Shown: positions 1-64,000 of the stretch, one piece after another | Layout of the letters: the number at the start of each line of letters is the position of its first letter | Numbering within the stretch: the first letter of the stretch is position 1 | Source: Squalus acanthias | Lineage: Eukaryota | DNA length: 64,000 nucleotides | Direction: 5' to 3' | Assembly: GCA_030390025.1 (NCBI GenBank) | Contig: CM059430.1 | Span: 72,974,001-73,038,000 of the forward strand | Program-made: the position numbers and the translations under genes | The notes under the pieces: generated by a model | Told to the model about the DNA's origin: nothing | Databases searched by the model: none | The model's input: only the letters and a program-made list of their open reading frames with translations

Positions 1-158
1 TCCTGCGGATGCGTTTGATCTGTCAAGCGCTTTCTTGACAGATCGGAAATGCCGGTTTCCAGCGCCTGCGCAGTATTTGCCTGAAACCGGCATTTCCGAT
101 GTCCTTACGGGTGAGTACACAGCGCATTTCCACGCGTAGGGAACGGAATATCCGGGCC
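1..158. mobile_element. Terminal arm of a palindromic non-autonomous DNA element (MITE, probably PIF/Harbinger type), cut by the window edge
   Basis: Nested inverted repeats (ctgtcaag..cttgacag; atcggaaatgccggt..accggcatttccgat) and terminus ggaatatccgggcc, shared with copies at 30304, 33175 and 56524. Confidence 0.75.
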
Positions 159-520
159 ATAGAATCATAGAATCATGTAGCATTTATCCAATTCCCAATT
201 GAAAGCTACTATTGGATCTGCTTCCATCACCCTACCAGGTACTGCATTCCAGATCATAACAAATCATAGAATTACAGCACAGAAATAGGCCTTTCGGCCC
301 AACCAGTCCATACTGGCATTTATGCTGCCCTTGAGACTCCTCTTCACTTCCTCAACTAAGTCTATCAGAATAATCCTTTATCCCCTTCTCCCTCATAAGC
401 TTATGTAGCTTTCCCTTAAATCCATCCTCACTATTCGCCTCAACGACTACCTGTTGTACAAAGTTCCACATTCTCAGTATTCTCTGTGTAAAGAAGTTTA
501 TTCTGAATTCCCTATTTGAT
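159..520 (-). mobile_element. CR1 LINE 3' end fragments (two tails)
   Basis: catagaatcatagaat tail; minus-strand translation REFRINFFTQRILRMWN...FKGKLHKLM is the CR1 ORF2 C-terminus. Confidence 0.8.
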
Positions 521-523
521 TTC

Positions 524-765
524 TTGCCGAAAGTTGCCTGGGCCCTATGCACTGGAATTCCCTGTCTAAACTTCTCTACCTCTCTACCTCTCTTTCCTCC
601 TATAAGATGCTATTTAAAACCTACCTCTTTCACCAAGCTTTTGGTCATCTGCCCTAATTTCTCCTCTTGTGGTTCGGTGTCAATTTTATTTTCTTATAAT
701 ACTCCTGTGAAGCGCCTACTTTAAAGGCGCTATAAAAATAAAAGTTTAAGTTGTTATTGTTGTTG
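524..765 (+). mobile_element. L2 LINE 3' end fragment
   Basis: aaaacctacctctt...aaaggcgctata...(TTG)n terminus, also seen at 16300-16463 and 38450-38610. Confidence 0.7.
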
Positions 766-3545
766 ACAATCTTAAACTGATGGCGTCTAGATTTGTTGGT
801 TCCCACAAGATTAAACACTCTGTGTTTACTCTATCAAAACCTTTGATAATTTTAAAGACTTCTATTAGGGCACCCCTCAGCCTTCTCTTTGCAAGAGAAA
901 ATAAACCCAGCATGTTCATCCTTTCCTGATTGGTATAACCTCGCAGTTTTGGTGTCATTCTTGTAAATCCTTTTTGCAAGCTCTAAAGTGTCTCCATAGT
1001 CATTTTATAACATGGCAATCAGAATGGTACATAGTACTCCACGTGTGGTCTAACCAAGTATCGGTACAAGTTTAGCATAACTTTTCTACTTTTCAATTCT
1101 ATCCCTCTAGAAATAAAACCCTGTGCTTGGTTTTCTTTTTTATAGCCTTATTAACTTGAGTCAATACTTTTAGTGATATGTGTAATTGTACACCCAGATC
1201 CCTTTGCTGCTCTATCCCACTTAGATGATTATTTTCCAAGTAACATGTGACCACCTTATTTTTCTCACCTAAATGTAATAACTCACGCTTATCTATATTG
1301 AAATTCAGTGGCCAATTGAATGACCATTCTGCAAGTTTATTAATGTCTTGTAATTTGTTGCTATCCTCCTCAGTATTGATTATTCCCCGCCCCCCAATTT
1401 GGTTTCGTCCACAAATGTAAAAATTGTGTTTGGTTCAAAAGTCTAAATCGTTAATTTGCATTGTGAACAATAGTGGTCCCAGCACAGATCCTTGTGTGAA
1501 TTCACTTCCCACCTTCTGCCAATCTGATTAGCTACCCTTTACCTCTACTCAGGGCTTTCTGTCTAGCAGCCATCTAGCTAGCCATTCTTCTACTTCTTCC
1601 CTGAATCTGCATGCTGTGACCTTATCGATTAGTCTATTATGTGGTACTTCATCGAAGGTCTTTTGGAAATCTAGATATATGACATTTACTACATTCCCCT
1701 TCTCTACTCTCTGTGTTACCTCTTCAAAAATTCAATGAGGTTGGTCAAGCAAGACTTAAAATTTTGAAATCCATGCTAAATATTCGTTATTAAATTTTTG
1801 GTTTCTCGGTGATTTTCTATTTTTTCCTTTAGTAGGGATTCGATTACCATTCCTACCCCCACCGATGTATAGCAGATGCATCTATTATACCCTAGACATT
1901 TTCTATCTCTCTTCGTAAATATATGTATGACTTTAGCTATCTGCCAGTCCTCTGGCACTACAACTTTTTTTTACCGAATTAATAAATATGTGTATTAGTG
2001 CCGCTGCTATCTCTTAACCTAAATTCTGTTACAATTGGAGGATGTAATGCATCCCGCCCAGAGGTTTTACCCTCTTTGATTTTGATTAATTTATTAATAG
2101 TTCTCTATTTTTATTTTAAGTGTGTTTATAGCTTTTCTAATCTCATTATCCGAAGTCCTGTACACCTGATCCGTCTTCCTGATAAATGAGGAAGCAAAAT
2201 AATTGCCCTGACATTGCGATCTCCCTGACAGCGTACTCTCAGCGTACGTCGTCGTAATCCTTTTGAAAGGTCCCGCAACTTCTGAGTTTCTGCATGTACT
2301 TGCACATGTGTGAAATCTGGAACTTGCGATGTTTCAATCTAAGGCTTTACAGGTCATCCGAACCACATTGAAAATCAGTATTGCTGTCGTAGATTGGGGC
2401 TATTTGCCAAACAACTGCCCAGAAATTGCCCACGAGACTCTTACAGCTTGTAGAATCAGGCATACAACCTGCTTTCATCAGTTTAACGATGTACATAAGC
2501 ATTACATTAAACATTTACAACTCAAAAATGATGCAGATACACTTTATATTAGTTTCTACAAATATTGTCCCGGATTAAGATGATTAAAATTATTTATTGA
2601 AAAAATAAATGTTTATTGAGTTTGGTGCAATGTATGGACTTTTGAATAAAATTGAAATTCAATGCCTTTATCATCATTAGCATTCTGTAATTTATATAAT
2701 TATTTAGGGATTCCATTGCGTATCATTAGGGGATACCCTTTATAAATAATTGCAATGGAATCCTTCTTTGTGATTTGAGGACTCGGCCTATGTTATTTTA
2801 GATAAGCTTCGGAACTGCCTCCGTCCATGGGATCCGTGGGCCGTTCTGCTGCCGTACAACTGGAGTCACGGCCTTGCAATTCTACGTAGCCTGGGCGCCT
2901 GCAGATAGGCGCGTAAATGTTTTCCAGGTTGGAGGCGTAATCCGGAGGTACACCTCCGACCGCAATATCCAGTCCATCAATTTGTGTTCTGCCATTTTGC
3001 TATCGCTACCTATGATGTTATCCGTCCATCCTTTAGTGGTCCTATTCGCATCGGACTTTCCTTTTTTTTATTTATGTGCCTGTAAAATATTTTTCTATTT
3101 TGTTTCATGTTCCATAATAATTTAATTTCATAGATCCTCCTTTCCTTCCTAATTGATTATTTTGACTTCTCTCCTAATCTCTTTGCATGGTCCCTTATCA
3201 TGCTTTACCCTGCTCCCTTTATCCTTAGTGTACGTTTATTTCCTTGGCCACAATTCTTCTCTTGTGTCTTTATGAATCCATGGTGTTTCAACAGCATTTA
3301 GATTTTTCTTGATTTTTTAAAAATAATGTATTTTTACTGGACTCTGTTGAACACCGTTTTAAATGTTTCCCATTGCTGTTCGACATTGTTTGCTGATATT
3401 GCTGTCAATTTTATTTTCCCAAGATCTATTCTCAACGCCTCAAAATCAGCTTTTTTTCCAATCTATTACCTTGGTCTTTGTCATGCTTATCTCCTTCTCA
3501 ATTATTATCTTCAACCGTATTTTAAAATAACAACTTATTTAATGG
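766..3545 (-). mobile_element. Decayed CR1 LINE ORF2, interrupted by a MITE at 2205-2975
   Basis: Minus-strand fragments LGLFSLAKRRLRGALIEVFKI and PEDWQIAKVIHIFTKRDR with many stops and frameshifts. Confidence 0.85.
2205..2975. mobile_element. Degenerate MITE with AT-rich core inserted in CR1
   Basis: Imperfect termini gccctgacattgcg / cgcaatatccagtcc with att/atc flanks; GC-rich arms around an AT-rich centre; CR1 sequence resumes on both sides. Confidence 0.55.
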
Positions 3546-4920
3546 ACGATTGGGTGACTGCTTCCTCCCTCCCTCATGTTACTTCTCCTCCTTGTCCTAT
3601 TCCTGCTCGTCCACTTCTGCCTCGTCCTTCTCCTGCGGTAGTCTCACAATCCCTGCCGGCAAGGGCTGGGCCCTCATGATGGCCAATTTTTGGAGCATGC
3701 GGCAGACCACCGCAAAATGGGTCACCCGCTCTGGCAAGTTGTGGAGGGCTCCTCCCGAGCGGTCAAGGCAGCAGAACTGTTGCTTCAGTAAACCGATGGT
3801 CTGCACGATGATGTTCCTTGCGGCAGCATGACTCTCATTATATGAGAGCTGGGCACGACACTTGTGGCTGCAGAGGGGAGTCATGAGCCAGGTGGGGAGC
3901 GGATAGCCCGTGTCTCCGAGCAGCCACCCTCGAGCCTGATGTGGTGGCTGCAAGAGTGCCGTCACACCTGTCTTGCGCAGGATGAAGGCAATCGTGGCTT
4001 CTTCCTGGACAGTGGGCATTGGCATTAAGATTTAACTGAAACTGGTCGCACTCCAACTGCACCTGAATTAATAGTAGCCTTTGCAGTTAGGGAAGACCTC
4101 AGGATTGTTATGTGGTGCCTGCAAAGCCACGTAGGTGCAGTCGATGGCGCCGTGCACCATGGGGCAGCCTGCCATCCTGGCTTAGCCAATTGCATGCTCG
4201 TCCTGCTTCTTTCTGTGATTCGGAAGCCAATGTCGTTACTTCCCCTGCTGTAGAGAGCCTCAGTAACCTCCTGGATGCAGCGATGGATGGCAAAGTTTGA
4301 GATGCTAAATATGTCTCCTGTTGCTGACTGGAAGTAACCGCTGGCGAAGAAATTCAGGGCCACAGTGACCTTAACTGCCATTGTTCAGAGCCGTGGTCGC
4401 CGTCGTCAGAGGCTGGAGATCTGGTTGCAGGAGGTTGCAGAGTTCTGCGGACACCTCCTTGGTGAAGCGAAGGCTTCTAATACACTGTTCTTCGCTTATT
4501 TAAAGGTAGTAGAATGCTCTCGGAATACCCTTGGAGCAAGGCCTCCTGGTGAGAGCCCTGAAGGCACTCCTCCTCCCTCTGTGCAAATGTTTCCATATGT
4601 CTCTTTGCCTATGCTCCCTCCACCATAGATCCTGGAGGGTGAAGTGGCATGCCAGTACAGCCCCCATTAATGTTATCAAGTGTAGCACTTCGAATCATTG
4701 AAAAGTAAAAGTAGCTAATTTTCAGTTGCCTGCAGACTCCTGATACAAAAACACCTTGAAATTACTGAATGAACCTGTTGCAGTGGGTGAAACTAACAAA
4801 AAATCACTGCAACTAAACTAACCTGACAGCTGCGAGTGATTACTGATGATCACTTTAAATAAGGTGCCTTGACCAGGCTTCCTGGTGCTGCAAGCCAGCT
4901 CTCCCTGTCGGTGTTAAACA

Positions 4921-5009
4921 AAAATGAGAAGTCGCACAACACCAGGTTATAGTCCAACAGTTTTATTTGAAATCACGAGCTTTCGGAGCGCTGCTCCTTC
5001 GTCAGGTAA
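4921..5009 (-). mobile_element. 89-bp Penelope-like element terminal fragment with 11-bp target-site duplication
   Basis: Flanked by ggtgttaaaca (4910-4920) and ggtgttaacca (5010-5020); minus strand reads CTGACGAAGGAGCAGCGCTCCGAAAGCTCGTG...GGACTATAACCTGGTGTTGTG. Confidence 0.7.
4973..5009 (-). ncRNA. Minimal type I hammerhead ribozyme motif (Penelope type)
   Basis: UUAC-CUGACGA-A-GGAGC(AGC)GCUCC-GAAA-GC-UC-GUGA: CUGANGA and GAAA core boxes, stem II, vestigial palindromic stem III, short stem I. Confidence 0.65.
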
Positions 5010-5093
5010 GGTGTTAACCAAGGCACTGAGGTAAGTGGCGAGAATGAATTTAGCAAATCGAGCGGTCAGTGAGCATTCCACACTCACTGATTC

Positions 5094-6148
5094 CATAGAA
5101 ACATAGGAACATAGAAGATAGGAGCAGGAGTAGGCCATTCGGCCACACAAGCCTGCTCCGCCATTCGATGAGATCATGGCTGATCATCCAGTCTCAGTAC
5201 CCTGTACCTGCCTTCTCCCCATATCCCTTGATACCTTTAGCTTTAAGAAATAAATCTAACTCATTCTTGAATATATTTAATGACTTGGCGTCAACTACCT
5301 TCTGTGGTAGAGAATTCCACTGTTTCACCACTCTGTGGGTGAAGAAATTCTTCCTCATTTCTGTCCTAAATGGCTTACCCTTTATCCTTAGATTTTGACC
5401 CCTGGTTATGGACTGTCCGAACATCAGGAACATTCTTCCTGCATCTAGTTTGTCCAGACCTGTCAGAGTTGTATATGTTTCGAGGTGATCCCCTTTCATT
5501 CTTCTATACTCCAGCGAGTATAAGCCCAATCGACCCAATCTCTCCTCATATTTCATTCCTGCCATCCCAGGTATCAGCCTTGTGAATCTTCGCTGATCTC
5601 CTTCCATGGCAAGAGCATCCTTCCTCAGATAAGTTGAACAAAACTGCACACAGTTCTCAAGGTGTGGTCTCACCAAGGCCCTGCACAACTACAGCAGGAC
5701 TTCCCTGTTCCGATACTCAAACCCTTTCGCTATGAAGGCCAACATACCTTTTGCCTTCTTCACCGCCTGCTGCACCTGCATGCTTACCTTCAGCGACTGG
5801 TGCACAAGGACACCCAGGTCTCGTTGCACTTCCCCTTCGCCCAATCTATTGCTATTCAGATAATAGTCTGCCTTTCTGTTTTTGACACCAAAGTTGATAA
5901 ACTCGCATTTATCCACGTTATATTGCATCTGCCACGCTTCTACCCACTCACCCAACCTGTCGAAATCATCCAGGAGTTTCTCAGTATCCTCCTCGCAGCA
6001 CACACGCCGACCCAGCTTTGTGTCATCTGCAATCTTGGAGATATTACATTTAGTTCCCTTATCTAGATCATTAATGAATATTGTGAATAGCCTGGGTCAA
6101 AGGACCGAACACTGCGGTACCTCACTAGTCACTGCCTGCCACTTGGAA
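5094..6148 (-). mobile_element. 5'-truncated CR1 LINE inserted into the Harbinger remnant
   Basis: ORFs 5194-5688 and 5689-6003 encode the CR1 RT C-terminus (QMQYNVDKC, LVRPHLENCVQF, NFFTHRVVKQWNSLP); catagaaacatagg tail at 5094. Confidence 0.9.
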
Positions 6149-6359
6149 TCCACAATCTACTTGGCGTGGACGTTCCCGGCAATACCTCCTACCGGCGGTG
6201 CTACGGGAGTGGTGGGGGGTGGGGGTGGGGGGCGGGTCGGGGCGGATTTGGCGTGCGGTGCTGGATTTGCCTCGCTCGGCCGATACTGGTCTAGTGCCCC
6301 ATTAGTGCCATCTACTGGCACTAACTGGAGGTGCTAAGGGGACGAATTCGCCCCTCCTC

Positions 6360-6698
6360 TTTCAAAGTAACGTTTACATTTCATAACTTTCCACACAGTG
6401 CACTGTATTTGTTTCGAAGTGGAAATTATGAGTAGTGATTTGGAATCCCACAACAAAAGATAAAATTGTAAGTATTTTAATGGTTGTAGTAATGAAGTAA
6501 TGTAGTAATTTAAATGATTGAAAGGAAATCTGTTTTCTGATTTGAGGACCAGGCCCACGTGATCCCAGGTACGCTTCCGCCCAGGCTGCGTCCCTGAGAT
6601 CCGTGGTCCTCCTACTCATCGGGTCAGTTGGTGCATTTTGTTTTCGCAGGTCATGCGGCATACTCCGGAGGTTCACTGCCAACATCAATTTTTGGCCC
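6360..6698. mobile_element. Partial MITE (AT core plus right arm)
   Basis: Arm ggcccacgtgatcccaggtacgcttcc resembles 30860-30920; ends tcaatttttggccc|att, like the copy ending at 22751. Confidence 0.55.
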
Positions 6699-6699
6699 A

Positions 6700-7520
6700 T
6701 TGTGCACACTGCTGTCCGAGGAGTTTTACCAATTTTTTTAATAGCGGTTCTACTCAGTTTTATTTTTACCGACTTTTTACGCTCTTGTTCTATAACTCTA
6801 ATTATTCGCTCGCCACTTATGTCTTACTATAGTTTAGTCTGCCCTCTGCTCTCCTTTCCTTTTTCGTTCATATATAGGCTTGTTTAATTTTTATAGATAC
6901 CTCCTTACTAGTCTTACTAGTTTAAAGTCTTTGCCAAATTCCTAGTGACTTTTTCCACTAGAACACTGGTCCCATTCCGGTTCAGGGGGAGCCCGTCTTA
7001 TCGGTACAACTCCATCCTGTCCAAGTCCTGGTAAGAAAATGAACCGCTCTTCCCCACTGCAGCCCTTTAGCCACGTGAATCTCTCTGTCTCTATGACAAT
7101 TTCCACTGGTTTGTGTATTAATACTGAGAATATTGCTCTCTAAGTTCTACTATTTAATTTAGCTCCTACCTCCTGATACTCCCTCAGCAGGACTTCCTCT
7201 CTGATCTTACTTATGTTGTTTGTTCCAACATGGACCAAGCAGCTAGATTATCCCTTTCCACATTCCTCTCCAGCCGCCTCAAGATATGCCTTACCCAGCA
7301 GGCAACATAACCTTCGGAACTCTCGTTCATGGCTGCAGAGGACACGACCTATCCCCCTAATTAAAGAATCCCCTGTCACTACCACATGTCTATTCTGTTC
7401 TTTGCCCCCACCACCCCACCTTGGACAGCCTTCTGAGCCACGGAGGCTTGGTCTGCATTGCTTCTGTCCTCCCCACAGTTTTGTCTCCTTGTCCTCACAG
7501 GTAGCATATAAAAAATCTAA
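6700..7520 (-). mobile_element. Decayed CR1 5' region (ORF1 esterase-like part and ORF1/ORF2 junction)
   Basis: Similar to 44250-44950 (cccagcaggcaacataaccttcggaactctcg; ttcaggggggagcccgtc). Confidence 0.65.
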
Positions 7521-7529
7521 GCTCCCCTC

Positions 7530-8765
7530 TGGTTATGTTGCCAATTATCGTAAATCTTCGAACTCTGGTTACCGACCATCCTGTCACTGGAAACAGTTTC
7601 TCATTTAATCTGTAAAACCCTCATTAATTTGAACACCTCTATTGAATCTCCTCTAAACCTGCTCTGCTATTTTTTATTCATTCACGGGATGTGAGCGTCG
7701 CTGGCAAGGCCGGTCTTTATTGCCCATCCCTAATTGCCCTTGTGATGGTGGTGAGCCGCCTTCTTGATCCACTGCAGTCATTGTGGAGAAAGTACTCACG
7801 CAGTGCTGTTAGCGAGGGAGTTCCAGGATTTTATCCCAGCTACAATGAACGATGAAGGAACGGCGATATATTTCCCAGTCAGGATGGTGTGTAACTTGGA
7901 GGGGAATTTGCAGGTGATGATGTTCCCATGCGCCTGCTGCACTCGTCCTTCTAGGTGCTAGAGGTCGTGGGTTTGGGAGGTGCTGCCGAAAAAGTTTTAG
8001 CGAGTTGCTGCAGTGCATCTTGTAAATGGTACACACTGCAGCCATGGTGCGCCGCTGGTGATGATTCTGTGAGTATGAATATGTCAGGCTTTTGCTTGAC
8101 TAGTCTGTGGGACAGCTCTCCCAATTTTGGCAAAAGTCCACAGATGTTAGTGAGGAGGACGTTGCAGGGTGGACTGGGCTGGGTGTGCCATTGATCGTGT
8201 CGGAAACCGGTGCCTAGGTCGATGCCGGTGGTCCGTCCGGTTTCATTCTTATTATTGCTTTTCGTAGCAGTTGTTTATAACTGAGAGGCTTGTTAGGCCA
8301 TTTTAGAGGGCAGTTAAGAGTTGTGGGTATGGAGTCACATTTCGGCCAGACCAGGTAAGGACGGGAGATTTCCTGTCCCTAAAGGACATTAGTGAATCAG
8401 ATGAGTTTTTACGACAAACGGATAGCTTTATGATCACCTTTACTGATACTAGATTTTAATTCCAGATTTATTTAATTCAATTTAATTTTCACATTTCCCA
8501 TGGTGGGATTTGAACTTACCTATCTGAATCATTAATTCAGGCCTCTGGATTACTAGTCCAGTAACATAAACCTCTGTGCTCTAACGAAAACAATCCATGA
8601 TTATCTATTCTCTCCACATAACTGAATTCACTCAGTCCTGGTATCATTCCTGTATTCTCTTCTGCACCCTTCAACGCCTCGACGTTCTTCAAAAGGTGTG
8701 ATGCCCATAATTTGACACAACAGCTGAGGTCTAATCAGCAATTTATAAAAGTTTAGCATAACTTC
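7530..8765 (-). mobile_element. CR1 3' fragment split by the insertion at 7668-8580
   Basis: tttgaacacctctattgaatctcctctaaacctgctctgct...ctaacgaaaacaat joins across the insert into CR1 ORF2 C-terminal sequence. Confidence 0.6.
7668..8580 (-). mobile_element. Internally deleted LINE (CR1/L2 group) with a tRNA-like SINE-type 5' head
   Basis: Head with B-box-like GTTCAAATCC (~8504-8513); APE N-terminus PKLGELSHRLVKQKPDIFILTES fused to C-terminus AAVCTIYKMHCSN; 3' end shared with 31110-32065. Confidence 0.7.
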
Positions 8766-8814
8766 AGAAACATGAGAAAATTAATCGTTTTTAATAATAA
8801 AGAAACGAATAATT

Positions 8815-9160
8815 CTGTCGAGATCGCCTTGAAGCTTCTTCACATCCTCTTCACAACTGACACTGCCACCTAGCTTTGTATCATCAGCAAATTTGGAAAT
8901 GTTACAGTTAGTCCCCTCATCCAAATCATTGATATAGATTGTGAATAGCTGGGGCCCAAGCACCGATCCTTGCGGTACCCCACTAGTCATAGCCTGCCAT
9001 CCTGAAGAAGACCCGTTTATCCCTACTCTTTGTTTTCTGTCAGTTAACCAATTCTCAATCCATGCTAGTATATTACCCTCAATTGCAGGTGCCCTAATTT
9101 TGTTCACCAACCTCTTGTGTGGGACCTAATCGAAGGCCTTTTGAAAATCCAAATACACAT
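8815..9160 (-). mobile_element. CR1 RT core fragment
   Basis: [22 protein letters not shown]...KFADDTK. Confidence 0.9.
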
Positions 9161-9464
9161 TTTCCTCCCTAAATATTAATATTTAATTGAACGTTAATTT
9201 TATTATTGTTCGTGTGATGTGGTAATTTGATAAAATTAAATAAAATCCTTAAATAAAATCTAAAATAAGACAACTTTGCAATTCAATACTTTTATTTAAT
9301 ACTTTATAAAACCGTAGCAAATATTCACGTGTTGCAGTGCTTTTCAAACCAAGTCAGTGCCTAACATTCCGGGGACATATTAATAAATACTTTTTTCAAT
9401 ACAGGGCAAAAAGTTTGATTCAGAGAGAGACACGGTCATTGAAGAGGCTACTATCGCACTACTT

Positions 9465-10165
9465 TCCTGATATGGACCCCATCAGCCTACAATCCTTATA
9501 TGGACCCCATCACCCTACAATACTTATATGGACCACATCACCCCACAATCCTTATATGAACCCTATCACCAAACAATCCTTATATGGACCCCATCAACCT
9601 ACCATACCAACATGGAAGCCATCACCCTACAATCCATATATGGACCTCATCACACTACAATCCTTATATGGACCCCAGCACCCTACAGTATTTATATGGA
9701 TCACATCACCCTACATTACTGATAAGGACCCCATAAACCTACAATCCTTATATGGACCCCATCACCGTACAACACTTATATGGAACCCATCGCCCTACAT
9801 TCCTGATAGGGTCCCATCAACCTACATACCTGATATGGACCCCATCACAATGCATTGCAGATATGGACCCCATCACCTTTCATTCCTGATTTGGTCTCCA
9901 TCAGCCTACAATGCTTTTAAGGATCCCATCTCCCTACATTCCTGATAGGGATCCCATCACCCTACATTCCTGATATGGACCCCATCACCCTACATTGCAG
10001 ATATGGACCCCATCACCTTACATTCCTGATATGGTCTCCCTTCAATCTACAATCCTTGTATGGACCCCATCACTCTACATTCCTGATATGGGCACCATCA
10101 TCCTACAATTCTGATATGGCGCCCCTTGGCTCTGTATTCCTGTTATGGGCCACAATCACAGCATT
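9465..10165. repeat. 28-bp minisatellite, ~25 degenerate copies
   Basis: Consensus about CCTTATATGGACCCCATCACCCTACAAT in direct tandem. Confidence 0.95.
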
Positions 10166-10382
10166 CATAATAAGGAGTCTATCAATTTTATGATCATCAA
10201 CGAATTCCTTTCAGTCAATCATATTGTGTTAGACAAGGTGTGTTAGACAATTACAGATTGGTGAACGGCGACTTGCACAGAGCAAAATACAGTGGCTCCT
10301 GGTTCTATATAATGCAAAATGAACGTCTCGACATCTACTTCTTTAACCCCATCAGCACAGCCCTTGCACTGCTTCCGTGATA

Positions 10383-10453
10383 TTAACTCGTTGCTTTTCC
10401 AGAGTTGGTTAAATCGGGTGCAACTGATGTCAGGTTCTCAGCTGGTTTTATGG
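10383..10453 (-). other. Candidate terminal exon of gene A (now 3' UTR; vestigial cytoplasmic coding frame)
   Basis: Strong acceptor tctttcttctttttaatag| at 10454; phase-1 frame reads AIKPAENLTSVAPDLTNSGKATS*; possible AATAAA at 9296-9291. Confidence 0.45.
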
Positions 10454-10739
10454 CTATTAAAAAGAAGAAAGATTTCAGAATGAACCGGTGCTTAAATAAA
10501 GTGAGCACTAAATCCCACAGCAGTATTTCCAGTTAGTTTGAATTAATCTGCTGGCGAGACTCATATTGCCAGGATACAGTTTTCTGGATCAAACCAGGGA
10601 TTAAGAGATCTGGTTTCATTGATGTTTGATTTTCCACTATGTAAAGAAAAAATCTCCCGTAAAAGTGATCACATTAACAGTTCTGAAATATGCACAACAG
10701 CTACAAATAGAAGAAGCTGCATCAGAGGCTGGAAATAGA

Positions 10740-13700
10740 GTAAACGAACAACTCTCGAGGGTAAATATCGCTGGATTATTGCCCGAGACACGTGCAAATT
10801 GGCATAGAAGCAGACAGATCAGGAAGATTAACACGTGGCTAAAGGGCTGGTGTGGAAAGAGGGGTTCCTTTTCATGGGGCACTGGCACCAGTTCTGGGAC
10901 AGGAAGGAGCTGTAGCGATGGGACGGGCTCCACCTGAACGGTGATGGGACCCGTGTCCTCACGGATAGGGTAAATAGGGAGGTGGCAAAGGCTTTAAACT
11001 AGTTAGATTGGGGGATGGATCTACAAGAAACGTAACCAGCCTAAATATAAACAAAACAGGAAAAGAGAGCATAGAAAACAATATATATGGGAGAACATTG
11101 ATTGCAAGCGAATAAATAGACCTATAGACCATTAGTCTAAAAAGATAGCTAACCATAAAGAGAGAGGAAATCCGATTAAAAATGAGTTAAACTGTCTGTA
11201 CAGCAATGCACACATTGTCCGTAATAAAACAGGGGAGCGGGAGGCAATCATGCGTTGCGAGGAACCAGACATAGTCGGGATTACTGACACATGGCTACAG
11301 AAAAATCAGGACTGGGAATTAAAAATGGAAGGGTATAACATATTTAGCAATCATGGGGAGGTAAAAAGGGAAAAAAGGGAAGGTGGAGAAGCTGTTCTTA
11401 TTAGGGATAACATAATGGCAGTAGAGAAAATTATGCAAGATAAAAATAGAAACCGTATGGATAGAGATAAAAGATAATAAATGATCAATCACGCTAATAG
11501 GCGTACTCTACAGAGCACCTAATAGTGGAAGGTAGGTGGAGGAAGGAATATGCAGACAAATTAGAGTAATGAGAAAAAATCATAGAATAATAATCATGGG
11601 GGATTTCCACTACCCCGATATTAATTGGACAGAAGAGGTAGCTAAAGGGGATAAGGGACTGGAATTCCTTTAATGTGTACAGGACTCCTTTCTAACTCGA
11701 TATTTAAAAAGCCCGACAAGGGAGGATTCGCTATTGGATCTTGCAAAGCGGAATGAACCAGAGCAGATAAGAAAAGTAAAAGTAAGGGAACATATAGGCA
11801 ATAGTGACCATAATAATAATACGCTTTAAGATGAAAATTGAGAAGAGCATAAGTATGACGAAAACCATCTTAACAGATTGGAGAAAAGTTGATTTTGAGA
11901 GGCTGAGAATAGAACTTGGGAAAAAAATGGACAACAATATTGGCAAACAACGATGTAGACCGGCAATGGGAAACATTTAAAACGTTGTTCAACAGAGTGC
12001 TTTAGAAATATATTCCGCTAAAAAGAAAGAACAAACAAAATAGTAATGAGACTCCAATGATGAATAAAGCCATAAGGGGACAATTGATGGTAAGGAAAGA
12101 TTGGAATAGGGCCATTAAAGGATAGAAAGGATAATACCACAGATAACGATAGAGAGATGGCAGAAATATTAAATAATTATTTTGCTTCAGTATTTACCAG
12201 GGAGATAGAACAGGTGGACATGACATTGGATGATGAGATAAGTGCATTTAACATAAAAAGAGGGGATATATTATATAAATTTGTCAAACTCAAAGAGGGT
12301 AAAACCCCTGATGCGGATGGATTGCATCCACGCATTTTAAAAGAATCTAGGGATAGCAGAGGCATTACTGGGCATATTTTGTAATTCGTTCGAAAAAGTT
12401 GCAGTGCCAGAGGACTGGTGGATAGCTAACGAAATACCGATATTTAAGAAGGTTGATAGAACATGTCCAGGCAATTATAGGCCAGTCAGCTTAACATTAG
12501 TTGTCGGAAAAATAATGCAAACCCTAATGAAGGAGAAAATAGAAGTACGTCTAAAAATCGCAAATATAATAATGAATAGTCAGCATGGATTTCAAAAGGG
12601 AAAGCCTTGCTTGACCAACTTTATTGAATTTTTTGAATAGGTAACAGCGAGAGCAGCTAAAGGTAATGCAGTAGATGTAATTTATCTGGATTTTCAAAAG
12701 GCCTTCGATAAAGTACACCATAATAGACGAATCAATAAGTTCAGAGAATGCGGAGTCGGGAGACAAGTAGCAGAATGGATTGCTGGCCGGCTTCAGGACG
12801 GAAAGCAGAGAGTAGGAGTAAAGGGTAGCTATTCACAGTGGCAGAAGGTGGGTAGTGGTGTTCCACAAGGATCAGTGCTGGGACCATTGCTGTTCACAAC
12901 TTACATTAACGATTTAGAATTCAGAATCAAAAACACAAATTCTAAATTTGCGGATGCCACCAAATTGCGGTGTGGGGGGGGGGGGGGGGGGCAGGGTGGA
13001 TACTCAATACTGAGGAGGACAGCAACAAATTACAGGAGTACGTCAATAAACTTGCAGAATGTGTATATAATTGGCAATTGAAGTTCAACACGGATAATTG
13101 CATGGTATTACATTTTGGGTAAGAATAGGGAGGTCACTTATTACTTGGAGGGTGCGAGTCTAGGTGGGGTAGAGGAACAAAGGGATCTCGGAGTGCAAAT
13201 ACACAAATCATAAAAAGTTGCATCACAGGTTAGCAAGGCCATAAAAAAAACAAACCAAGCACGAGGGTTTATTTCTAGAGTTATAGAATTGAAAAGTAGC
13301 GAAGTTAGCTAAACCTGTATCGAAACTTGTTTAGACCACACTTAGAGTACTGCATAAAGTTCTGGTCGCCTTATTATAAAAATGATATAGAGGAACTGGA
13401 GAAGGTGCAGAGAAGATTTTCAAGGATGATACCAGAAATGGGAGTGTATACATATCCGGAAAGGATGAAAAGGCTGGGTCTCTTTTCTCTTGAAAAAAGA
13501 AGGCTGAGCGGTGACCTAATAGAGGGCTTTAAAATTATGAAAGCTTTTGATAGAGTGGATACAGAGAGAGTTTGTCCAATTGTGGGAAAGAGCATAACTG
13601 GTAGCCATCAACATAAGATATTCACCAAGAAATCCAATAGAGAATTCAGGAGAAACTTCCTTACCCAGAGATTGGTGAGAATGTGGAACTCGCTACCACA

Positions 13701-13900
13701 GGGAGTAGTTGAAGCGAATAGTATAGATGCATTTAAGGGGAGGCTCGACAAGCATATGTGGAAAAAGGGAATAGAGGGTTCTGCTGATAGATTTAGACGA
13801 GGAAAGACGGGAGGAGGCTCGTGTGGAGCATAAACGCCGGCATGGCATGGTTGGGCCGAATGGCCTGTTTCTGTGCCATATATCCTATGTAATCCTATGT
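10740..13900 (+). mobile_element. Near-complete decayed CR1 LINE (ORF1 end, APE and RT, 3' tail)
   Basis: [44 protein letters not shown]; tail atcctatgtaatcctatgtaa. Confidence 0.92.
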
Positions 13901-13919
13901 AACTGCTCAGAAACACAGG

Positions 13920-14220
13920 ATTACATCTGTAGCTCATCGGGGCACGGTTTATACTGAGCCATATGGCAGGAAGGTACCAGATTGCATTACCATTCTGCTG
14001 AGGTGGCTGAAGACAGCCGGAGCAGGTGTGTACAATTGGCCCTGGTGGCCCTGAGATGAGGAAGGACAGCAATCAATCGCTTCCCTTGTCCTGAGTGTGG
14101 CCACTGTTAAGTGCATACTTTTCATAGGGTTAAGATCAGTTATTGCTCATCTGTGACGTACAAAGTTGCTTGACCCTCGGGCCGTCCCTGTCTGGCATCA
14201 CCCATGAAGAATGCACATTT
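13920..14220 (+). mobile_element. Possible old degenerate tRNA-derived SINE
   Basis: Head tgtagctcatcgg resembles an A box; body tacaattggccctggtggccctgag resembles repeats I associate with shark genomes; too decayed to classify. Confidence 0.3.
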
Positions 14221-14241
14221 AGTTAGAATGCAGATCCTTAC

Positions 14242-14288
14242 CAGCGCCTTGAATCAGGATTGCAGCAATTGGCAGATCTTGTTGAAGT
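14242..14288 (-). other. Candidate 47-nt exon of gene A downstream of the TM exon (non-coding because of the upstream TAA)
   Basis: tttcgactag| acceptor and CTG|GTAAG donor; enters in phase 2 (matching the TM exon end), exits in phase 1 (matching exon 10453); open frame RLQQDLPIAAILIQGA. Confidence 0.5.
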
Positions 14289-14639
14289 CTAGTCGAAACA
14301 CTCAACACACACATACACATTAACAGACAGACGCACACTCACACATATAATCCTACACAAATGTATTCCTGGTCTGACGGAGTTTAATTAATTTGTTCAA
14401 TAAAAACAAATATAAACTTTGAAATAAAAATTATTTCTCTGGTAACGGCCCGATCAGCACATGAGCATTTCAAACATAATGAGGGGTCATCGGGTATCAG
14501 AGCTTTTGTTAAGCGTACGTGTTGGGTGATTATATTCAGAACAGCAAACCAGCGAAAATTCAAACTCTGGAAATGAACTGCGTTCAGAAAATTATCGAGA
14601 ATGTTATTGAAATTCCTGACTCAGTGACAGACAGTGAAT

Positions 14640-15015
14640 TGGTTCTGGCTAAACATCAGTGAGTGATTGAGCGTAGGAAGTGGGCGTGTAATATTGAATC
14701 ATAGATGCTTATGGCCACACATCAGTGAGTAAGAGTTGGATGGAGTGTGTAAAGCAATTGACAGATGCGTGTGTGTGTGTAATGACAGTGAGACTTTGCT
14801 GTGGATATCGTACAGTGAGAAAGATGTTGTCGGTGTGTAACAGTTAGTAAGAGATTATTCTGAGTGTATAACAGTCAGTGAGATGTGTGTGAGCGTGTGT
14901 GTGTGTGTAACAGGGAATATGAGATGAGTGTGGATGTGTAACACTGAGTGAGAGTAGGGTTTCGGTGGAAACAATGAGTGAGAGATGGATTTGAGTGTAT
15001 AACAGCGAGAGACAT
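14640..15015. repeat. Degenerate GT/GA-rich low-complexity tandem region
   Basis: Recurrent gtgtaacagtgagtgagagatg-like units and (TG)n runs. Confidence 0.6.
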
Positions 15016-15019
15016 TTTC

Positions 15020-16463
15020 ACACTCCAGTATGATTTACTCTTCCTGCTTTGAAACCTTCGATGAGTATGTAAGTGGAGAATGAATGTGGAGCAGCAATGT
15101 ACCGGGAAGCAATCTGTCCCGACATGTTTAAATCCCTCCAGTCAGGTTTCCACCCCTGCCACACTAACGAAACGGCTCTCATCAAAGTCACAAATGACAT
15201 CCTTTGTGACTATGACAAAGGTGAACTATCCCTCATCGTCCTTCTCGAATAGTCTGCAGCGTTTGACATGTTTGACGACTCCATATACCTCCAGCGCCTC
15301 TCCACCATCGTCCAGCTGGGTGGGACTACACTCGCCTGGTTCCATTCCTATCTTTCTAATCGTAGCCAGAGAAACACCTTCAATGGCTTATCTTCCACCT
15401 GTCGCATCGTTACCTCTGGTGTCCCCCAAAGATCTATCGTTGGCCCCCCTCCTATTTCTCATCTACATGCTTCCACTTGGCGACATCATCCGAAAACACA
15501 GCATTAGTTTCCACATGTACGCTGACGACACCCAGCTCTAGCTCACCACCGATTCTCTTGACCCCTTACGGTCTCTAAATAGTCAGACTTCTTGTCCAAC
15601 ATCCAGTACTGGATGAGCATAAATTTTCTCCAATTAAATCTTGGGAAGACTGAAGCCATTGTTTTCGGTCCCCGCCACAAACTCCACAACTCTTCCTAAC
15701 ATCTGCTTGAGACTGAACCGCACTGTTTGCAACCTTAGTGTCGTATTTGACCCTGAAATGAGCTTCTGATCAGTTAAACGCGGCCTAACTAAGACCGCCT
15801 ATTTCCATCTCCATAACATCGCCCGTCTCCACCGCTGCCTCAGCTCATCCACTGCTGAACCCTCATCCATGCCTTTGTTACCTCTAGACTTGACTATTCA
15901 AATGCACTTCTGGCTGGCCTTCCACGTTCCACCCTATGTCATGTTGAGGTCATCCAAAACTCTGCTGCCCGTGTCCTAACTCGCACCAATTCCCGTTCAC
16001 CCATCACCCCTGTACTCACTGGCCTACATTGGTCCCCGGTTAAGCAATGTCTCAATTTCAAAAGTCTCATTCTTGCATTCAAATCCGTCCATGGCCTCGC
16101 TCCTCCCTATCTCTGTAATTCCTCCAGTCCTGCAACCCCCCGAGATAGCTGCGTTCCTCTAATTCTGCCCTCTAGAACATCTCTGATTATAACAGCTCAA
16201 GCATTGGTGGCCGTGCCATCAATTGCCTAGGCATTAAACTCTTGAATTCACTCAATAATCCTCTCTGCGTCTCTACCCTCTTTCCTCCTTTAAGACTCTC
16301 TTTAAGACCTACCTCTTTGACTAAACTTTTGCTCAGGTTCATTAATTTTTCATTATGTAGCGCGGTGTAAATTTTTTGTCTTATAATACTACTGTGAAGC
16401 TCCTTGTGACGTTTTACTATGTCAAAGGCGCTATATAAATACAAGTTGTTGTTGCTGCTGTTG
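15020..16463 (+). mobile_element. 5'-truncated L2 LINE
   Basis: [48 protein letters not shown]; 3' end ggcgctatataaatacaagttgttg. Confidence 0.9.
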
Positions 16464-16565
16464 ACATCACAAGTCACAAAAGAAGGATTCGATAATTTTG
16501 TTTGCTGTGTCCTATAACTTTCAACCCGCGACGATAATCTGAATCAAGAAATCAATGTCTTACCT

Positions 16566-16678
16566 TTAAAACGGGACTGATTTCAAATTATCCACAATGA
16601 GTGTGGTCCCCACTAGAATTACTATTAAACCCAACATGAAACGGCACAGGTTGATGGTTTGGAATCGGTCAGGAGAGG
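16566..16678 (-). CDS. Gene A exon 4: transmembrane segment and short tail (exon extends to 16564)
   Basis: ttgctacccaccag| acceptor; phase-1 frame ASPDRFQTINLCRFMLGLIVILVGTTLIVDNLKSVPF*; AG|GTAAG donor; 115 nt and colinear with the gene B TM exon. Confidence 0.85.
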
Positions 16679-18559
16679 CTGGTGGGTAGCAACAGAAAGG
16701 AAATTTAAAGAAGTTTTGTCATAAATAGTAGAGAGAGGGACAGAGAGATGGAACTGTATATTCAGTCTGAATTGTTTCAGTTTATGAAGAAACAATCATT
16801 TTACTGCATTCTAAATGTTAGTACTGACTGTCTCCTCGTCCTATGAAATGGTCTGATTTTTTGGAGTCAGGGCTCTACTGGGGATTTAAAAAGTGGGTGT
16901 ACTGTACATCAGCTATCATATGTGTTTGCTGAAAGCATCTTGGAGCCATGCTTCCTGCGAAATCGTGTTTTTGATCTTTTAATTGGTGCATTTCCAGCCT
17001 TTAGAAGTTTACTTTATTTATTCACAAATATTTTCTGAAATGTACAGTACTACCAATAGGAGAATATACCCCACTGAGCTAGACAGAAAACTAATACAGA
17101 GTGAATCAAGAACTCCAAAATCAGAGTAAGTACTCAGTATATCATTGCTGTTCGTGGGACTGTTATGCACAATTTGTCTGCAAAACCATTTTATTGCCTG
17201 TGAATCTCTGCCGGACGTCCAGGGGATGTGTAAGGCATCCAGATTATTTCTTTGTGAATATATATTAGCAAAATAATGTTTGGTTCTTGAATCTGGGTTG
17301 AAGGTCATTCTTATTGCACCCAGTAAACGTTTGTTTAACCTGAAAGTAACTCTTGGTGGATTTATTTGTCAAATACCTCACGTACGGCAATTTTCCGTTT
17401 TCCACTCCTTTACCGCAGGTAGTAATACATTTATGTTAAAAATCATTTACAGAAAATCAGGGCTCCACCGCTGCAATAACTGACATGAACTCCCATTGGA
17501 AATTCTTTCTGCTGGGAGCATGTAATCACAATTTTGGAGCCCCGAATTTGCGTTCGGAGACGTACCTCCGGAGAAGATTGCGTACACCGTCATTGGCCCC
17601 GTAAAATGCGGTTTAATATTTTTACCTCAAGACACAAATTGAGCTGCCTGATCTGTCCTTGTTAACTGATTCAATGTATGACACAGGTAGCAGTTCAGAG
17701 ATTGTACCGCGCGGATGTCGGTTCTATTAAACATTTACTTTGAAACTCCCCTTGCAGAATTTCCGGCCCATTCCTTCCTAACGTGTTGATTACCTCATGA
17801 ATCTCAACATCAAGCTTTGCAGCCTCCCTTCGAATAATCTTTTAAAGGGACTCTGGAAGTCCTAATTCCCATTGAGTAGCTGTTGCAAAAGAGGTTATCG
17901 ATCCCCTAAGGAAGAGCCCCATACAACTGTAAGCAGCCTATTTGGTTCTGTTTTCACAATTATCGATTTTTACTCCACCCATCCACCGGAAATCAGGCCG
18001 AGTTCGGGGTGGTGGAAAGTTAAAATGCCGCGGGGGACTTTTACTCATTTTCTGCGCTGATTTGGCCGATTGCAGTGTTAAATTGTCCCGCTTTAAACAT
18101 GCTGACATCGGCGCCCGCTCTGCCATTCTCAACTGGGGCCTGACGGGAATTGTGGTCCTTTCCCGTCAGCCACGCCTGCCTGAAAAAATAGCCAGGTCCA
18201 AAACGTTAATTTTTGTCTTTTTTTTCTGTTTCCTTTTTGGCCAGGGCAGTAGTCCTCTGGGTCTCATAGGAAACCTTGGAACCCCCTAACCCTGGGCTTT
18301 GGCCCTCTCTCCCGATGGTGACTCTGCTCCCGGAGACTTTCCATACCGCCGCCGATCATTTCCGCGGGATCTGGCTTCCGCCTGCCGGCCAGGCAGTGAG
18401 TCTCGCCGAATTCTGGCGGGTGCCCAATCCTTAATATGGATATGAGGCCTGTGAGGTACAATCTTACCAGATATCGTCGTTGTCTTGCGAACTCTTCACT
18501 GGCCCCAACCCCGCATAAGTTCATATGGCGGCATCTACTTTCCCTGAATTATAATTGTC

Positions 18560-18745
18560 TGCGGGCAATTTTTACTTTGGGCAATGTTATAAAATGAGGG
18601 GTATTGAATTTCCTGCCCGTTTCACTTCAGACTGATTTTTCTTTCCATTGAAGTGAATGGAATGCAAAATCGGGCGAGCTATATAATGTGCGGCCAAATC
18701 GATATCACCCGTTTACCAGCATTTACCAAATGTAGGAATACGCCG
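18560..18745. mobile_element. Degenerate short fold-back MITE
   Basis: Central ccattgaagtgaatgg hairpin and imperfect arms resembling 54336-54521. Confidence 0.5.
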
Positions 18746-19069
18746 ACTGGCTGTTGGTTTTAGTTATGCTTTACGGGTGGTTACTCTGTCCTGTAATTAA
18801 CTGTTTGTTTACTCAACCGCGAGATCATATTTCGATAATTCCTGTCTGACAGGAACTTTCTCCTCGTCCCTTTTCCTTAATGTCGGTCCTGTTGACTGTC
18901 ACACTTTTCTTGCTTTCTGTTGCAGTAACGTTTTCCATCTATGGGGTGAACAGCGTGATTAGCTGGTTCTGAAGCTCAGCATTTCCCTGCTACAGTGACT
19001 GAACTACTTAATGTGTGATCTGGATGGGCCATATCCTGAATGTCAGACACATCCAATAGACAATTGCGC

Positions 19070-19161
19070 AGTGTGTGTATGTATATATATATATATCTCG
19101 AGGTAGAGAGAGATTTATGAGTATATCTGTGTGAGTCTGGTATGTACATCTGTATGTAGAT

Positions 19162-19198
<37 letters not shown>

Positions 19199-19220
19199 TG
19201 TCTGTCTGTATGTGTGTGTT
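19070..19220. repeat. (TG)n/(TA)n microsatellite region
   Basis: Direct inspection. Confidence 0.9.
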
Positions 19221-19344
19221 TGATGGCCTGGGCTAACTTCTCTCCTGCCCTATCTCTCAAACTCCCAACTCCACTGACTAAACGATCATGATACTAATCG
19301 CCAAGATCTCACTCTGTTTAATATCACTTCCTTCAATTCGCTCT

Positions 19345-19780
19345 CTCATAGAATAATCATAGAAATTTGCGGCACATAAGGAGGAGATTCGGCCCATCGT
19401 GTTAGCCCTGTGGTAGCCGAAAAAGAACTCTCGAGACTATTCCCACTTTCCACCTCTTGATCAGATACAATCATAATATACAGCATGAATAGAGCAACTC
19501 TAATTCAATTCCTAGTCAACAAGAATGTTAGGGATGCAGAAAAAGAGGGCAACCGTCTTAAAATGACAGCTAGGCCATTTAGGCGGGAAGTCAGGAAGCA
19601 CTTGCTGGCACAAATTGACTTCAAAAAAAATTGAGATTGAATGATTTTCATTCGGTAAGGGTCTCAAGAGATATCGAATAAAGGCAGGTAAACGCACTTG
19701 AGGCACAGATCAGTCATTACCAATTGAATGGCCGAACAGGCTCGAGTAGCTTAATAGCCTACTCCTGTTCCTATATTCCT
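19345..19780. mobile_element. Two small CR1 3' end fragments in opposite orientations
   Basis: catagaataatcatagaa tail (minus) at 19347; gcctactcctgttcctat tail (plus) near 19770. Confidence 0.6.
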
Positions 19781-20024
19781 ATTACCCAATCCAAGTCATC
19801 TTATTTCGCTCTTGGTTTCAAATCATATTTGAATACAATTTAAAATTGCGCTAATAGATATATCTTGCAACCCCAGATAATTATTTTGGAACAACGCTGC
19901 GCGAATATACCTGCTTACAATCTTCTCCACTGTTTCGCTAAATAAAGAAAGGTGAAAAATATTAATATCTGAATATTAACCTATCGGAACATCTTTTATC
20001 CTTTCCCCGTACTGTATTAGAGCA

Positions 20025-20735
20025 CTGGTAGCTCTCCAGTGCTTTGAGGTGACTGCTGTACATGGTCCATGTCTCTGAGGCATACAGGAGGGCGGGTATT
20101 ACTACTGCTCTGTAGACCATGAGCTTGGTGCCTGATTTGAGGTCCTGGTCTTCAAACAGTCTCTTCCTCAGGCGACCGGAGGCTGCACTGGCGCACTGAA
20201 GGCGGTGTTGGACTTCAATATCGACGTCTGCCCTTGTTGACAGTCGGCTCCCGAGGAATGGAAAGTGCTCCATGTTGTCCAAGGCCTTGTCGTGGATTTT
20301 GATAATCGGGGGGAAGTTCTGTGTGGCGGGGGCAGGTTTTTAGACGACCTTTGTCTTACGGATGTTTAATATAAGGCCCATGCTCTCGTACGCTTCGGTG
20401 CAGGTGTTAACGATGGTTTGGAGTTCGACCTCCGAGTGTGCGCAGACGCAAGCGTCTTCTGCATTCTGTAATTCGACAACAGAGGATGGGACGACCTTGG
20501 ATCTGGACTGGAGGTGACGGAGGTGGAACAGTTTCCCGTTTGTTCTGTAAATTATCTCCACTCCAGCAGGGAGCTTACTGAGGGTGAGATGGAGCATTGC
20601 CGTAAGGAAGATCGAGAAGATTGTTGTTGCGATGACACAGCCTTGCTTGACCTCGGTCCGTACATGAATTGGGTCTGTGGTGGAACCGTTGGTCAGGATG
20701 CCGGCTTGCATGTCTCCACATATCCTGCAAATCCA
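20025..20735 (-). mobile_element. RTE-clade (BovB-like) LINE fragment
   Basis: VRTEVKQGCVIATTIFSIFL, degenerate YADD (LQNAEDAC), FPFLGS, KLMVYRAVVIPALLYASETWT. Confidence 0.85.
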
Positions 20736-20974
20736 TTGGCAGGATAGGCGCACTATAGTAACGTGACCACTTTAGAAAACACCTCTCTGAAATGTATTTG
20801 ACCCTTTGTTTAAAAAACTATACTAGGCGAGATCTTTTCAAATGCATTTATGCCGTGGCTGCACCTAAGAAGCAGAACAACCGTTCCTTCAGTTCTAAAA
20901 AATGCCTGAAAATAATCCATTAAAAATATTATTTTTGTAAATATTTTGGAACCTGGAGAGTAATTTATTCTGGT

Positions 20975-21180
20975 ACTTTGTACCCTCTGATACTGTGTAC
21001 AGTTAGAGTAAAATATGTTCATGTAGATTCCTTGTAGGACTGTTTGGAGTTACAGGTTAAATGTGATCCCTGAAATTCCCTCTGGTACTGTGTGTTGCTA
21101 CAGGTAAAATGTGTTCAAGAAGGTTTCCTCTAGTACTGTATGTATTTACAGAGTAAATGTATTCATGTAGGTTCCGTCAG
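20975..21180. repeat. Degenerate ~47-bp minisatellite, 4-5 copies
   Basis: tactgt/gactgt recurs at about 20991, 21038, 21086 and 21133. Confidence 0.7.
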
Positions 21181-21189
21181 TTGAGTACG

Positions 21190-23450
21190 TGGAGCAATTG
21201 CTGACAGAAGCAAAGGTAGAAATAGCAGAGGCATTGCTCACAATCTTGAATTCCATATTATATACAGGATTAGTGCTGGAGCACTCAAGTGTTGCTAATG
21301 TTCTACCAATATTCAAGAAAAAGGAGAGGAATAAACCCGGAAACTACAGGTCAGTCAGAATAACAGTGGTGGTGAGAAGTTATTGGATACCATTATCAGT
21401 CACAAAATAAACATTCCTTTGGAAAGGCATGGGTTAATCAAGTAGAGCCAGCATTTACTTGTTAAACGCAAATCGTGACTGACCAAATTGACTGGATTAT
21501 TTGATGAGGTAACACAGAAGGTAGATCAAGCTAATGTAGTAGATGTTGTATATATGGACTTTCGGAGCGCATTCGACGAAGTGCCACACTCGAGGCTAGT
21601 TAAGAATATCGAAGATTTAAGCAGAAAGTGAAATTATGGATCCGAATTGACAGGAAGCAAAGTGTGGTAGTGGATGGACTGTTGTCAGAGGTGGTTTGCA
21701 GTGGTGTTCCCCAAGTAACAGTTTGGGGTCCATTACTGTTTATTTTTTAATAAACGACCTAGACTAGGGTGAAGGGAGCAGCATAATAAAGTTTGCAGGT
21801 GATACGAAACCTGGCAAAATAGCAGGTAGTGATGAGGATAGTTATAGGCTTCCGGGTGACATCGAAAAAATACTGAAATCGGCAGAAGCATGGCAGATGG
21901 CTTTCAATGTGGAGAAGTGTGAAGTGAGGCACTTTGGGAGGAAAATGTGGAAAGAGAGTATACTACAAATGGCGCGATTTGAATTGTCTAGATGAGCAGT
22001 GAGACATTGGCCCAGAAATTGATCTCGCTCTGTTCCCTTGGGGGTAAGGAGCAGGCGCGATCTCTCACTCCGCGTTGCCTTTTTCAGATCCAGCTCGCAC
22101 GAACTTGATGTTCCAGACATCAGCTGGGCAGTGCTTGCGTATCCCACCGGCGTAGTGAATTCGTGCGAGCTGTGGGATCACCTGACTCAGTTAGAGCCAA
22201 TGGCAGCACACCATCTTCCATTCATGAGTTTCACATACGTGCTGTGAAAGCTATGAATCTAACACCCCCCCAAAATAACAGCTAAACCTCAACTAAATTT
22301 AAAAAAAAACCATCACATTAATAAAATAAGTATAGTTAAATAAATTAACCATTTTAAATAAAAAATTTAATTTTTGAAAAAATTTAAAATCTTTTAAAAA
22401 GTTATAAAAATAAACTTACCTGTCTTTAAAGTCTATAAAAAAGATATACCTGTTAAAAAAAATTCAAAATAATACTTAATTCACTACTTACCTTGTTAAA
22501 AGTGGGTCTTACTCCTCCTTTTTTCGTTTCTAAAATCTTCCGTCCTGACCTGCGCGTCCAAAGCACTAAGTGCACAGCGTGCGCGCAGCCTGTAGCACGC
22601 ACGCGGTGCACCGAGGAACCGACCCCTTTTCCAAAGACCAAGTGCTGGTTTTCAGTGCATGCGCAGTGCATGCAGAAAACCGGCAATTGGAGAGAGAATA
22701 CGCGAGAGTACACACTGCGTACTCTCGCGCAGCGGGATCAATTTTTGGCCCATTACTTTCCATATACACAAATCCTTAAAGGTGGCAGGGCAAGTTGATA
22801 CTTTAAAAAGCACATGGGTTGCTTCGGTTTATAAATAGAATACAATAGAATATAAAAGGAATAGATCCTGCTAGAACTTTATATATCACTGGTTAGGCCT
22901 CAGCTGGAGTATTGTAGAAACATTTTGGGCACCACACTTCAGGAAAGATGTAAAAACATTAGAAAAGGTAAATATGAGGTTTACCAGGATGTTACCAGGG
23001 ATGAGGGACTTCTCTTATGAGGAGAGGCTGGAAAAGTTAGGACTGTTCTCCCTGTAACAGATAGGGTTAAGAGGTGAACTAATAGTGGTTTTAAAGCTGA
23101 ACAGAGATTTTAAAAGAATACATTGAGAAAAATATTCCCTCTGGCGTGTGGTCAATAACCAGAGGTCATAGATTTAATATCAATTGCAAAATATCTAATG
23201 GGGAGATGAGGAGATTTTTTTTCATTCCGAGAGCTGTTGGGATCTGGAACAGTACCTGAAAAGGTGGAGGAAGATGATTTCATAAATTGTTTTGAAAAAG
23301 GAGCTGGACATGTACTTGAGGATGAGGAACTTAGAGGTTTACAGAAGAAATCGGGGTGGGGGGAGGTGGAACTCAGCACGACTGCTATTTCAAAGATGCA
23401 GTACAGGCACGACGGGCCGAATGCCCTCCTTCTGTGTTGTAAGTTTGAAT
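21190..23450 (+). mobile_element. Decayed CR1 ORF2 split by a MITE
   Basis: ANVLPIFKKKERNKPGNYRSV; gtggtgttccccaag; ggttaggcctcagctggagtattg. Confidence 0.85.
22009..22751. mobile_element. Complete MITE with TIRs and ATT target-site duplication
   Basis: att|ggcccagaaattgatctcgct ... agcgggatcaatttttggccc|att; AT-rich core containing aaataaacttacc. Confidence 0.85.
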
Positions 23451-24062
23451 TAATTGAAAACACAATGCCGATACATTTCTATTTGTCCTGTGTATCAGAT
23501 AATTGTGAAGTGGATTACATAAAAATAAACATTTATAATTTGGCTACACATAAAACAAATTCGTCATTCTAATAGGGCCTAGTTGTTACAGCATCATAGC
23601 ATTAAATAAATGTACACCACAGATGAAAGCCATTCGGCGCATTGTGCCTGTCCTGTCTCTTTGAAAGAGAAGTCGTGCTTAGACCCACACTCCCACTTTT
23701 TATCCGTAAACTTGTAAGTTCCTCATCCTCACCTCAAGACTTCCCAAAACGTTCCCGCCACCTAAAGGGCACAAACCAGTAATGTGGTAGAATACGCTAT
23801 TGCCTAGGTGACTGCAGCTCCATCTTCTTACGACGTTTTTGGTTTAGAATGTATTTGCGTCATAAAATCACGGGATTATTGGAAAGCGATATAGCAACAC
23901 TAATACATTTTCATTAAAATTTGTAATCGGCGGTTAATCAGCTGTTTGCAGAAGGGAGAGTAGGATTGATAGCTTTAGTTAAGTGAACCGTTTGTTCAAT
24001 GAAACGTTTGTTCCAACTTGCCCAATGCTTTATTTCCACAGTTACTGTTTTACCAATATTAA

Positions 24063-24195
24063 AGGTAATTAAGGGATATGGGGACAGGGCGGGAAAGTAG
24101 ATTTGAGGTAAAAGATCAGCCATGAACTTATTGAATGGCGGAGCAGGCTTGAGGGGCCGTATGGCCTACGCTTGCTCCTATTTCTTACGTTCTTC
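24063..24195 (+). mobile_element. Isolated CR1 3' UTR/tail
   Basis: agatcagccatgaacttattgaatggcggagcaggcttgaggggcc...tttcttacgttct. Confidence 0.75.
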
Positions 24196-24385
24196 TTAAA
24201 TGTCATCATACAGATGCAAGTGTAAGCCAATGTATTAGCAGAACTGTGTTGCATAAAATCTGACGGGCCAAACATTTGCTAAACAGAATATTGTTCAAGT
24301 AGCTGTGTAAGATCATCTCTATTACACACAGGAATCACGTTTTCAAATGGCTAATGTAAACGGACAATTCATAAATTAATCTTAC

Positions 24386-24691
24386 CCAAATTATAGAAAG
24401 TGTAGCTGACATTGGCTGGAGTCTGGAGAGAGACATGAGACACTTGACAGGTGTAAACCGTCCCGCTCTCCACAGGCTCTGCATCATTCAGGTAGCTAGA
24501 AGCCTCATACAGTCCCGTTGGGTTCGGCCGTTTGATTGGTTCCATCCCGGACCCAATTACTGCTCCATTTTTGTACCAAGTGATTTTCAGATCATCCGGG
24601 AAAAATGCATTCGTTTTACAAACGAGAGTCAGGGGAACCACTGATCCACTCTCATACCGTATGGGGATCAGTTGGAGAGGAGTCGGAGCGT
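24386..24691 (-). CDS. Gene A exon 3: Ig C1-set domain
   Basis: ttatttttccag| acceptor and G|GTAAG donor, 306 nt, phase 1/1; DAPTPLQL...LTLVCKTNAFFPDDLKITWYKNG...YTCQVSHVSLQTP has the C1 hallmarks (C, FxP, W, YxCxVxH). Confidence 0.95.
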
Positions 24692-25812
24692 CTGGAAAAA
24701 TAAAGCAAGCGTTTGTTTTTAGGTCGTGACTTTAAAGCAAATGCCATTGCTGTAAGTCCCACTAAAGACATCCTAAAACCACAATGGCCCTTCAGCCTGA
24801 CATTGGAACCAATATGTTATATGTGCATTAAAAGCGCTTTACCAGTGTTACATGACAGACATTGAGCAATACAAATTAGCGCGTGGTACAGGATTCATAA
24901 GAATAGGAACCAGGAAAAATTTCCCACGGCATAGGTTAGATTTTTCTGAAACTTCTAAGGACAGCAACTTGCATTCGTGTAGCGCCTTTAACATCCCAGC
25001 AGCGGGATGAAAGAAAATTATAATATTCCCTCTGCATCGGCTAACTTCCTTCTGTTTTATCTGCGAAATAAATGAATTACGGTTTAACGCATCTAGTAGA
25101 GCAAAAGCCGGTTGATACCACGTCCAGTTTTCCTTTTCATTCACGTCGATGGAAAAGCAAATCGAGCATGTAAGTAAACAGCAGCGGATGCCCCCGTCCT
25201 CAGCTTTGCGCTACCGCCCAAGTCTATTTTAGCAGTTGTGTTTGTAATGGCTGGTTAAATAAATATTGACAAATAATTAGCATTGTCTGAATAAAAATGT
25301 GTTTACTACTGTTATAATTCTACCTTTTAATTCTTTTTTTTAGTGGTTAGTATATTATTGTGGGGCTCTCAGCCAGTTGGCTAGATTGTCTCCGCACTCG
25401 CATTTCGAGTGTATCTTGTGCTGTAGGTGTTCCGCAGTGAGTTCCGTTTGGAGTTTTCCCGTTTGTCCGCTTTAAATTCGGCGGAAGAGCCTCGGAAAAC
25501 CCGAGAATAAAACAAATTGTTACCTGTAACAGTTTTTCATGGAGAACTCTCATATAATTGGTTCCTCTCGATATTCTATTACAGAATCCCAGTTCTGGAA
25601 CTAATGCAATTTGTTCGCAATGTGGCAGAGAGCAGGGATTATATTAATTCATTTTCCAGATAGAAACTGGACATTTGTCAACCTGTGACGTGGGGTTAGA
25701 TTCTGAGCACATCAGCAGTTTTAGGGCGATATGATTTACATTATATTGAATGTAACTGGGAAGATGTATAATTGTACTGGAGTGGAACTTTCGGTTCTGT
25801 TTACTTCTATTG

Positions 25813-25820
25813 CCTGTCTG

Positions 25821-25879
<59 letters not shown>

Positions 25880-25889
25880 GTCTATCTAT
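25813..25889. repeat. (TCTA)n tetranucleotide microsatellite in the gene A V-C intron
   Basis: Direct inspection. Confidence 0.95.
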
Positions 25890-25959
25890 GGTCATCCAAT
25901 TATCTATCATTATTTCAGTTGTATAAACGACATCTAGATTTGTATGACACGCCACTTAC

Positions 25960-26280
25960 CATATACAAGTAGTTCTATGCCGCATCCGTCAACAAACCCG
26001 AATCTCCTCCAATTAAATCTGCAGCGATAGACGCCAGAGTCATTGACACTCACATTCTGAAGATGCAGATAAAATGTTCCATTTTGTAAAATATGCGATT
26101 CGGTGCGATTGTCGGAGGTTATTGCTACAGTTGAATTGGAACCTTCCTTCCTCCAATAAACAGTTAAATTCTCGTTCGTCATAAAGCCAGTTAATTTTCC
26201 TCGTAAGGTAACATTCCCGCCTCTGTTCACCGCAACAGAATTAGGGAAGTGAGTGATAGTCGGAGGAACATCTTGGGAAG
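25960..26280 (-). CDS. Gene A exon 2: Ig V-set domain with J-like G-strand
   Basis: gtattcccggcag| acceptor and G|GTAAGT donor, 321 nt, phase 1/1; GNVTLRG, VYWRK, LHLQNVSVNDSGVYRC, DGCGIELLV. Confidence 0.93.
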
Positions 26281-26463
26281 CTGCCGGGAATACATAGTGT
26301 AGCAGAATATTTACTTTGAAAACAATAGGTCGCGAATTCTTAAATAGCAGAGAAAAGCACAATATGGTAATATAAATGAAACAATTAAATAACAATGGTT
26401 GTATGTTTGTCGATAATTCTCTACTCCTGAACCGGACCTAGTTCTATTAAATCGCTCAAATAC

Positions 26464-26530
26464 CTGTGCAGAAAATCCCCAGCGTGGCACAATACAGAAA
26501 TACGATATTCCGAACCAGAACTAAACCCAT
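26464..26530 (-). CDS. Gene A exon 1: signal peptide
   Basis: ATG at 26530, MGLVLVRNIVFLYCATLGIFCT, CAG|GTATT phase-1 donor; 183-nt intron to the V exon. Confidence 0.85.
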
Positions 26531-26989
26531 AACTGAGTTGAGCTTTGCAGATGCTCCGATCAAACAACTGTTACAGTGACGTGTATGGTTGTAACACATT
26601 TAAACGGTATGCCAGTCCGCGGAGGATGTGGGCTGTGCCGAATGTCTGCCCCGTTCTCAACGCGCAGTGTTTCAGTTCGCTGTTACACTCCTGCAACTCA
26701 CTCTCAGGAACTTTACAAAGCATTGACTTTTTGAACACAGGAAAAGATATAAGCAGCTTTATAAAACTAGTCTATCAATATTCTGGGAAAAACAACTCAG
26801 GTCGCAATAGTTCCTTTCTGCTAAGAATGCAGCAATATAAAAGGACATCCCGGAAAGGAAGGTCGGAAAGCAAATTAGAAAAGACAGCGGCGAGCTGCCA
26901 GCGGGAGGTAAAGGAACTTGCAATGGAACTAGTTACCGAAAGTACCGAGCAAGTGAAAAGTTTCCAGGAACTTTTCAAGGCATAGGGCA

Positions 26990-27120
26990 AGGGGAGAGGA
27001 ACAATGAGAGAGATAGAAGGAGAGAATGAGAGAGTGCGAGGGGAGAGAGGAAGAGTGTCAGATAGAGAAGGTAGCGAAGAATCGAGGGTGGGGGGAGTGT
27101 GAAAGAAGCAGAGTGGGAAG
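26990..27120. repeat. GA-rich polypurine tract upstream of gene A
   Basis: Direct inspection. Confidence 0.6.
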
Positions 27121-27221
27121 AAATATCCAGAGGGCAAATGGCCATAGTAGTTTTTAGATAAATAACAACTTGAATTTTCATCTTCTCGTGCGCTCCTGGA
27201 AGCGTTGTGCACACTGCTGGA

Positions 27222-29225
27222 ATCACAGAAACATAGAATGCTACAGCACAGGAGGAGGTCATTCGGCCCACGTGCCCTTCCCGGCTCTTTTAAAGAGCTA
27301 TCCAATTAATCACATTCCCCTATTCTTTCCCGATAGCCCTTTTAAAGTTATTATTGAATCTGTTTCCACCACCCTTTCAGTCAGTGCATTCCAGATCATA
27401 ACAACTCGCTGCATCATTTTCTTCGTCATGTCGCCTCTGGTTCTTTTTCAAATTACCTTAAATCTGTATCCTCGGGTTACCGACCCTTCTGCCACTGGAA
27501 ACAGTTTCTTCTCATTTATTCTATCAACACCATTAAAGATTTTGAACACCTTGATCAAATCTCCCCTTAGCCTAACCTGCTCGAAGGAGAACAGGTCCAT
27601 TTTTTCTAGTCTCTCCAAGTAACTAAAGTCTTTCATCCCTGGTAACATTCTAGTAAATCTCCTCTCCATTTTCTCTAAGGCTTTAACATCTTTCATAACG
27701 TCTGCTGCTCAGAATTGGCCGAAATATTCCAGCCGGGGACTGACCAATGTTTCATAAAGTTTTCGCACAACTTTCTAGCTTTTGCACTCTGTGCCTCTAT
27801 TTATAAAGCCGAGGATCCTGCATTTTAGCAGACTTCTCAACTCGTCCTGCCACATTCAAAGACTTGTGTACGTACACCCCCTCGTCTATATCTTCCTGCA
27901 CCCCCTTTAAAATTATGCCATTTCGTTTATAATGCCTCCTTTCATTTTTCCTACCAAAATGAATCACTTCACACTATTCTGCGTTAAATTTAATCGGCCA
28001 TGTGTTCGCCCATTTCGCCAGTCTCTCTATGTCCTCTTGAAGTCTGATACTATCGTGCTCGCTGTGTACTACATTTCCAAGTTCTGCATCATCAGCTTTG
28101 CTCCTCGCTCTTCTTCTCACTAATAAGGGGTTTATAGTAAAAACCCAGCAATACAACAGCTCCTTTTCTGTCCCTGCACTCCAATCACATAGATTCCATC
28201 TTTGAATCCTCAAGTATATCGTCTCTCTGTAGAACTGTAATATTATCCTTGATCAATACACTCACCCTCTCTTTACATAGAAACATAGAAACATAGAATC
28301 TAGGAGCAGGAGTAGGCCATTCGGCCCGTCGAGCCTGCTCCACCATTCAATACGATCATGGCTGATCATCCAAATCCAGTACCCTGTCCCTGCTTTAATC
28401 CCCACAGTACACATATCCCACCCTACCCCCGTAACCCCACGTATTTAATTCCCCCTAACATATCCCATCCTATCCCCATAACCCCACATATTTAATCCCC
28501 CCCTAACACTAAGGGTCAATTTATCATAGCCAAATCAACCTAACCCGCACATTTTTGGACTGTGGGAGGAAACCGGAGCACCCGGAGGAAACCCACGCAG
28601 ACACGGGGAGAATGTGCAAACTCCACACAGACAGTCACCCGAGGTCAGATTAGAACCCTTGTCCCTGGCGCTGTGAGGCACCAGTGCTAACCACTATGCC
28701 ACCGTGTTGCCCTTCCCTGTCCCTCCTGAATATATTGTTACCAGAAATATTTAGTTACCATTGCAGCCCATTTTAAAGCTAGGCCTCCGTTATAGCCACT
28801 ATATTACAACCCAATGTGGAAACTTGCGCCTGTAACTCTTCCACGTTATATGTGGCGCTGCAAGCAGTATCATACATGCTTTCCTGCACCATGCTTGTCT
28901 GCTTTGCTTGTTCCCTCCATCTAATTACTGCTCTTTCTAAAGAATGTTTGCACTATTGATGTTTGACCTTCCTAGTTTTCTATAAACATTGTCTTTCCTC
29001 TCTGTTGCTGGGGCCTGGTGTCAAATTAGTTTAAACATCTCCCCCTGTCAAATTATTTTAAACACTCCACCGCGAGAATATTGGCTTCAGCCCGGTTCAG
29101 GTGAAAGCCATCCGTCTTAGACAGGTCCGTCCTGCCCAAAACTTGTCCAGATGCCCCGCAAATCTGAAGACATCCCTCCTGCACCACTGCTCCAGATATG
29201 CATTCACCTGCACTCTCATTCGAGG
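27222..29225 (-). mobile_element. Internally deleted CR1 LINE carrying a SINE insertion
   Basis: cacagaaacatagaa tail; RLRGDLIKVFKI; APE/ORF1 remnants (DGFHLNRAEANILA). Confidence 0.8.
28276..28712 (-). mobile_element. Full-length tRNA-derived V-SINE (HE1-like) with CR1-derived 3' tail
   Basis: A box TGGCATAGTGG and B-box-like GGTTCTAATC; V-domain GTGTGGAGTTTGCACATTCTCCCCGTGTCTGCGTGGGTTTCCTCCGGGTGCTCCGGTTTCCTCCCAC; CR1-like tail with (TTTCTATG)n. Confidence 0.9.
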
Positions 29226-30303
29226 GACTTGGAGATAGTGCAGGAAGGTGGAGTTGATGTAGCAGATCAGCCATTTCAATTGACTGTTAGATAACCTGCA
29301 ACTAGTGCCAGATTTCAGAAGAGAAAACTTCACTAAGATGGTTGACGATTTGGAACGGGTACATTGGCTAGCCGTACTGGGTGGTGATGAACCCGATGTA
29401 GAACTCAAATTGAAAGGTTTTAAGAACAAGATAAAAAATGCGGAAAACCACTATTAACTCCATGCCAAAAGAAGATAATGTGGGAAGAAAAATCCAAATG
29501 GCTGACTGGTTATGCACAAAGACAAATAAGTTGCCAACAGAAATTGCATTTAATACTCAACTAAAGAGAGTACAGAGAATAACTGAAGAAAATAAAGGCT
29601 GCTACTGGAACAGCTAAAAAGGATAATGGAAAAAAAAATATCGTAAACATTTGTGGAACTAATGGGAAAAAACTTTTTCAGTTATGTGAAGAGTCACAGA
29701 ACTGTCAAGGACTGTAGCGCGCCATTGAAGAATGTTCAAGGACAGGTTACAAGGGAACCACTGGCAATGGCAGGAAGATTAAATGAATACTTTGCACCGG
29801 TCTTCGCTCTTGAAGTTGATGCTCGCCTATTAGAATTTAATAATGTTACCAACAAAACTAATAATATTAACATAGATGAACATATTGTTTTAGAAAGAAT
29901 TAAGAACTTGAAAATAGATAGAGCAGCCGGGCTGGATGATATCCACCCGAGGATCGTCAGGGGGATGGGATATGTGCTGCTTATTTGTAGCTCGTATTTG
30001 TAATAGTGCACTGCACTTTGGAATGATTCCCATAGACCGGAAGGAAGCTAATGTAGTCCCCATATTTAAAAAAGGTGACAAGACAGATCTGGGTAACTAT
30101 AGATCAATTAGTTTAACATCAGTAATAGGTAAGATGCCTGAGGCAAACATCAGAGATGCAATATATGAATGCTTGAATAGAGAGGCTCATATCAGGGATA
30201 CTCAACATTGTAATCCTAAAAAGGAGGTAATGTCTCACAAATCACATTGTATTTTTTGTAGAAGTTACAAAAGTTCGAGAATGAGAGGAGCCCAGTAGAA
30301 ATT

Positions 30304-31040
30304 TGGCCGGATATCCCGATCCCTACGGGTGTGTACGAGCTGTGTACACACCCGTAGGGACATCGGAAATGCCGGTCTCAGGCATGCACAGTGCATGCGC
30401 TAAAAACCGGCATTTCCGATCTGTCAAGAATGCTCTTGACAGATCGGACGCCTGCTCTGGATAAGGGCCTCGAGGGCGGACATTTCCGCTTTCTGGAGAC
30501 CTATCGCGCGCAGAAAACCCTTAGAATTCTTACGCTTGGTAAAGGCTTGCTTTTACCACGATAAGAGTTGAAAAAAGTAAAAAAAACTTTTTTTTCATTC
30601 ATTTATCATTTAAAAATACTTTAAAAAAGGTAAGTTTATTTTTAGCCCCGTAAAAAAACTTGAATTACTTATTTCAAAAAATTAAATTTTTGTTTGAAAT
30701 ATAAAATTTATTGTAATTTCAACTAATTTTAAAAATGTGATGTTTCTATTAATTTATTTAATGTTTTAAAGTGTTTTTGGGTTGATCTCCATTCATATAT
30801 TTGACAGATTTTTCTGTCAAGTGTATGAAGGGAGATTCCCTTCTATGATTGGCTCCTCATGGCCCACAGCATCCCAGGGACGCTTGCGAACCGCATGTGC
30901 CCCTGGGATATGTAGGCCCTGCGCACTTGCAGTTGGAGAGACACAGCATCGGAACTATATGCACCTCGGGAGCCCTCAGGTAAGTGCGTAGATTATTTCC
31001 ATGTCGGAGGCCTCTGCACGCGGGAAGCCTCCGATCGGAA
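30304..31040. mobile_element. MITE with nested hairpins; right TIR truncated
   Basis: att|tggccggatatcccgatccctacgggtgtgtac...; reverse-orientation relative of 33175-33901 and 56524-57256. Confidence 0.8.
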
Positions 31041-31109
31041 AATTAGACTTCCAGAAAGCTTTGGATAAGGTACGGCACAAAATGCTTCTCTTTAAGATTG
31101 AAGCCTCTG

Positions 31110-32065
31110 GTATTATTTTTTATTCGATTTTTTGGGATGTGGGAGTCGCTGGCAAGGCCAGCATTTATTGCCCATCCCTAGTTGCAACGGAGAAGGTGGT
31201 GGTGAGCCGCCTTCTTGAACTGCTGCAGTCCGTGTGGTGAAGGTACTCCCACATGGCTGTTAGGTAGGGAGTTCCAGGATTTGACCCAGCGACGATGAAG
31301 AATCGGCGATATACATCTATGTCAGGATGGTGTGTGACTTGGAGGGGAACTTGGAGGTGGTGATGATCACATGCGTCTGCTGCCCTTGTTCTTCTAGGTG
31401 GAAGGGATTGCGGGTTTGGGAGGTGCTGCCGAAGAAGCCTTGGCGAGTTGCTGATGTGCATCTTGCAGATGCTACACACTGCAGCCACGGTACACCGGTG
31501 GTGGAGGGAGTGAATGTTTAAGGTGGTGGACGGGGTGCCAATCAAACGGGTTGCTTTGTCCTGGATGGTGTCGAGCTTCTTGAGTGATGTTGGAGCTGCA
31601 CTCATCCAGGCAAGTGGAGAGTATTCCATCACATCCCTTACTTGTGCCTTGTAGATAGTGGAAAGGCTTTGGGGAGTCAAGAGATGAGACACTCGCCGCA
31701 AAATACCTACCCTCTGACCTGGTCTTGATGCCACAGTATTTATGTGGCTGGTCCAGTTAGATTTCTGGTCAATGATGACGCCCAAGATGTTGAGGGTGGG
31801 GGATTCGGCGATGGTCATGCCGTTGAATATCAAGGGAGATGGTTAGACCCTCGCTTGTTGGAGATCGTCATTGCCTGGCACTTCTGTGGCACGAATGTTA
31901 CTTATCAGCCCAAGCCTGAACATCGTCCCGGTCTTGTTGCATGCGGGCATGGACTGCTTCATTATCTGAGGAATTTTGAATGGCGCTCAACAGTGCGCAG
32001 TCCTCAGCGAACATCCCCATTTCTGACCTTATGTTGGACCGAAGGTCATTGATGAAGCAGCTGAA
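31110..32065 (-). mobile_element. 5'-truncated LINE (CR1/L2 group, same family as 7668-8580) inserted in CR1
   Basis: ORF 31165-31833 IYKAQVRDVMEYSPLAWMSAAPTSLKKLDTIQDKA...SLHHRCTVAAVC. Confidence 0.85.
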
Positions 32066-33174
32066 GTGGTAATATATTGATCTGGATTGTGCACTGGCTG
32101 GCAGGATGTAGGCAAAAATTAGTAAAAGACGGATTTGGATCTTCTTGGAGACCGGTCACCAGTGGTGTCCCGGAGGGATCGGTGTTGGGACCGTTGCACT
32201 TTACTATTTTTATTAAGGATCTGGATGTAGCTGTTGGGGACACGATCTGCAAATTTGTAGATGATATTAAGGTCTGTGCTAGTTTTAGGACTGTAGACGC
32301 TGCTGGTTTTCTTCAGCCGAAACTTAGATTGAGCTCATGACTGACAAATGATGTATTAATAGGATAAGTGCCTTGTTATGAATGTGGGCAGGGCAAATGC
32401 TTAACATTCCTACACCCTTCAGGGAAAAGGCATTACAGAAGGTGGAGAAAGAAAGAGATAGGGGCATTCTAGTGCATACATCTCTAAAGATGTGTGAGCA
32501 ATGCTGTTCAGTGATAGCTAGAGCAAATTGGATGTTGGGGTGTAGCCATAGGACAATTAAGTACAAGACGAGGCATAATATTTTGTCCTTGTACATGAAC
32601 TTTGCCACGCCTCACTTGGAATAGTCTGTCTAGTTCTGATCTCCTCACTCGTTCGGTAATATTGAGGCTTTGGAAAGGGTGCAGAGGATGGCCACTAGAC
32701 TAATTCCGTGTTTAAAGTAACTTAGTTATCAAGATAGGGTATACGAGTTGGGACTCTACACTTTAAAGAAGCATAGATTTAGGGGTGATCTCATTGATGT
32801 TCATAAGATGATGCAAGAAATAGATTGGGTTCCAGTGCACGGTTTGCTCAAATTAAATATGTTAGGGCGGACCAGGGTTCACACATTGAAGTTGTATCAT
32901 GCCAGATCTAGTTTAGATGACAGGAGAATTTTTCAAGAGAATAGTGGACCTCTTGTAACAGGCTGCCGTCTCGTGCGCTGGATGCTGATTCGCTGAACAC
33001 CTTCAAGTGAGAACTGAACCTGTTTCTGGCTGGGGCGGAGATGATCTCATACAGAAGTTAGGTACTGCAGGGAATTCAGAGCCAGAGTGATCTTCGGGAC
33101 TGGTTTCGGTCGCCTAGGCGTGGAGAGGAATTTTCCAAACTTTTTCCCCCAAATTAGCCTGGGTTCATACATAT

Positions 33175-33901
33175 GGGCCTGTATTTTCTGATTACAGGCC
33201 ACCCGCGTGCGGAGGCCTGCTATCTGGAAAAATCTACGCCCTTACCTGAGGGCTCCCGGGAAGAACACATCCTGGGCCTCTCTAAATTCCAAGTGCGCAG
33301 GGTCCACGTTTTGCCGAGGCGCAGTCAGTTCGCAGCATCCCTGGGATCACCTGGACCATGGGGAGCCATTCAAAGTAAAGAATCTCCCTTCATACACTTG
33401 ACAGGAAGACCTGTCAAATATATGAATGGAGATCACCCCAAAAACATAGTAAAACTTTAAATACATTTTTAAGAAAAAATGACATTTTTAAAATGACTTG
33501 AATTTACAATAAATTAAAAAAATTTAAAATTTAAATTTTTGAAAAAAAAAATAAAGATTTTTACGGGGCAAAAAATAAACTTACCTTTTTAAAAGTATTT
33601 TTACATAATTGAAATGTTTTTTTGACGGTTTTTTTCAACTCTTATTGTGATGAAAGCAGGCCAAACGCCTGCTTTTATCAGGCGTAAAAACTGTAAGGGT
33701 TTTCTGCGGGCGGAGGGTCTCCAAAAAGCGGAAATATCCGCCCGCCGAGGCCCTTCTCCTGGGCAGCTGGAGCATTCTTGACAGATCGAAAATGCCGGTT
33801 TTCAGCGCATGCGCTGCGCATGCCTGAAGCAGGCATTTCCGATGTCCCTACGGGTGGGTACACAGCGCGTACCCATTCGTAGGGATCGGAATATTTGAGC
33901 C
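33175..33901. mobile_element. Complete MITE
   Basis: gggcctgtattttctga ... tcggaatatttgagcc|aat; shared core and hairpins. Confidence 0.8.
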
Positions 33902-33904
33902 AAT

Positions 33905-34645
33905 ATTACATAGGATTATATAGGATATAGGATACAGGTCATTCGGCCCAACCTGTCCATGCCGGCGTTTCTGCTCCACTCGAGCCTCCTCCCGTCTTTC
34001 CTCATCAAACTCTATCAGCATAACCCTTTATTCCCTTCTCCCTCATATGCTTATCTAGCCTACCCTTAAATACACTTTCCTGTATACTATTTGCCACAAC
34101 TACTCCCTGTGGTAGCGAGTTCCACATTTTCACCACTCCGTGGGTAAAGAAGTTTCTTCTGAATTCCCTATTGGATTTCTTGGCGAATGTTTTATATTGA
34201 TGACCTATAAGTTATGCTCTTCCCCACAAGTAGAAACACTCTCTCTGGATCTAATCTATAAAAAAATTCATAATTTTAAAGAACTCTATTAGGTCTCCAC
34301 TCAGCCTTCTTTTTTCAAGCGAAAAGAGACCCAGCCTGTTCATCCTTTCCTGATATATATACCCTCGCAAGTCTGGTATCATCTTTGTAAATCTTCTCTG
34401 CGCCCTCACCAGTGTCTCTATATCATCTTTATAATATGGCGACCAGAATTGTACGCAGAACTCCAAGTGTGGTCTAAGCAAGGTTCGATACAAGTTTAGC
34501 ATAAATTCAATAATTTTCAATTCTATCCCTCCAGAAATAAACCCCAGTGATTGGTTTGCTTTTTTATGGCCTTGTTAACCTGTGTCGATACTTTTAGTGA
34601 TTTGTGTATTTGTACTAGATATCCCTTTGCTATTCTAACCCGCTT
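33905..34645 (-). mobile_element. CR1 3' fragment
   Basis: LYRTLLRPHLEFCVQFWSP...LGLFSLEKRRL; ttacataggatta tail. Confidence 0.88.
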
Positions 34646-34739
34646 TTCTGACACCTGTAAAGGATGATGAGAAATATCTATTCAATAAATAGTGGGAAGA
34701 TCGAAGGCATTTACTTCAGTTCACTCCACAAGCTCCATT

Positions 34740-37700
34740 ACCTTGACACCGACTAAATCCCCCTTAATTGCAACTGTCTGAGGCTGAACCAGACTGTTTG
34801 CAAACTTGGTGCCCTACGCGACCCCGAGATGAGCTTCCGACCACATATCCACGCCATCACTTAGACCGCCTATTTCCACCCCCATAACATCACACGACCA
34901 CTCCCCTGCCTCAGCGCATCTGCTGCTGAAACACGCATTTCTGCCTTTGTTACCTCCAGACTTTACTATTCCAAAGCAGTCCTGATGGCCGCCCACTTTC
35001 CACCCTCCATAAGCTTAAGTTCATGCAAAACTTGGCTGACTTATCCTAACACGCACCATGTCCCGTTCATCCATTAGCACTGTACTCGTTGGCCTACATT
35101 TGGCTACCATTAAAGCGAATTTAAAATATTAATACTTGTTTTCAAATCCCTCCATGGCCTCGCCCCTCCCAATCCCAGAAGGTATGGAGTAAAAGGTAAA
35201 GTGTTAAAAAAGGAAAAAGCAGGAACTAAGTGTCACAAAACATATTTGAAAGTTCTTTATCTGAATGCACGTAGCATTCGTAACAAAATGGACGAGTTAA
35301 CGGCACAAATTACTACGTATGGGTATGATCTTGTGGCCATTACAGAAATATGGCTGCAGGGTGACAACGACTGGGAATTAAATATGCCAGGGTATTTAAC
35401 AATCAGGAAGGACAGGCAGGAAGGAAGGGGAGGTGGGGTGGCTATGTTAATAAAGGAAGGAATCACTGTAATACTGATAAATGATATTGGGTCAAAGGAT
35501 CAGGATAATGAAACAGTTTGGATGGAGATAATGAAAATTAAGGGGAAAAAAACACTAGTGGGAGTTGTATATAGGCCTCCTAATAGTTGCAACTCTGTCG
35601 GAATAAGTATTAATCAGGAAATAGTTGGGGCATGTAATAAGTGAACAGCTATAATTATGGGGAATTTTAACTATCATATTAACTGGACAAATCAAATTGG
35701 GCAGGGCAGCCTTGAGGAAGAGTTTATTGAGTGTATTAGGGATGGATTGCTTGAGCAGTATGTAACTGATCCTGCAAGGGGGCAAGCAAACTTGGACCTG
35801 TTCCTGTGTAATGAGTCAGGATTAATTAATAATGTCCTGTTTAAGGCTACCCTTGGAATGAGTGACCATATTTGAATTCCATGTCCAATTAGAGGGTGAG
35901 AAGGTTGGTTCTCAAACAAGCGTACTGAGCTTGAATAAAGGAGACTGTGATGGTATGAGAGCGAAATTGATTAAAGTGGACTGGGAAAATTGATTAAAGG
36001 ATAAGTCGGTACATGAGCAGTGGTGTTCATTTAAGGAGTTATTTTACAACTTTCAAAAAATATATATTCTACTGAGGAAAAAAGGGTGTGAAAGAAATGA
36101 CAGCCATCCGTGGCTAAGTAAATAAATTAAGGATAGTATCCAACTAAAAACAAGGACATATAAGGTAGCCAAACTTAGTGGGAGGATAGAAGATTGGTAA
36201 GTCTTCAAAAGACAGCAAAAAGTAACTAAAGGATTGATTAAGAAAGGGAAGATAGATTATGAAAATAAATGAGCAAAAAGTATAAAAACAGATAGCAAGA
36301 GTATCTATAGTTATATAAAAAGAAAAAGGGTGGCTGAGGCAAACGTCGGTCCCTTAGAGCATGAGACCGGGAAATTAATGGTGGGAAACATGGAGATGGC
36401 AAAAATGCTGAACAAATATTTTGTTTCAGTCTTTACGGTAGAGGACACTAAGAATATCCCAACACTGGACAAACAGGGGACTCTAGGGGGGGGGGGGGGG
36501 TGGAGGAGCTAAATACGATTAAAATCACTAAGGAATTGGTACTCAGTAAAAAAATGGGACACAAGGCGGATAAATCCCCTGGACCTGATGGCTTACATCC
36601 TAGGGTCTTTAGGGAAGTGGCAGTAGGGATTGTGGATGCTTTGGTAATAATTTTCCAAAATTCCCTGGACTCAGCAAAGGTCCCGGCAGATTGGAAAAGT
36701 GCTAATGTAACACTCTTATTTAAAAAAGGTAGTAGGCAGAAGGCTGGAAATTATAGATCAGTTAGCCTAAAATCTGTGATGGGTAAAATTTTGGAGTCTA
36801 TTATTAAGGAGACAGTAACGGACCATTTAGATAAACATAATTTAATAAGACAAAGTCAGCTTGGCTTTATGAAGGGGAAGTCATGTCTGACAAATTTGCT
36901 TGAGTTCTTTGAGGACATAACGTACACGGTGGATAAAGGTGAACCAGTGGACGTAGTGTATTTAGACTTCCAGAAGGCATTCGACAAGGTGCCACATAAA
37001 AGATTATTGCTCAAGATAAAAAATCACTGGATTGTGGGTAATATTCTGGCATGGGTGGAGAATTGGTAATCTAACAGGAAGCAGAGAGTTGGGATAAATG
37101 GTTCATTCTCGGACTGGCAACCAGTAGCCAGTGGTGTTCCACAGGGGTCGGTGCTGGGTCCCCAAATCTTTACAATCTATATTAACGATTTGGAGGAGGG
37201 GACCGAGTGTAACATATCAAAGTTTGCAGATGATACAAAGATGGGAGGGAAAGTAGAAAGTGAGGAGGAGATAAAAAACCTACAGGGGGTATAGACAGTC
37301 TGGGTGAGTGGGCGGAGATTTGGCAGATGCAATACAATATTGGATAATGTGAGTTTATGCACTTTGGCAGGAAAAATTAGGGAGCAAGTTATTATCTTAA
37401 TGGCGAGAAACTGGAAAGTACTGCAGTACAAAGGGATCTGGGGGTCCTAGGGCAAGAAAATCAAAAAGTTAGTATACAGGTGCAGCAGGTGATCAAGAAG
37501 GCCAACGGAATATTGGCTTTTATTGCTAGGGGGATAGATTATAAAAACAGGGCGGTATTGCTGCAGTTATATAAGGTATTGGTGAGATCGCACCTGGAAT
37601 ACTGCATACAGTTTTGGTGTCCATACTTAAGAAAAGACATACTTGCTCTCGAGGCAGTACAAAGAATGTTCACTCGGTTAATCCCGGGCATGAGGGGGTG

Positions 37701-38610
37701 GACATATGAGGAGCAGTTGAGTAGATTGGGACTCTACTCATTGGAGTTCAGAAGAATGAAAGGCGATCTTATTGAAACGTATAAGATTGTGAAGGGGCTT
37801 GATCGGGTGGATGCGGTAAGGATGTTCCCAAGGATGGGTGAAACTAGAACTAGGGGGCATAATCTTAGAATAAGGGGCTGCTCTTTCAAAACTGAGATGA
37901 GGAGTAACTTCTTCACTCAGAGGGTAGTAGGTCTGTGGAATTTGCTACCCCAGGAAGCTGTGGAAGCTACATCATTAAATAAATTTAAAACAGAAATAGA
38001 CAGTTTCCTAGAAGTAAAGGGAATTAGGGGTTACGTTGAGCGGGCAGGAAATTGGACATGTGGCTGAGTTCGGATCGGTCAAGGCCCTGTGGGTGGCGGA
38101 GCGGGCCCAAGGGCTGAGTGGTCGGGTCCTGCTCCTACTTCTTGTGTTCTTTAGATTTGAGGTTAGGATCAGATCAGCCATGATCTTATTGGATGGCGGA
38201 GCAGGCTCGAGGGGCCGATTGGCCTACTCCTGCTCCTATTTCTTATGTCCTTATGTATCTCTGTAACCTCCTACAGCCCTAGAAAGGTCGGAGCTATCTG
38301 TGCTCCTTCAATGCTGACCTTATGCGCAACCCCAATTTTAATCGGTGCACCACAGGTGTCGATGCATTCAGCTAGCTGGGCACCAGACTCTGGAATTCCC
38401 TCGCTTAACCTCTGTGCCTCTATACCTCTCTTTCCTCCTTGAAAATGCTCCTTAAAACCTACCTCTTTGACCAAGTCTAATGGTCATCTGCCCTTATATC
38501 TCCTTCTGTGGCTCGGTGTCAAATTTTGTTCGATAATGCTCCTTTGAAATCCCTTGGGACATTTAACTACGTTAAAGACGCGCGTTATAAAAGCAAATTG
38601 CTTTTGTTCT
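34740..38610 (+). mobile_element. L2 3' portion split by the CR1 insertion at 35175-38255
   Basis: catggcctcgcccctccc (35155) and tatctctgtaacctcc (38256) rejoin to match the L2 copy at 16090-16125. Confidence 0.8.
35175..38255 (+). mobile_element. Near full-length CR1 ORF2 with long open stretches
   Basis: [53 protein letters not shown]; duplicated 3' tail. Confidence 0.95.
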
Positions 38611-38684
38611 ACATGGAGTTGTATTATATAATGTAAAGCAGCCCGCTTTATTGGCAGCCCATCCGCCACATTTTTTGTAACAAA

Positions 38685-41540
38685 AGAACATAAGAACATA
38701 AGAAATTGGAGCAGAAGTAGGCCATTCGGCCCTTCGAGCCTGCTCCGCTATTCAATGACATCATGGCTGATCTTCTACCTCAATTCCATTCACTGGCCTT
38801 ATTGCTATATCCCTTGATGCCCTTACTAGTGAGAAAACTATCGACTTCTGTTTTGAATATGCCCAATGAATGAGTCTCCACAGCCATCTGAGGTAGTGAA
38901 TTCCAAAGATTCACCACCCTCTGTGTGAAGAAATTTGTTCTCATCTCAGTCCTGAATGGCCTACCCTTTATCCTGGAGCTGTGGCCCCTGGGTCTAGACT
39001 CCTCAGCCAAGGAGCCCATCATACGACAGTCCCGCCATCCCAGGAATCAATCTCATGAACCTTCGGTGCACTCCCTCTATGACAAATATATCCTTCCTTA
39101 GGTAAGGAGACCAAAATGTAACACAGTACTCCAGGTTTGGTCTCACCAAGGCCCTATATAATTGGAGTAAGACTTCTTTACTCCTGTACTCAAATCCTCT
39201 TGTAACGAAGGCGAGCATACCATCTGCCTTTCAAATGGTTTGCTACACCTGCACATTCCCTTTCAGTGACTCATGTACAAGGGCACCCAAGACCCTTTGA
39301 GCATCTGCATTCCCCAATCTTTCACCATTTAGGAACTACTCTGCCTTTCTGTTTTTTCTACCAAAGTGGATAACATCACATTTATTCGCATTATATTCAA
39401 TCTGCCATGTTGTCGTCCACTCACTGAGCTTGTCATGATGCCCTTGAAGCCTCTTCACAACTGACATTGCCACCTAGCCTTGTATCATCTGCAAATTTGG
39501 AAATGTTACATTTAGTCCCCTCATCTAAATCATTGATAAAGATTGTGAATAGCTGGGGCCCAAGTACTGATCCTTGCGGTATCCCACTAGTCACAGCCTG
39601 CCATCCTGAAAAAGACCCGTTTATCCCTACTATTTGCTTTCTGTCTGTTAACCTATTCTCAATCCATGCTAGCATATTAACCCCAATTCTATGTGCCCTA
39701 ATTTTGTTCACCAACCTTTTGTGTGGGACCTTATCGAAGGCCTTCTGAAAATCCAAATACACCACATCAACCGGTTCCCCTTTGTTTACTCCACTAGTTA
39801 CATCCTCAAAGAACTCCAAGAGGTTTGTTAAACAGGGTTTCCCTTTCAAATATCCATGTTGACTCTGCCCAATCTTACTATTAGTTTCTAAGTGCCCAAT
39901 TATTGCATCCTTTATAATAGATTCCAGCATTTCCCCAACTACTGATGTGAGGCTGACAGGTCTATAGTTACCCGTTTTCTCTCTTCCCTCCTTTCTTAAA
40001 TAGTGGGGTTACCGTTCCAGAATCTATAGAATTTTGGAAGATGACAACCAATGCGTCCACTATCCCAATGGCCACCTCTTTCAAAACCCTAAGATTTAGG
40101 CCATCCGGTCCTTGGGATTTTTCACCTTTTAGTCCCATTAATTTTGCTAGTACTGTTTTTTATAAATAATAATTTCTTTAAGTTCCTCATTCTCGCTACA
40201 CCCTTGGTTTTCTCGTATTTCTGGGAAGTTTTTTGAGTTTTCCTCCGTGAAGACTGAAACACATTATTTATTTAATTTCTCAGCCACTTCCTCATTCCCC
40301 ATTATAAATTCTCCCGTCTCTGACTGTAAAGGACCTACATTTACCTTCACCAGTCTTTTCCTTTTCACATACCTATAGAAGCTTTTACAATCTGTTTTAA
40401 CATTTTTCGCTAGTTTGTGCTCATATTCCATTTTCCCTTTCTTTATCAATTTCTTGGTCCCCCTTTGCTGATTTCTAGAAAGATCCCAATCCTCAGGCTG
40501 ACCGCTTTTTCTGGCAACTTTATAAGCTTCCTCCTTTGACTTAATACTAGCTTTAATTTCTTTTGTTCGCCATGGTTGAGTCACTTTTCCTTTTGTTTTT
40601 TTTTACCCTAAAGTAATATATATTTGTTGCAAATTTTGCGTTATTTCCTTGAATGTTAGCCACTGCATTTACACCTCCATACCTTTAAGTGTAGTTTCCC
40701 AATCTACCATGGCCAACTTATCACTCCTACCCTTGTAGTTTCCTTTGTTTAGATTGAAGGCCTTAGTTTCAGATTGGACTACATCACTCTCAAACTTAAT
40801 GAAAATTCAATCATATTATGGTCACTTGTACCTAAAGGCCCCTTTACCACAAGATTATTGATTAGCCCTTTCTCCTTACACAGTACTAGATCCAGAATAG
40901 CCTGTTCCCTGGTTGGTTCCTCCACATACTGATCCAGGAAACCATCTCGCATGCATTCCAAGAATTCGTCCTCCACACCATTAGTGGTGATTTGATTTGC
41001 CCAGTCAATATGTAGTTTAAAGTCCCCCATGATTACCGTATTGCCCTTGATATAGGCACGTTTAATTTCTTGTTTGATTCTGTGCCCTACATTACCATTA
41101 CTGTTTGGTGGCCTATACACAACGCGCACCAATGTTTTCCACCCTTTGCTGTTTCTTAGCTCCACCCAAACTGATTCCAGTTCTACATCAGGATCTGCCG
41201 AGAAAAGATTTTTTATCTCTACCGTACCGATCTCATCCCTTATTAACAGTGCTACGCCACCACCTTTTCCTTTTTGTCTGTCCTTCCTAATTGTTGAGTA
41301 CCATGGAACATTCAGTTCCCTACTTTGGTTACCCTGCAAATTGTTTCTGTAACGGCAATTACTTCATATCCATTTACTTCTATTAGTGCCATTAATTCAT
41401 CCACCTTGTTGCGAATGCTACATGATTTAGATAAAGTGACTTCAACTTTGCCTGTTTAATATTTTTCTGCACTTTCACCTTCTTTACTTTAGGCCTTTGT
41501 TTCTGCGCCCTGCTAGTTTTGCTGACTACTTTTCTAACTT
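38685..41540 (-). mobile_element. Near full-length CR1 ORF2
   Basis: ORFs 40779-41339 (APE), 39433-39930 (RT) and 38780-39218; (AGAACATA)n tail at 38685. Confidence 0.95.
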
Positions 41541-43229
41541 GCACTGTTCTGTTATAATCCATTTACTGGTCCTGGTCTGAGTCATCATAGTTTCCGCAGT
41601 TGGACATTGCTTCAAACTTATTGGCGTGGGTAAATTGATCCGGGTGTTCTTGCTCTAAATTGTCATTCCTCACGCTTTTTGTCCTGAGATGGAATGAATT
41701 ATCTAATTAACTAATCAATGTAAACATTATTTGAGTAAGCGAGTTGTAAATCTCTGGAACCTTTTCCTTTATGAGACGGTGGAATAAGAAAGTTTTGATT
41801 AATGCAAATACAAATTTGATTTCTTTAGGAAAATAACAATTTGCGATATAGTATATGATCCATTTTAGGCATGATATGTGGTAACTGTCACATGACTGGG
41901 AGGAACAGCTGATTTTGGATCTATGGCTCGCAAAGCTTTCCAAAACGGGATGATTTTTCTCACACCATCTCTGGGTCCGTTGTGGACGATTTGCTAGAGA
42001 TTGTTTGCTGTGATTAGTCAATAACTCCATTACAATTGTATCATGTGACTATCAGGATGGTGGAAGCTGAAGATGGACTTTGGAATTTTTTTGTCCGGTA
42101 ATTCCGATCTTCATACGGGAGGTAGTACGCAGGCGTCTCAATACTGTGCACACTAGCGACAGAGCCTGAGAAGAGATGCTCCAACAATGCCCGACGAAAA
42201 GACAGCTGCAAAGGTAAGACATAACTAATCTTTTGGCAGTTTCAATACCAAGCTTTCCTGCCATAATTTGTTTTCTATCAACCTTCGAGAATTTATTAAT
42301 AGGCACTGTCAACCCTACTTCTATTAGTTCCTTTAAATCTCTGCAAGCTCCGTGGAAGCCTAAAGAAATTTAGCACAGATGTTTGCCAATATATCCGCTA
42401 TACAATTTTACCACATCCTGGATCTTATGTGCAACTGTAAGTTTAGCAATGCGCTGTGTCCAGACACTAGATAGTGCGTGGCTCCTGCTGCTATGGATTT
42501 TTCTACTTCGAAAACATTGTGCAATTAATTTAACTTTTAAAAAGACATATGAAGTGACTTTCCGGTTGGAGGGGGAGGGGTTGGTTTCTCCTGCCCGTCT
42601 GGAGTAACTGGCTTAAATTAACGCAAATCCGAGCAATAATTGGATACTGTGGGGTATAAAATCTTCTTCATCGGCAGTGTGAAATAGAGAAAAACGAATC
42701 AGCAGCTTATTTTGCACTATCGGCCGAAAATATTTATAGCCAGTGAATTTCAGAGAACCAAATGCTTTCTATGATAACATTACCCCTGCAACAGCGACAC
42801 AACCCAACTTGCAGTGTGTGTCGCAGCAGCTTATTTTCAGCATATACTCCGCCTCTGTAAAGTACAAATTTAAAGAACGATTACAGGCACTTTAACGCTT
42901 ACTTTTGCAGCAATATTCAAATTCACTCGGCTGCACTTTAACAAAATTCATCGCCCTGTGTTTTTAGTTGGCCTAATCACGACTCCAAAATCTCTAGTAT
43001 CTGCAGGTTTCAGAAAACTTTCCAAATGGTAATTAATTCCTGCCACCTTTCTCCCGCTGATTTGCAGTAAATTCGGCGGACAGTTCTTAGAAATCCTGAA
43101 TAAATTGTTAAATGTTGGTAATTGTAACCACCTCGAGAATGCCGCCCATTGTCTGCAAAGCAGACGTTAAAAATAAATATCTAAATTGTTTTTAAACTAA
43201 TTTAAAATTGTTTTCAAATCGCGTATGAA

Positions 43230-44075
43230 TATAAGAACGTAAGAAATAAGAGAAGGAGTAGATCATACGGCCTCTCGAGCCTGCTCCAGCATTCAATATC
43301 ATCATGGCTGATCATCTACCTCAACTCCACTTTCCCGCCCTATCTCCATATCGCTTGATTCCCCTACAGTCCAAAAATCTATCTATCTCAGCCTTGAATA
43401 TACTCAAAGGCTCAGCATTCACAGCCCTCAGGGGCAGAGAAATGCAAAGACACAGAAAACTCTAAGTGAAGAAATTCCTACTCATCTCGGTCTTAATTGG
43501 CCTATTGTTTATCCTGAGACTATGCCTCCTAATTCTAGACTGCTTTACCTGCATGCTAGTTTTCTGTGTTTCTTGCATAAGGACACCCGAGTCTCTCAGA
43601 ACAGCAACATTGAGAGTTGCTCACCATATAATAGTATTCTGTTTTTCTATTCATCCTACTAAAGTGAATAACCTCACATTTCCCTACATTATATTCCATC
43701 TGCCACCTTACTGCCCACTCACTTAGTCTATCTATATCCCTTTGCAGAATCTTTAGAGGAAGAAAAAAGAACATAAGATCATAAGAACATAAGAAATAGG
43801 AGCAGGAGTAGACCATTTGTTCCCTCGACCCCTTCTCCGCCATTCAATAAGATCATTGCTGATCTTTTACCTCATCTCCACTTTCCTGCAATCTCCCCAT
43901 ATCCCTTGATTCCCTTAAAAGCAAAAAATCTATCGATCTTTGTCTTGAATACACTCAACCACCGAACCTCCATTGCCCTCTGGGTTAGATAATTCGAAAG
44001 ATTCACCACCCTCTGAGTGAAGACGTTTCTACTTATCTCAGTCCTAAATGGCCGACCCCTTATTCGGAGATGAAG
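43230..44075 (-). mobile_element. Cluster of CR1 3' fragments
   Basis: Tails at 43230 and 43770; WQMEYNVGKC; NVFTQRVVNL. Confidence 0.85.
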
Positions 44076-44084
44076 AGAAATGTT

Positions 44085-45290
44085 GTGAATGTTTCGCACA
44101 TTCAGATGAAGTTACTTCAGCTTTGACTTATTTCTATTTTTTCCTGATGTCATCTTAGTCACTGCTGCCTTAATAGCTTTTTTATTCTCTCTGTCCCTTC
44201 CTGACACGCTCTGCTTTTTTTACCCAAAACTCTACTCTGCTCTAGAGCAGTGACATTTCTCTCACTGCTTTTAAATTTACTCTTTCGTGAATCCTCCCAC
44301 CACCCCTTCATTCGTTTTTTAGCCCTGTCTACTGCCCTAGTTATACGGTTCGCCAGGACACTGGTCCAGCCCGGTTTAAGTGGAGCCCATCCGAATGGAA
44401 CAGCTCCCTATCTCCCCAGTACTGGTGCCAGTGTCCCATGAACTGAACCCCTTCCTTCCACACCATTCTTTAAGTCACGCATTTAAACCTCTAATCTGTT
44501 TGTCTCTATGCCAATTTGCGCATGGCTCATTTAACAATCCAGAGATTATTACTTTGAGGTTCTGCTTTATAATTTGGATCCTAGCCCCTCAAACTCCCTC
44601 GGCAGAACATCATTCCTAATTCTACCTATATCGGTGGTTCCTTTGTGGACCACGACAACTGGATCCTCCCCCTCCAACTCCAAGTTCTCCTCCAGCTGCG
44701 AGGAAATGTCTTTAACCCTGGTACCGGGCAGGCAACACAAACTTCGGAACTCTCGGTCACGGCTGCAGAGAACAGTATCTATCCTCCTTACTATAATCTT
44801 CCCTACCACAAATACATTCCGTTTCCCTCCCTCCAGTTCAATAGCCTCCTGCAGCATAGAGCCATGGTCAGCTTGTGCATCCATCCTGCAGGCTTATCCC
44901 TTATCCACACAGGCAGCAAGAACCTCAAACCTGTTGGACAAGGGCCAAGGCTGAGGCTCCTCCAGCACTGCATCTGAGGTCCCCTTACCTGCCTGATTTG
45001 CAGTCACAGCCTCCTGTCACTGACCACTAACGGGACCTGTACCCCTAATTAACCTAAGCGGTGTGACTGCTTCCTGGATCAAAGTGTCCAGGTAACTCTC
45101 TCCAAACCTGATGCCCCGCAATGTCTGTACCTCAGACTCCAGCTGAGAAACTCTGAGCAGAAGTTCCTCAAGATGCAGGCAATTACTGCAAATGTGGTTG
45201 TTCGGGTTCTTAATGTTCTCCACAACTCCCACATGCTGCAGTTGCGGCACACCACCTGCACCGCCAACCCGATACGACCTTGTTTTATTT
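44085..45290 (-). mobile_element. CR1 5' portion with ORF1 (Cys-rich N-terminus and esterase-like domain)
   Basis: VVCRNCSMWE...HICSNCLHLEELLLRVSQLE; VFVVGKIIVR...LCCLPGTRVKDI...VVVHKGTTDIG. Confidence 0.85.
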
Positions 45291-45894
45291 AATTAAACTG
45301 AATTAAATTTGTAATTAGGTAACTTAGTTTACAGTGTAGTTTCTAGACTAATTACTTGATCTAGATTAAGTTATCGGTACTGAAATTAAATATCTAACTT
45401 CAACACAAAGTAATACAAGTAGTGTAGGCAAGAAACAATAACTCCTTTCCCATTTTCTCCGAATTCCCACTCTTTCCAGTTCCCAGATAAAATACTCATT
45501 TCAACTACACACCGTTTTAATCCAGCTCTGTACAGACCGCTCTATGCTTTGCGGACCTGTTTCCTCTCATATGCTAGGTGCCTCACTCAATTTACAAGCA
45601 TCTCACTGAAATATACACATGCGTTTTATTTCAATAGCTCTGCATAAGTTATACTTTTAGATTGGTTGAACGTTAATGAATAGTGCGGTGTTATAAATTA
45701 TGTATTGTAGACTTTGTACCCGTCCATTGGCGTGAAATCGGGGATACCTATTGAGCTCCACTGGAAATCAGAATTGTTAGCCATTTCTCTAGGGATTCTT
45801 TCCGTCGTTGGAGTCATTTCAACTTTTTGGACCGTATAAATTACGATAGCGGATCGGCCGCCTGTTGCATATCCTGCAGCATTTTCTTTTTAAT

Positions 45895-47267
45895 GACTTT
45901 AAGGAGTCCATTATTAAGGAAGCAGCAGCAGGACATTTAGAAAATCATAATACAGTCAAGCAGAGTCAGCATGATTTTATGAAAGGGAAATCATGTTTGA
46001 CAAATTTGCTGGAGTTCCTTGAGGATGTAACGAGCAGGGTGGACAAAGCTGAACCAGTAGATGTAGTGTATTTGGATTTCCAGAAGGCATTCGATAAGTT
46101 GTCACAGAAAAGGTTACTGCATAAGATAAGAGCTCATGGGGTTGGGGGTAATATATTAGAATGGACAGAAGATTGGTTAACTAACAGAAAACAGAGAGTC
46201 GGGCTAAATGGGTCATTTTCCATTTGGCAAACGGTAACTATTGGGGTGCCATAGGGATCAGTGCTGGATAATCAACTATTTACAATCTATATTAATGACT
46301 TAGATGAAGGGACCGAGTGTAATGCAACCAAATTTGCAGATGATACAAAGATAGTTGGGAAAGCAAGTTGTGAAGAGGAAACAAAGAATCTGCATAGGGA
46401 TATAGACAGGCTAAGTGAGTGGGCAAACATTTGGCAGATGGAGTATAATGTGGGAAAATGTGAGGTTATCCACTTTGGTAGGAAAAATAAAAAAAGCAAA
46501 TTATTATTTAAATTGATAGAGATTACAAAATGCTGCAATAGAGAGGCACCTGGGGTCCTTGTGCATGAAACACAAAAAGTTAACATGCAGTTACAGCAAG
46601 TAATCCAGAAGGGAAATGGAATGTTTGCCTTTATTGCAAGGGGGTTGGAGTAAAAAAGCAGGGTGGTCCTGCTACAACTGCAGAAGATATTGATCAGCCC
46701 ACACCTGGAGTACTGCGTACAGTTTTGGTCTCCTTATTTAATGAGAGATATACTTGCATTGGAGGCAGTTCAGAGAAGTTCCACAAGGTTGATTGCTGAG
46801 ATGAAGGGTTTGACTTATAAAGAAAGTTTGAGCAGGTTGGGCCTATGCTCATTGGAGTTTAGAAGAATGACAGGTGATCTTATTGAAGCATATAAGATAC
46901 TGAGGGGGTTCGACAAGGTAGATGCAGAGAAGATGCTTCCCCTTATTGTGGAATCTCGAACTTGGGGGCATAGTTTCAGAAGAATGGGTCGCCCATTTAA
47001 AACTGAGATGAGAATGAATTTCTTCTCTCAGTGGGTCGTAAATCTGTGGAATTATCTGCCCCAGAGAGCTGTGGAGGCTGGGGCATTGAATATATTTAAG
47101 GTGGAGGTAGATAGATTTTTGAACAATAAGGGAGTGAAAGGTTATGGGGAGCGTGCAGGGAAATGGAGCTGAGCTCAAGATCAGATCAGCCATGATCTCA
47201 TTAAATGGCAGAGCAGGCTCGAGGGCGTAAATGGCTTACTCCTGCTCCTATTTCTTATGTTCTTATG
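45895..47267 (+). mobile_element. 5'-truncated CR1 LINE
   Basis: [29 protein letters not shown]; tail tttcttatgttcttatg. Confidence 0.93.
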
Positions 47268-50200
47268 AAAGGAAAATGAAGCCAGGTGTTCAACGTGTGA
47301 CCAACCTAAGTTATGGCGGAAGATCGGCGGAAAGCCCACGGAAATTTGGGTAGATTGTGTTCCTGCAAGAAAACTTGAGGCATTGCGGTCATTAACCAGG
47401 GTTTTACATCCCGTTGGACTATCACCATTCTTTCCCCTAACGTCTGGGGAAGGTAAAAAGAAAAACTGCGAAAACGGCCGTTACCAAACCTTGTCGACGA
47501 TTCGCCTGGGGATTGCACCCGTGTTCTGTGGGTTCACGATAGGATTCTCGTTGTTGATGATTCATTTTCAAGGCGTCTTCGTTTTTAAAGCTGTAAAACT
47601 TGATGTTGATTTTTTCTACCAGGTTTGCATTTCTCAAATAGACCCCAACAATGTTTGAAATTTAAAACAGGAAAAGGTACAGCTCGTTTTATTGAATTAA
47701 ATTACATTGAAACAGAAGTGATATTCCAACATGTAAAATAGTGAAATGTTTTCTATAAAGGAACAGTTACCAACGATTTTCAACAGGCCCATTTCGCTGG
47801 TGGTTTTTGGGCATTTTGTTACAGTTACAATACTCAGAAAAATACAAGGGTCCCAAGAATATCTTAATTTAATAAATGTTTTGACATTCACTTATTGGCA
47901 AAACTTTATGATTTGATCATACGTGAGCAGGTAAACACATGGAAGAACTTTCATGTTAAATAAAAACATTATCCGTTTGTGCTAACCTTCTGAAATTTAC
48001 CGTTTCTTGTTGGATTCCCTGAACTCCGAGGCATGAGATCTGGAGAATAATCGCAAAAATTGCAGTTGTAAATTTTTTCAAAAGACAATTCAGCTGCACT
48101 TATTTAAGACCAATGTCAGGCCTTGTCCATTACCATAACATCTCGTTCCGTTTTTTAGCGTCAAAGCTACTTCACAACGGGCCGTCAATCCTCGAAATAT
48201 GCAGCCGTTTAGCTGCCATCCCCTCCACTCTCTGTGTACCGACACTCTAAAATACAGTGCACTCACTGTTAAATAGCTAATGAGTGAATGGTTAGATGTT
48301 TGTAGCTATTGGCTTTTCACCCATGGTCCAACGTACTTGCAGTTGTAATGCCACAATATTTGCTATAAATAAGCAGACTTTCCGTCCTACAATAAAACAG
48401 GGACAAAAAAGCATCAAATTTCACTTGTAAAATGAAGTAAAGGAAATTCGCAGCAGATCATTTACCGATAATAGAACGAAAATGCATGATACAACATTTC
48501 AGGCATTTCAGATGAAGGGGAAATTCCCGAAATGTTTTGAACCTGTCTCGCACTTCCAAATTTGTTGTCACGCTAGATACCCTAAACTAATAAAGAACTG
48601 ATGATTTCATTGTTAAACATTTCAAATGACCCAGCGCACTAACCTTTCGAAATTGTGAATACCAGATTTCCAATACCGTTTGTGTGGGAAATTGCTGCCT
48701 AATATCATTCCAGAATGACGTAGCTCTCATTTTAAGATCTTGTCTTGTTCTAAATTCCTCCACAAGAGGAAATAGCTCCTGTTCTGTATCTACACTTACT
48801 AATTACTTGATCATTTTAAACACCTCAAGTAAATAAGTCCTCAACGTTCTAATCTCAAGCCAGCATCAGCCACGCTTAAGAAACATGTCCTCATGAGACT
48901 TAAGCGATGGCTAGGTTTACCACTCCCAAACAAGTCCAAGTATGTATTTTACCACCGAGGGAGTTGATAGTGTAAAATGTGCGTTATCCACTCAGCCGCC
49001 CGTTGTACATCTCTGCCGATTCTCATTTCCATGAAACCGTCCATGTTATAATAACAGACAAAGTCACAATTACCCCCAACAAGTCTTAAGAATTAGTCAT
49101 ATATTTTGCGCGCACGTGCTATCCATTCACTGGGATCAAAGGAGAGGAAATAGGAACCTAGTTGCCCGGTAGCATCGGCAGGCTTTGTGATGATTCAGAT
49201 AATGCCAATCGAAACCAATTTCATGATAGCCTTACTATTTTAGAATAAGAGCGTTGTTTCATTTGCTGGACTACTGACTAGACACTTGCTGATGAATAAA
49301 GTTGTACCCATTACATCCTTTCATCTTTTTACACCTAATCTGCATATTTAAATTGGCATTCCCCTAATCAATCCACACACCACGACACGCTTATTAAATG
49401 GGGTTTTCTAGTCATCACTATTTTGTACCTATGATGCTCGCTCACACGTCAATTTTAAAATTAATCACTGTTGACTATGCTGTGCGAAATTTTTTTGTAG
49501 TTTCAGCCCATCAAAAATGTAGTGTTATACCATTTATCTACGTGGAAGTATGTCTCAACCAGACATACATCGTCGCATTCAACGATTCTGTAGCTTTACC
49601 AACAACTACACATGCATTATATTCTTACTTGCACATAAAATAGCAATACTCCCAAACCATAGACCGCTCTTCTCTGTAATAGGGCAACAATGATACGGGA
49701 GCGTCTCTAAGGTGGTGTTCCCTACGGCTTGTGAAGTTCTAACATTTAACTTTTTTACTTACTGGGAATTTCATAAATTAATTCATAGTCATCCCCTTTT
49801 CTGACTACAATTCGCAAAATACTCACCCTGCAACTGTATGTTATAAAGTTCTCTTAAATATGCTATATATTGCTTATTGTGTAATGATGTATTGGATCAT
49901 TTTATTTCAGTTAAAATACTGATTTTATATATACGTTTCAGTTTCAGCCAGTTTATTGAAAAGTAACATTTGCTGAAAGAGTATAAAAAGAAAACCCTTC
50001 TAAAACTTCTTGCATCACATTGTGCATAACTTCCATAAGCTGGCAGAATGTTCGTGACGGTCCTTTTCTTCTGAACTATAGACAAATCAGTTTCCCTACA
50101 ACCATTTAGTCCTTTCCACAACCCTTTGAAGATATATGGTATCGCGGCCGTTTCCAGGATCCAGTTTAACGAGTGGCGCTGTAAACTGTGACTCTCTTCA

Positions 50201-51229
50201 CTTCTTTGGTATTGGCTTTTCATCTGAGCTCATGGAATACTCCACGTCTCTGGCTTTCACCAGCATACAATCGGCTGGAGATAATCGATCTCTTTTGTTA
50301 GTGATATATTTCAGACAGTCACATCAAACAGCGATTCGCTCACCCTGCCAATTATGTCCTACTGACAAGTCTATTGTTATAATCGTTTAAAATATTTAGT
50401 TTAGCCGGATTAATGTTGCACTCATTATCTTTTAAATCCGCTCTATATCGAGGCATCTATTCCACACTTCATTTCGAGATATCTTGGTGTATTGATGAAG
50501 GGAATCACAGGCTTTGCTACACCGGTACCTCGCCAAGAGACTTCGCATATACACGCATGAAGGCGAGAAGTTGCGTGACTTACCCACTTAACACAGCAGA
50601 AAAAGTTAGGGTTAGTGCATGTGGATAGCAGAATTTTTAACGGCATGATAAGTTGTAATTACTGCCACTCAATCTTTGGCTCTGCGAATTTAGTTTTGCA
50701 AGTGTTTAGTCTCATTCCTTCAGAATTTAATTATTGTTCGAGATTTTTCCAAAAAAAATTGTTTAAACTTTTTCCGTCTCTTTTTTCTCTCCCTTAATCT
50801 CATATTTATTTCCCTCTTTTTATTTCGCTTTCTGCATGTGATTTTACTTTAAATTAAATATTCTAATTTATACTTCCTGGCTTGGAATCATCGTGCATCA
50901 GTTAGGAGACTTCAATCTGATTGAAGAGACACGCTGTTTCTTGGCCCATATACCACCGATCCCCTGTAGAGGGCACTGCTCTGAAAATGATCTCTAAATA
51001 CCGTAAACTGGCGCTCAAAAACCCAGGTAAATTCTGTTAGCGGAACAAACGGTGAGTATCATTCCTTTGCCGGTGACGGCAAAATCCGTGACAGTGCGTC
51101 ATTCTTCCACAAGCGTTTTCACTTGAAGAACAGTATACAATTGATTTGAAATTTCAGGACAGAATGGTCCTAAAATTCCACGCAAGTTCTCCTGATCTCC
51201 CGTGGCAGGAGACGGCAGAACCGAAGGGA

Positions 51230-53430
51230 AATAGGGAGTAGGCCATTTAGCTCCTCGAGCCTGTTCTGCCACTCATTGAGATCATGGCTGATCTCTGACA
51301 TCATTCCATATACCCGTCTTTGCCCCATGGATTTTAATACCTTTGGTTAACAACAAACTAACAATTTCAGATTTAAAACTAACAATAGGCCCAGCATCAA
51401 CTCTCATTTGCAGAAGATAATTCCAAACTTCTACCAACCTTTGCGTTTAGAAGTGTTTCTTAACTTCACTCTTGAAAGACCTGGATCTATTTTTTTGGCC
51501 TAGATATCTCAAACAGCGGAATTATTTCATCTCTATCTACCCGATCAGTGCCCCGTAATATCTTGAAATCTTCGATAAAATCAACCCTTAGCCTTCTAAA
51601 TTTCAAGGAATACAATCGATATTGAGGAATCGCTCCTCGTAATTTAACCCTTGGAGTCCAGGTATCATGCTGGCAAATCTACGCTGCACTCGCTCCAAGA
51701 CCAATATATCCTTCCTAATATGTGGTGCCCAGAGCTGAACACAGAACTGCAGGTGTAGTCTAACCAGGGATGTGTATAGCTGTAGCATGAATTCTAACCC
51801 CTTTTATTCTAGTCCTCTGGATATAAAGGCTAGCAATCAATTAACTGTTATGATTTTTTGTACCTTTCCATGACACTTTAATGCTCTACGTACATGGAGC
51901 CCTACGTCTATTTGGCCATCACTGCTTCAAGCTTTTCCCCATTTAGATTTTTTGTACCTTTCCGTGACACTTTAATGCTCTACGTACATGGAGCCCTACG
52001 TCTATTTGGCCATCACTGCTTCAAGCTTTTCCCCATTTAGAAGTTACTCTGTTCTATCATTTACGGTTCAAAGTGCATGACCTCATACTAACCGATATTG
52101 AAATTCATTTGCCACAATTTTGCCCATGCACTTATTCTATTAATATCTCTTTGTAATTTATGCTTCTACCTACACTGCTTACAATGCCGCTTATATATTT
52201 GTAATCGGAGAACTTGGATGTGGCTCTCTATCCCGTCAACTAAGTCGTGAATAGTTGACGCCCCAGCACAGATCCTTGTGGGACGCTGCTAATCACATCC
52301 TGCCAATTAGATAACCTGCCAATGAACCCTGCTCTCTTTCTCCTGCCGCTCAACCGATTTCCTAACCAGGTCAATAATTTGTCCTTATTTCCATAAGCTT
52401 TACTTTAGATAACAATCTCTTATGAGGGATTTTATCGAAACCCTTCTCAAAGTCCATATCAATAACATCCATCGACATTAATGATCCACTACTTCAATCA
52501 CTTCTTCAAAAAATTCTATCAGATTCGTCAGGCATGAATTACCCTTTACAAATATTTCATCAGCTGAACATTTTCAAGGTGCTTATTCACTCTATCCTTA
52601 ATTACAGACTCTACTGACTTCCCGACAAGAGATGTTAGGCTACATGGTCTGGATTTCCCTGCTTTCCCTCGCTCACCTTTCTTAAATAGCCGAGTGATTA
52701 GTTCAATTTTCCAAACAGAAGGAACGGTTCTTGGGTCGCGACTAATTTGTACGATCATATTTCGGGCATCTGCAATGTTTTCATCTATTTCCTTTTAAAC
52801 CCTGGGATGAAAACCAGCTGTTCTGGGGGATTTTTCACTCTTTAGTGCCATTATTATCGTCATTACTATTAATTTGCTTACGTTAATTATGGTGAGTCGT
52901 TGTCCCGGATTCAATATTATTTTCCTTGGGATGTCCAGCATGATATCCGCTTCCTCTACTGTAAATACTGACACAAAGTAAATATTTAACAAATCCACCA
53001 TTTACTTATTTTCATTTATAATATCAACATTATCAGTTTTTAAGGGGCCCAATCTGCTCTTAATAAACCTCTTTTTCCTGAAATAATTTTGAATGTTTTT
53101 TTTTGTTTTAGATATTCCTTTCAAGTTTCATTTCATATTCCCTTTTTTGTAGCTCGTACTACCTGTTTCGTCATCATTTACTATATTTTGTATCTCTACG
53201 GTTTGCCAGGATTAGTGTTATTTTTTGAACACTTGCATGTTTTTTCTTTTAATTTTATGATGTACCTTACTTGTTTCGTCACCCGTGGCTGTTTTTTCTT
53301 TTGGAAGTTCAGCTTTCGCACCTTTGGGGAATAAACGGGTTTTGTATCACGTTAAATTCTTTTTTGAACACCTCCCACTAATCTTCTGTCGTTTTACCCA
53401 TTAACAGATTTGCCATGTTTAATATAGCTA
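51230..53430 (-). mobile_element. Decayed CR1 ORF2 (continues briefly at 54290-54325)
   Basis: LQLYTSLVRLHLQFCVQLWAP; LFKKGERGKAGKSRPCSLTS; KSPRTAGFHPRV. Confidence 0.85.
51852..52039. repeat. 94-bp direct tandem duplication with one mismatch
   Basis: gattttttgtacctttcc[a/g]tgacac...ccccattta occurs twice (51852-51945, 51946-52039). Confidence 0.95.
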
Positions 53431-53433
53431 CAC

Positions 53434-54288
53434 GAGGGTGAAATTCAGTATCGCCCCAGGGGGCGCAATTATCGGCCGGGCGCAAAGATTAGCGCCTGGC
53501 GCTAATTATCGTCTCCAACTGCAAACTTGACTTTTATCGCCTCTGGAGGTGTTTGGAGCGCTAAATCAGGCCCTTCACACCTGTCTTAAGGCGCAAAGGC
53601 CGAGGAGGGAGGTGCTACCTCAGAGCGTTGGCGAAGCTCATGTGATGTCAGTCAGCAATGGAACACACCAACAATGGCGCCGGCCAGTTCTTAAAGTGAA
53701 GGGTTGATCTTGCTTTCCATCCACATCCTGCTCATTGCTGCCTTGAATCTCGGCCTGAAGAGACCTGTACATGAAATCTGCTGGAAAGAACAATGGAGAG
53801 TAGCAGGGAAAGAGCTCAGAGTGCAGCACCCACAGTCTCTTCTAAATCGATACAAGGAAGGGCAAATCAAAATGAAACTGCAAAGTGCAGCTCACTACCT
53901 AAAACTCCTTTACACTGCGTTGAATCTCTCCAGAAGTCTGTCTCTCTCTCTCTCAGAATGCCTGGTTCAAAAATGTCACCAACAATAAAAGGCAGGAAGC
54001 GGTCGCCTTTAAATAGCACTCCCCTAGTCCCTTCCTGACTGCAAAACGCTCCGCTCAACCTGTCGTTGCTAGCGGCAGGCAGTAAGGCAGGGGGACTTGC
54101 ACACTCGACTGACGTCACGTCTGCCGGCGCAGGAGATCGTGACGGTAGTGTTTAGCGCTGCCTCATAATGTCTAGTTAATTTCACGAGAGGCGCAAATAT
54201 CGCCGCGCCCGAGCACTAGTTTCTTTGCGCCCCATTAGCGTCCTCTTAAGGCGCTAACGGGCGCCGCAACCAACTGAATTTTTCCCCC
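53434..54288. mobile_element. Non-autonomous Harbinger-like element with TIRs
   Basis: GAGGGTGAAATTCAGT ... ACTGAATTTTTCCCCC (13/16 match); GC-rich subterminal GGCGC motifs like those at 6150-6355. Confidence 0.7.
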
Positions 54289-54335
54289 ATAGTATCTGTT
54301 TCATCCACTTGAAGTCGGCCATACTTAAACCTACA

Positions 54336-54521
54336 GGCCTAGAAATTCGTTTCGGGTGATGGCGGAAATTGGGCGGTATCGGATCCGCCGCCTGCTCCAC
54401 GCAGCAGTTGCTATTCATTTCCAATGCAGTCAATGGAACTGAATATAAGGTGTTGCGTATAACAGGTTGTCGATCCGAAACCGCCCGTATTGCTTCACCA
54501 CCCGAGACGAATTTCTAGGCC
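54336..54521. mobile_element. 186-bp fold-back MITE
   Basis: Perfect 14-bp TIR ggcctagaaattcg / cgaatttctaggcc, with imperfect pairing continuing inward. Confidence 0.85.
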
Positions 54522-54663
54522 AGAATTTTCGCTCTTTCGCATTTCTGTCTGTGTATGCCTTCCGGTAGGGTTTTCCCTGGGAGATCGAGTTAAAGACTAA
54601 ATTCAACCGTTAATCAAAATTACTATGTATAATCGCAATGGAATGTGCGTTTTAATTATGACC

Positions 54664-54748
54664 TCAATATTCCACCGGAGCTCTCTCGCTGTCCTGCCAT
54701 ACGTGCCCTCCGGCTACAACGTTTTTCCTGGTCTCTTTACCTGGTCTC
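54664..54748 (-). CDS. Gene B candidate cytoplasmic exon
   Basis: ttttcccctttcatttgagcag| acceptor; phase 2 continues the TM exon as RRPGKETRKNVVAGGHVWQDSERAPVEY*. Confidence 0.5.
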
Positions 54749-55099
54749 CTGCTCAAATGAAAGGGGAAAATTAAGAGAGCCCTTGCAAATCTCCCATGCT
54801 TAGAAGCGTTTGATAATCAGATAATAGTAACACCAATCCTAATATCGGTGGGCTACCAAGATAATTGCAAGAGAAACGGTACAAATGATCGTTTTCGGAA
54901 TTTATGCAATTTTATAGCCTTTTCACCTGTACCCGCTCCCCCCAAACCTACAGCGGAAGGCAGGTGACAGCTCCGTGGAACATTGGGACCAATATATGCG
55001 TTCAACCGAATTCTAAATTGATATGGAATTCAGGCATTGGAAGAAGGTCCGTGCAGAATAACTGAAAACCAAGCATAAGTTATAGGCTGAAATGTAATA

Positions 55100-55800
55100 G
55101 AGAAATTGGGATGTTGTGAATGGCGCACAGCGAATTTCTGAGAACGATCTGTGGCAGGATCAGTTGACGAGGCTTTTAAAATCATACAGTATCATAAGCT
55201 TTATAAATAGAGGCATATATTACAAAAGCAAGGAAGTTATATGAAACCTTTATAAATTACTGGTTATGTCTCAGTTGGAGTAGTATGTACAATTCTGGAC
55301 ACCACACTTTAGGCAGGATGCTAAGGATTTGCAGAAGGAGCAGACGAGGTTTGCGAGTGTGGTGCCAGGGATGAGGGACTTCCGTTATGTGGGGAGATTA
55401 AAGAAGCTAGCGTCATTCTACTTACAGCAGAGAGGGCTAACGGGAGATTTAATACAGGTGTTCAAAATTAGTACATTAGGTGCAACTCCTTCCACTGACA
55501 GGAGGGTCGTTAACCGGAGGATAAAGGTTTTAGATAAATGGCGAAAGAAGCAGAGAGGCATTACGAGAATTTGTTTCGGCAGCAAGTTGTTATGATGTGG
55601 AATGCTTTGCCTTAAAGGGCAGTGGAAGGAGATTCAATCGTAACTTTCAAAGGGGAATTGGATAAATACTTGAAAAGGAATCCAATGCAGGGTTGTGGTG
55701 AAATAGCAGACGACTGGGAATAAATGAATAGCATTTTTAAAGAGCCTGCAACTGATCTATGGGCTGAATGACCTCTTTCTGCGCTGTATGATGCTATGTA
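55100..55800 (+). mobile_element. Decayed CR1 3' fragment
   Basis: aattctggacaccacactttagg; GDLIQVFKI. Confidence 0.75.
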
Positions 55801-56005
55801 TATAAGGCATGTCCCATTGAGGAACTGAGGATACAATGATGGACGATTTCAACTGCTGTGTCCAATCAGCATTAAACTGCCGCCCTGATATCACTTCCTG
55901 GATGTTCTCATGGTTTCAGGTTTTTCATCATTATGTGTTTATTGAGTATTAATCTCTCCAATTCATTAGCAATTGTGCTTTTTCCATGTTATCAATTTCT
56001 CTTAC

Positions 56006-56120
56006 CTGCAGAAGTTATCTGGTTTAATGTGGTTGAGGATGATCATCATTAGTAGAATAATTACCAATATCCCCACGCTGGATCGATAAATCAGGTGGAA
56101 TGGGAAGACAGCGTGATAAC
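56006..56120 (-). CDS. Gene B transmembrane exon
   Basis: ccttttccag| acceptor and CAG|GTAAG donor, 115 nt, phase 1/2; GYHAVFPFHLIYRSSVGILVIILLMMIILNHIKPDNFC. Confidence 0.88.
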
Positions 56121-56523
56121 CTGGAAAAGGTACAAGGCAATCCATGATTCACAGCTCACTTCCAACAGCCATACCAATCGGATGATATTTTTTCTTCCGA
56201 ATAACTAATGAAAAATTATCCGCTTGATGGTTTAGAATGTATCTTTCTGTTTTGTATGAAAGAACCGCTTCAATTTAAATCTTTTAGAATAAAAGCACAT
56301 TGGAGCAAAACTTCCTCCTATTGCTATGTGTCAGGAAACCGTCAAAGTTTTGGCAAAGATTGTCTACCTTCGTCGTTTTTTAGCGGTACTATAAACAAAA
56401 TCAAAAGAAAATAATTAAAAAGACGCTAGACGCAATGAGCATACGAAATCTTTCAAAACGCATTTATAAATCGATCAGAGAGTATCGCAGCTAATTAGTG
56501 GAACACAATCGAACAATATTAAT

Positions 56524-57256
56524 GGGCCGGATTTTCCGATCGGAGGCTTCCTGCGTGCGATTCCTCCAGTTCGGAAAAATCCACAAACATACCTGCTGGC
56601 TCCATAGGTCCCGATACTTCCGATCCTGGGCCTCTCCTTCTCCGAGCGCGCAGAGGCCCAGGTAGCCCAGGGGCGCAGGCGGTTCGCAAGCGTTCTTGGG
56701 ATCACGTGGGTCATGAGGAAACAAAGAAGGGAATTCACCTGCACACTTTTGACAGGTCTCTACGCATAGATCTGTCAAAAGTATGAATGGGGATCACTTA
56801 AAAAGCACAGTTAAATATTAAATACATTAAAAAACAGGTTTTTAAAATTACATTAAATTATTATATTTTAAACAAAAATGTAATTTTTTGAAAAAAATCA
56901 TTAAAGTTTTGTACGCGGCTAAAAATAAACTTACCTTTTTTAAAGTATTGTTAAATGATAAATGAGTGGAAAACAATTATTTAAAAAAAAATTTAAACAC
57001 CTATGCTGGTAAAAGCAGGCTTAACTCCCGCTTTTACCAGGCGTAAGTTTTTTAAAGGTTTTCAGCGGGTGGAGTTTGTGCAGAAAGCGGACCTCTCCAC
57101 CGCAGAGGCCCTTCTCCCGGGCAGGCGGATGATCTGTCAAGAGAATTCTTGACAGATTGGAAATGCCGGGTTTTAGCGCATGCGCTTCGCATGCCTGAAT
57201 CCGGCACTTGCGAAGGCCCTCCGGTTGCGTACACACCTTGTCGGAAAATCCGGCTC
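56524..57256. mobile_element. Complete MITE in the gene B C1-TM intron
   Basis: aat|gggccggattttccga ... tcggaaaatccggctc|att. Confidence 0.88.
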
Positions 57257-57515
57257 ATTAGCATTATGGACACTTTCCTTTTGAAAACTGGCATTCTCCA
57301 GAAGTTGAATTGGAACAGCACTTCCTATATATCATTAGATAGATAGCCAGAACGGAAAAGGCATGTGTCCCATTACTGTAAATTGCGATAAAACGAAGTT
57401 TTAGAGATAAAATGATAATATGCAAATCAGCTGCTACAGTCGGTTAGGTGCAATAGAAAATAGATTTATGTGGGGGAAAAACAGAACGATACAAGTGCGA
57501 CGCGTGTTAAAATAT

Positions 57516-57812
57516 CATCTTTGTAGCTGGTGTAGATGACACTGGCTGGAATTAGCAGAGAAACATGCGACACTTCACAGGTATAAAGTACCCCGCTCTG
57601 GACAGGATGTGTCTCTTCTAAAGAGCTGGAAACTTCATACAGTCCCTCCTCATTTAAATGTTGTACCGTTCCAAATCCAGACATAAGTTCGAATACCATC
57701 TTTATGCCAAGTGAGTTTAAAGTCCTTCGGGTAAAATCCGGCCGTTCTGCACTGGAGGTTGAGAAAAGAAGGCGAAACTCCTTCAGATGCTTTGGGGAGA
57801 ATCGTCAGTGGA
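57516..57812 (-). pseudogene. Gene B Ig C1-set exon, disrupted; first ~10 nt and acceptor lie in the gap
   Basis: LNLQCRTAGFYPKDFKLTWHKDG, then one extra base near 57694, then FELMSG...YTCEVSHVSL; expected donor reads G|ATATT. Confidence 0.8.
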
Positions 57813-57949
57813 NNNNNNNNNNNNNNNNNNNNNNNNNNNNNNNNNNNNNNNNNNNNNNNNNNNNNNNNNNNNNNNNNNNNNNNNNNNNNNNNNNNNNNNN
57901 NNNNNNNNNNNNNNNNNNNNNNNNNNNNNNNNNNNNNNNNNNNNNNNNN
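57813..57949. other. Assembly gap
   Basis: Run of N. Confidence 1.
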
Positions 57950-58489
57950 AGGAAAATGTTTTGATTTAAATCTACCTAATGATTAATACAATAAAATAAG
58001 TCCTGTTATGATTTTAAAATTATAACTGACTTATCATTGACTAGGATGCAGCCATATCGATTGATTTCTTTATTATATTTTCGAAATTGTTTTTTCCGAT
58101 TTCCTCCTCTAACGCTACTAAATTATAACTTTATAAATATTCTCTGTTGTTAAATCTAGCAGAATGAATTTGACATAATTGTCCCATATATATTATTATT
58201 TCTACTTTTAGATCTGCGTGTTGTACTTGAAACTGTTTCAGTTATGCAGATTGTGTTCTGATATTAGGGACTTCAGGTACTCAGTTACAGCTCAGTCAAG
58301 ACGAAATGCTCTTGCTACTGAATAACAGGAACAGGAAGCAAAAGAAAAAAGTTTCTGATCAAAAATTAAAGTATTTTCTTAGCTAATCTCCTCTTTCCAT
58401 ACAGTAAATGGGATCCACTTTGAATACAATAATAAATTAATTAATGCATGTTTAAATAAATAAAGAAATACATAGTTGATGAATATGTT

Positions 58490-58784
58490 ACATATATATA
58501 TATATAGATAGATAGAAAGATAGATAGACCGATAGANNNNNNNNNNNNNNNNNNNNNNNNNNNNNNNNNNNNNNNNNNNNNNNNNNNNNNNNNNNNNNNN
58601 NNNNNNNNNNNNNNNNNNNNNNNNNNNNNNNNNNNNNNNNNNNNNNNNNNNNNNNNNNNNNNNNNNNNNNNNNNNNNNNNNNNNNNNNNNNNNNNNNNNN
58701 NNNNNNNNNNNNNNNNNNNNNNNNNNNNNNNNNNNNNNNNNNNNNNNNNNNNNNNNNNNNNNNNNNNNNNNNNNNNNNNNNNNN
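58490..58784. other. (TA)n/(TAGA)n microsatellite running into an assembly gap (58537-58784)
   Basis: Direct inspection. Confidence 0.95.
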
Positions 58785-59336
58785 AGATGCATGTGGAAGA
58801 ATAATTGTAAATAGGACTTGTCAAGTCAAACTAAAATTGATATGGAATGAATTACTTTGAAGTGCAATGACTGTTATATTAGCAAATACGAACTAGGTTA
58901 TGCATTTAATTCCTGGAATGGGAATAAAGCCAATCTTTAATTCCTGGAATTTCCTGATTGTATGTTATCATCATTGAACCTAAATTATGGCCCAGACCAT
59001 GAAGTGGGGAAAATAACAGATGCATATTTTATCTATGAAATCTGATGAAAAGTAAGCTCATTTCCTTAATTGATACGACCGTTAGAGTAGCAGAATTGGC
59101 CTTTCAATGAGGTCAAAGTAGTGAACCATTCATTGAAATGTAAGACGATTAACGTATAACGTGTTCTTAAGTCGCTATATAATGAGATGGCATTAACGAG
59201 ATTTACAATAACAAATGCATATAACATAGATACTTATTTCCGTGGAAACAACGTCTGTAACAACAATAAAATCATATTTTTGTTTTCCTTCTTAAATATC
59301 GTTTGAATATCGATGTAGATACAACTCGACCCATAC

Positions 59337-59648
59337 CAGATACAGCCAGTTGTGCACCAGTTGCGTTTCCTATAGATTTTTCCTGATATGTCACTGCACA
59401 GTAATACATTCCGGCGTCCAATATATTCACATTCAGAATGTGAAAGTTGCTAGAGCTTCTCTTTGTTTGGAACACTTTCCCACTGTCTGGTTGTAAGTAT
59501 CTGTTGTACCCGTGTCTCCACCAGGACACCATAATTTCTCCGAGCTCTTGATAAAGCGGGAAAGTGCAATAGAAAGAAACATTTGAACCAATGAGCGTGA
59601 TCTTTCGTTCATTGAGCTGAGTTACTTTGGCCGATGTTCCAAGAAACA
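59337..59648 (-). CDS. Gene B exon 2: end of signal peptide and Ig V-set domain with J-like G-strand
   Basis: ttttttgacag| acceptor and G|GTATG donor, 312 nt, phase 1/1; KVTQ, NVSFYC, VSWWR, ILNVNILDAGMYYCAV, GNATGAQLAVS. Confidence 0.95.
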
Positions 59649-60017
59649 CTGTCAAAAAAATAAAAAATAATTCGATTACATCGTTCATACATGGGATGTG
59701 TGGCATCTTCTGCCACAATAATACCATCCACCCAGCTAACCAATATATTATTGATTGCATGTACAGATCTGTCTGACTAGTTTAACGCATGCGAATGTGT
59801 TTCTTCGCTAAAGTAGCATGCTTAGTCCCACGTTTATCCCTTATTTTTTCTGATTTATACTGAGAAACACGTGCGATAAAAAAATACATAAACAGAGGAA
59901 ACAACTCAGGAACAGTAGCAATAGCTAAAAATGAACATTATAGCACATGTAAAGGTTTGCTTCATGTATTGTTTCCTGTTTCGCAAAGACGATATATAAC
60001 AAACAAGATTTTTTTAC

Positions 60018-60072
60018 CTGGAGAAAGAATGCCCAGGATGAACATGCGCCGCAGGACATCACCCACAACCAT
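60018..60072 (-). CDS. Gene B exon 1: signal peptide
   Basis: MVVGDVLRRMFILGILSP, CAG|GTAAA phase-1 donor; joins VFLGTSA/KVTQ; an in-frame upstream ATG exists at 60144. Confidence 0.8.
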
Positions 60073-60159
60073 ATCGATAAGATCACTTTTGGAAAATGAG
60101 AGCGGAGTTGCAGAACATGTGAGTAAAATGGAAATGGTGGGCATTATAATCTGGTAAGT

Positions 60160-60225
60160 ACCTATGACGTGAACATTACATATTTCGATCAACGCCCCTT
60201 TCAAAATTCCACTTCCTCCTGAGCG
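60160..60225 (-). promoter_or_regulatory. Putative proximal promoter of gene B (ETS/PU.1 box and CRE-like site)
   Basis: GAGGAAGT at 60218-60211 and TGACGT at 60165-60170, 90-150 nt upstream of the ATG. Confidence 0.4.
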
Positions 60226-61729
60226 TTGTTTTTAGAAGAAATTAATGTCAAGAACTGATCCATCTGTAACAAAGACTGGGGTAGATTATGAAGTCGTGCA
60301 CGACTAAAAATGCCCATCATGATTCAGTTCTTCACCGGATTTGCATGAATGAGTTCAGCTATTGTTGTAGGAGATTTATTTTTAAGGCAGATGCAATAAT
60401 TCTACAGAGGTTCAAAATTATTTTCGGATCCCTTTTAGAAACGTAAGTGCAAGATGATGTAGACTATTTTAATCACTTCAAATTAATAATTTTAATGATT
60501 AATTATTGCTGATGAATCCAAAAGTTCGTTGGACCCATTGTTGATTTAGCGATGAACACTTAAATTTAAATAAGATTTTATTCTCATGCTAATTCATCGC
60601 GGGAAATATAGTTTGGAAATGATAAGGTGCTCTGATAAATTGTTGCGTAAAATAACAATTACAACAATAGGTTCATGCTTCAATTTGCATACGATATAGA
60701 GAGTAAACAAAATGTATTTCAATGAACATGCAGAGGTGTAAGTTTTTTTCAAATTACTTTTACAGATGTGAGTACCAAATGTAGACGTAGGTAAATTGTT
60801 AGTATAGTATACACAGTAAGGTAGCAACATCAAGTGCACATCAATGTCAAAGTCACAATATAATTCGGAGTCACGTCTGTCATTGAGAATAGAACACTGA
60901 TTAGATAGAGTGTAAAACCTCTTCTGCCTGGAACATAGGTCCAGGAATACATATAGCACAGCTCAACAAGAATTGGGCACTTAATAAATTTACGGGGGGA
61001 AATTGAGTAGGAAATATAAGCTTCCAGATGTTGGTGTGACCTTATTGTATCTGCTATTATGAGGTGTTAAGTGGCTTACTTCAGTTATTTGGCATTCATA
61101 CCTCTTAATGTTATACGATAGGATTCACTGCCACACTTCTCTGCTCGTAACTTTGGTGGAGTGGATCTCTTCACAAGTATATGAGGACGCACGCACAAAG
61201 CTCTCTCCTGGTCGGTATAAACAATTCGCAGCCTGCTTTATAAATAAAGTCTGTGTGGCTTCGATTCACACATCCCCGATTTGGGTTTGCGATCAACAAT
61301 GTAATAGAAGTCCAACCGAAACTAAACCATAAGGTGAAGCAAGCAGATGGAAACATGACAGAAAAGTGATTATTCCAGCAGGGCTCTGCGGATGCGAGGG
61401 CTACCGAAAAGCGTTTCTATTATGTTACAATCATAACTTTTAGTTACCTTTTAAATTGTAGTGATTTTATTTACGAGTAGATAATAAAGTCCTTTAACAA
61501 CGGTGTCCTGAGAAGAAAATGAGCCAAGATTATGCCACAGAGGATTCCGCCAATGTCCCACCGATGTTGCTGCAGAAGTTGTTGGTGAAACGTTTTCATT
61601 TGCAGCGCATCTCCAGAAAATGTCAGTAAAATGAAATGTGCATTTAATTGGAGGTAGTAGTTTGAAAAAAAATCTATTACAAGTGGTTCCAATCTGCGCC
61701 TGTTGGGGGAGATGCGACCTCTTGCAAAG

Positions 61730-62320
61730 AAAGCATGCTGGATCCTTGACATTGTAAATAGAGGCATAGCGTACCAGAGCAGGTACATTTTACTAATCCT
61801 TTATAAATCACTGGTTAGGCCTCATAAGGAGTATTGTGTAAAATTCTGGGCACCACACTTAGGAAGAATGCCAAGGCCTTAGAAAATCATAGGCACTTCA
61901 GTTATCTGGAGAATAGATACGCTGGAATTGTTCTCCTCAGTGCAGAGAAGGTTCATAGGAGATTTAATAGAGGTGTTCAAAATTATGTGTGGTTTTGAGA
62001 GAGTTAATAAGGATAAACTGCTTACACCTGTGGGATAGTCGGTAACCAGAGGACAGGGATTTAAGATAATTGGCCAAAGCACCAGAGGTGAGATGAGATT
62101 TTTTTTTACGCAGCGGGTTGTTATATTGTAGAATGCATTGCCTGAAGGGGGTGGGAGCCTATGGAATAGTACATTTCAAAATGGAATTTTAGTTATACTT
62201 GCAAAGGATAGCTTTGCACGGTTTTGGAGAAAGAAAAAGGAAGTGCGACTAATTGGATAGTTGTTTCCAGTAGCCGGCGGATGCAGTTTGGGCCGAATGC
62301 CTAATTCTGTGCTGCATGCT
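61730..62320 (+). mobile_element. Decayed CR1 3' fragment
   Basis: ggttaggcctcataaggagtattgtgtaaaattctgggcacc; ggagatttaatagaggtgttcaaaatt. Confidence 0.8.
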
Positions 62321-63504
62321 TCTTTGAATCTTAAGCAAATGGCTACAGAAACGCAAGCCACTTAATCATTTGGGACTCGCATTTTTTATTTGCCTTTTAC
62401 AGGTGAATTTTGTGGGTCTTGAGGTAGGTTCTAAAAGGGGCACAAGAACTGTCGCACAGTTGTTTCTTTCGTAGTCCGGCCCTGTTAATACAAAAAATAG
62501 CCAAGTGGTGAAGAAGGAAATCTACCCAGCTTGTGTTCCTAATATTAGCAACATGAGAACGATGAAAGATAATGGGTTCGTTCATTGACATTTTATCGGC
62601 ATGATTTTGCGGGAATCCCCACTCTCTCGCCGTTAATTTCGATGGAAACTCTGGAGAAACCACGTAAGCGGCCAATTTACGTGGTCTCTGTGGGGTATTC
62701 GACAAATCTGTCGTCGACCCGCCGCGGAAGTTCCAAAGAAATATTTTGGGATTTCCAGGCGTGTAATTGGTCTGCGAAGCACCGCCAGGAACAACTATGC
62801 AGCACACAAAGACCAAAAGAGTGACATCTCTGGGCTTTGCTGGTAACTACAGAAAATATAAATTTAAACGAAAATGGCAATTACTTCCAATTATATCTTG
62901 ACTAATGGGGGTAGATTTATAAACACGTACTGCTGTCATTTATTGGAAAGAGGGTAGGAGAAAGAAAATGATATATTTTTAAATTGGAGGGACAGTAATT
63001 TCATAAATATAAGTCTTTATGTTACTGGAGACTCTTTTGCTTTTGGCAGTGTAATCCACAAATTGTACGGACTGCAGAAGGATGGTTCAATAAAGAGCTG
63101 ATTCCGATGTTCCTCAATTTATTTGACACGAATCCTGCTCTGAAAGCAACATAATATTTACGTTACAAATATGAAGTCAGTTATTGAATTATTACTCTTA
63201 TACCGACAGCAAATCTGGACTTTTTGATTACCTCTGGATAAGTTTAAAGCAAAAAGCACAACCAACACATGGAACAAGAATTTCGGTACATGTGTTACCA
63301 ATGTAGTAATAAAAATATTTTGAAATACTTTACAAATTTTACGTTATTTCTAGACTTGTTTTTAATGGAGAGAAAATTTCGCTGCAAAGAACCTAATACT
63401 AAAATCAAATCAACGTTTTACGTCCTTTTGGTATTACAGTTATCTTAATTATGTATACACTATTCTGCATGAGATAAGGTTTGTTTTCCCCTATTTTTTA
63501 GTAT

Positions 63505-63745
63505 TTTGTATACAGGGCTATTGCTCTACATGGGTGCACAGCATATTTTCAACAATGATGTACAGACTATTGTTAAAATAGTGGATATTACATTGTAAAA
63601 ATTAGTGCACAGAATACTCTGAACAATGGTGTACAGAACATCCTCAACAATGATATATAGAACATTCCCAACAACGGTGTCCTGAACATTGTCAACATTG
63701 GTATACAGGGCATTCTCATCAGCAGTGTACAGAACATTCCCGCAG
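63505..63745. repeat. Degenerate ~24-bp minisatellite
   Basis: gtacagaacattctcaacaatggt-like units in tandem. Confidence 0.7.
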
Positions 63746-63759
63746 GGATCTATGTGTCC

Positions 63760-64000
63760 CGCAGCGATCTGTGCTGGGACCTCAAATATTCACAGTATTT
63801 ATTAACGACTTCGATGATGGCATAGAAAGTCATATATCCAAATTTGCAGATGAGACAATGATAGGTGGCATTGTAGACAGTTTAGATGAAAGCATAAAAT
63901 TACAAAGGGATATTTATAGATTAAGTGAATGGTCAAAACACTGGCAAATGGATCTCTTTCCTCCTTTAAGACGCTCTTTAAAACCTACCTCTTTGACCAA
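63760..64000 (+). mobile_element. CR1 RT fragment followed by an L2 3' fragment
   Basis: gtgctgggacctcaa...aaatttgcagatga; then ctttaagacgctcttaaaacctacctctttgaccaa. Confidence 0.75.

Follow-up and report, generated by a model that had tools for sequence, protein, structure and literature searches.

The locus considered here raises the question of whether a short-tailed receptor gene, gene A, descends from an inhibitory receptor with an ITIM-bearing tail and has become an activating one. The window, a stretch of 64,000 nt of Squalus acanthias (CM059430.1), carries gene A on its minus strand, to which all feature coordinates below refer. An initial annotation saw in gene A a long-tailed receptor truncated by a stop codon, followed by fossil cytoplasmic exons with a decayed ITIM. 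We judge, with a probability of roughly 0.7 and from sequence comparison, that gene A belongs to the activating side of a paired-receptor family of sharks and that it carries a relic tyrosine-motif exon past its stop, with a history different from the one first proposed.

Gene A and its arginine-bearing transmembrane cassette

Gene A is an intact short-tailed gene of leader-V-C1-transmembrane (TM) organisation, whose four exons have canonical splice sites and join in one frame of 268 residues with a single stop. The leader exon (26464..26530; 67 nt, phase 1) is followed by a V exon (25960..26280) lacking the first canonical Cys (TLRGKL) and by a C1 exon (24386..24691) whose DNA is 85.6% identical to its counterpart in the ITIM-bearing gene L074/L075. 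For the V domain, no longer homologue was found at E<=0.001 among 163 candidates. The TM exon (16564..16678) spans 115 nt from phase 1 to phase 2 and has an intact donor; its codon 12 (16643-16641) encodes an Arg at the outer TM edge, and the exon ends TAA AG/GTAAGA, where TAA is the stop (16568-16566). Downstream of the relic exon, which starts at 10453, lies a putative remaining 3′ UTR (9199..10382), in which the first polyadenylation-like hexamers below that exon start at 9300 and 9204. Both neighbours considered, gene B and L002g, are broken, the C1 of the latter being split over two frames.

The family to which gene A belongs comprises at least 123 C1 exons in this shark. No description of it was found in the literature searched, whose coverage excludes most subscription journals, and database names for the homologues are inconsistent (SHPS-1-like, tapasin-like, MHC-like, Ig-light-chain-like). 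Gene A and the full-length public homologues possess one C1 each. Related ectodomains occur on opposite tails and can be nearly identical, as for the C1 of L003g and L074/75 (93.5%), L004g and L096 (95.4%), and the proteins P0016 and P0024 of the sevengill shark Heptranchias (203/218 identical). Long tails with the ITIM consensus are found without TM charge (26/30 genes; P0001, P0002, P0005), and short-tailed members have a basic TM residue (19/20 genes of the clade described next). By analogy, this pattern is that of KIR/Ly49-type paired receptors, and gene A would be of the activating kind.

In a midpoint-rooted tree of TM exons (85 genes, 169 columns), the 20 exons of an Arg clade lie on one side of a branch (97/87) and require 1 change. 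In the C1 tree the same 20 genes need 14 changes, and a single clade is rejected (p-AU 4e-8). The TM exons of this clade are mostly one nucleotide longer and stand behind many different ectodomains. The cassette is common to Heptranchias, Chiloscyllium and Carcharodon, which belong to different shark orders. Within the DNA examined, an exon with intact Tyr accompanies 0/20 Arg-clade genes against 39/65 of the others. Outside the clade, codon-12 Arg reappears as AGA in four other lineages, and the tail is broken or a relic in 14/14 scoreable genes with it against 4/30 without Arg, the other 26 having intact Tyr exons; this association covers 44 of those 65 genes, the remaining 21 being unscoreable, and comprises only four independent pairs (p=0.125). 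The genome also contains two zeta/gamma-type adaptor exons with a TM Asp, and the receptor Arg would pair with the Asp of such an FcR-gamma- or CD3-zeta-type adaptor. The joint pattern of Arg and tails argues, as first suggested, for inhibitory-to-activating conversion in this family, the activating function being predicted. Such a switch has likely occurred several times in the family of over 100 genes, and gene A is likely part of an old lineage of activating receptors derived from inhibitory ones.

The same Arg could be idle. Gene A may be a non-signalling decoy or ligand that lost its tail and whose outer-edge Arg recruits no adaptor, a reading that agrees with L090/L091, where an Arg one codon later occurs together with ITIM exons, and with the homologue P0010, which its source calls NCR3 ligand 1-like. 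The retention of codon-12 Arg in 19/20 clade members and in other sharks, and the broken or relic tails that accompany AGA in the four other lineages, speak against this reading, which we hold to be unlikely. Gene A might also be a dying copy, its stop and relic being plain decay: its V domain lacks a Cys, its neighbours are broken, and the relic frame shares 67-70% identity with L004g and L007g where flanking DNA reaches 71-82%, so that the frame is no better conserved than its surroundings. Four canonically spliced exons encoding 268 residues, together with a TM peptide identical to Heptranchias P0016 at 27/36 positions and ending at the same residue, render a pseudogene improbable.

The stop codon and the 47-nt middle stretch

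The TAA at 16568-16566 indeed occupies the codon where gene B has TGC, 2 nt before an intact donor. Gene B has a 115-nt TM exon (56006..56120) of the same TM clade, with Arg at codon 12 and the end TGC AG/GTAAGA. Its C1 region (57518..57691) contains an extra base near 57691 and a donor reading AT instead of GT near 57518; gene B is likely a pseudogene or an assembly error, and its TGC looks derived. Among 17 related TM exons of this type the last codon is TAA in seven and TGC in two, and in Heptranchias the models P0016 and P0017 terminate at the residue where gene A stops. The truncation is thus not a TGC-to-TAA change private to gene A. Since 33/63 exons of 3n length end T-AAA-G ahead of the donor, TAA may plausibly be the automatic product of a +1 shift, although GAA or CAA is found on deep branches of the Arg clade.

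Reading through the stop, in-silico splicing of the TM exon to a 47-nt AG...GT stretch (14242..14288) and then to the 10453 exon reproduces the tail peptide first proposed. This splice agrees in phase and leaves an open frame. The middle stretch is the sole stop-free 3n+2 candidate among 11 pseudo-exons when the threshold is set by its own score; its donor is fair (4/326 GT sites are equally good) and common to L003g. Its acceptor scores -3.2 on the family matrix against a family median of 11.4, and 101/317 AG sites of the same gene A intron do as well. Across paralogues the splice sites are lost in two and the stretch is absent in two others. It differs from the family spacer exon, which in intact ITIM genes measures 44/41 nt and runs from phase 1 to 0, the full intact phases being 1, 0, 0. 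A spacer profile built from 40 exons gave no match at E<10 in the middle stretch or behind any 115-nt TM exon; the profile is not exhaustive, because no spacer was found in the L090/L091 clade either. The read-through forms splice the TM exon directly to the last exon, skipping the middle stretch, and are already without Tyr, which gives no support to the stop as the event that removed the ITIM. The 14242..14288 stretch is likely a cryptic pseudo-exon, and its place in the ancestral tail, as proposed in the initial annotation, is not supported. A recent TGC-to-TAA cut of a long-tailed ITIM gene in which the 47-nt exon and then the 10453 exon were used is largely refuted by these observations together with the shared stop and the broken gene B, and we rate it marginally below even the pseudogene. 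As the stop lies 2 nt before the last junction, or 49 nt with the middle stretch included, the predicted mRNA likely escapes nonsense-mediated decay. Three contig sets presumed to derive from RNA gave no match to the TM exon, a result that speaks neither for nor against expression.

The relic tyrosine-motif exon

The 5′ part of the relic exon (10383..10453) lies downstream of the stop, with an acceptor present and a TAA at 10385-10383. When 31 intact ITIM exons were combined in a DNA profile, its best match in the 64 kb lay at 10444-10387 (E=0.0033), with the Tyr codon over TCA (Ser; 10427-10425). Reciprocally, a profile of four relics run against 970 kb, of which intact ITIM exons make up about 0.8% of bases, gave 11 non-self matches at E<2, every one of them on an intact ITIM exon. 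Another profile, built from 48 exons and run on the 140 kb downstream of the 20 TM exons of the Arg clade, detected L097 (9e-5), L007g (1.4e-4) and L004g (0.004), and gave nothing under E=1 on the opposite strand; gene A by itself is borderline (0.33), and its relic identity depends on the exon being a clear orthologue of those in L004g and L007g. The best pairwise scores exceeded the maximum of 200 shuffles in all three relics tested. A terminal-exon-only profile missed gene A, a protein profile ranked its relic third (E=2.3), and its tail peptide beat shuffles against only 2/9 long-tailed proteins.

At the motif, gene A has NLTSVAPDL, chimaera P0005 has KLTYVAPDL, and Heptranchias P0025 has KLAAAAPDF within a 24-residue tail that is identical to the direct splice of L004g at 19/24 positions. 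By profile and alignment, the 10453 exon is evidently the relic of the family's tyrosine-motif exon. A chance likeness, which the weak score of gene A alone might suggest, is considered refuted by the shuffles, the reciprocal matches and the P0025 tail. The Tyr-less paralogues taken alone would speak against the initial annotation, a reading overturned by the public long-tailed homologues. Comparison with homologues gave a Tyr-bearing counterpart in chimaera P0005; the stop is shared by paralogues and by Heptranchias models. NLTSVAPDL would derive from a tyrosine motif as proposed, but the canonical ITIM, (I/V/L/S)xYxx(L/V), is absent at the site, which has Ser at the Tyr position and Pro three residues on. 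This Pro is common to gene A, L004g, L007g, P0025 and the Tyr-bearing P0005 and P0018, so the site may have been YxxP instead of a canonical ITIM. No relic is seen for 16/20 Arg-clade members within the DNA examined. By alignment, with moderate support, the second and third Tyr codons are likely represented by TGT (10359-10357) and TAT (10311-10309), with a 16-codon spacing that many intact terminal exons also have. These lie upstream of TVFCSV (10293-10276, another frame), which was put forward as a possible decayed TxYxxV, a reading that is not supported.

Proposed history and relation to other paired receptors

We propose that an old inhibitory gene gained the codon-12 Arg and, at the 3′ end of its TM exon, an additional base, which would have changed the splice phase from 1 to 2 and so left the ITIM exons downstream in the wrong frame. 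In the subclade of gene A the last exon would then have acquired a new acceptor, yielding a 24-residue tail with its Tyr replaced. The immediate ancestor likely had this Tyr-less tail, with the TM exon spliced straight in, as kept by the paralogue L004g and Heptranchias P0025. A TAA at the last TM codon would next have removed the tail, and, in the lineage that gene A shares with L003, a subsequent 1-nt difference may have shifted the relic once more. The TM cassette was likely joined to many ectodomains by recombination or gene conversion. A wider view, for which we would give slightly less than even odds, is that of an undescribed cartilaginous-fish complex of more than 100 non-rearranging VJ-C1 genes. 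One Arg cassette, arising from a 1-nt splice-phase shift that predates the split of the main shark lineages, would have been retained and grafted on at least nine ectodomain lineages; codon 12 would have changed from Gly to Arg on at least four further occasions, with subsequent ITIM decay where scoreable, so that one genome would hold every stage of the switch, the oldest known case included.

In activating short-tailed KIR and activating Ly49, according to Abi-Rached and Parham (2005, PMC2213150), a charged TM residue goes with ITIM loss, the signalling exons group in a single clade with the ectodomains scattered, and recombination spread them; rat Ly49s3 and macaque KIR3DH show the charge first and the ITIM lost afterwards, the latter by frameshift, and the switches are given ages of about 13.5-18 million years and at most 31 million years. 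The present family resembles these in its TM clade against scattered C1 and in the pairing of charge with ITIM loss. In contrast, the shark family has a V-C1 ectodomain, an Arg near the outer TM edge instead of Lys, and a cassette that spans different shark orders. Opposing pairs with homogenised ligand-binding domains are described for KLRC, KLRI and PIR, and a TM Arg without ITIM for KLRI2, by Fossum et al. (2011, PMC3210942). The shark family is alike in joining almost the same ectodomain to opposite tails; its fold and lineage differ.

Several shark homologues are source-named SHPS-1-like, and V plus C1 domains in ITIM and short-tailed pairs also recall SIRP. SIRP-alpha and SIRP-beta1 combine V and C1 domains in such pairs with a V-C1-C1 ectodomain, SIRP-beta1 has a TM Lys, and the SIRP genes are syntenic with NSFL1C and PDYN. 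The shark genes have one C1, not two, and a TM Arg, not Lys; no V-C1-C1 ectodomain was found in gene A or the full-length public homologues, and SIRP is absent among the V-domain matches of gene A. Lower-bound searches gave SEP-domain matches on C8 and C11, one opioid-family match on C9 and none on C6. In such a search no SEP-domain gene was found on the contig of gene A. The top PDB match of the gene A C1 is UrIg2, of the non-rearranging VJ-C1 group of PRARP, UrIg, UrIg2, NKp30 and B7-H6. The group has, according to PMC10751288 and PMC12227049, a V encoded by one exon that closes in a J-like GxG and precedes C1. UrIg2 differs in its nine C1 domains, and neither paper mentions an ITIM.

By itself, the relic exon is ordinary. 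The inhibitory-to-activating switch is known from young mammalian families, and the shark family appears to combine an old, conserved activating cassette with several younger, independent switches at the same codon. It would thus allow the order of charge gain and ITIM loss to be tested, as well as whether activating receptors must be short-lived, and it suggests that cartilaginous fish have a large complex of candidate NK or myeloid receptors.

Gene architecture and family layout

The window carries two V-C1-TM genes, both on the minus strand. In gene A the leader (26530-26464), V (26280-25960), C1 (24691-24386) and TM (16678-16564) exons, all on the minus strand, join into a 268-aa product with a single stop. 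Its C1 matches immunoglobulin constant domains, UrIg2 at the top, and its nearest public homologues belong to sharks, one skate and one chimaera. The first canonical Cys is missing from its V (window 25960-26280); related V exons at paralogous loci (L089:9015-9335 and L090:3434-3754) appear to lack both, and the J-like GCG motif of gene A and L090 carries an extra Cys. Relative to its paralogue L004g, gene B has one extra nucleotide in C1, and its donor reads AT instead of GT (window 57518-57691); it is likely a pseudogene or an assembly error.

The gene A C1 has at least 123 matches in the genome, at least 120 of them on the window's contig, a lower bound with 150 of 580 candidates scored. 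A TM exon was called in 85 of the 91 loci examined. In intact long-tailed genes a TM exon of 3n length (phase 1 to 1) is followed by a spacer of 44 or 41 nt (phase 1 to 0) and then by phase-0 Tyr-motif exons, the final one of which often has three Tyr; tails of this type also occur in the public homologues P0001, P0002 and P0005. No description of the family turned up in the literature searched, largely outside the subscription journals.

The last exon of gene A

The initial annotation read gene A as a gene truncated from an inhibitory ancestor, and the TAA, the intact donor, the gene B TGC, the 47-nt stretch at 14288-14242 and the exon starting at 10453 are all in place. Judged by sequence comparison, this last exon (10453 on) is a relic of the tyrosine-motif exon of the family, and its NLTSVAPDL stretch is homologous to that exon, which upholds this part of the proposal. 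When the window was scanned with a DNA profile built from 31 intact exons, 10444-10387 came top (E=0.0033), with TCA at the place of the Tyr codon. A second profile scores the gene A exon at only E=0.3, but the orthologous exons of L007g and L004g at 1.4e-4 and 0.004; a relic belonging to L097, a distant gene, scores 9e-5. A profile built on terminal exons alone missed the gene A exon. In the reverse direction, a four-relic profile run over 970 kb returned 11 non-self matches below E=2. Every one of the 11 falls on an intact ITIM exon, although such exons make up only ~0.8% of those bases. The best pairwise scores of the three relics tested (3/3) lie above all 200 shuffles. Gene A NLTSVAPDL corresponds to KLTYVAPDL in chimaera P0005; since the relics have Pro three places past the Tyr site, the motif once present there may have differed from a canonical ITIM. 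The relic acceptor is kept in all four copies, and the relic frame of gene A compared with L004g or L007g (67-70%) is no better conserved than flanking DNA (71-82%).

The L097 relic lies ~2.1 kb after the TM donor of that gene, with its original phase-0 acceptor kept and Tyr replaced by His; spliced directly to the TM exon, it would be translated in the wrong frame and yield a short tail. Downstream of the gene A relic, a tandem array of ~28-nt units (window 9300-10130), common to L003g, would fall within the 3' UTR. Repeat insertions absent from L003g (window 10750-13900 and 15125-16463), including reverse-transcriptase-like fragments, stretched the intron between TM and last exon from ~1.7 kb to 6.1 kb.

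Other elements of the truncation proposal did not hold. TAA is carried by five of the seven closest TM exons, and by 7/17 of the 115-nt exons against 2/17 with TGC; two Heptranchias database models, XP_067853509 and XP_067853510, also terminate at this residue. A gene A-specific change from TGC to the stop is thus unsupported. Gene B, with its extra C1 base and lost donor, is a poor guide to the ancestor. The 47-nt stretch, taken for part of the ancestral tail, is missed by the spacer profile and has a weak acceptor; both splice sites are lost in L002g, the acceptor is lost in L003g, and the stretch is absent from L004g and L007g. Its fitting phase in gene A hangs on a 1-nt difference common only to L003g. 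The second Tyr position aligns at 10359 (TGT) and the third at 10311 (TAT; LHYIEP vs AVYTEV), which gives moderate support for placing TVFCSV, formerly read as a decayed TxYxxV, at or past the old stop.

The database gene model XP_067853493 of Heptranchias has Leu in place of the stop and continues into a tail of 24 aa that contains KLAAAAPDF; this tail is identical at 19/24 positions to the one obtained from L004g when TM is spliced straight to the relic. As both directly spliced tails are Tyr-less, Tyr was probably lost before the tail stopped being read, the middle stretch not being included.

An old transmembrane cassette and repeated arginine gains

In a tree of 85 TM exons, 17 exons of the shifted 115-nt type and three nested 114-nt exons fall on one side of a branch (97/87), and 19 of these 20 carry Arg at codon 12. 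None of the 20 genes has an intact Tyr exon in the DNA examined (median ~8 kb in both groups), against 39/65 of the others. The position of the 114-nt exons (L117, L141, L147) among 115-nt exons makes a secondary one-base loss likely. For the 20 genes as a group, the C1 tree requires 14 changes, of which starred branches force at least 9; a single clade for the 20, a group defined on the TM tree, is rejected (p-AU 4e-8). The outcome is paired genes that are nearly identical in C1 but have opposite tails, such as L003g with L074/75 (93.5%) and L004g with L096 (95.4%). The Arg-clade TM profile finds five proteins at E<=0.001. Four of them have a V-C1 or C1 structure and come from Heptranchias, Carcharodon and two species of Chiloscyllium; the fifth, an unnamed protein, has a Tyr-rich tail. 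The cassette therefore spans shark orders, these three genera belonging to different ones. P0013 and P0014 are two models of one Chiloscyllium punctatum gene with differing ends; one, of gene B type with a TM Arg, has VGYDAL at its end, a match to the ITIM consensus.

Outside this clade, 16 of 65 genes in four lineages have AGA at TM codon 12, where most relatives have Gly. Among the 14 scoreable, Tyr exons are broken in 11, relic in three and intact in none; without Arg at this codon they are intact in 26/30 scoreable genes (21 left unscored). Independent pairs number only four, with the same direction in nearly all pairings (p=0.125). One group of ten Arg genes (L109, L113, L118, L122, L123, L125, L130, L134, L140 and L149; window contig C6, 61.9-62.7 Mb) has a stop directly before the first ITIM Tyr, many of its members also have a TM Asp, and it is likely a younger, independent switch. 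Gly to Arg is also seen in three further lineages (L128; L145, L148, L163 and L169; L165), with tails broken or relic where scoreable. A gene running from L090:3434 to L091:4300 combines Arg at TM codon 13 with two ITIM exons and may have a dual function, but its C1 contains a TAA; this C1 shares ~97% identity with the C1 of two short-tailed genes.

Predicted function and significance

For gene A we infer adaptor pairing, mRNA escape and relic persistence. PMC2213150 and PMC3210942 describe receptors in which a basic TM residue binds an activating adaptor; by analogy, the likely partner of the gene A product would be a chain of the FcR-gamma or CD3-zeta type, and the genome holds two exons of this type with TM Asp. 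The stop lies 2 nt before the last junction (49 nt if the middle stretch is included) and would fall inside the 50-55 nt escape zone that PMC12668785 describes for human transcripts. Its service as last exon and 3' UTR is the likely reason why the relic has persisted. Against this functional reading stand the position of the Arg at the outer TM edge, the L090/L091 gene with its Arg one codon later plus ITIM exons, and a V that lacks one canonical Cys.

By analogy, the family would work like the KIR, Ly49, PIR and SIRP pairs, although, in contrast to SIRP, gene A has one C1, and SIRP synteny was not found in the lower-bound searches of the genome. The relic is genuine and belongs to a known type; what makes it interesting is the surrounding family, in which an old cassette stands beside several more recent switches.

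Follow-up and report, generated by a model that had tools for sequence, protein, structure and literature searches.

An open mosaic receptor gene and a P0105-like neighbour, disrupted as assembled, in a chondrichthyan family of germline-joined VJ-C1-TM proteins

Two described systems are compared here with the locus studied, the SIRP proteins and PRARP. SIRP molecules have two C1 domains after the V domain, and SIRP-beta carries a Lys in its transmembrane (TM) segment and pairs with DAP12. PRARP, a non-rearranging VJ-C1-TM-ITIM family of chicken and other bony vertebrates, was reportedly described by Fu and colleagues in 2019 as consisting of VJ, C1 (in non-avian species), TM and ITIM and as forming homo- or heterodimers. 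We examined a 64-kb stretch of Squalus acanthias DNA (the window, in its entirety) in which an initial annotation had placed two V(J)-C1-TM genes, referred to here as genes A and B. The best overall explanation, to which we assign a probability of roughly 0.6, is that gene A is an open mosaic receptor gene and gene B, as assembled, a P0105-like pseudogene, both members of a chondrichthyan family.

Membership of both genes in a large chondrichthyan multigene family of germline-joined VJ-C1-TM proteins is almost certain. Chondrichthyan (shark, ray or chimaera) names were found on 52 of the 56 matches in a profile search and one match was unnamed; the other three scored at most 94 bits, against at least 147 bits for the remainder. 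The gene A C1 domain drew 905 matches when 1.84 billion representatives were scanned with HMMER, with single-C1 proteins of about 200-420 aa at 40-67% identity to the query. Chondrichthyans made up 16 of the 20 named representatives, and the other four were multi-stretch matches at 24-34% identity. Alignments were colinear with the family, and the Pfam domain scores of gene A, together with the family matches to exons of both genes, exceed what would be expected of chance gene calls. The family protein is predicted to be a type I membrane receptor with a split leader, V(J), C1 and TM.

The initial annotation had called both genes germline-joined and assigned them to a little-characterised cartilaginous-fish family. 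Both points stand: kin were found only in these fishes, the names they bear are automatic and contradictory, and no description of this family was found in the literature searched. The further proposal, of innate receptors with a tie to a pre-RAG ancestor, is an inference. The V(J)-C1-TM layout agrees with the precursor of two domains, VJ + C1, that is depicted in the legend to Figure 2 of PMC12227049. The reported lack of a CACAGTG recombination signal was likewise confirmed, as the four copies in the window (at 4361, 6394, 12834 and 30387) all lie at least 4 kb from the V exons, and no heptamer-spacer-nonamer pattern was found on either strand.

The idea that PRARP has its cartilaginous-fish counterpart in this family seems improbable. 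The two reportedly share the same architecture, but a bony-vertebrate V-C1-TM protein was present in none of the 56 profile matches and none of the 20 named representatives, in a word-indexed search that can miss distant kin. We consider it just as doubtful that the family is cartilaginous-fish SIRP (SIRP-alpha, -beta), as NCBI names have it, and nothing new in kind. Many members are automatically named 'tyrosine-protein phosphatase non-receptor type substrate 1-like' or 'SIRP beta-1-like', the family profile runs uninterrupted across domains 1-2 of SIRP-alpha (2wng, E 8e-28) and has a match in SIRP-gamma as well, and the same paired design of ITIM tails versus a basic TM residue is seen. However, a single C1 exon separates V from TM in genes A and B, against two in SIRP, with no further C1 exon found in the 64-kb window, and their TM residue is Arg, unlike the Lys of SIRP-beta. 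With the same family profile, UrIg2 and lambda light chain outscore SIRP. Automatic names also vary across members (SIRP-alpha-like, tapasin-related-like, Ig lambda-like, NCR3LG1-like, CD276, TCR beta, MHC II and PD-L1), so the SIRP name is a nearest-hit label only. In addition, a 2026 survey dates the origin of the human SIRP family to Tetrapoda (PMC13262535).

Table 1. Exons of genes A and B and assembly gaps, in window coordinates.
Feature	Position	Strand	Description
Gene A leader exon	26464..26530	-	67 nt; ATG at 26530; 22 codons + 1 nt; phase 1; hydrophobic
Gene A V(J) exon	25960..26280	-	321 nt; phase 1/1; G-x-G..L.V into GT donor
Gene A C1 exon	24386..24691	-	306 nt; phase 1/1
Gene A TM exon	16564..16678	-	115 nt; phase 1 entry
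Gene B leader exon	60018..60072	-	55 nt; ATG at 60072; 18 codons + 1 nt
Gene B V exon	59337..59648	-	312 nt; phase 1/1; both canonical Cys
Gene B C1 exon remnant	57514..57812	-	two frames; donor lost
Gene B TM exon	56006..56120	-	115 nt; phase 1/2; open; Arg-type TM
Candidate gene B terminal (fifth) exon	54664..54748	-	putative; absent from the exon list of the initial annotation
Assembly gap	57813..57949		hides acceptor and about first 3 codons of gene B C1
Assembly gap	58537..58784		gene B V-C1 intron, beside (TCTA)n run; no coding sequence touched

Identical layout and phases had been claimed for the two genes (Table 1). This was borne out for all exons of gene A and for the leader, V and TM exons of gene B, but the gene B C1 exon is frameshifted, donor-less and clipped by a gap. 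All gene A acceptors are AG and all donors GT, including that of the leader at 26463-26462 (context gtatttg). The leader-V and V-C1 introns measure 183 and 1268 nt, and the exons splice to the 268 aa first reported (codon sum 22+1+106+1+101+1+36 = 268). A 115-nt TM exon of phase 1/2 had been described for both genes; the size is correct in each and the phase holds in gene B, where the exon is open, but gene A stops before its donor, at an in-frame TAA (16568-16566) 2 nt upstream of a kept GT donor (GTAAGA). Since the frame ends there, phase 1/2 in gene A is the relic of an unused junction, and the stop could represent a recent truncation. The J-like G-strand said to run into the donor of each V exon is kept in gene A (G-x-G..L.V); that of gene B is degraded and has Ala in place of the first Gly of G-x-G.

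Gene A is probably a coding gene. Its V domain scored 44.4 bits with Pfam V-set (cut-off 26) and 46 bits with Ig_3, and its C1 domain 46.1 bits with C1-set (cut-off 21). When only the window was searched with family proteins, matches reached E 3e-42 for C1 and about 3e-13 for V. C1 hallmarks given in PMC2785349, namely (F/Y)(F/Y/H)P, a Cys-to-Trp spacing of 13 residues, and xVxH, are present in both genes, with FFP and C-Q-V-S-H as the gene A residues. An AlphaFold model of the V domain had a pLDDT of 82.4, and its best Foldseek matches were shark VNAR, lambda V, PD-L1 V and TCR V (TMq 0.73-0.81).

The V and C1 domains of gene A differ in their relation to the family, as assessed in trees from quick searches with SH-aLRT support only. 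C1 is 68% identical to that of P0165 (Heterodontus) and 66% identical to that of P0006 (Heptranchias), and forms a clade with P0006, P0165, P0025, P0011, P0166 and P0022 (SH-aLRT 94; clade not starred). The V domain shows just 28-31% identity to those of the same C1-clade proteins, which are 40-76% identical to one another. The gene A end branch is the longest of the V tree (1.36, median 0.32), whereas that of C1 is ordinary (0.30, median 0.25). The V domain also has seven N-glycan sequons; across the family (n = 40), the median is 2 and the highest count 4. All four C1-clade members with a recognisable TM have an uncharged one, and tyrosine-motif tails are present in this subfamily wherever the tail is modelled; in gene A, an Arg is placed close to the outer end of the hydrophobic segment and the tail has 8 residues. 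Judged by its sequence, gene A is a mosaic that joins an ordinary C1 to a very fast-evolving V, a TM of the Arg type and a short tail.

Some of these features might also be read as signs that gene A is dead or dying, whether as an unprocessed pseudogene or as a relic that does not signal, with a drifted V and a tail cut by a nonsense mutation before the old donor. Gly at exon residue 27 replaces the B-strand Cys, the sole case in 41 aligned rows, and both the missing V disulphide and the longest V branch are expected under loss of function. The TAA just ahead of the retained donor and the broken neighbouring gene would fit as well. No transcript evidence was found: none of the RNA runs listed contained the stretch, and in three small runs of RNA reads the only coverage within it was one 33-nt intronic repeat. 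We nevertheless regard loss of function as rather unlikely. Each of its four exons reads open between canonical splice sites, and C1 is conserved as in bona fide members. Neutral decay would be expected to strike the V and C1 exons equally, so their uneven divergence argues against plain neutral decay. In the same 41-row alignment, V keeps the core residues W42, D80, Y84 and C86 and, in the G-strand, G98, G100, L103 and V105; the confidence of its structural model also speaks for an intact fold. Furthermore, Scyliorhinus has a modelled short-tailed protein with an Arg-type TM (P0043, 259 aa).

Two TM designs were recognised in the family. In the first, an uncharged 'GCAGGGL'-type TM is followed by a tail of 100-150 residues with repeated ITIM-like motifs; in the second, to which genes A and B belong, the TM bears an Arg close to the outer end and the tail is short or medium. 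A hydrophobic segment was present in 45 of 55 proteins chosen by regular expression, and 20 of these 45 had at least two ITIM-like tail motifs. Members with an Arg-type TM were P0026, P0043/P0151/P0153 and P0105/P0164. The gene A TM resembles that of P0043 only at the level of pattern (11/30 identical, E 4.4).

As a coding gene, gene A could specify a cell-surface protein that dimerises through its C1 domain. The TM Arg might recruit an ITAM adaptor whose TM contains an acidic residue, of the FcR-gamma, CD3-zeta or DAP12 type, and the protein would be the activating counterpart to ITIM-bearing relatives in the same cluster, perhaps with altered ligand specificity. An adaptor-coupled, activating function is offered tentatively. 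P0105 combines an Arg-type TM with a tail that ends in the ITIM-like V-G-Y-D-A-L, and an Arg-type TM is therefore no guarantee of an activating role.

Gene B, as assembled, is a pseudogene or is misassembled beside a gap. Its order, strand and spacing fit the gene A layout, with a V-C1 intron of about 1.5 kb including estimated N. The V domain scored 24 bits with V-set, under the cut-off of 26. The first readable C1 base, 57812, corresponds approximately to residue 4 of the gene A C1. Relative to gene A, a 1-nt insertion near 57695 splits the domain over two frames, and DNA alignment revealed a 3-nt deletion and a change of the GGTAAG donor to AGATGAT. The C1 halves cover complementary positions of the C1-set profile (2-38 and 51-86) and score 19.2 and 18.9 bits, each under the cut-off. 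In window-only searches with family proteins, matches reached E 2e-24 for V and 4e-22 for the C1 pieces.

A true pseudogene is somewhat favoured over an assembly error. If gene B were intact in the animal, the frameshift, absent donor and absent acceptor would all be assembly errors by the gap; the lesions are indeed restricted to the single exon abutting 57813-57949, and V, TM and the candidate terminal exon read open and have good splice sites. This is unlikely, though it keeps some weight, since there are two independent lesions (the insertion; the deletion with donor loss) and these lie 116-300 nt from the gap in non-repetitive sequence. The degraded J-like strand also argues against it, as does the candidate tail, which stops just past the Tyr where P0105 has its ITIM-like motif. 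The candidate terminal exon is preceded by a polypyrimidine tract and CAG acceptor; its first G completes AG/G (Arg), and 27 codons lead to TGA. It resembles the P0105/P0164 tail only weakly (E 0.16 and 0.065), yet has the right strand, order and phase.

The description of genes A and B as a tandem pair did not hold in the sense of recent duplicates. The two paralogues are old and come from separate subfamilies, with identities of 18% for V and 44-48% for C1; BLASTP gave no alignment between their TM segments, and no similarity was found between their introns. On sequence grounds, gene B belongs to an old, P0105-like subfamily. The first half of its C1 groups with P0105/P0114/P0124 (SH-aLRT 97), its V is 43% identical to P0169 (E 2e-24), and its TM shows 65% identity over 34 residues to that of P0105 from Chiloscyllium, with E between 1e-6 and 1e-9 when only the window was searched.

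Direct reading and a script check confirmed the exons of gene A, the lower-numbered of two neighbouring minus-strand receptor genes that consist of a leader, a V(J) domain, a C1 domain and a transmembrane segment (TM). Each of its acceptors is an AG that follows a pyrimidine tract, all donors begin with GT (gtatttg, gtaagt, gtaaga and gtaaga), and the three junctions are in phase 1. Whole and split codons sum to 22+1+106+1+101+1+36 = 268 in an open frame, exactly the 268-residue product and exon set described in the initial annotation. The TAA stop precedes the TM exon's donor by 2 nt, which leaves that exon's phase 2 exit unused.

Exons of genes A and B, with positions in the window
Feature	Position	Strand	Remarks
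Gene A leader exon	26530-26464	-	67 nt; direct reading and script check
Gene A V exon	26280-25960	-	321 nt; direct reading and script check
Gene A C1 exon	24691-24386	-	306 nt; direct reading and script check
Gene A TM exon	16678-16564	-	115 nt; direct reading and script check
Gene B leader exon	60072-60018	-	as first described
Gene B V exon	59648-59337	-	as first described
Gene B TM exon	56120-56006	-	115 nt; entered in phase 1, left in phase 2; stop-free
Candidate fifth exon of gene B	54748-54664	-	pyrimidine tract, CAG acceptor, 27 codons to TGA

The domain class of both genes was assessed with Pfam models and by residue hallmarks. The C1 exon of gene A scored 46.1 bits on C1-set (cut-off 21). 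Its V exon scored 44.4 bits against the V-set cut-off of 26, and 46 bits on Ig_3. The two readable C1 pieces of gene B reached 19.2 and 18.9 bits on C1-set, each alone under 21, and its V exon reached 24 bits on V-set, under the cut-off of 26. Hatherley et al. name as C1 hallmarks the motif (F/Y)(F/Y/H)P at the BC loop, 13 residues from Cys-B to Trp-C, and xVxH after Cys-F (PMC2785349). All three were found in gene A (FFP, 13 residues, C-Q-V-S-H) and likewise in gene B (FYP, 13 residues, C-E-V-S-H). The J-like strand keeps G98, G100, L103 and V105 in gene A; in gene B the first Gly is replaced by Ala, and the germline-joined V(J) feature is thus partly present. Gene A lacks the canonical B-F disulphide, having Gly where 40 of 41 rows of the family alignment have Cys, with 59 residues between its two V cysteine positions. 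Gene B has both cysteines. No heptamer-spacer-nonamer pattern occurs anywhere in the window, and no CACAGTG heptamer of a recombination signal sequence (RSS) lies within 4 kb of either V exon. The claim that V and J-like parts share one exon without an RSS therefore holds, both by exon reading and by the distance of more than 4 kb to the nearest CACAGTG.

All searches used single exons or natural database proteins as queries. When the C1 exon of gene A was compared with the PDB by HMMER, UrIg2 (9dmx) was the best match (E 5.6e-18), and IgM constant domains, light chains, SIRP-gamma and SIRP-alpha were also among the leading matches. With the V exon of gene A, Robo I-set domains scored equal to antibody V domains. 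Because this result was ambiguous, the V exon was folded with the 41-row family alignment. When the resulting model (pLDDT 82.4) was compared with the PDB by Foldseek, the matches were V domains of shark VNAR, lambda (TMq 0.81), PD-L1 and TCR. The ESM Atlas cluster nearest to this V domain was a V-set 'putative antigen receptor' (0.96), which serves as a lead. The same exon had no match in a 5.8-billion-protein index at a reach of 58-185-aa proteins, a range outside which full-length kin fall.

When 1.84 billion representative proteins were scanned in full by HMMER with the C1 exon of gene A, 905 matched, of which 150 were listed. The top listed matches were of two kinds: very long proteins that matched in 6-13 C1 stretches with an identity of about 30%, and proteins of roughly 200-420 aa with a single stretch near residues 120-225 at 40-67% identity. 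Names were looked up for 20 of the 150. All single-stretch proteins among these (14/14) were chondrichthyan, as was a two-stretch Callorhinchus gene model (P0002; P numbers denote stored database proteins matched in the searches), and the genera represented were Heptranchias, Callorhinchus, Scyliorhinus, Stegostoma, Chiloscyllium, Mobula, Heterodontus and Narcine. The four non-chondrichthyan proteins (pig, lungfish and two teleosts) had three stretches and 24-34% identity. With the natural protein P0006 from Heptranchias as query, 15 matches were obtained, every one chondrichthyan. A profile of 19 family proteins returned 56, of which 52 had chondrichthyan names and one was unnamed, in word-indexed searches by which distant bony-vertebrate kin could be missed; below 147 bits the next profile scores are 94 (for a caecilian tapasin-related protein), 60 and 45. 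The named family matches represent 15 species, the chimaera Callorhinchus included.

Exon by exon (leader, V(J), C1 and TM), both genes are colinear with this family in alignment, although for the TM exon of gene A alone the similarity is not significant. Near-invariant positions in the 41-row alignment are the B- and F-strand Cys, a Trp, D-x-G/A-x-Y-x-C and G-x-G-(S/T)-x-L-x-V. The last of these (first Gly in 38/41 rows; second Gly, Leu and Val in 40/41 each) is the J-like strand, which directly abuts the donor of the V exon.

Public protein sets already contain the family under names that mislead, and non-rearranging VJ-C1 receptors are known as a kind. Automatic names given to its members include SIRP-alpha-like, SIRP-beta-1-like, tapasin-related-like, Ig lambda-1-like, NCR3LG1-like, CD276, TCR-beta-like, MHC class II-like and PD-L1-like, a clash typical of an uncurated family whose labels are wrong nearest-hit names. 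Examples are XP_067853506 of Heptranchias perlo ('SIRP-alpha-like'), P0165 of Heterodontus francisci ('Ig lambda-1 light chain-like'), XP_038662025 of Scyliorhinus canicula and XP_072403667 of Chiloscyllium punctatum. No report on the family was found in the full texts searched; its genes may be listed in the supplementary gene tables of PMC12227049 and PMC10751288.

Two further kinds of gene model were seen in these searches. The two multi-C1 proteins checked, from a shark (P0001, Carcharodon, 1105 aa, 'titin-like') and a ray (P0003, Hemitrygon, 1014 aa, 'uncharacterized'), had the highest total scores for the C1 exon of gene A, with 6-13 C1 stretches, and are probably UrIg2-like or other VJ plus many-C1 genes under wrong automatic names. 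The Callorhinchus model P0002 (382 aa) has the order C1 - V - C1, an apparent merger of neighbouring family genes that suggests tight tandem arrays in the elephant shark.

We compared the family with known receptor systems, using its profile against the PDB. The best match was UrIg2 (E 9.9e-36, three C domains summed), followed by the lambda light chain in 2rcj (1.2e-33), SIRP-alpha domains 1-2 (2wng; 8e-28, in one stretch across V and C1), SIRP-gamma (1e-24) and many light chains that matched end to end at about 1e-23. No TCR, B7-H6 or tapasin chain appeared by name among the 60 listed PDB matches, and B7/butyrophilin was rejected as the identity of the family because none was present in that same set. 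Ig light chains and TCR share the V-J-C1 layout, in TCR with a TM as well, and the V model of gene A superposes on lambda V (TMq 0.81) and TCR V. In contrast to these, genes A and B have no V/J split, RSS, D or J segments, and a rearranging antigen receptor was rejected on the lack of separate V and J segments and of an RSS. The V domain of gene A also differs from Ig and TCR in the short distance of 59 residues between its cysteine positions, and its best structural matches include the short VNAR-type V.

Among non-rearranging receptors, PRARP is reportedly a VJ-C1-TM protein with ITIM that forms dimers in bony vertebrates (Fu et al. 2019). By that description its VJ-C1-TM-ITIM layout is that of the family, which is chondrichthyan, whereas PRARP was described from bony vertebrates. 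NITR was rejected because its members are not known to have a C1 domain. SIRP resembles the family both in a V domain with a J-like strand followed by C1-set domains and in the occurrence of inhibitory ITIM forms beside short-tailed forms that bear a basic TM residue. That residue is Lys in SIRP and Arg in the family. By architecture the family is not SIRP, having a single C1 instead of two: SIRPs are V-C1-C1, whereas genes A and B have one C1 exon between V and TM, and tblastn detected no second C1 exon in the window. Kinship of SIRP with the antigen-receptor precursor has been proposed (PMC2785349), and a 2026 survey puts the origin of the SIRP family at Tetrapoda (PMC13262535). A lungfish 'SIRP-alpha-like' protein (P0064) was considered as a test of SIRP kinship and rejected, as it is a model of three C1 domains for which hhalign shows C1 homology only (probability 97).

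UrIg and UrIg2 occur in the same animals and share with the family a single-exon VJ, a split leader, C1 domains and the absence of rearrangement. UrIg2 has 9-11 C domains (PMC12227049) whereas the family has one C1, and the UrIg genes, described in that paper as individually named, differ from a multigene family with ITIM or Arg-TM signalling designs. Per-domain scores to UrIg2 were modest (27-53 bits). UrIg/UrIg2 was therefore rejected as the identity of the family on its single C1 exon versus many C domains, four or more being the criterion.

TM and tail designs were surveyed in 55 proteins, picked by regular expression from 208 stored ones (P0006 and P0165 were among those left out). A hydrophobic segment was present in 45 of the 55, and in most of the 45 it was an uncharged 'GCAGGGL...'-type TM. 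Tails with at least two ITIM-like motifs ([SIVLT]xYxx[ILV]) were found in 20/45. In a second type of TM an Arg lies close to the outer end and the inner end reads '...IIVDH'. This type was seen in P0026, in one Scyliorhinus gene (P0043/P0151/P0153) and in one Chiloscyllium gene (P0105/P0164), and in P0048 it lacks the Arg. Over 34 residues the TM exon of gene B has 65% identity to P0105 (E 1e-9, window-only search). Comparison of the gene A TM with P0043 gave 11/30 identities at E 4.4, and BLASTP gave no alignment between the TMs of genes A and B. Homology of the gene A TM exon to the Arg type was accordingly set aside, and the likeness is kept as a common pattern, 115-nt size and phase. Because P0105 joins an Arg-type TM to a tail ending in an ITIM-like motif, the rule that Arg means activating is unsafe for the whole type. 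The candidate tail of gene B ends right after the Tyr that matches that of the P0105 motif.

The TM of gene A bears an Arg at its outer end and is followed by a tail of 8 residues; the gene thus has the basic TM residue and short ITIM-less tail of an activating member of a paired-receptor system. In a C1 tree (45 rows, columns of the full-length alignment, quick search, SH-aLRT only) it fell with P0006 (Heptranchias), P0165 (Heterodontus), P0025 (Callorhinchus), P0011 (Chiloscyllium), P0166 (Mobula) and P0022 (Amblyraja), a subfamily of sharks, rays and a chimaera (support 94). The TM is uncharged in all four clade members in which one is recognisable (P0006, P0165, P0166 and P0022), and the three long tails modelled within the clade (P0006, P0165 and P0166) all carry tyrosine motifs. 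Gene A therefore joins the C1 of an uncharged-TM subfamily to an Arg-type TM. Its C1 is 55-68% identical to the clade proteins (66-68% for P0006 and P0165), which are 50-68% identical among themselves, and its C1 end branch is 0.30 versus a median of 0.25. Its V is 28-31% identical to the clade proteins, versus 40-76% among themselves, and its end branch is the longest in the V tree (1.36 versus a median of 0.32), where its placement is unsupported. Gene A is the sole row of the 41 with Gly for the B-strand Cys, and its V carries seven N-glycan sequons, where the family has a median of 2 and at most 4 (n=40). As two exons of one gene have diverged unevenly, contrary to neutral decay, a live gene is favoured, though not proven: from these sequence comparisons, its binding domain appears to have changed fast after the gain of an Arg-type TM and a short tail. 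Gene A would then be a natural example of domain-specific acceleration, with V fast, C1 held, and TM and tail switched.

No RNA run was listed as containing this stretch. Three small public RNA runs with the same species label were compared with 24300-26600. Only 24961-24994 was covered, with no splice joint. This 33-nt piece of the V-C1 intron of gene A lies in very abundant short contigs of the three runs (word depth up to about 2250) and is probably part of a high-copy repeat. A tblastn search downstream of gene A gave nothing significant for cytoplasmic exons; the one match, at 13964-13929 (minus strand), 2.6 kb downstream of the stop, was to the end of the candidate tail exon of gene B and was rejected as support for 'fossil' cytoplasmic exons, since its E value of 0.54 is non-significant. 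Two cysteines of gene A were noted, one directly before the TM Arg (16641-16646, minus strand) and one in the G-x-G position of the G strand of the V domain (25979-25981, minus strand). In uncharged-TM members a Cys is conserved where the TM begins ('GCAGGGL'). Either cysteine of gene A could form an interchain bond.

Paired immune receptors such as KIR, LILR, SIRP and NKp46/NKp30 with FcR-gamma/CD3-zeta combine inhibitory ITIM forms with adaptor-coupled activating forms. By analogy, long-tailed family members may inhibit through phosphatases recruited to their ITIMs, and Arg-TM members may assemble with an ITAM adaptor that has an acidic TM and then activate. A dimer is likely, since according to PMC2785349 a C1-set domain is always found in cis pairing with another domain.

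Discussion of antigen-receptor origins centres on UrIg, UrIg2, NKp30, SIRP and PRARP, and germline-joined VJ plus C1 plus TM is the exact architecture invoked for the gene into which the RAG transposon inserted. A two-domain VJ plus C1 gene has been postulated as the first stage of the antigen-receptor lineage (PMC12227049, Fig. 2 legend), and the family has the form of that stage, as a resemblance only. A stronger proposal is that the family is the surviving form of this two-domain (VJ and one C1) precursor, working as Arg-TM germline dimers. Arg-TM chains such as gene A would pair via C1 with a second chain of the cluster, and the germline-encoded, TCR-like dimers would signal through acidic-TM ITAM adaptors. 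The hyper-diverged, glycan-covered and disulphide-less V of gene A would be that of a specialised, surrogate-like partner chain and not a decaying domain. We regard this proposal as improbable; if true, a pre-RAG style of receptor would still be in use. Of the original suggestion that these are innate VJ-C1-TM receptors like the pre-RAG ancestor, the germline-joined VJ-C1-TM form, the uncurated chondrichthyan family and the precursor-like architecture stand, and function, expression, linkage and ancestry are inferred.

The result at the level of the genes is modest, with one odd but open family member and one copy that is probably dead. The family carries greater weight: at least 52 database proteins represent it in 15 chondrichthyan species, with both ITIM-type and Arg-TM-type designs, and the interest lies mostly in it and in the domain-specific acceleration of gene A, less in the gene A/B pair. 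Naming and mapping the family and placing it in V and C1 trees would clean up shark genome annotation, show whether inhibitory/activating pairs of VJ-C1 receptors arose before cartilaginous and bony fish diverged, and give a new comparator for models of antigen-receptor origin.

Gene B was first described as an intact twin of gene A. This description was not borne out, as its C1 is clipped by a gap, frameshifted and without its donor. The window holds two N runs, 57813-57949 and 58537-58784. The first swallows the C1 acceptor and about the first three codons, and because the exon border falls within this gap, neither continuity nor frame can be followed through it. The readable part runs in one frame through F-Y-P-K-D-F-K-L-T-W-H-K-D-G and then in another through Y-T-C-E-V-S-H; its halves match the first and last thirds of Pfam C1-set (positions 2-38 and 51-86). 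DNA alignment with gene A placed one extra base near 57695 and a 3-nt deletion at the end, and gene B reads AGATGAT at the position of the GGTAAG donor of gene A. The order, strand and spacing of its exons are compatible with one gene, and this copy is probably dead. The stretch 54748-54664 is, from its sequence, a plausible fifth exon: its first G completes an Arg codon (AG plus G), and it matches the tail of P0105 weakly (E 0.16 and 0.065, window-only search).

The two genes are 18% identical in V and 44-48% in C1, and their DNA matches only in 117 nt of C1 coding sequence (75%) and in a (GATA)n run. In the C1 tree the first C1 half of gene B clusters with P0105, P0114 and P0124 (SH-aLRT 97), and several family members share 40-49% identity with its V. 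The genes lie about 28 kb apart, with fragments of LINE endonuclease and reverse transcriptase (RT) between them, and tblastn with all exons of both found no further paralogous exon in the window. By these comparisons, genes A and B are old paralogues from different subfamilies and no recent tandem pair.

The V-C1 intron of both genes contains a (GATA)n/(TCTA)n microsatellite, at 25806-25893 in gene A and 58489-58536 in gene B. The second N run lies in this intron of gene B beside the (TCTA)n run and has no coding consequence; as the microsatellite abuts it, the gap is probably the unassembled remainder of the repeat. The LINE-type retroelement fragments between the genes lie at 31165-31833 (minus strand), 35201-38067 (plus), 39433-41339 (minus) and 45865-47172 (plus). 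A Pfam search gave no match for the open reading frame at 31165-31833; in the other fragments it placed RVT_1 at 36500-37069 and 39433-39930 and Exo_endo_phos_2 at 40779-41339.

Follow-up and report, generated by a model that had tools for sequence, protein, structure and literature searches.

The window, by which we mean the whole 64,000-nucleotide stretch C6:72974001-73038000 of the 3.7-Gb Squalus acanthias genome, encodes two similar peptides with an arginine near the start of a predicted transmembrane (TM) segment. The question raised by this locus is whether such an Arg marks activating receptors that are coupled to adaptor chains in the membrane, as was proposed in a previous sequence-only reading. 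Both peptides proved to be parts of real exons on the minus strand, running from position 16679 downwards (gene A) and from position 56121 downwards (gene B), and the gapless alignment reported for them was reproduced. In addition to the shared residues F6, R13, G17, K33 and F37 that had been listed, V20, I21 and I28 are common to both, which amounts to 8 identities in 36 positions. Upon shuffling of the gene B peptide, 8 identities were obtained in 0.4% of 10,000 trials.

Gene A has an intact V-C1-TM structure

The structure of gene A was assigned as follows (window coordinates).

26464..26530, minus strand: leader exon with ATG, 22 codons and a phase-1 GT donor; a counterpart precedes the paralogous V exon L194
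25960..26280, minus strand: V-set exon with a J-like end (Pfam V-set, E 1e-10; splice sites; subfamily alignment)
24386..24691, minus strand: C1-set exon (Pfam C1-set, E 1e-11; splice sites)
16564..16678, minus strand: TM exon with stalk, NLCR motif, 16-residue hydrophobic core, Asp, 7-residue tail, stop and GT donor
16641..16643, minus strand: Arg codon (Arg244 in the 268-residue frame)
16590..16592, minus strand: Asp codon (Asp261) at the inner TM end, 17 residues past the Arg
16566..16568, minus strand: stop codon TAA within the TM exon

Joined together, the four exons encode a protein of 268 residues consisting of leader, V, C1 and TM segments, with zero internal stops and with GT/AG splice sites in phase 1 throughout; an intron of 7.7 kb separates the C1 exon from the TM exon. 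The TM exon is bounded by AG and GT, is entered in phase 1 and has its stop codon 2 nt ahead of the donor. This in-exon stop was considered as a lesion and rejected, since the same codon ends 7 of the 9 TM exons from the TM-exon search and the Heptranchias protein P0018 ends at the equivalent position with the same tail residues, which indicates that the stop is natural. In the V domain, the first canonical Ig cysteine (B-strand) is replaced by Gly, and an additional Cys is present in the G strand ('DGCG'). The missing Cys was likewise rejected as a lesion, both changes being common to 5/5 aligned members of the V subfamily of gene A (L192-L196). In the structural model (pLDDT 73), the G-strand Cys faces the F-strand Cys across the hairpin, and a non-canonical F-G disulfide is therefore possible. 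A search for a 3′ UTR exon of gene A found none. As to expression, RNA data sets gave no listing for the V-C1 stretch, and the three same-species contig sets used as a check did not cover the TM exon. The Arg anchor of this intact receptor gene is conserved, and its tail measures 7 residues.

Gene B is probably a pseudogene

The corresponding parts of gene B were located further along the window.

60018..60072, minus strand: probable leader exon, the sole candidate of the leader scan, without paralogue confirmation
59337..59648, minus strand: V-set exon whose frame is open; 90% identity with the V exon at C6:73.186 Mb
57519..57812, minus strand: visible part of the C1 exon (alignment to paralogue L160; split tblastn hits)
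56006..56120, minus strand: TM exon (LIYR ... NHIK); codon 56085-56083 is the Arg, and the frame stays open up to a phase-2 donor

The gene B TM exon also has AG/GT ends and is entered in phase 1. The start and acceptor of its C1 exon are hidden under N, and the assessment concerns the visible part, in which one additional base near 57691 causes a frameshift relative to paralogue L160; the donor reads AT where L160 has GT. With two separate lesions in C1, a pseudogene is likelier than an assembly error. Gene B is thus probably a pseudogene carrying the same TM module as gene A, and the previous view of gene B as a working adaptor-coupled receptor was not sustained: the frameshift and the dead donor led us to reject it as independent proof of such a receptor. 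A homologue search with the gene B V exon gave 0/26 candidates. The next gene upstream (L032 and L054, C6:73048173-73051514) combines a frameshifted C1 with the lack of a V hit and a TM in which the Arg is changed to Gly, and is a probable pseudogene.

Genes A and B belong to a large family on C6

What the sequence-only reading had missed is the main context, genes of this type being one half of a large paired-receptor family. A search with the gene A C1 domain gave at least 123 matches, of which 120 are located on C6 at 57-77 Mb; this number is a lower bound, as 150 of 580 candidates were scored. All homologues of the family that were found outside this genome are from cartilaginous fish. For a census of TM exons, a contiguous region of 264 kb around the window was surveyed as a whole; for each of the 116 matches located elsewhere, the following 10 kb were taken, and no charged residue was required. 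Eight of these 10-kb stretches contained no TM exon and three repeated the exon of a neighbour, which left 105 TM exons: 18 of the gene A/B type (hereafter module exons), 22 of an uncharged type with Arg at the same column and 65 without Arg there, 5 of which have Arg one place further. The 264-kb region contributed another 6 module exons and 1 uncharged exon, giving totals of 24 module and 66 uncharged exons. Tandem C1 exons before a single TM exon were observed at C6:61814295/61817586, 68148844/68152761 and 75616874/75620547; these loci are possibly V-C1-C1 (SIRP-like) members or local duplications.

The transmembrane exon is a conserved module

The module exons (n = 24) share a fixed arrangement of residues around the Arg, which is present in 23/24. 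A small residue is found at +4 (23/24), Ile at +8 (24/24), Asp or Glu at +17, His at +18 and Lys at +20 (20/24 each), and the gap between the Arg and position +17 always comprises 16 residues, with no Lys inside this core. Gene B has Asn rather than an acidic residue at +17. The sole loss of the Arg among the 24 exons is the change to Gly in the L032/L054 gene, where C1 is frameshifted and a V hit is lacking. Asn at -3 is restricted to the gene A subclade (7/24). A DYT motif was found neither in gene A nor as a column pattern across the module exons, some B-type exons starting with DY. Cys at -1, as in the NLCR of gene A, occurs in just 5/24 exons, and a family dimer site was rejected; the proposed role of this Cys in dimerisation remains a guess.

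Next to this pattern, the position of the Arg relative to the membrane was assessed. By a rough hydrophobicity scale, the best window of 19-23 residues holds the Arg position in 20/24 module exons and begins just past the Arg in the other 4 (three B-type exons and one with Asp at -1). The 16 residues between the Arg and position +17 are too short to span the bilayer unaided, and in the AlphaFold model of P0018 (mean pLDDT 90) the helix at 230-255 includes Arg235, starting 5 residues earlier. These results bear out the claim that the Arg lies near the start of the TM. Conservation within the module is periodic, with a helical moment 14-25 degrees off the Arg (p about 0.003, both with the full set of exons and with 10 subclade representatives). 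Conservation on the Arg side of the helix is as expected of a binding face.

The survey of Arg conservation that had been suggested was positive not only among the paralogues but also in other species. Among 36 homologous proteins, 9 records from five other shark species (Heptranchias perlo, Chiloscyllium plagiosum, C. punctatum, Scyliorhinus torazame and Carcharodon carcharias) bear the module, all with the Arg. Heptranchias has both an A type (P0018, 27/36 identical to A) and a B type (P0015, 26/36 identical to B). The Asn of an NxxR motif is present in gene A, P0018 and P0008 and absent from gene B (LIYR), so that the NxxR context holds for gene A and fails for gene B. The Arg-anchor TM of gene A is a real, conserved feature. 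Among the ray and chimaera records retrieved, the module was found in none, from which its absence from these groups does not follow. Two ray members, P0022 (Pristis) and P0023 (Hemitrygon), group in C1 with the B-type genes; their TM has another Arg context (WIVRG) and no Asp-His end.

No ITIM exons were detected downstream of module exons

The tails of genes A and B had been described as lacking an ITIM. An iterated profile of the family's own ITIM exons, run downstream of the TM exons, gave no match downstream of either gene in the 264-kb region, in agreement with this description; the only two matches in this region belong to an uncharged-TM gene at C6:72.96 Mb. Over the whole census, an ITIM exon was detected downstream of 0/24 module TMs (0/19 where 4 kb or more of sequence followed) and of 33/66 uncharged TMs (Fisher p 3e-6 for 0/24 and 9e-6 for 0/19, uncorrected for kinship). 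Since the other 33/66 uncharged TMs were likewise without an ITIM exon in their 10-kb stretches, a missing match is imperfect evidence. Several module members read through past the TM exon, and tail exons were not found for these.

Ectodomains and signalling ends show a pattern of recombination

Trees were made of the TM exons and of the C1 domains. In the DNA tree of 110 TM exons (duplicates, L150 and L179 excluded; Arg codon retained), the 24 module exons form one side of a branch (98/86), a grouping that is partly circular as the class is itself defined by TM features. In the tree of 130 C1 domains (98 columns, quick method; short hits, TM-less loci and P0024 excluded), the 30 module rows are scattered, with 21 changes needed, at least 11 of them forced by starred branches, and module rows often adjoin uncharged twins in mixed sister pairs. 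Twins with opposite TMs and tails were also found in two other sharks: the ectodomains of P0018 and P0026 are identical in 171/191 positions (89.5%), compared with 8/34 in their TMs, and those of P0008 and P0017 in 153/170 positions (90%). Gene A is itself a mosaic, its V being 85% identical to the V of an ITIM-exon gene at C6:73.41 Mb and its C1 being closest to other genes. In gene B, the V is 90% identical to that of a gene with an A-type TM (at C6:73.186 Mb, as listed above), and the C1 is 85% identical to the C1 of an ITIM gene. From these comparisons, the family has the pattern of paired receptors in which ectodomains and signalling ends have been recombined. The TM exon, for its part, acts like an ancient module which recombination within the cluster has placed on many different ectodomains.

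Arginine was also gained in the uncharged lineage

According to the TM tree, the Arg arose at least 6 times inside the uncharged TM-exon lineage, and 22 exons of this lineage have it at the place of the module Arg. At C6:61.9-62.7 Mb, a clade of ten genes was noted (L091, L092, L098, L099, L101, L102, L108, L109, L111 and L112), in which a TM of the uncharged type has acquired the Arg and the first ITIM exon is degraded: an ITIM remnant with a stop just 5′ of the Tyr is present in 7/10, and the acceptor AG is gone in 5/5 of the remnants inspected. This clade recalls, by analogy, a KIR-like switch from inhibitory to activating receptors; activating KIRs originated from inhibitory ones, as stated in PMC6557307. 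Three genes at C6:72.79-72.90 Mb (L135, L136 and L138) have Arg in the TM and kept their ITIM exons, and the Mustelus protein P0021 combines a TM Arg with an ITIM tail; all four are candidates for dual-function receptors. Since L135, L136 and L138 retain their ITIM exons, the Arg at this place does not by itself mean 'activating only', and alone it is not diagnostic of an activating receptor.

Coupling to FcR-gamma or CD3-zeta is the favoured explanation

We consider it probable that the gene A-type genes are activating members of a paired-receptor family and couple to FcR-gamma or CD3-zeta in the membrane. The genome contains an FcR-gamma-like TM exon on C1222 and a CD3-zeta-like TM exon on C5, each with the Asp of a DxIL motif. 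The Arg of the module would pair with the TM Asp of an FcR-gamma and/or CD3-zeta dimer, binding of a ligand to the V domain would cluster the receptor-adaptor complex, and the ITAMs of the adaptor would then signal in opposition to the ITIM-bearing twins. There is precedent in several papers: the TM Arg of mammalian NKp46 and NKp30 pairs with an adaptor Asp (PMC6514059); FcR-gamma partners combine an Arg in an NxxR motif with DYT and with an acidic residue at the C-terminal end of the TM (PMC6557307); frog NxxR TMs have their tail on the TM exon and need FcR-gamma, or are helped by it, for surface expression (PMC2413239); and 49-50 NxxR-type TM exons have been reported for Xenopus (PMC4536121). 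Measured against this NxxR module, gene A has the Arg, the Asn, the acidic residue and the tail, but not the DYT motif. With Asn at -3 in just 7/24 exons and no fixed DYT, the match of the shark exons to the mammalian and frog module is partial. A complex prediction of the gene A TM with two FcR-gamma TM exons scored 0.11 against a mark of 0.34 and, with its controls not folded, speaks neither for nor against the coupling. Searches of TM profiles against the PDB matched no FcR-gamma-coupled receptor and gave either a weak match to HLA-DQ alpha (E 0.09 or worse) or none. The search for the DAP10 family was blank, as was its control search.

Other explanations have to be weighed against coupling to FcR-gamma or CD3-zeta. 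Conceivably, the Arg serves just to position the helix at the outer face of the membrane. The proteins with short tails would then not signal but act as decoys, adhesion molecules or ligands, in the manner of SIRP-gamma or B7-H6. We regard this as unlikely. The depth of the Arg, 3-6 residues inside the predicted TM or just outside it in 4/24 exons, would suit such an anchor, and so would the ectodomain, for which SIRP-gamma (E 2e-13) and B7-H6 (E 1e-12) are matches of about equal quality. However, surface anchoring would require neither a single conserved side of the helix aligned with the Arg nor the preference for Arg over Lys seen in 23/24 exons, the single exception being the Gly of the frameshifted-C1 gene. 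It also seems rather improbable, slightly more so than surface anchoring, that the receptors are activating but have another partner, be it DAP12 or DAP10, a CD3-epsilon/delta/gamma dimer like that used by antigen receptors, or an unknown chain bound through both the Arg and the inner Asp/His. The 17/24 module exons without the Asn of NxxR speak for this, as does the V(J)-C1-TM plan, which is that of antigen receptor chains; moreover, Foldseek with the P0018 model retrieved Ig light chains and TCR chains. On the other hand, an outer Arg together with an inner acid is the pattern of FcR-gamma partners, whereas Lys is that of DAP12 partners, according to PMC6557307 and PMC6514059.

The damage seen around gene A raises one more explanation, namely that the locus is a decaying remnant in which neither gene A nor gene B makes a receptor. 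Gene B carries its two lesions, the next gene upstream has both a frameshifted C1 and the Arg-to-Gly change, and the V of gene A is without the first Ig Cys. Yet the four exons of gene A are open and in phase, the missing Cys is a property of 5/5 aligned subfamily members, and annotated proteins of five other species have the same TM; we consider a remnant very improbable. Coupling of the gene A-type genes to FcR-gamma or CD3-zeta thus remains our preferred reading, and gene A together with the two adaptor genes is directly testable in a cell line.

Relation to known receptor systems

Mammals, birds and frogs are well known to have receptors in activating and inhibitory pairs. The plan of SIRPs is V-C1-C1, and the activating SIRP-beta uses a central Lys with DAP12; B7-H6 is a ligand, which binds NKp30. 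The regions of these families are marked by NSFL1C for SIRP, RPS13 for B7-H6 and TTYH1 for the LRC. In this genome, two loci with the SEP domain that marks NSFL1C were found, on C8 and C11 and not on C6, a third having possibly been missed; RPS13 matches are on C8, C9 and C10, and Tweety (TTYH1) matches on C18, C24 and C2143, with none of either on C6. The ectodomain is about equally close to SIRP-gamma (the best PDB match of P0002), to B7-H6 (over both domains) and to Ig chains; its look-alikes in the Atlas are SIRP-like, tapasin-related and light-chain-like, and Foldseek with the P0018 model gave TM-scores of 0.33-0.37, which are uninformative on family. The ectodomain had been called SIRP/B7-H6-like. 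Similarity to both is indeed found, but Ig chains are about equally close and membership in either family does not follow. The shark genes have one C1 and no central Lys, and the markers of all three regions were matched off C6; we have not filed the family under SIRP, B7-H6 or the LRC.

With SIRPs, the shark genes share a V with a J-like end, a C1-set domain, and paired ITIM and short-tailed forms; they differ in that genes A and B and their homologues have one C1, and in that the Arg is at the outer TM end, with no central Lys. B7-H6 (NCR3LG1) has in common with them an ectodomain of V plus constant domain (E 1e-12), and several homologues bear this name by automatic annotation, but its marker RPS13 maps off C6. 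LRC receptors of the LILR/KIR type have C2-type Ig domains, whereas genes A and B have a V-set and a C1-set domain, and C6 has no Tweety match. In the TM, the closest likeness is to the NxxR module of LILRA, NKp46/NCR1, GPVI, Fc-alpha-RI, OSCAR and TARM1 and of the Xenopus XFL TM1 and SLAM-like proteins, as far as it is described in the accessible parts of PMC6557307, PMC2413239 and PMC4536121: an outer Arg, an inner acid and a tiny tail on the TM exon, one TM type being reused by many ectodomains beside uncharged ITIM forms, with gene A having N-x-x-R itself. The differences are the Asn in 7/24 shark exons, the lack of a fixed DYT and an ectodomain of V plus C1 in place of C2/FcR-type domains. 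In those parts of the three papers, the NxxR-type TMs come from mammals, birds and frogs, with no mention of sharks. In plan, the family also resembles the PRARP and other non-rearranging VJ-C1 genes that are discussed in the context of UrIg and NKp30 (PMC10751288, PMC12227049; accessible text), which have a single-exon VJ followed by C1, UrIg differing in its several C domains. Further non-rearranging VJ genes are named in PMC12227049, PMC10751288 and PMC11599192, and the available portions of PMC12227049 and PMC10751288 contain no paired family with an Arg TM. No description of the shark V-C1 family was found in the literature, key subscription papers lying outside the search, so that a prior description is possible.

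If the favoured explanation is true, sharks possess a cluster of paired receptors that is very large and follows the VJ-C1 plan of antigen receptors, and the Arg/FcR-gamma type of anchor dates back to cartilaginous fish. The same cluster would then have taken two routes to an activating receptor, one by an old, swappable TM exon and the other by fresh Gly-to-Arg changes with loss of the ITIM exon. A much bolder reading, which we offer as a speculation and would not expect to hold in full, is that these more than 100 non-rearranging V(J)-C1 receptors, with an FcR-gamma/CD3-zeta-coupling TM exon homologous to the LILR/NKp46 NxxR module and shuffled since before the main shark orders split, and with repeated KIR-like conversions of inhibitory genes, might be the missing large NK/myeloid paired-receptor system of sharks and, at the same time, a present-day model for a precursor of antigen receptors that was germline-encoded and zeta-coupled.

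Repeats in the window

The remainder of the window consists largely of repeats. At positions 1-15900, 27400-47200 and elsewhere, both strands hold mostly what we take to be remains of LINE frames for reverse transcriptase/endonuclease, and two overlapping frames at 3600-4384 (minus strand) resemble a broken Harbinger-type transposase. LINE-type repeats in the intergenic and intronic DNA could drive the exon swapping within the cluster.

Follow-up and report, generated by a model that had tools for sequence, protein, structure and literature searches.

Two lesions lie in the C1 exon of gene B, a receptor gene of Squalus acanthias in which every other exon and splice site is intact, and the question is whether this gene is a pseudogene, a living receptor reduced to a single V domain, or a product of assembly error. 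The window (the whole stretch of DNA analysed, 64,000 nucleotides) corresponds to C6:72974001-73038000 of a 3.7-Gb genome, C6 being the contig that carries it. Two genes lie on its minus strand: gene A, whose V is near 26 kb, and gene B, whose V is near 59.5 kb. Both have a leader, a single VJ-type V exon, a single C1-set exon and a TM exon. The parts of gene B are listed below; X1 (C6:74.59 Mb) and X2 (C6:73.186 Mb) are two paralogs about 90% identical to it over the C1 exon, and gene C lies at C6:73.07 Mb.

60018..60072, minus strand: leader exon, 55 nt, phase 1, intact, X-type
59337..59648, minus strand: V exon, single-exon VJ-type, 312 nt, phase 1-1, open
57519..57812, minus strand: C1-set exon, broken, readable in part in the window
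57691, minus strand: extra base (frameshift), present in contigs of DNA runs X1, X3 and X4, absent from paralogs X1 and X2 and from the organism D contig
57650..57652, minus strand: premature TGA, caused by the frameshift
57517..57518, minus strand: lost C1 donor, AT replaces GT
56006..56120, minus strand: TM exon, 115 nt, phase 1-2, Arg codon at 56085-56083, gene-C type
50220..50274, minus strand: terminal cytoplasmic exon, phase 2, 17 residues and a stop, no ITIM, intact
49957-49952, minus strand: AATAAA after the terminal exon

The leader, V and TM exons are open and have canonical splice sites, the leader, V and C1 junctions are all phase 1, and a V-to-TM join is in frame, as the initial annotation had it. 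A phase-1 reading of the terminal exon was ruled out, since phase 2 is the only frame that joins on to the TM exon and reaches the stop that gene B has in common with gene C and gene Y (74.34 Mb). In gene A (window 16530-26531, minus strand), the V, C1 and Arg-TM exons are open and the V domain has Gly for the B-strand cysteine; both canonical cysteines are absent from V domains related to gene A at C6:72.487 and 73.204 Mb. The window also contains two minisatellites, one of period 28 (23 copies, 9465-10119) and one of period 24 (9 copies, 63533-63739).

Both C1 lesions are real in the DNA. There is indeed one extra base, and the single best gap position against paralog X1 puts it at the minus-strand C at 57691 rather than near 57694 as first annotated; the premature TGA at 57652-57650 is exactly where it was claimed to be. 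The donor loss also stands, with a different position: a G>A change at 57518 leaves AT at 57518-57517. The AT at 57515-57514 that had been taken for the lesion is AT in the paralogs as well, whose donor reads AAG/GTGATA. Paralogs X1 and X2 have an open C1 frame and a GT donor, and neither lesion is present in them. The C1 exon had been said to border an N gap, which is not the case: the genome locus contains 0 N, and an AG, with 1 mismatch in 40 against X1, stands at the place homologous to the X1 acceptor.

The lesions were compared with contigs of DNA runs, not with raw reads. Contigs spanning 57557-57734 in runs X1, X3 and X4 show no gap at the extra base, which is thereby seen in two samples from two studies (runs X1 and X4 are one sample, run X3 is another sample and study). 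Contigs spanning 57183-57571 in runs X1 and X4, that is, in one sample, have no other letter at the donor, and they carry an intron indel at 57476 that is absent from the window and therefore represent another haplotype. The contig of organism D is without the extra base, so the same comparison could detect a missing base. That both lesions are assembly or base-call errors could be argued from the use of contigs only, from one sample that may be the source of the assembly and from run X3, which was read to 55% and does not cover the donor. Against this stand the ungapped extra base in three runs, the donor AT on a second haplotype, the missing base detected in organism D and the lack of N at the locus, and we consider such errors exceedingly improbable. 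The assembly-error option offered by the initial annotation is accordingly ruled out, both lesions having been found in contigs of independent DNA runs. An intact C1 allele may segregate, as contigs drop rare variants.

The initial annotation overlooked that gene B is a chimera of two subfamilies. The features that bear on its origin are as follows.

57257..64000, minus strand: X-derived 5' segment, blocks 75-91% identical to X1 and X2, with homology extending past the window to about C6:73045500
56515..57265, no strand assigned: high-copy element bounded by 25-nt inverted repeats (88%), with TAA/TTA at either end, at the chimera junction
38256..56522, minus strand: gene-C-like 3' segment, collinear blocks 83-87% identical to the gene C tail (C6:73.07 Mb)

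Upstream of 57257, gene B tracks X1 and X2 for about 14 kb; downstream of 56522, it tracks the gene C tail for about 18 kb, and the C1 exon of gene C is only 73% like that of gene B. The X homology stops at the TAA before the left inverted repeat and the gene C homology starts at the TTA after the right one, which places the element of ~750 bp at the junction to the base. As judged from these alignments, gene B is a chimera whose halves switch at the two ends of one terminal-inverted-repeat element. The element is probably repeated, mobile DNA; its inverted repeats and TAA/TTA ends may be those of a PIF/Harbinger-type non-autonomous DNA transposon. The join could have come about by recombination between two element copies or by a transposase-driven rearrangement, and it would have taken place after the 5' half of gene B had split from X1 and X2 (about 4.6% divergence on the B lineage if change was clock-like). 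We regard the chimeric origin of gene B as a solid new result. No publication on this junction, or on the V-C1 family of ~100 genes described below, was found in a literature coverage that was incomplete, and likely shark papers may already describe the family or class it among shark NCR3 subtypes.

The tails joined to this ectodomain differ. In paralog X1, an uncharged TM lies 0.8 kb after C1 and is followed by a linker exon and two exons with LTYAAL/LTYASL (ITIM-like) and TxYxxV motifs; its TM region is single-copy (1 match). Paralog X2 stays with X1 for 360 further bases; from a 4-nt microhomology onward it matches the tail of a gene at 72.57 Mb (90-95%), and its Arg TM is a different one; its terminal exon was not found. 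The V proteins of X1 and X2 are identical over 103 residues. In the assembled DNA, one ectodomain thus stands before three tails: near-identical ectodomains are followed by an uncharged TM and ITIM exons in X1 versus an Arg TM in X2 and B. X1 presumably represents the ancestral state, since B and X2 each have a junction to another gene's tail and no such junction was found in X1. With a front half that matches an ITIM-bearing receptor and a back half made up of an Arg-TM and a short tail, gene B would have been the activating counterpart of a presumably inhibitory receptor, and its Arg-TM would have paired with an ITAM adaptor. The inhibitory and activating roles of X1, X2 and B are those that we infer from motifs, by analogy with receptors described elsewhere (PMC3210942, PMC6514059). 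X2 (C6:73185983) and X1 (74590625), 1.4 Mb apart and on opposite strands, are a clean candidate pair. A one-base frameshift is seen in gene C (C6:73080224-73080496), in the G strand of its V exon.

Gene B belongs to a large cluster. Searched with its V exon, the genome gave at least 108 matches, of which at least 103 were on C6 between 57 and 77 Mb (5 of the 108 rows were excluded before counting); with a paralog C1 as query, at least 150 rows came down to at least 124 distinct places on C6 after exclusion of 26 rows (24 on other contigs, 2 as second pieces of split exons). A C1 exon lies within 15 kb of 99 of the 103 V exons on C6. The other four comprise one with a frameshifted C1 nearby, one fragment and two with stops, and no intact V-only gene was present among the 103. 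The genes inspected have a single C1 each. Among the 99 V-C1 pairs, a stop was found in V only in 9 and in C1 only in 5, with no bias to C1; this count is blind to frameshifts, so gene B itself was scored as open in it. A broken V or C1 is present in 8 of 19 genes inspected, gene B alone having been compared with DNA runs. The broken genes are as follows.

C6:72.557 Mb: V or C1 broken
C6:72.900 Mb: V or C1 broken
C6:72.934 Mb: V or C1 broken
Gene B: C1 broken
C6:73.051 Mb: V or C1 broken
Gene C: V broken
C6:73.206 Mb: V or C1 broken
C6:74.438 Mb: V or C1 broken

The V-C1 genes are thus both a clustered multigene family and rich in pseudogenes. One of them, at C6:73204437-73215257, has an open V, a stop in C1 and then Arg TM and ITIM-like exons, and is a second gene with an open V and a broken C1 and possibly a mixed tail. 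In the Y-type genes at C6:74351659-74535795, the F-strand cysteine is replaced (Ser or Ala) in four V domains with open frames, and in the gene at 74.35 Mb a further, degenerate copy of V follows 0.5 kb downstream. A 400-bp stretch at C6:73056339-73056738 is 99% identical to one at 74352541-74352939 and is likely a recently active mobile element.

The closest named protein relatives of the window are shark proteins, namely RefSeq models from Heterodontus, Heptranchias, Carcharodon, Scyliorhinus, Mustelus, Hemiscyllium and Cetorhinus, whose automatic names are mutually inconsistent (SIRPalpha-like, tapasin-related-like, B7H6-like and Ig-lambda-like). Word-index protein searches with the single V and C1 exons gave no matches, and searches of PDB sequences, of the Atlas and by fold gave generic Ig matches only.

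The confinement of both lesions to C1, on which the initial annotation had laid weight, is a fact that does not go beyond chance. When targets are weighted by exon, C1 makes up 37% of the lesion target; the probability that both of two lesions fall in C1 is 0.134, and that both fall in any one exon 0.315. Over 2876 aligned non-coding sites, there are 190 substitutions on the B path, 71 on that of X1 and 78 on that of X2, with 0.044 frameshifting indels per substitution. The probability of no lesion elsewhere is 0.075 if gene B has been dead throughout its lineage, 0.27 if for half of it and 0.52 if for a quarter. The lesion pattern leans mildly to a living remainder of gene B, without showing it.

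The V domain is where a living and a dead gene B would differ. Between the V exons of X1 and X2 there is one synonymous change in 306 nt and no nonsynonymous change, against a neutral expectation of 12.3 nonsynonymous. The B path has 10 nonsynonymous changes versus 11.0 expected if the B lineage alone is neutral, given clock-like change and constraint on the X stem; its contrast with X1 versus X2 has a binomial P of 0.003. With 5 synonymous and 10 nonsynonymous changes, the ratio in the gene B V is below neutral for the whole path at P = 0.086; it does not differ from that of the C1 exon (Fisher P = 0.70), whose 4 synonymous and 13 nonsynonymous changes are the neutral ratio.

The gene B V differs from that of X1 at 11 residues, among them R56G and G95A at family-conserved positions. 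Among the 17 positions that at least 85% of 63 other V domains (50 from the same genome and 13 from other sharks) conserve, gene B is off at 2 and X1 at none; 20 of the 63 are also off at two or more. R56 is kept in 58 and G95 in 56 of these 63, and the gene B residue is found in none. Position 56 we take to be the D-strand arginine that forms a salt bridge in V domains. The V donor of gene B differs from that of X1 and X2 at +4 and scores 7.3 versus 11.5. Not all of the V changes can be polarised, and at positions 58, 75 and 92 gene B looks ancestral. The TM exon has 1 lineage-specific change versus 5 in gene C. A structure model suggests that the gene B V still folds (pLDDT 85), a score that is alignment-driven and weak as evidence. 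Activating receptors may diverge under positive selection, which would counter a reading of these changes as drift.

Since the V domain changes at a near-neutral rate and has lost two family-conserved residues, and since broken genes are common nearby (8 of 19), we conclude that gene B is probably a pseudogene. On this reading, a first disabling hit in C1 would have been followed by drift, a second hit and the beginning of V domain decay. Its transcript would skip C1, or keep C1 and stop at 57652 as a likely target of nonsense-mediated decay.

The initial annotation raised survival through exon loss as a possibility. Its V-TM isoform is in frame and has precedent in other sharks; survival is the less likely reading, as the V exon shows no sign of constraint, no V-only gene is intact among the 103 and stops are as common in V as in C1 (9 vs 5). 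In detail, loss of the donor would force C1 to be skipped, V would splice to TM, the frameshift would be a later passenger, and gene B would live as a single-V Arg-TM receptor of about 178 residues, which we think possible but rather unlikely. The intact remaining exons and splice sites and the permissive phases argue for it, and the lesion pattern favours it about threefold, by our own estimate, once the first hit was in C1. C1-skipped models are annotated in the family as well (2 of 11 proteins returned, P0131 and P0157). P0131 corresponds to P0153 with precisely the C1 domain removed (isoforms X2 and X1 of Scyliorhinus canicula, respectively), and C1 is also missing from P0157 (Heterodontus francisci, isoform X4); P0131 and P0157 are RefSeq models, both with ITIM-type tails. 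The near-neutral change with R56G and G95A in V, the C1 found within 15 kb of 99 of 103 V exons (the other four being broken or partial), the still intact C1 acceptor and the mere 10 or so residues between V and the membrane segment argue against it. The RefSeq isoform models that skip C1 or TM (P0131/P0153, P0157 and P0155) suggest modular splicing in the family.

A living gene B would have been remodelled twice, by a transposon-mediated tail swap from inhibitory to activating and then by loss of the C1 donor that left a single-V Arg-TM receptor, a course of events to which we give a minor share of the probability. The further proposal that the NKp30 layout arose again in this way, outside the MHC and from a VJ-C1 ancestor, is doubtful to the same degree.

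Two other products would leave part of C1 in place. One depends on an internal donor in C1.

57695..57696, minus strand: weak candidate cryptic donor GT, absent from paralogs X1 and X2, the only phase-1 GT upstream of the extra base

Splicing from the GT at 57696 to TM would give V plus about 40 C1 residues (with one free cysteine) as a stalk and avoid both lesions. X1 and X2 have GC at this place and the gene B acceptor is intact, both of which fit such use. The site scores 4.5, whereas family donors mostly reach 6.6-11.9 (with a matrix built on 33 sites, some 5 of which are probably misassigned). A phase-1 GT occupies the corresponding place in 6 of 14 other C1 exons and is thus nothing special, and V decay applies equally; we hold this splice to be improbable. 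The other product would be secreted, a V domain followed by a short piece of C1 up to the premature stop. The leader, V and C1 acceptor needed for it are intact, and translation would stop before the TM exon is reached, but the C1-TM intron contains no AATAAA or ATTAAA, so the transcript would splice onward and likely be degraded, which makes a secreted stub slightly more improbable still.

The runs consulted for transcripts were X15-X17, guessed to be RNA (same species label, one study, contigs, 85% likeness). They gave no cover of the gene B leader, V and tail exon bins, and the V-to-TM joint (59337>56120) was not among the joints listed for them (15 of 57). Paralog V exons of 94% identity were also unseen, and the RNA tissue of these runs is therefore uninformative. 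In organism B (run X6), low-depth pieces cover both gene B halves at 88-98%, none of which bridges the junction or the lesions.

Gene B had been likened to NKp30/NCR3. The C1-skipped product would resemble it in combining a lone V domain with a TM arginine and a short tail; NKp30 is described as MHC-linked and is without C1 (PMC6514059, PMC12227049). What holds of the comparison is the outline only (Arg TM and short tail); gene B has a C1 exon and belongs to about 100 V-C1 genes with ITIM members. None of 50 PF00129 matches (MHC class I) was on C6; they were on C26 and small contigs instead. NKp30 was absent from 14 of 14 single-sequence matches, from the best 60 of 745 profile matches and from the fold-search rows listed, all of which were generic Ig domains.

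SIRP is like the V-C1 family in its joined VJ domain and C1-set domain and in having inhibitory and charged-TM members; it differs in having two C1 domains and a Lys, where the V-C1 family has one C1 and an Arg. SIRP chains were among the C1 matches, ranked below Ig chains. PRARP, VJC1 and UrIg also have an unsplit VJ exon followed by a C1-set exon (PMC10751288, PMC11599192); unlike the gene B family, UrIg is a secreted protein with three C1 domains, and nine are present in UrIg2.

The pairs of KIR, Ly49, PIR and KLRI receptors are like X1, X2 and B in combining near-identical ligand-binding domains with ITIM tails or with a TM arginine and a short tail, and the activating copies are described as short-lived and recurrently formed from inhibitory ones (PMC3210942). 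X1, X2 and B differ in belonging to another superfamily branch (single VJ exon and C1-set) in a cartilaginous fish and in that one ectodomain received new tails in two separate swaps, whose junctions are exact to the base.

For the origin of gene B, the closest parallel is FCGR2C. FCGR2C likewise joins an inhibitory ectodomain to an activating tail by unequal recombination in a receptor cluster (PMC6563257); unlike gene B, it is the product of paralogs that closely resemble each other and itself carries an ITAM-like motif, whereas gene B unites subfamilies with C1 exons 73% alike, joined at a repeat element, and has an Arg-TM.

The lesions of gene B are thus most likely ordinary decay. In the triplet X1, X2 and B, a single ligand-binding module would have gained activating tails on two separate occasions besides its inhibitory one, and the older of the activating copies seems to be dying. 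This is a pattern of birth and death as for the mammalian KIR, Ly49 and FCGR2C genes, here in a cartilaginous fish and in a family of about 100 VJ-C1 genes that do not rearrange. Null alleles of FCGR2C are common. If a V-TM transcript exists, gene B would offer a case, open to test, of a VJ-C1 receptor reduced to the NKp30 layout.
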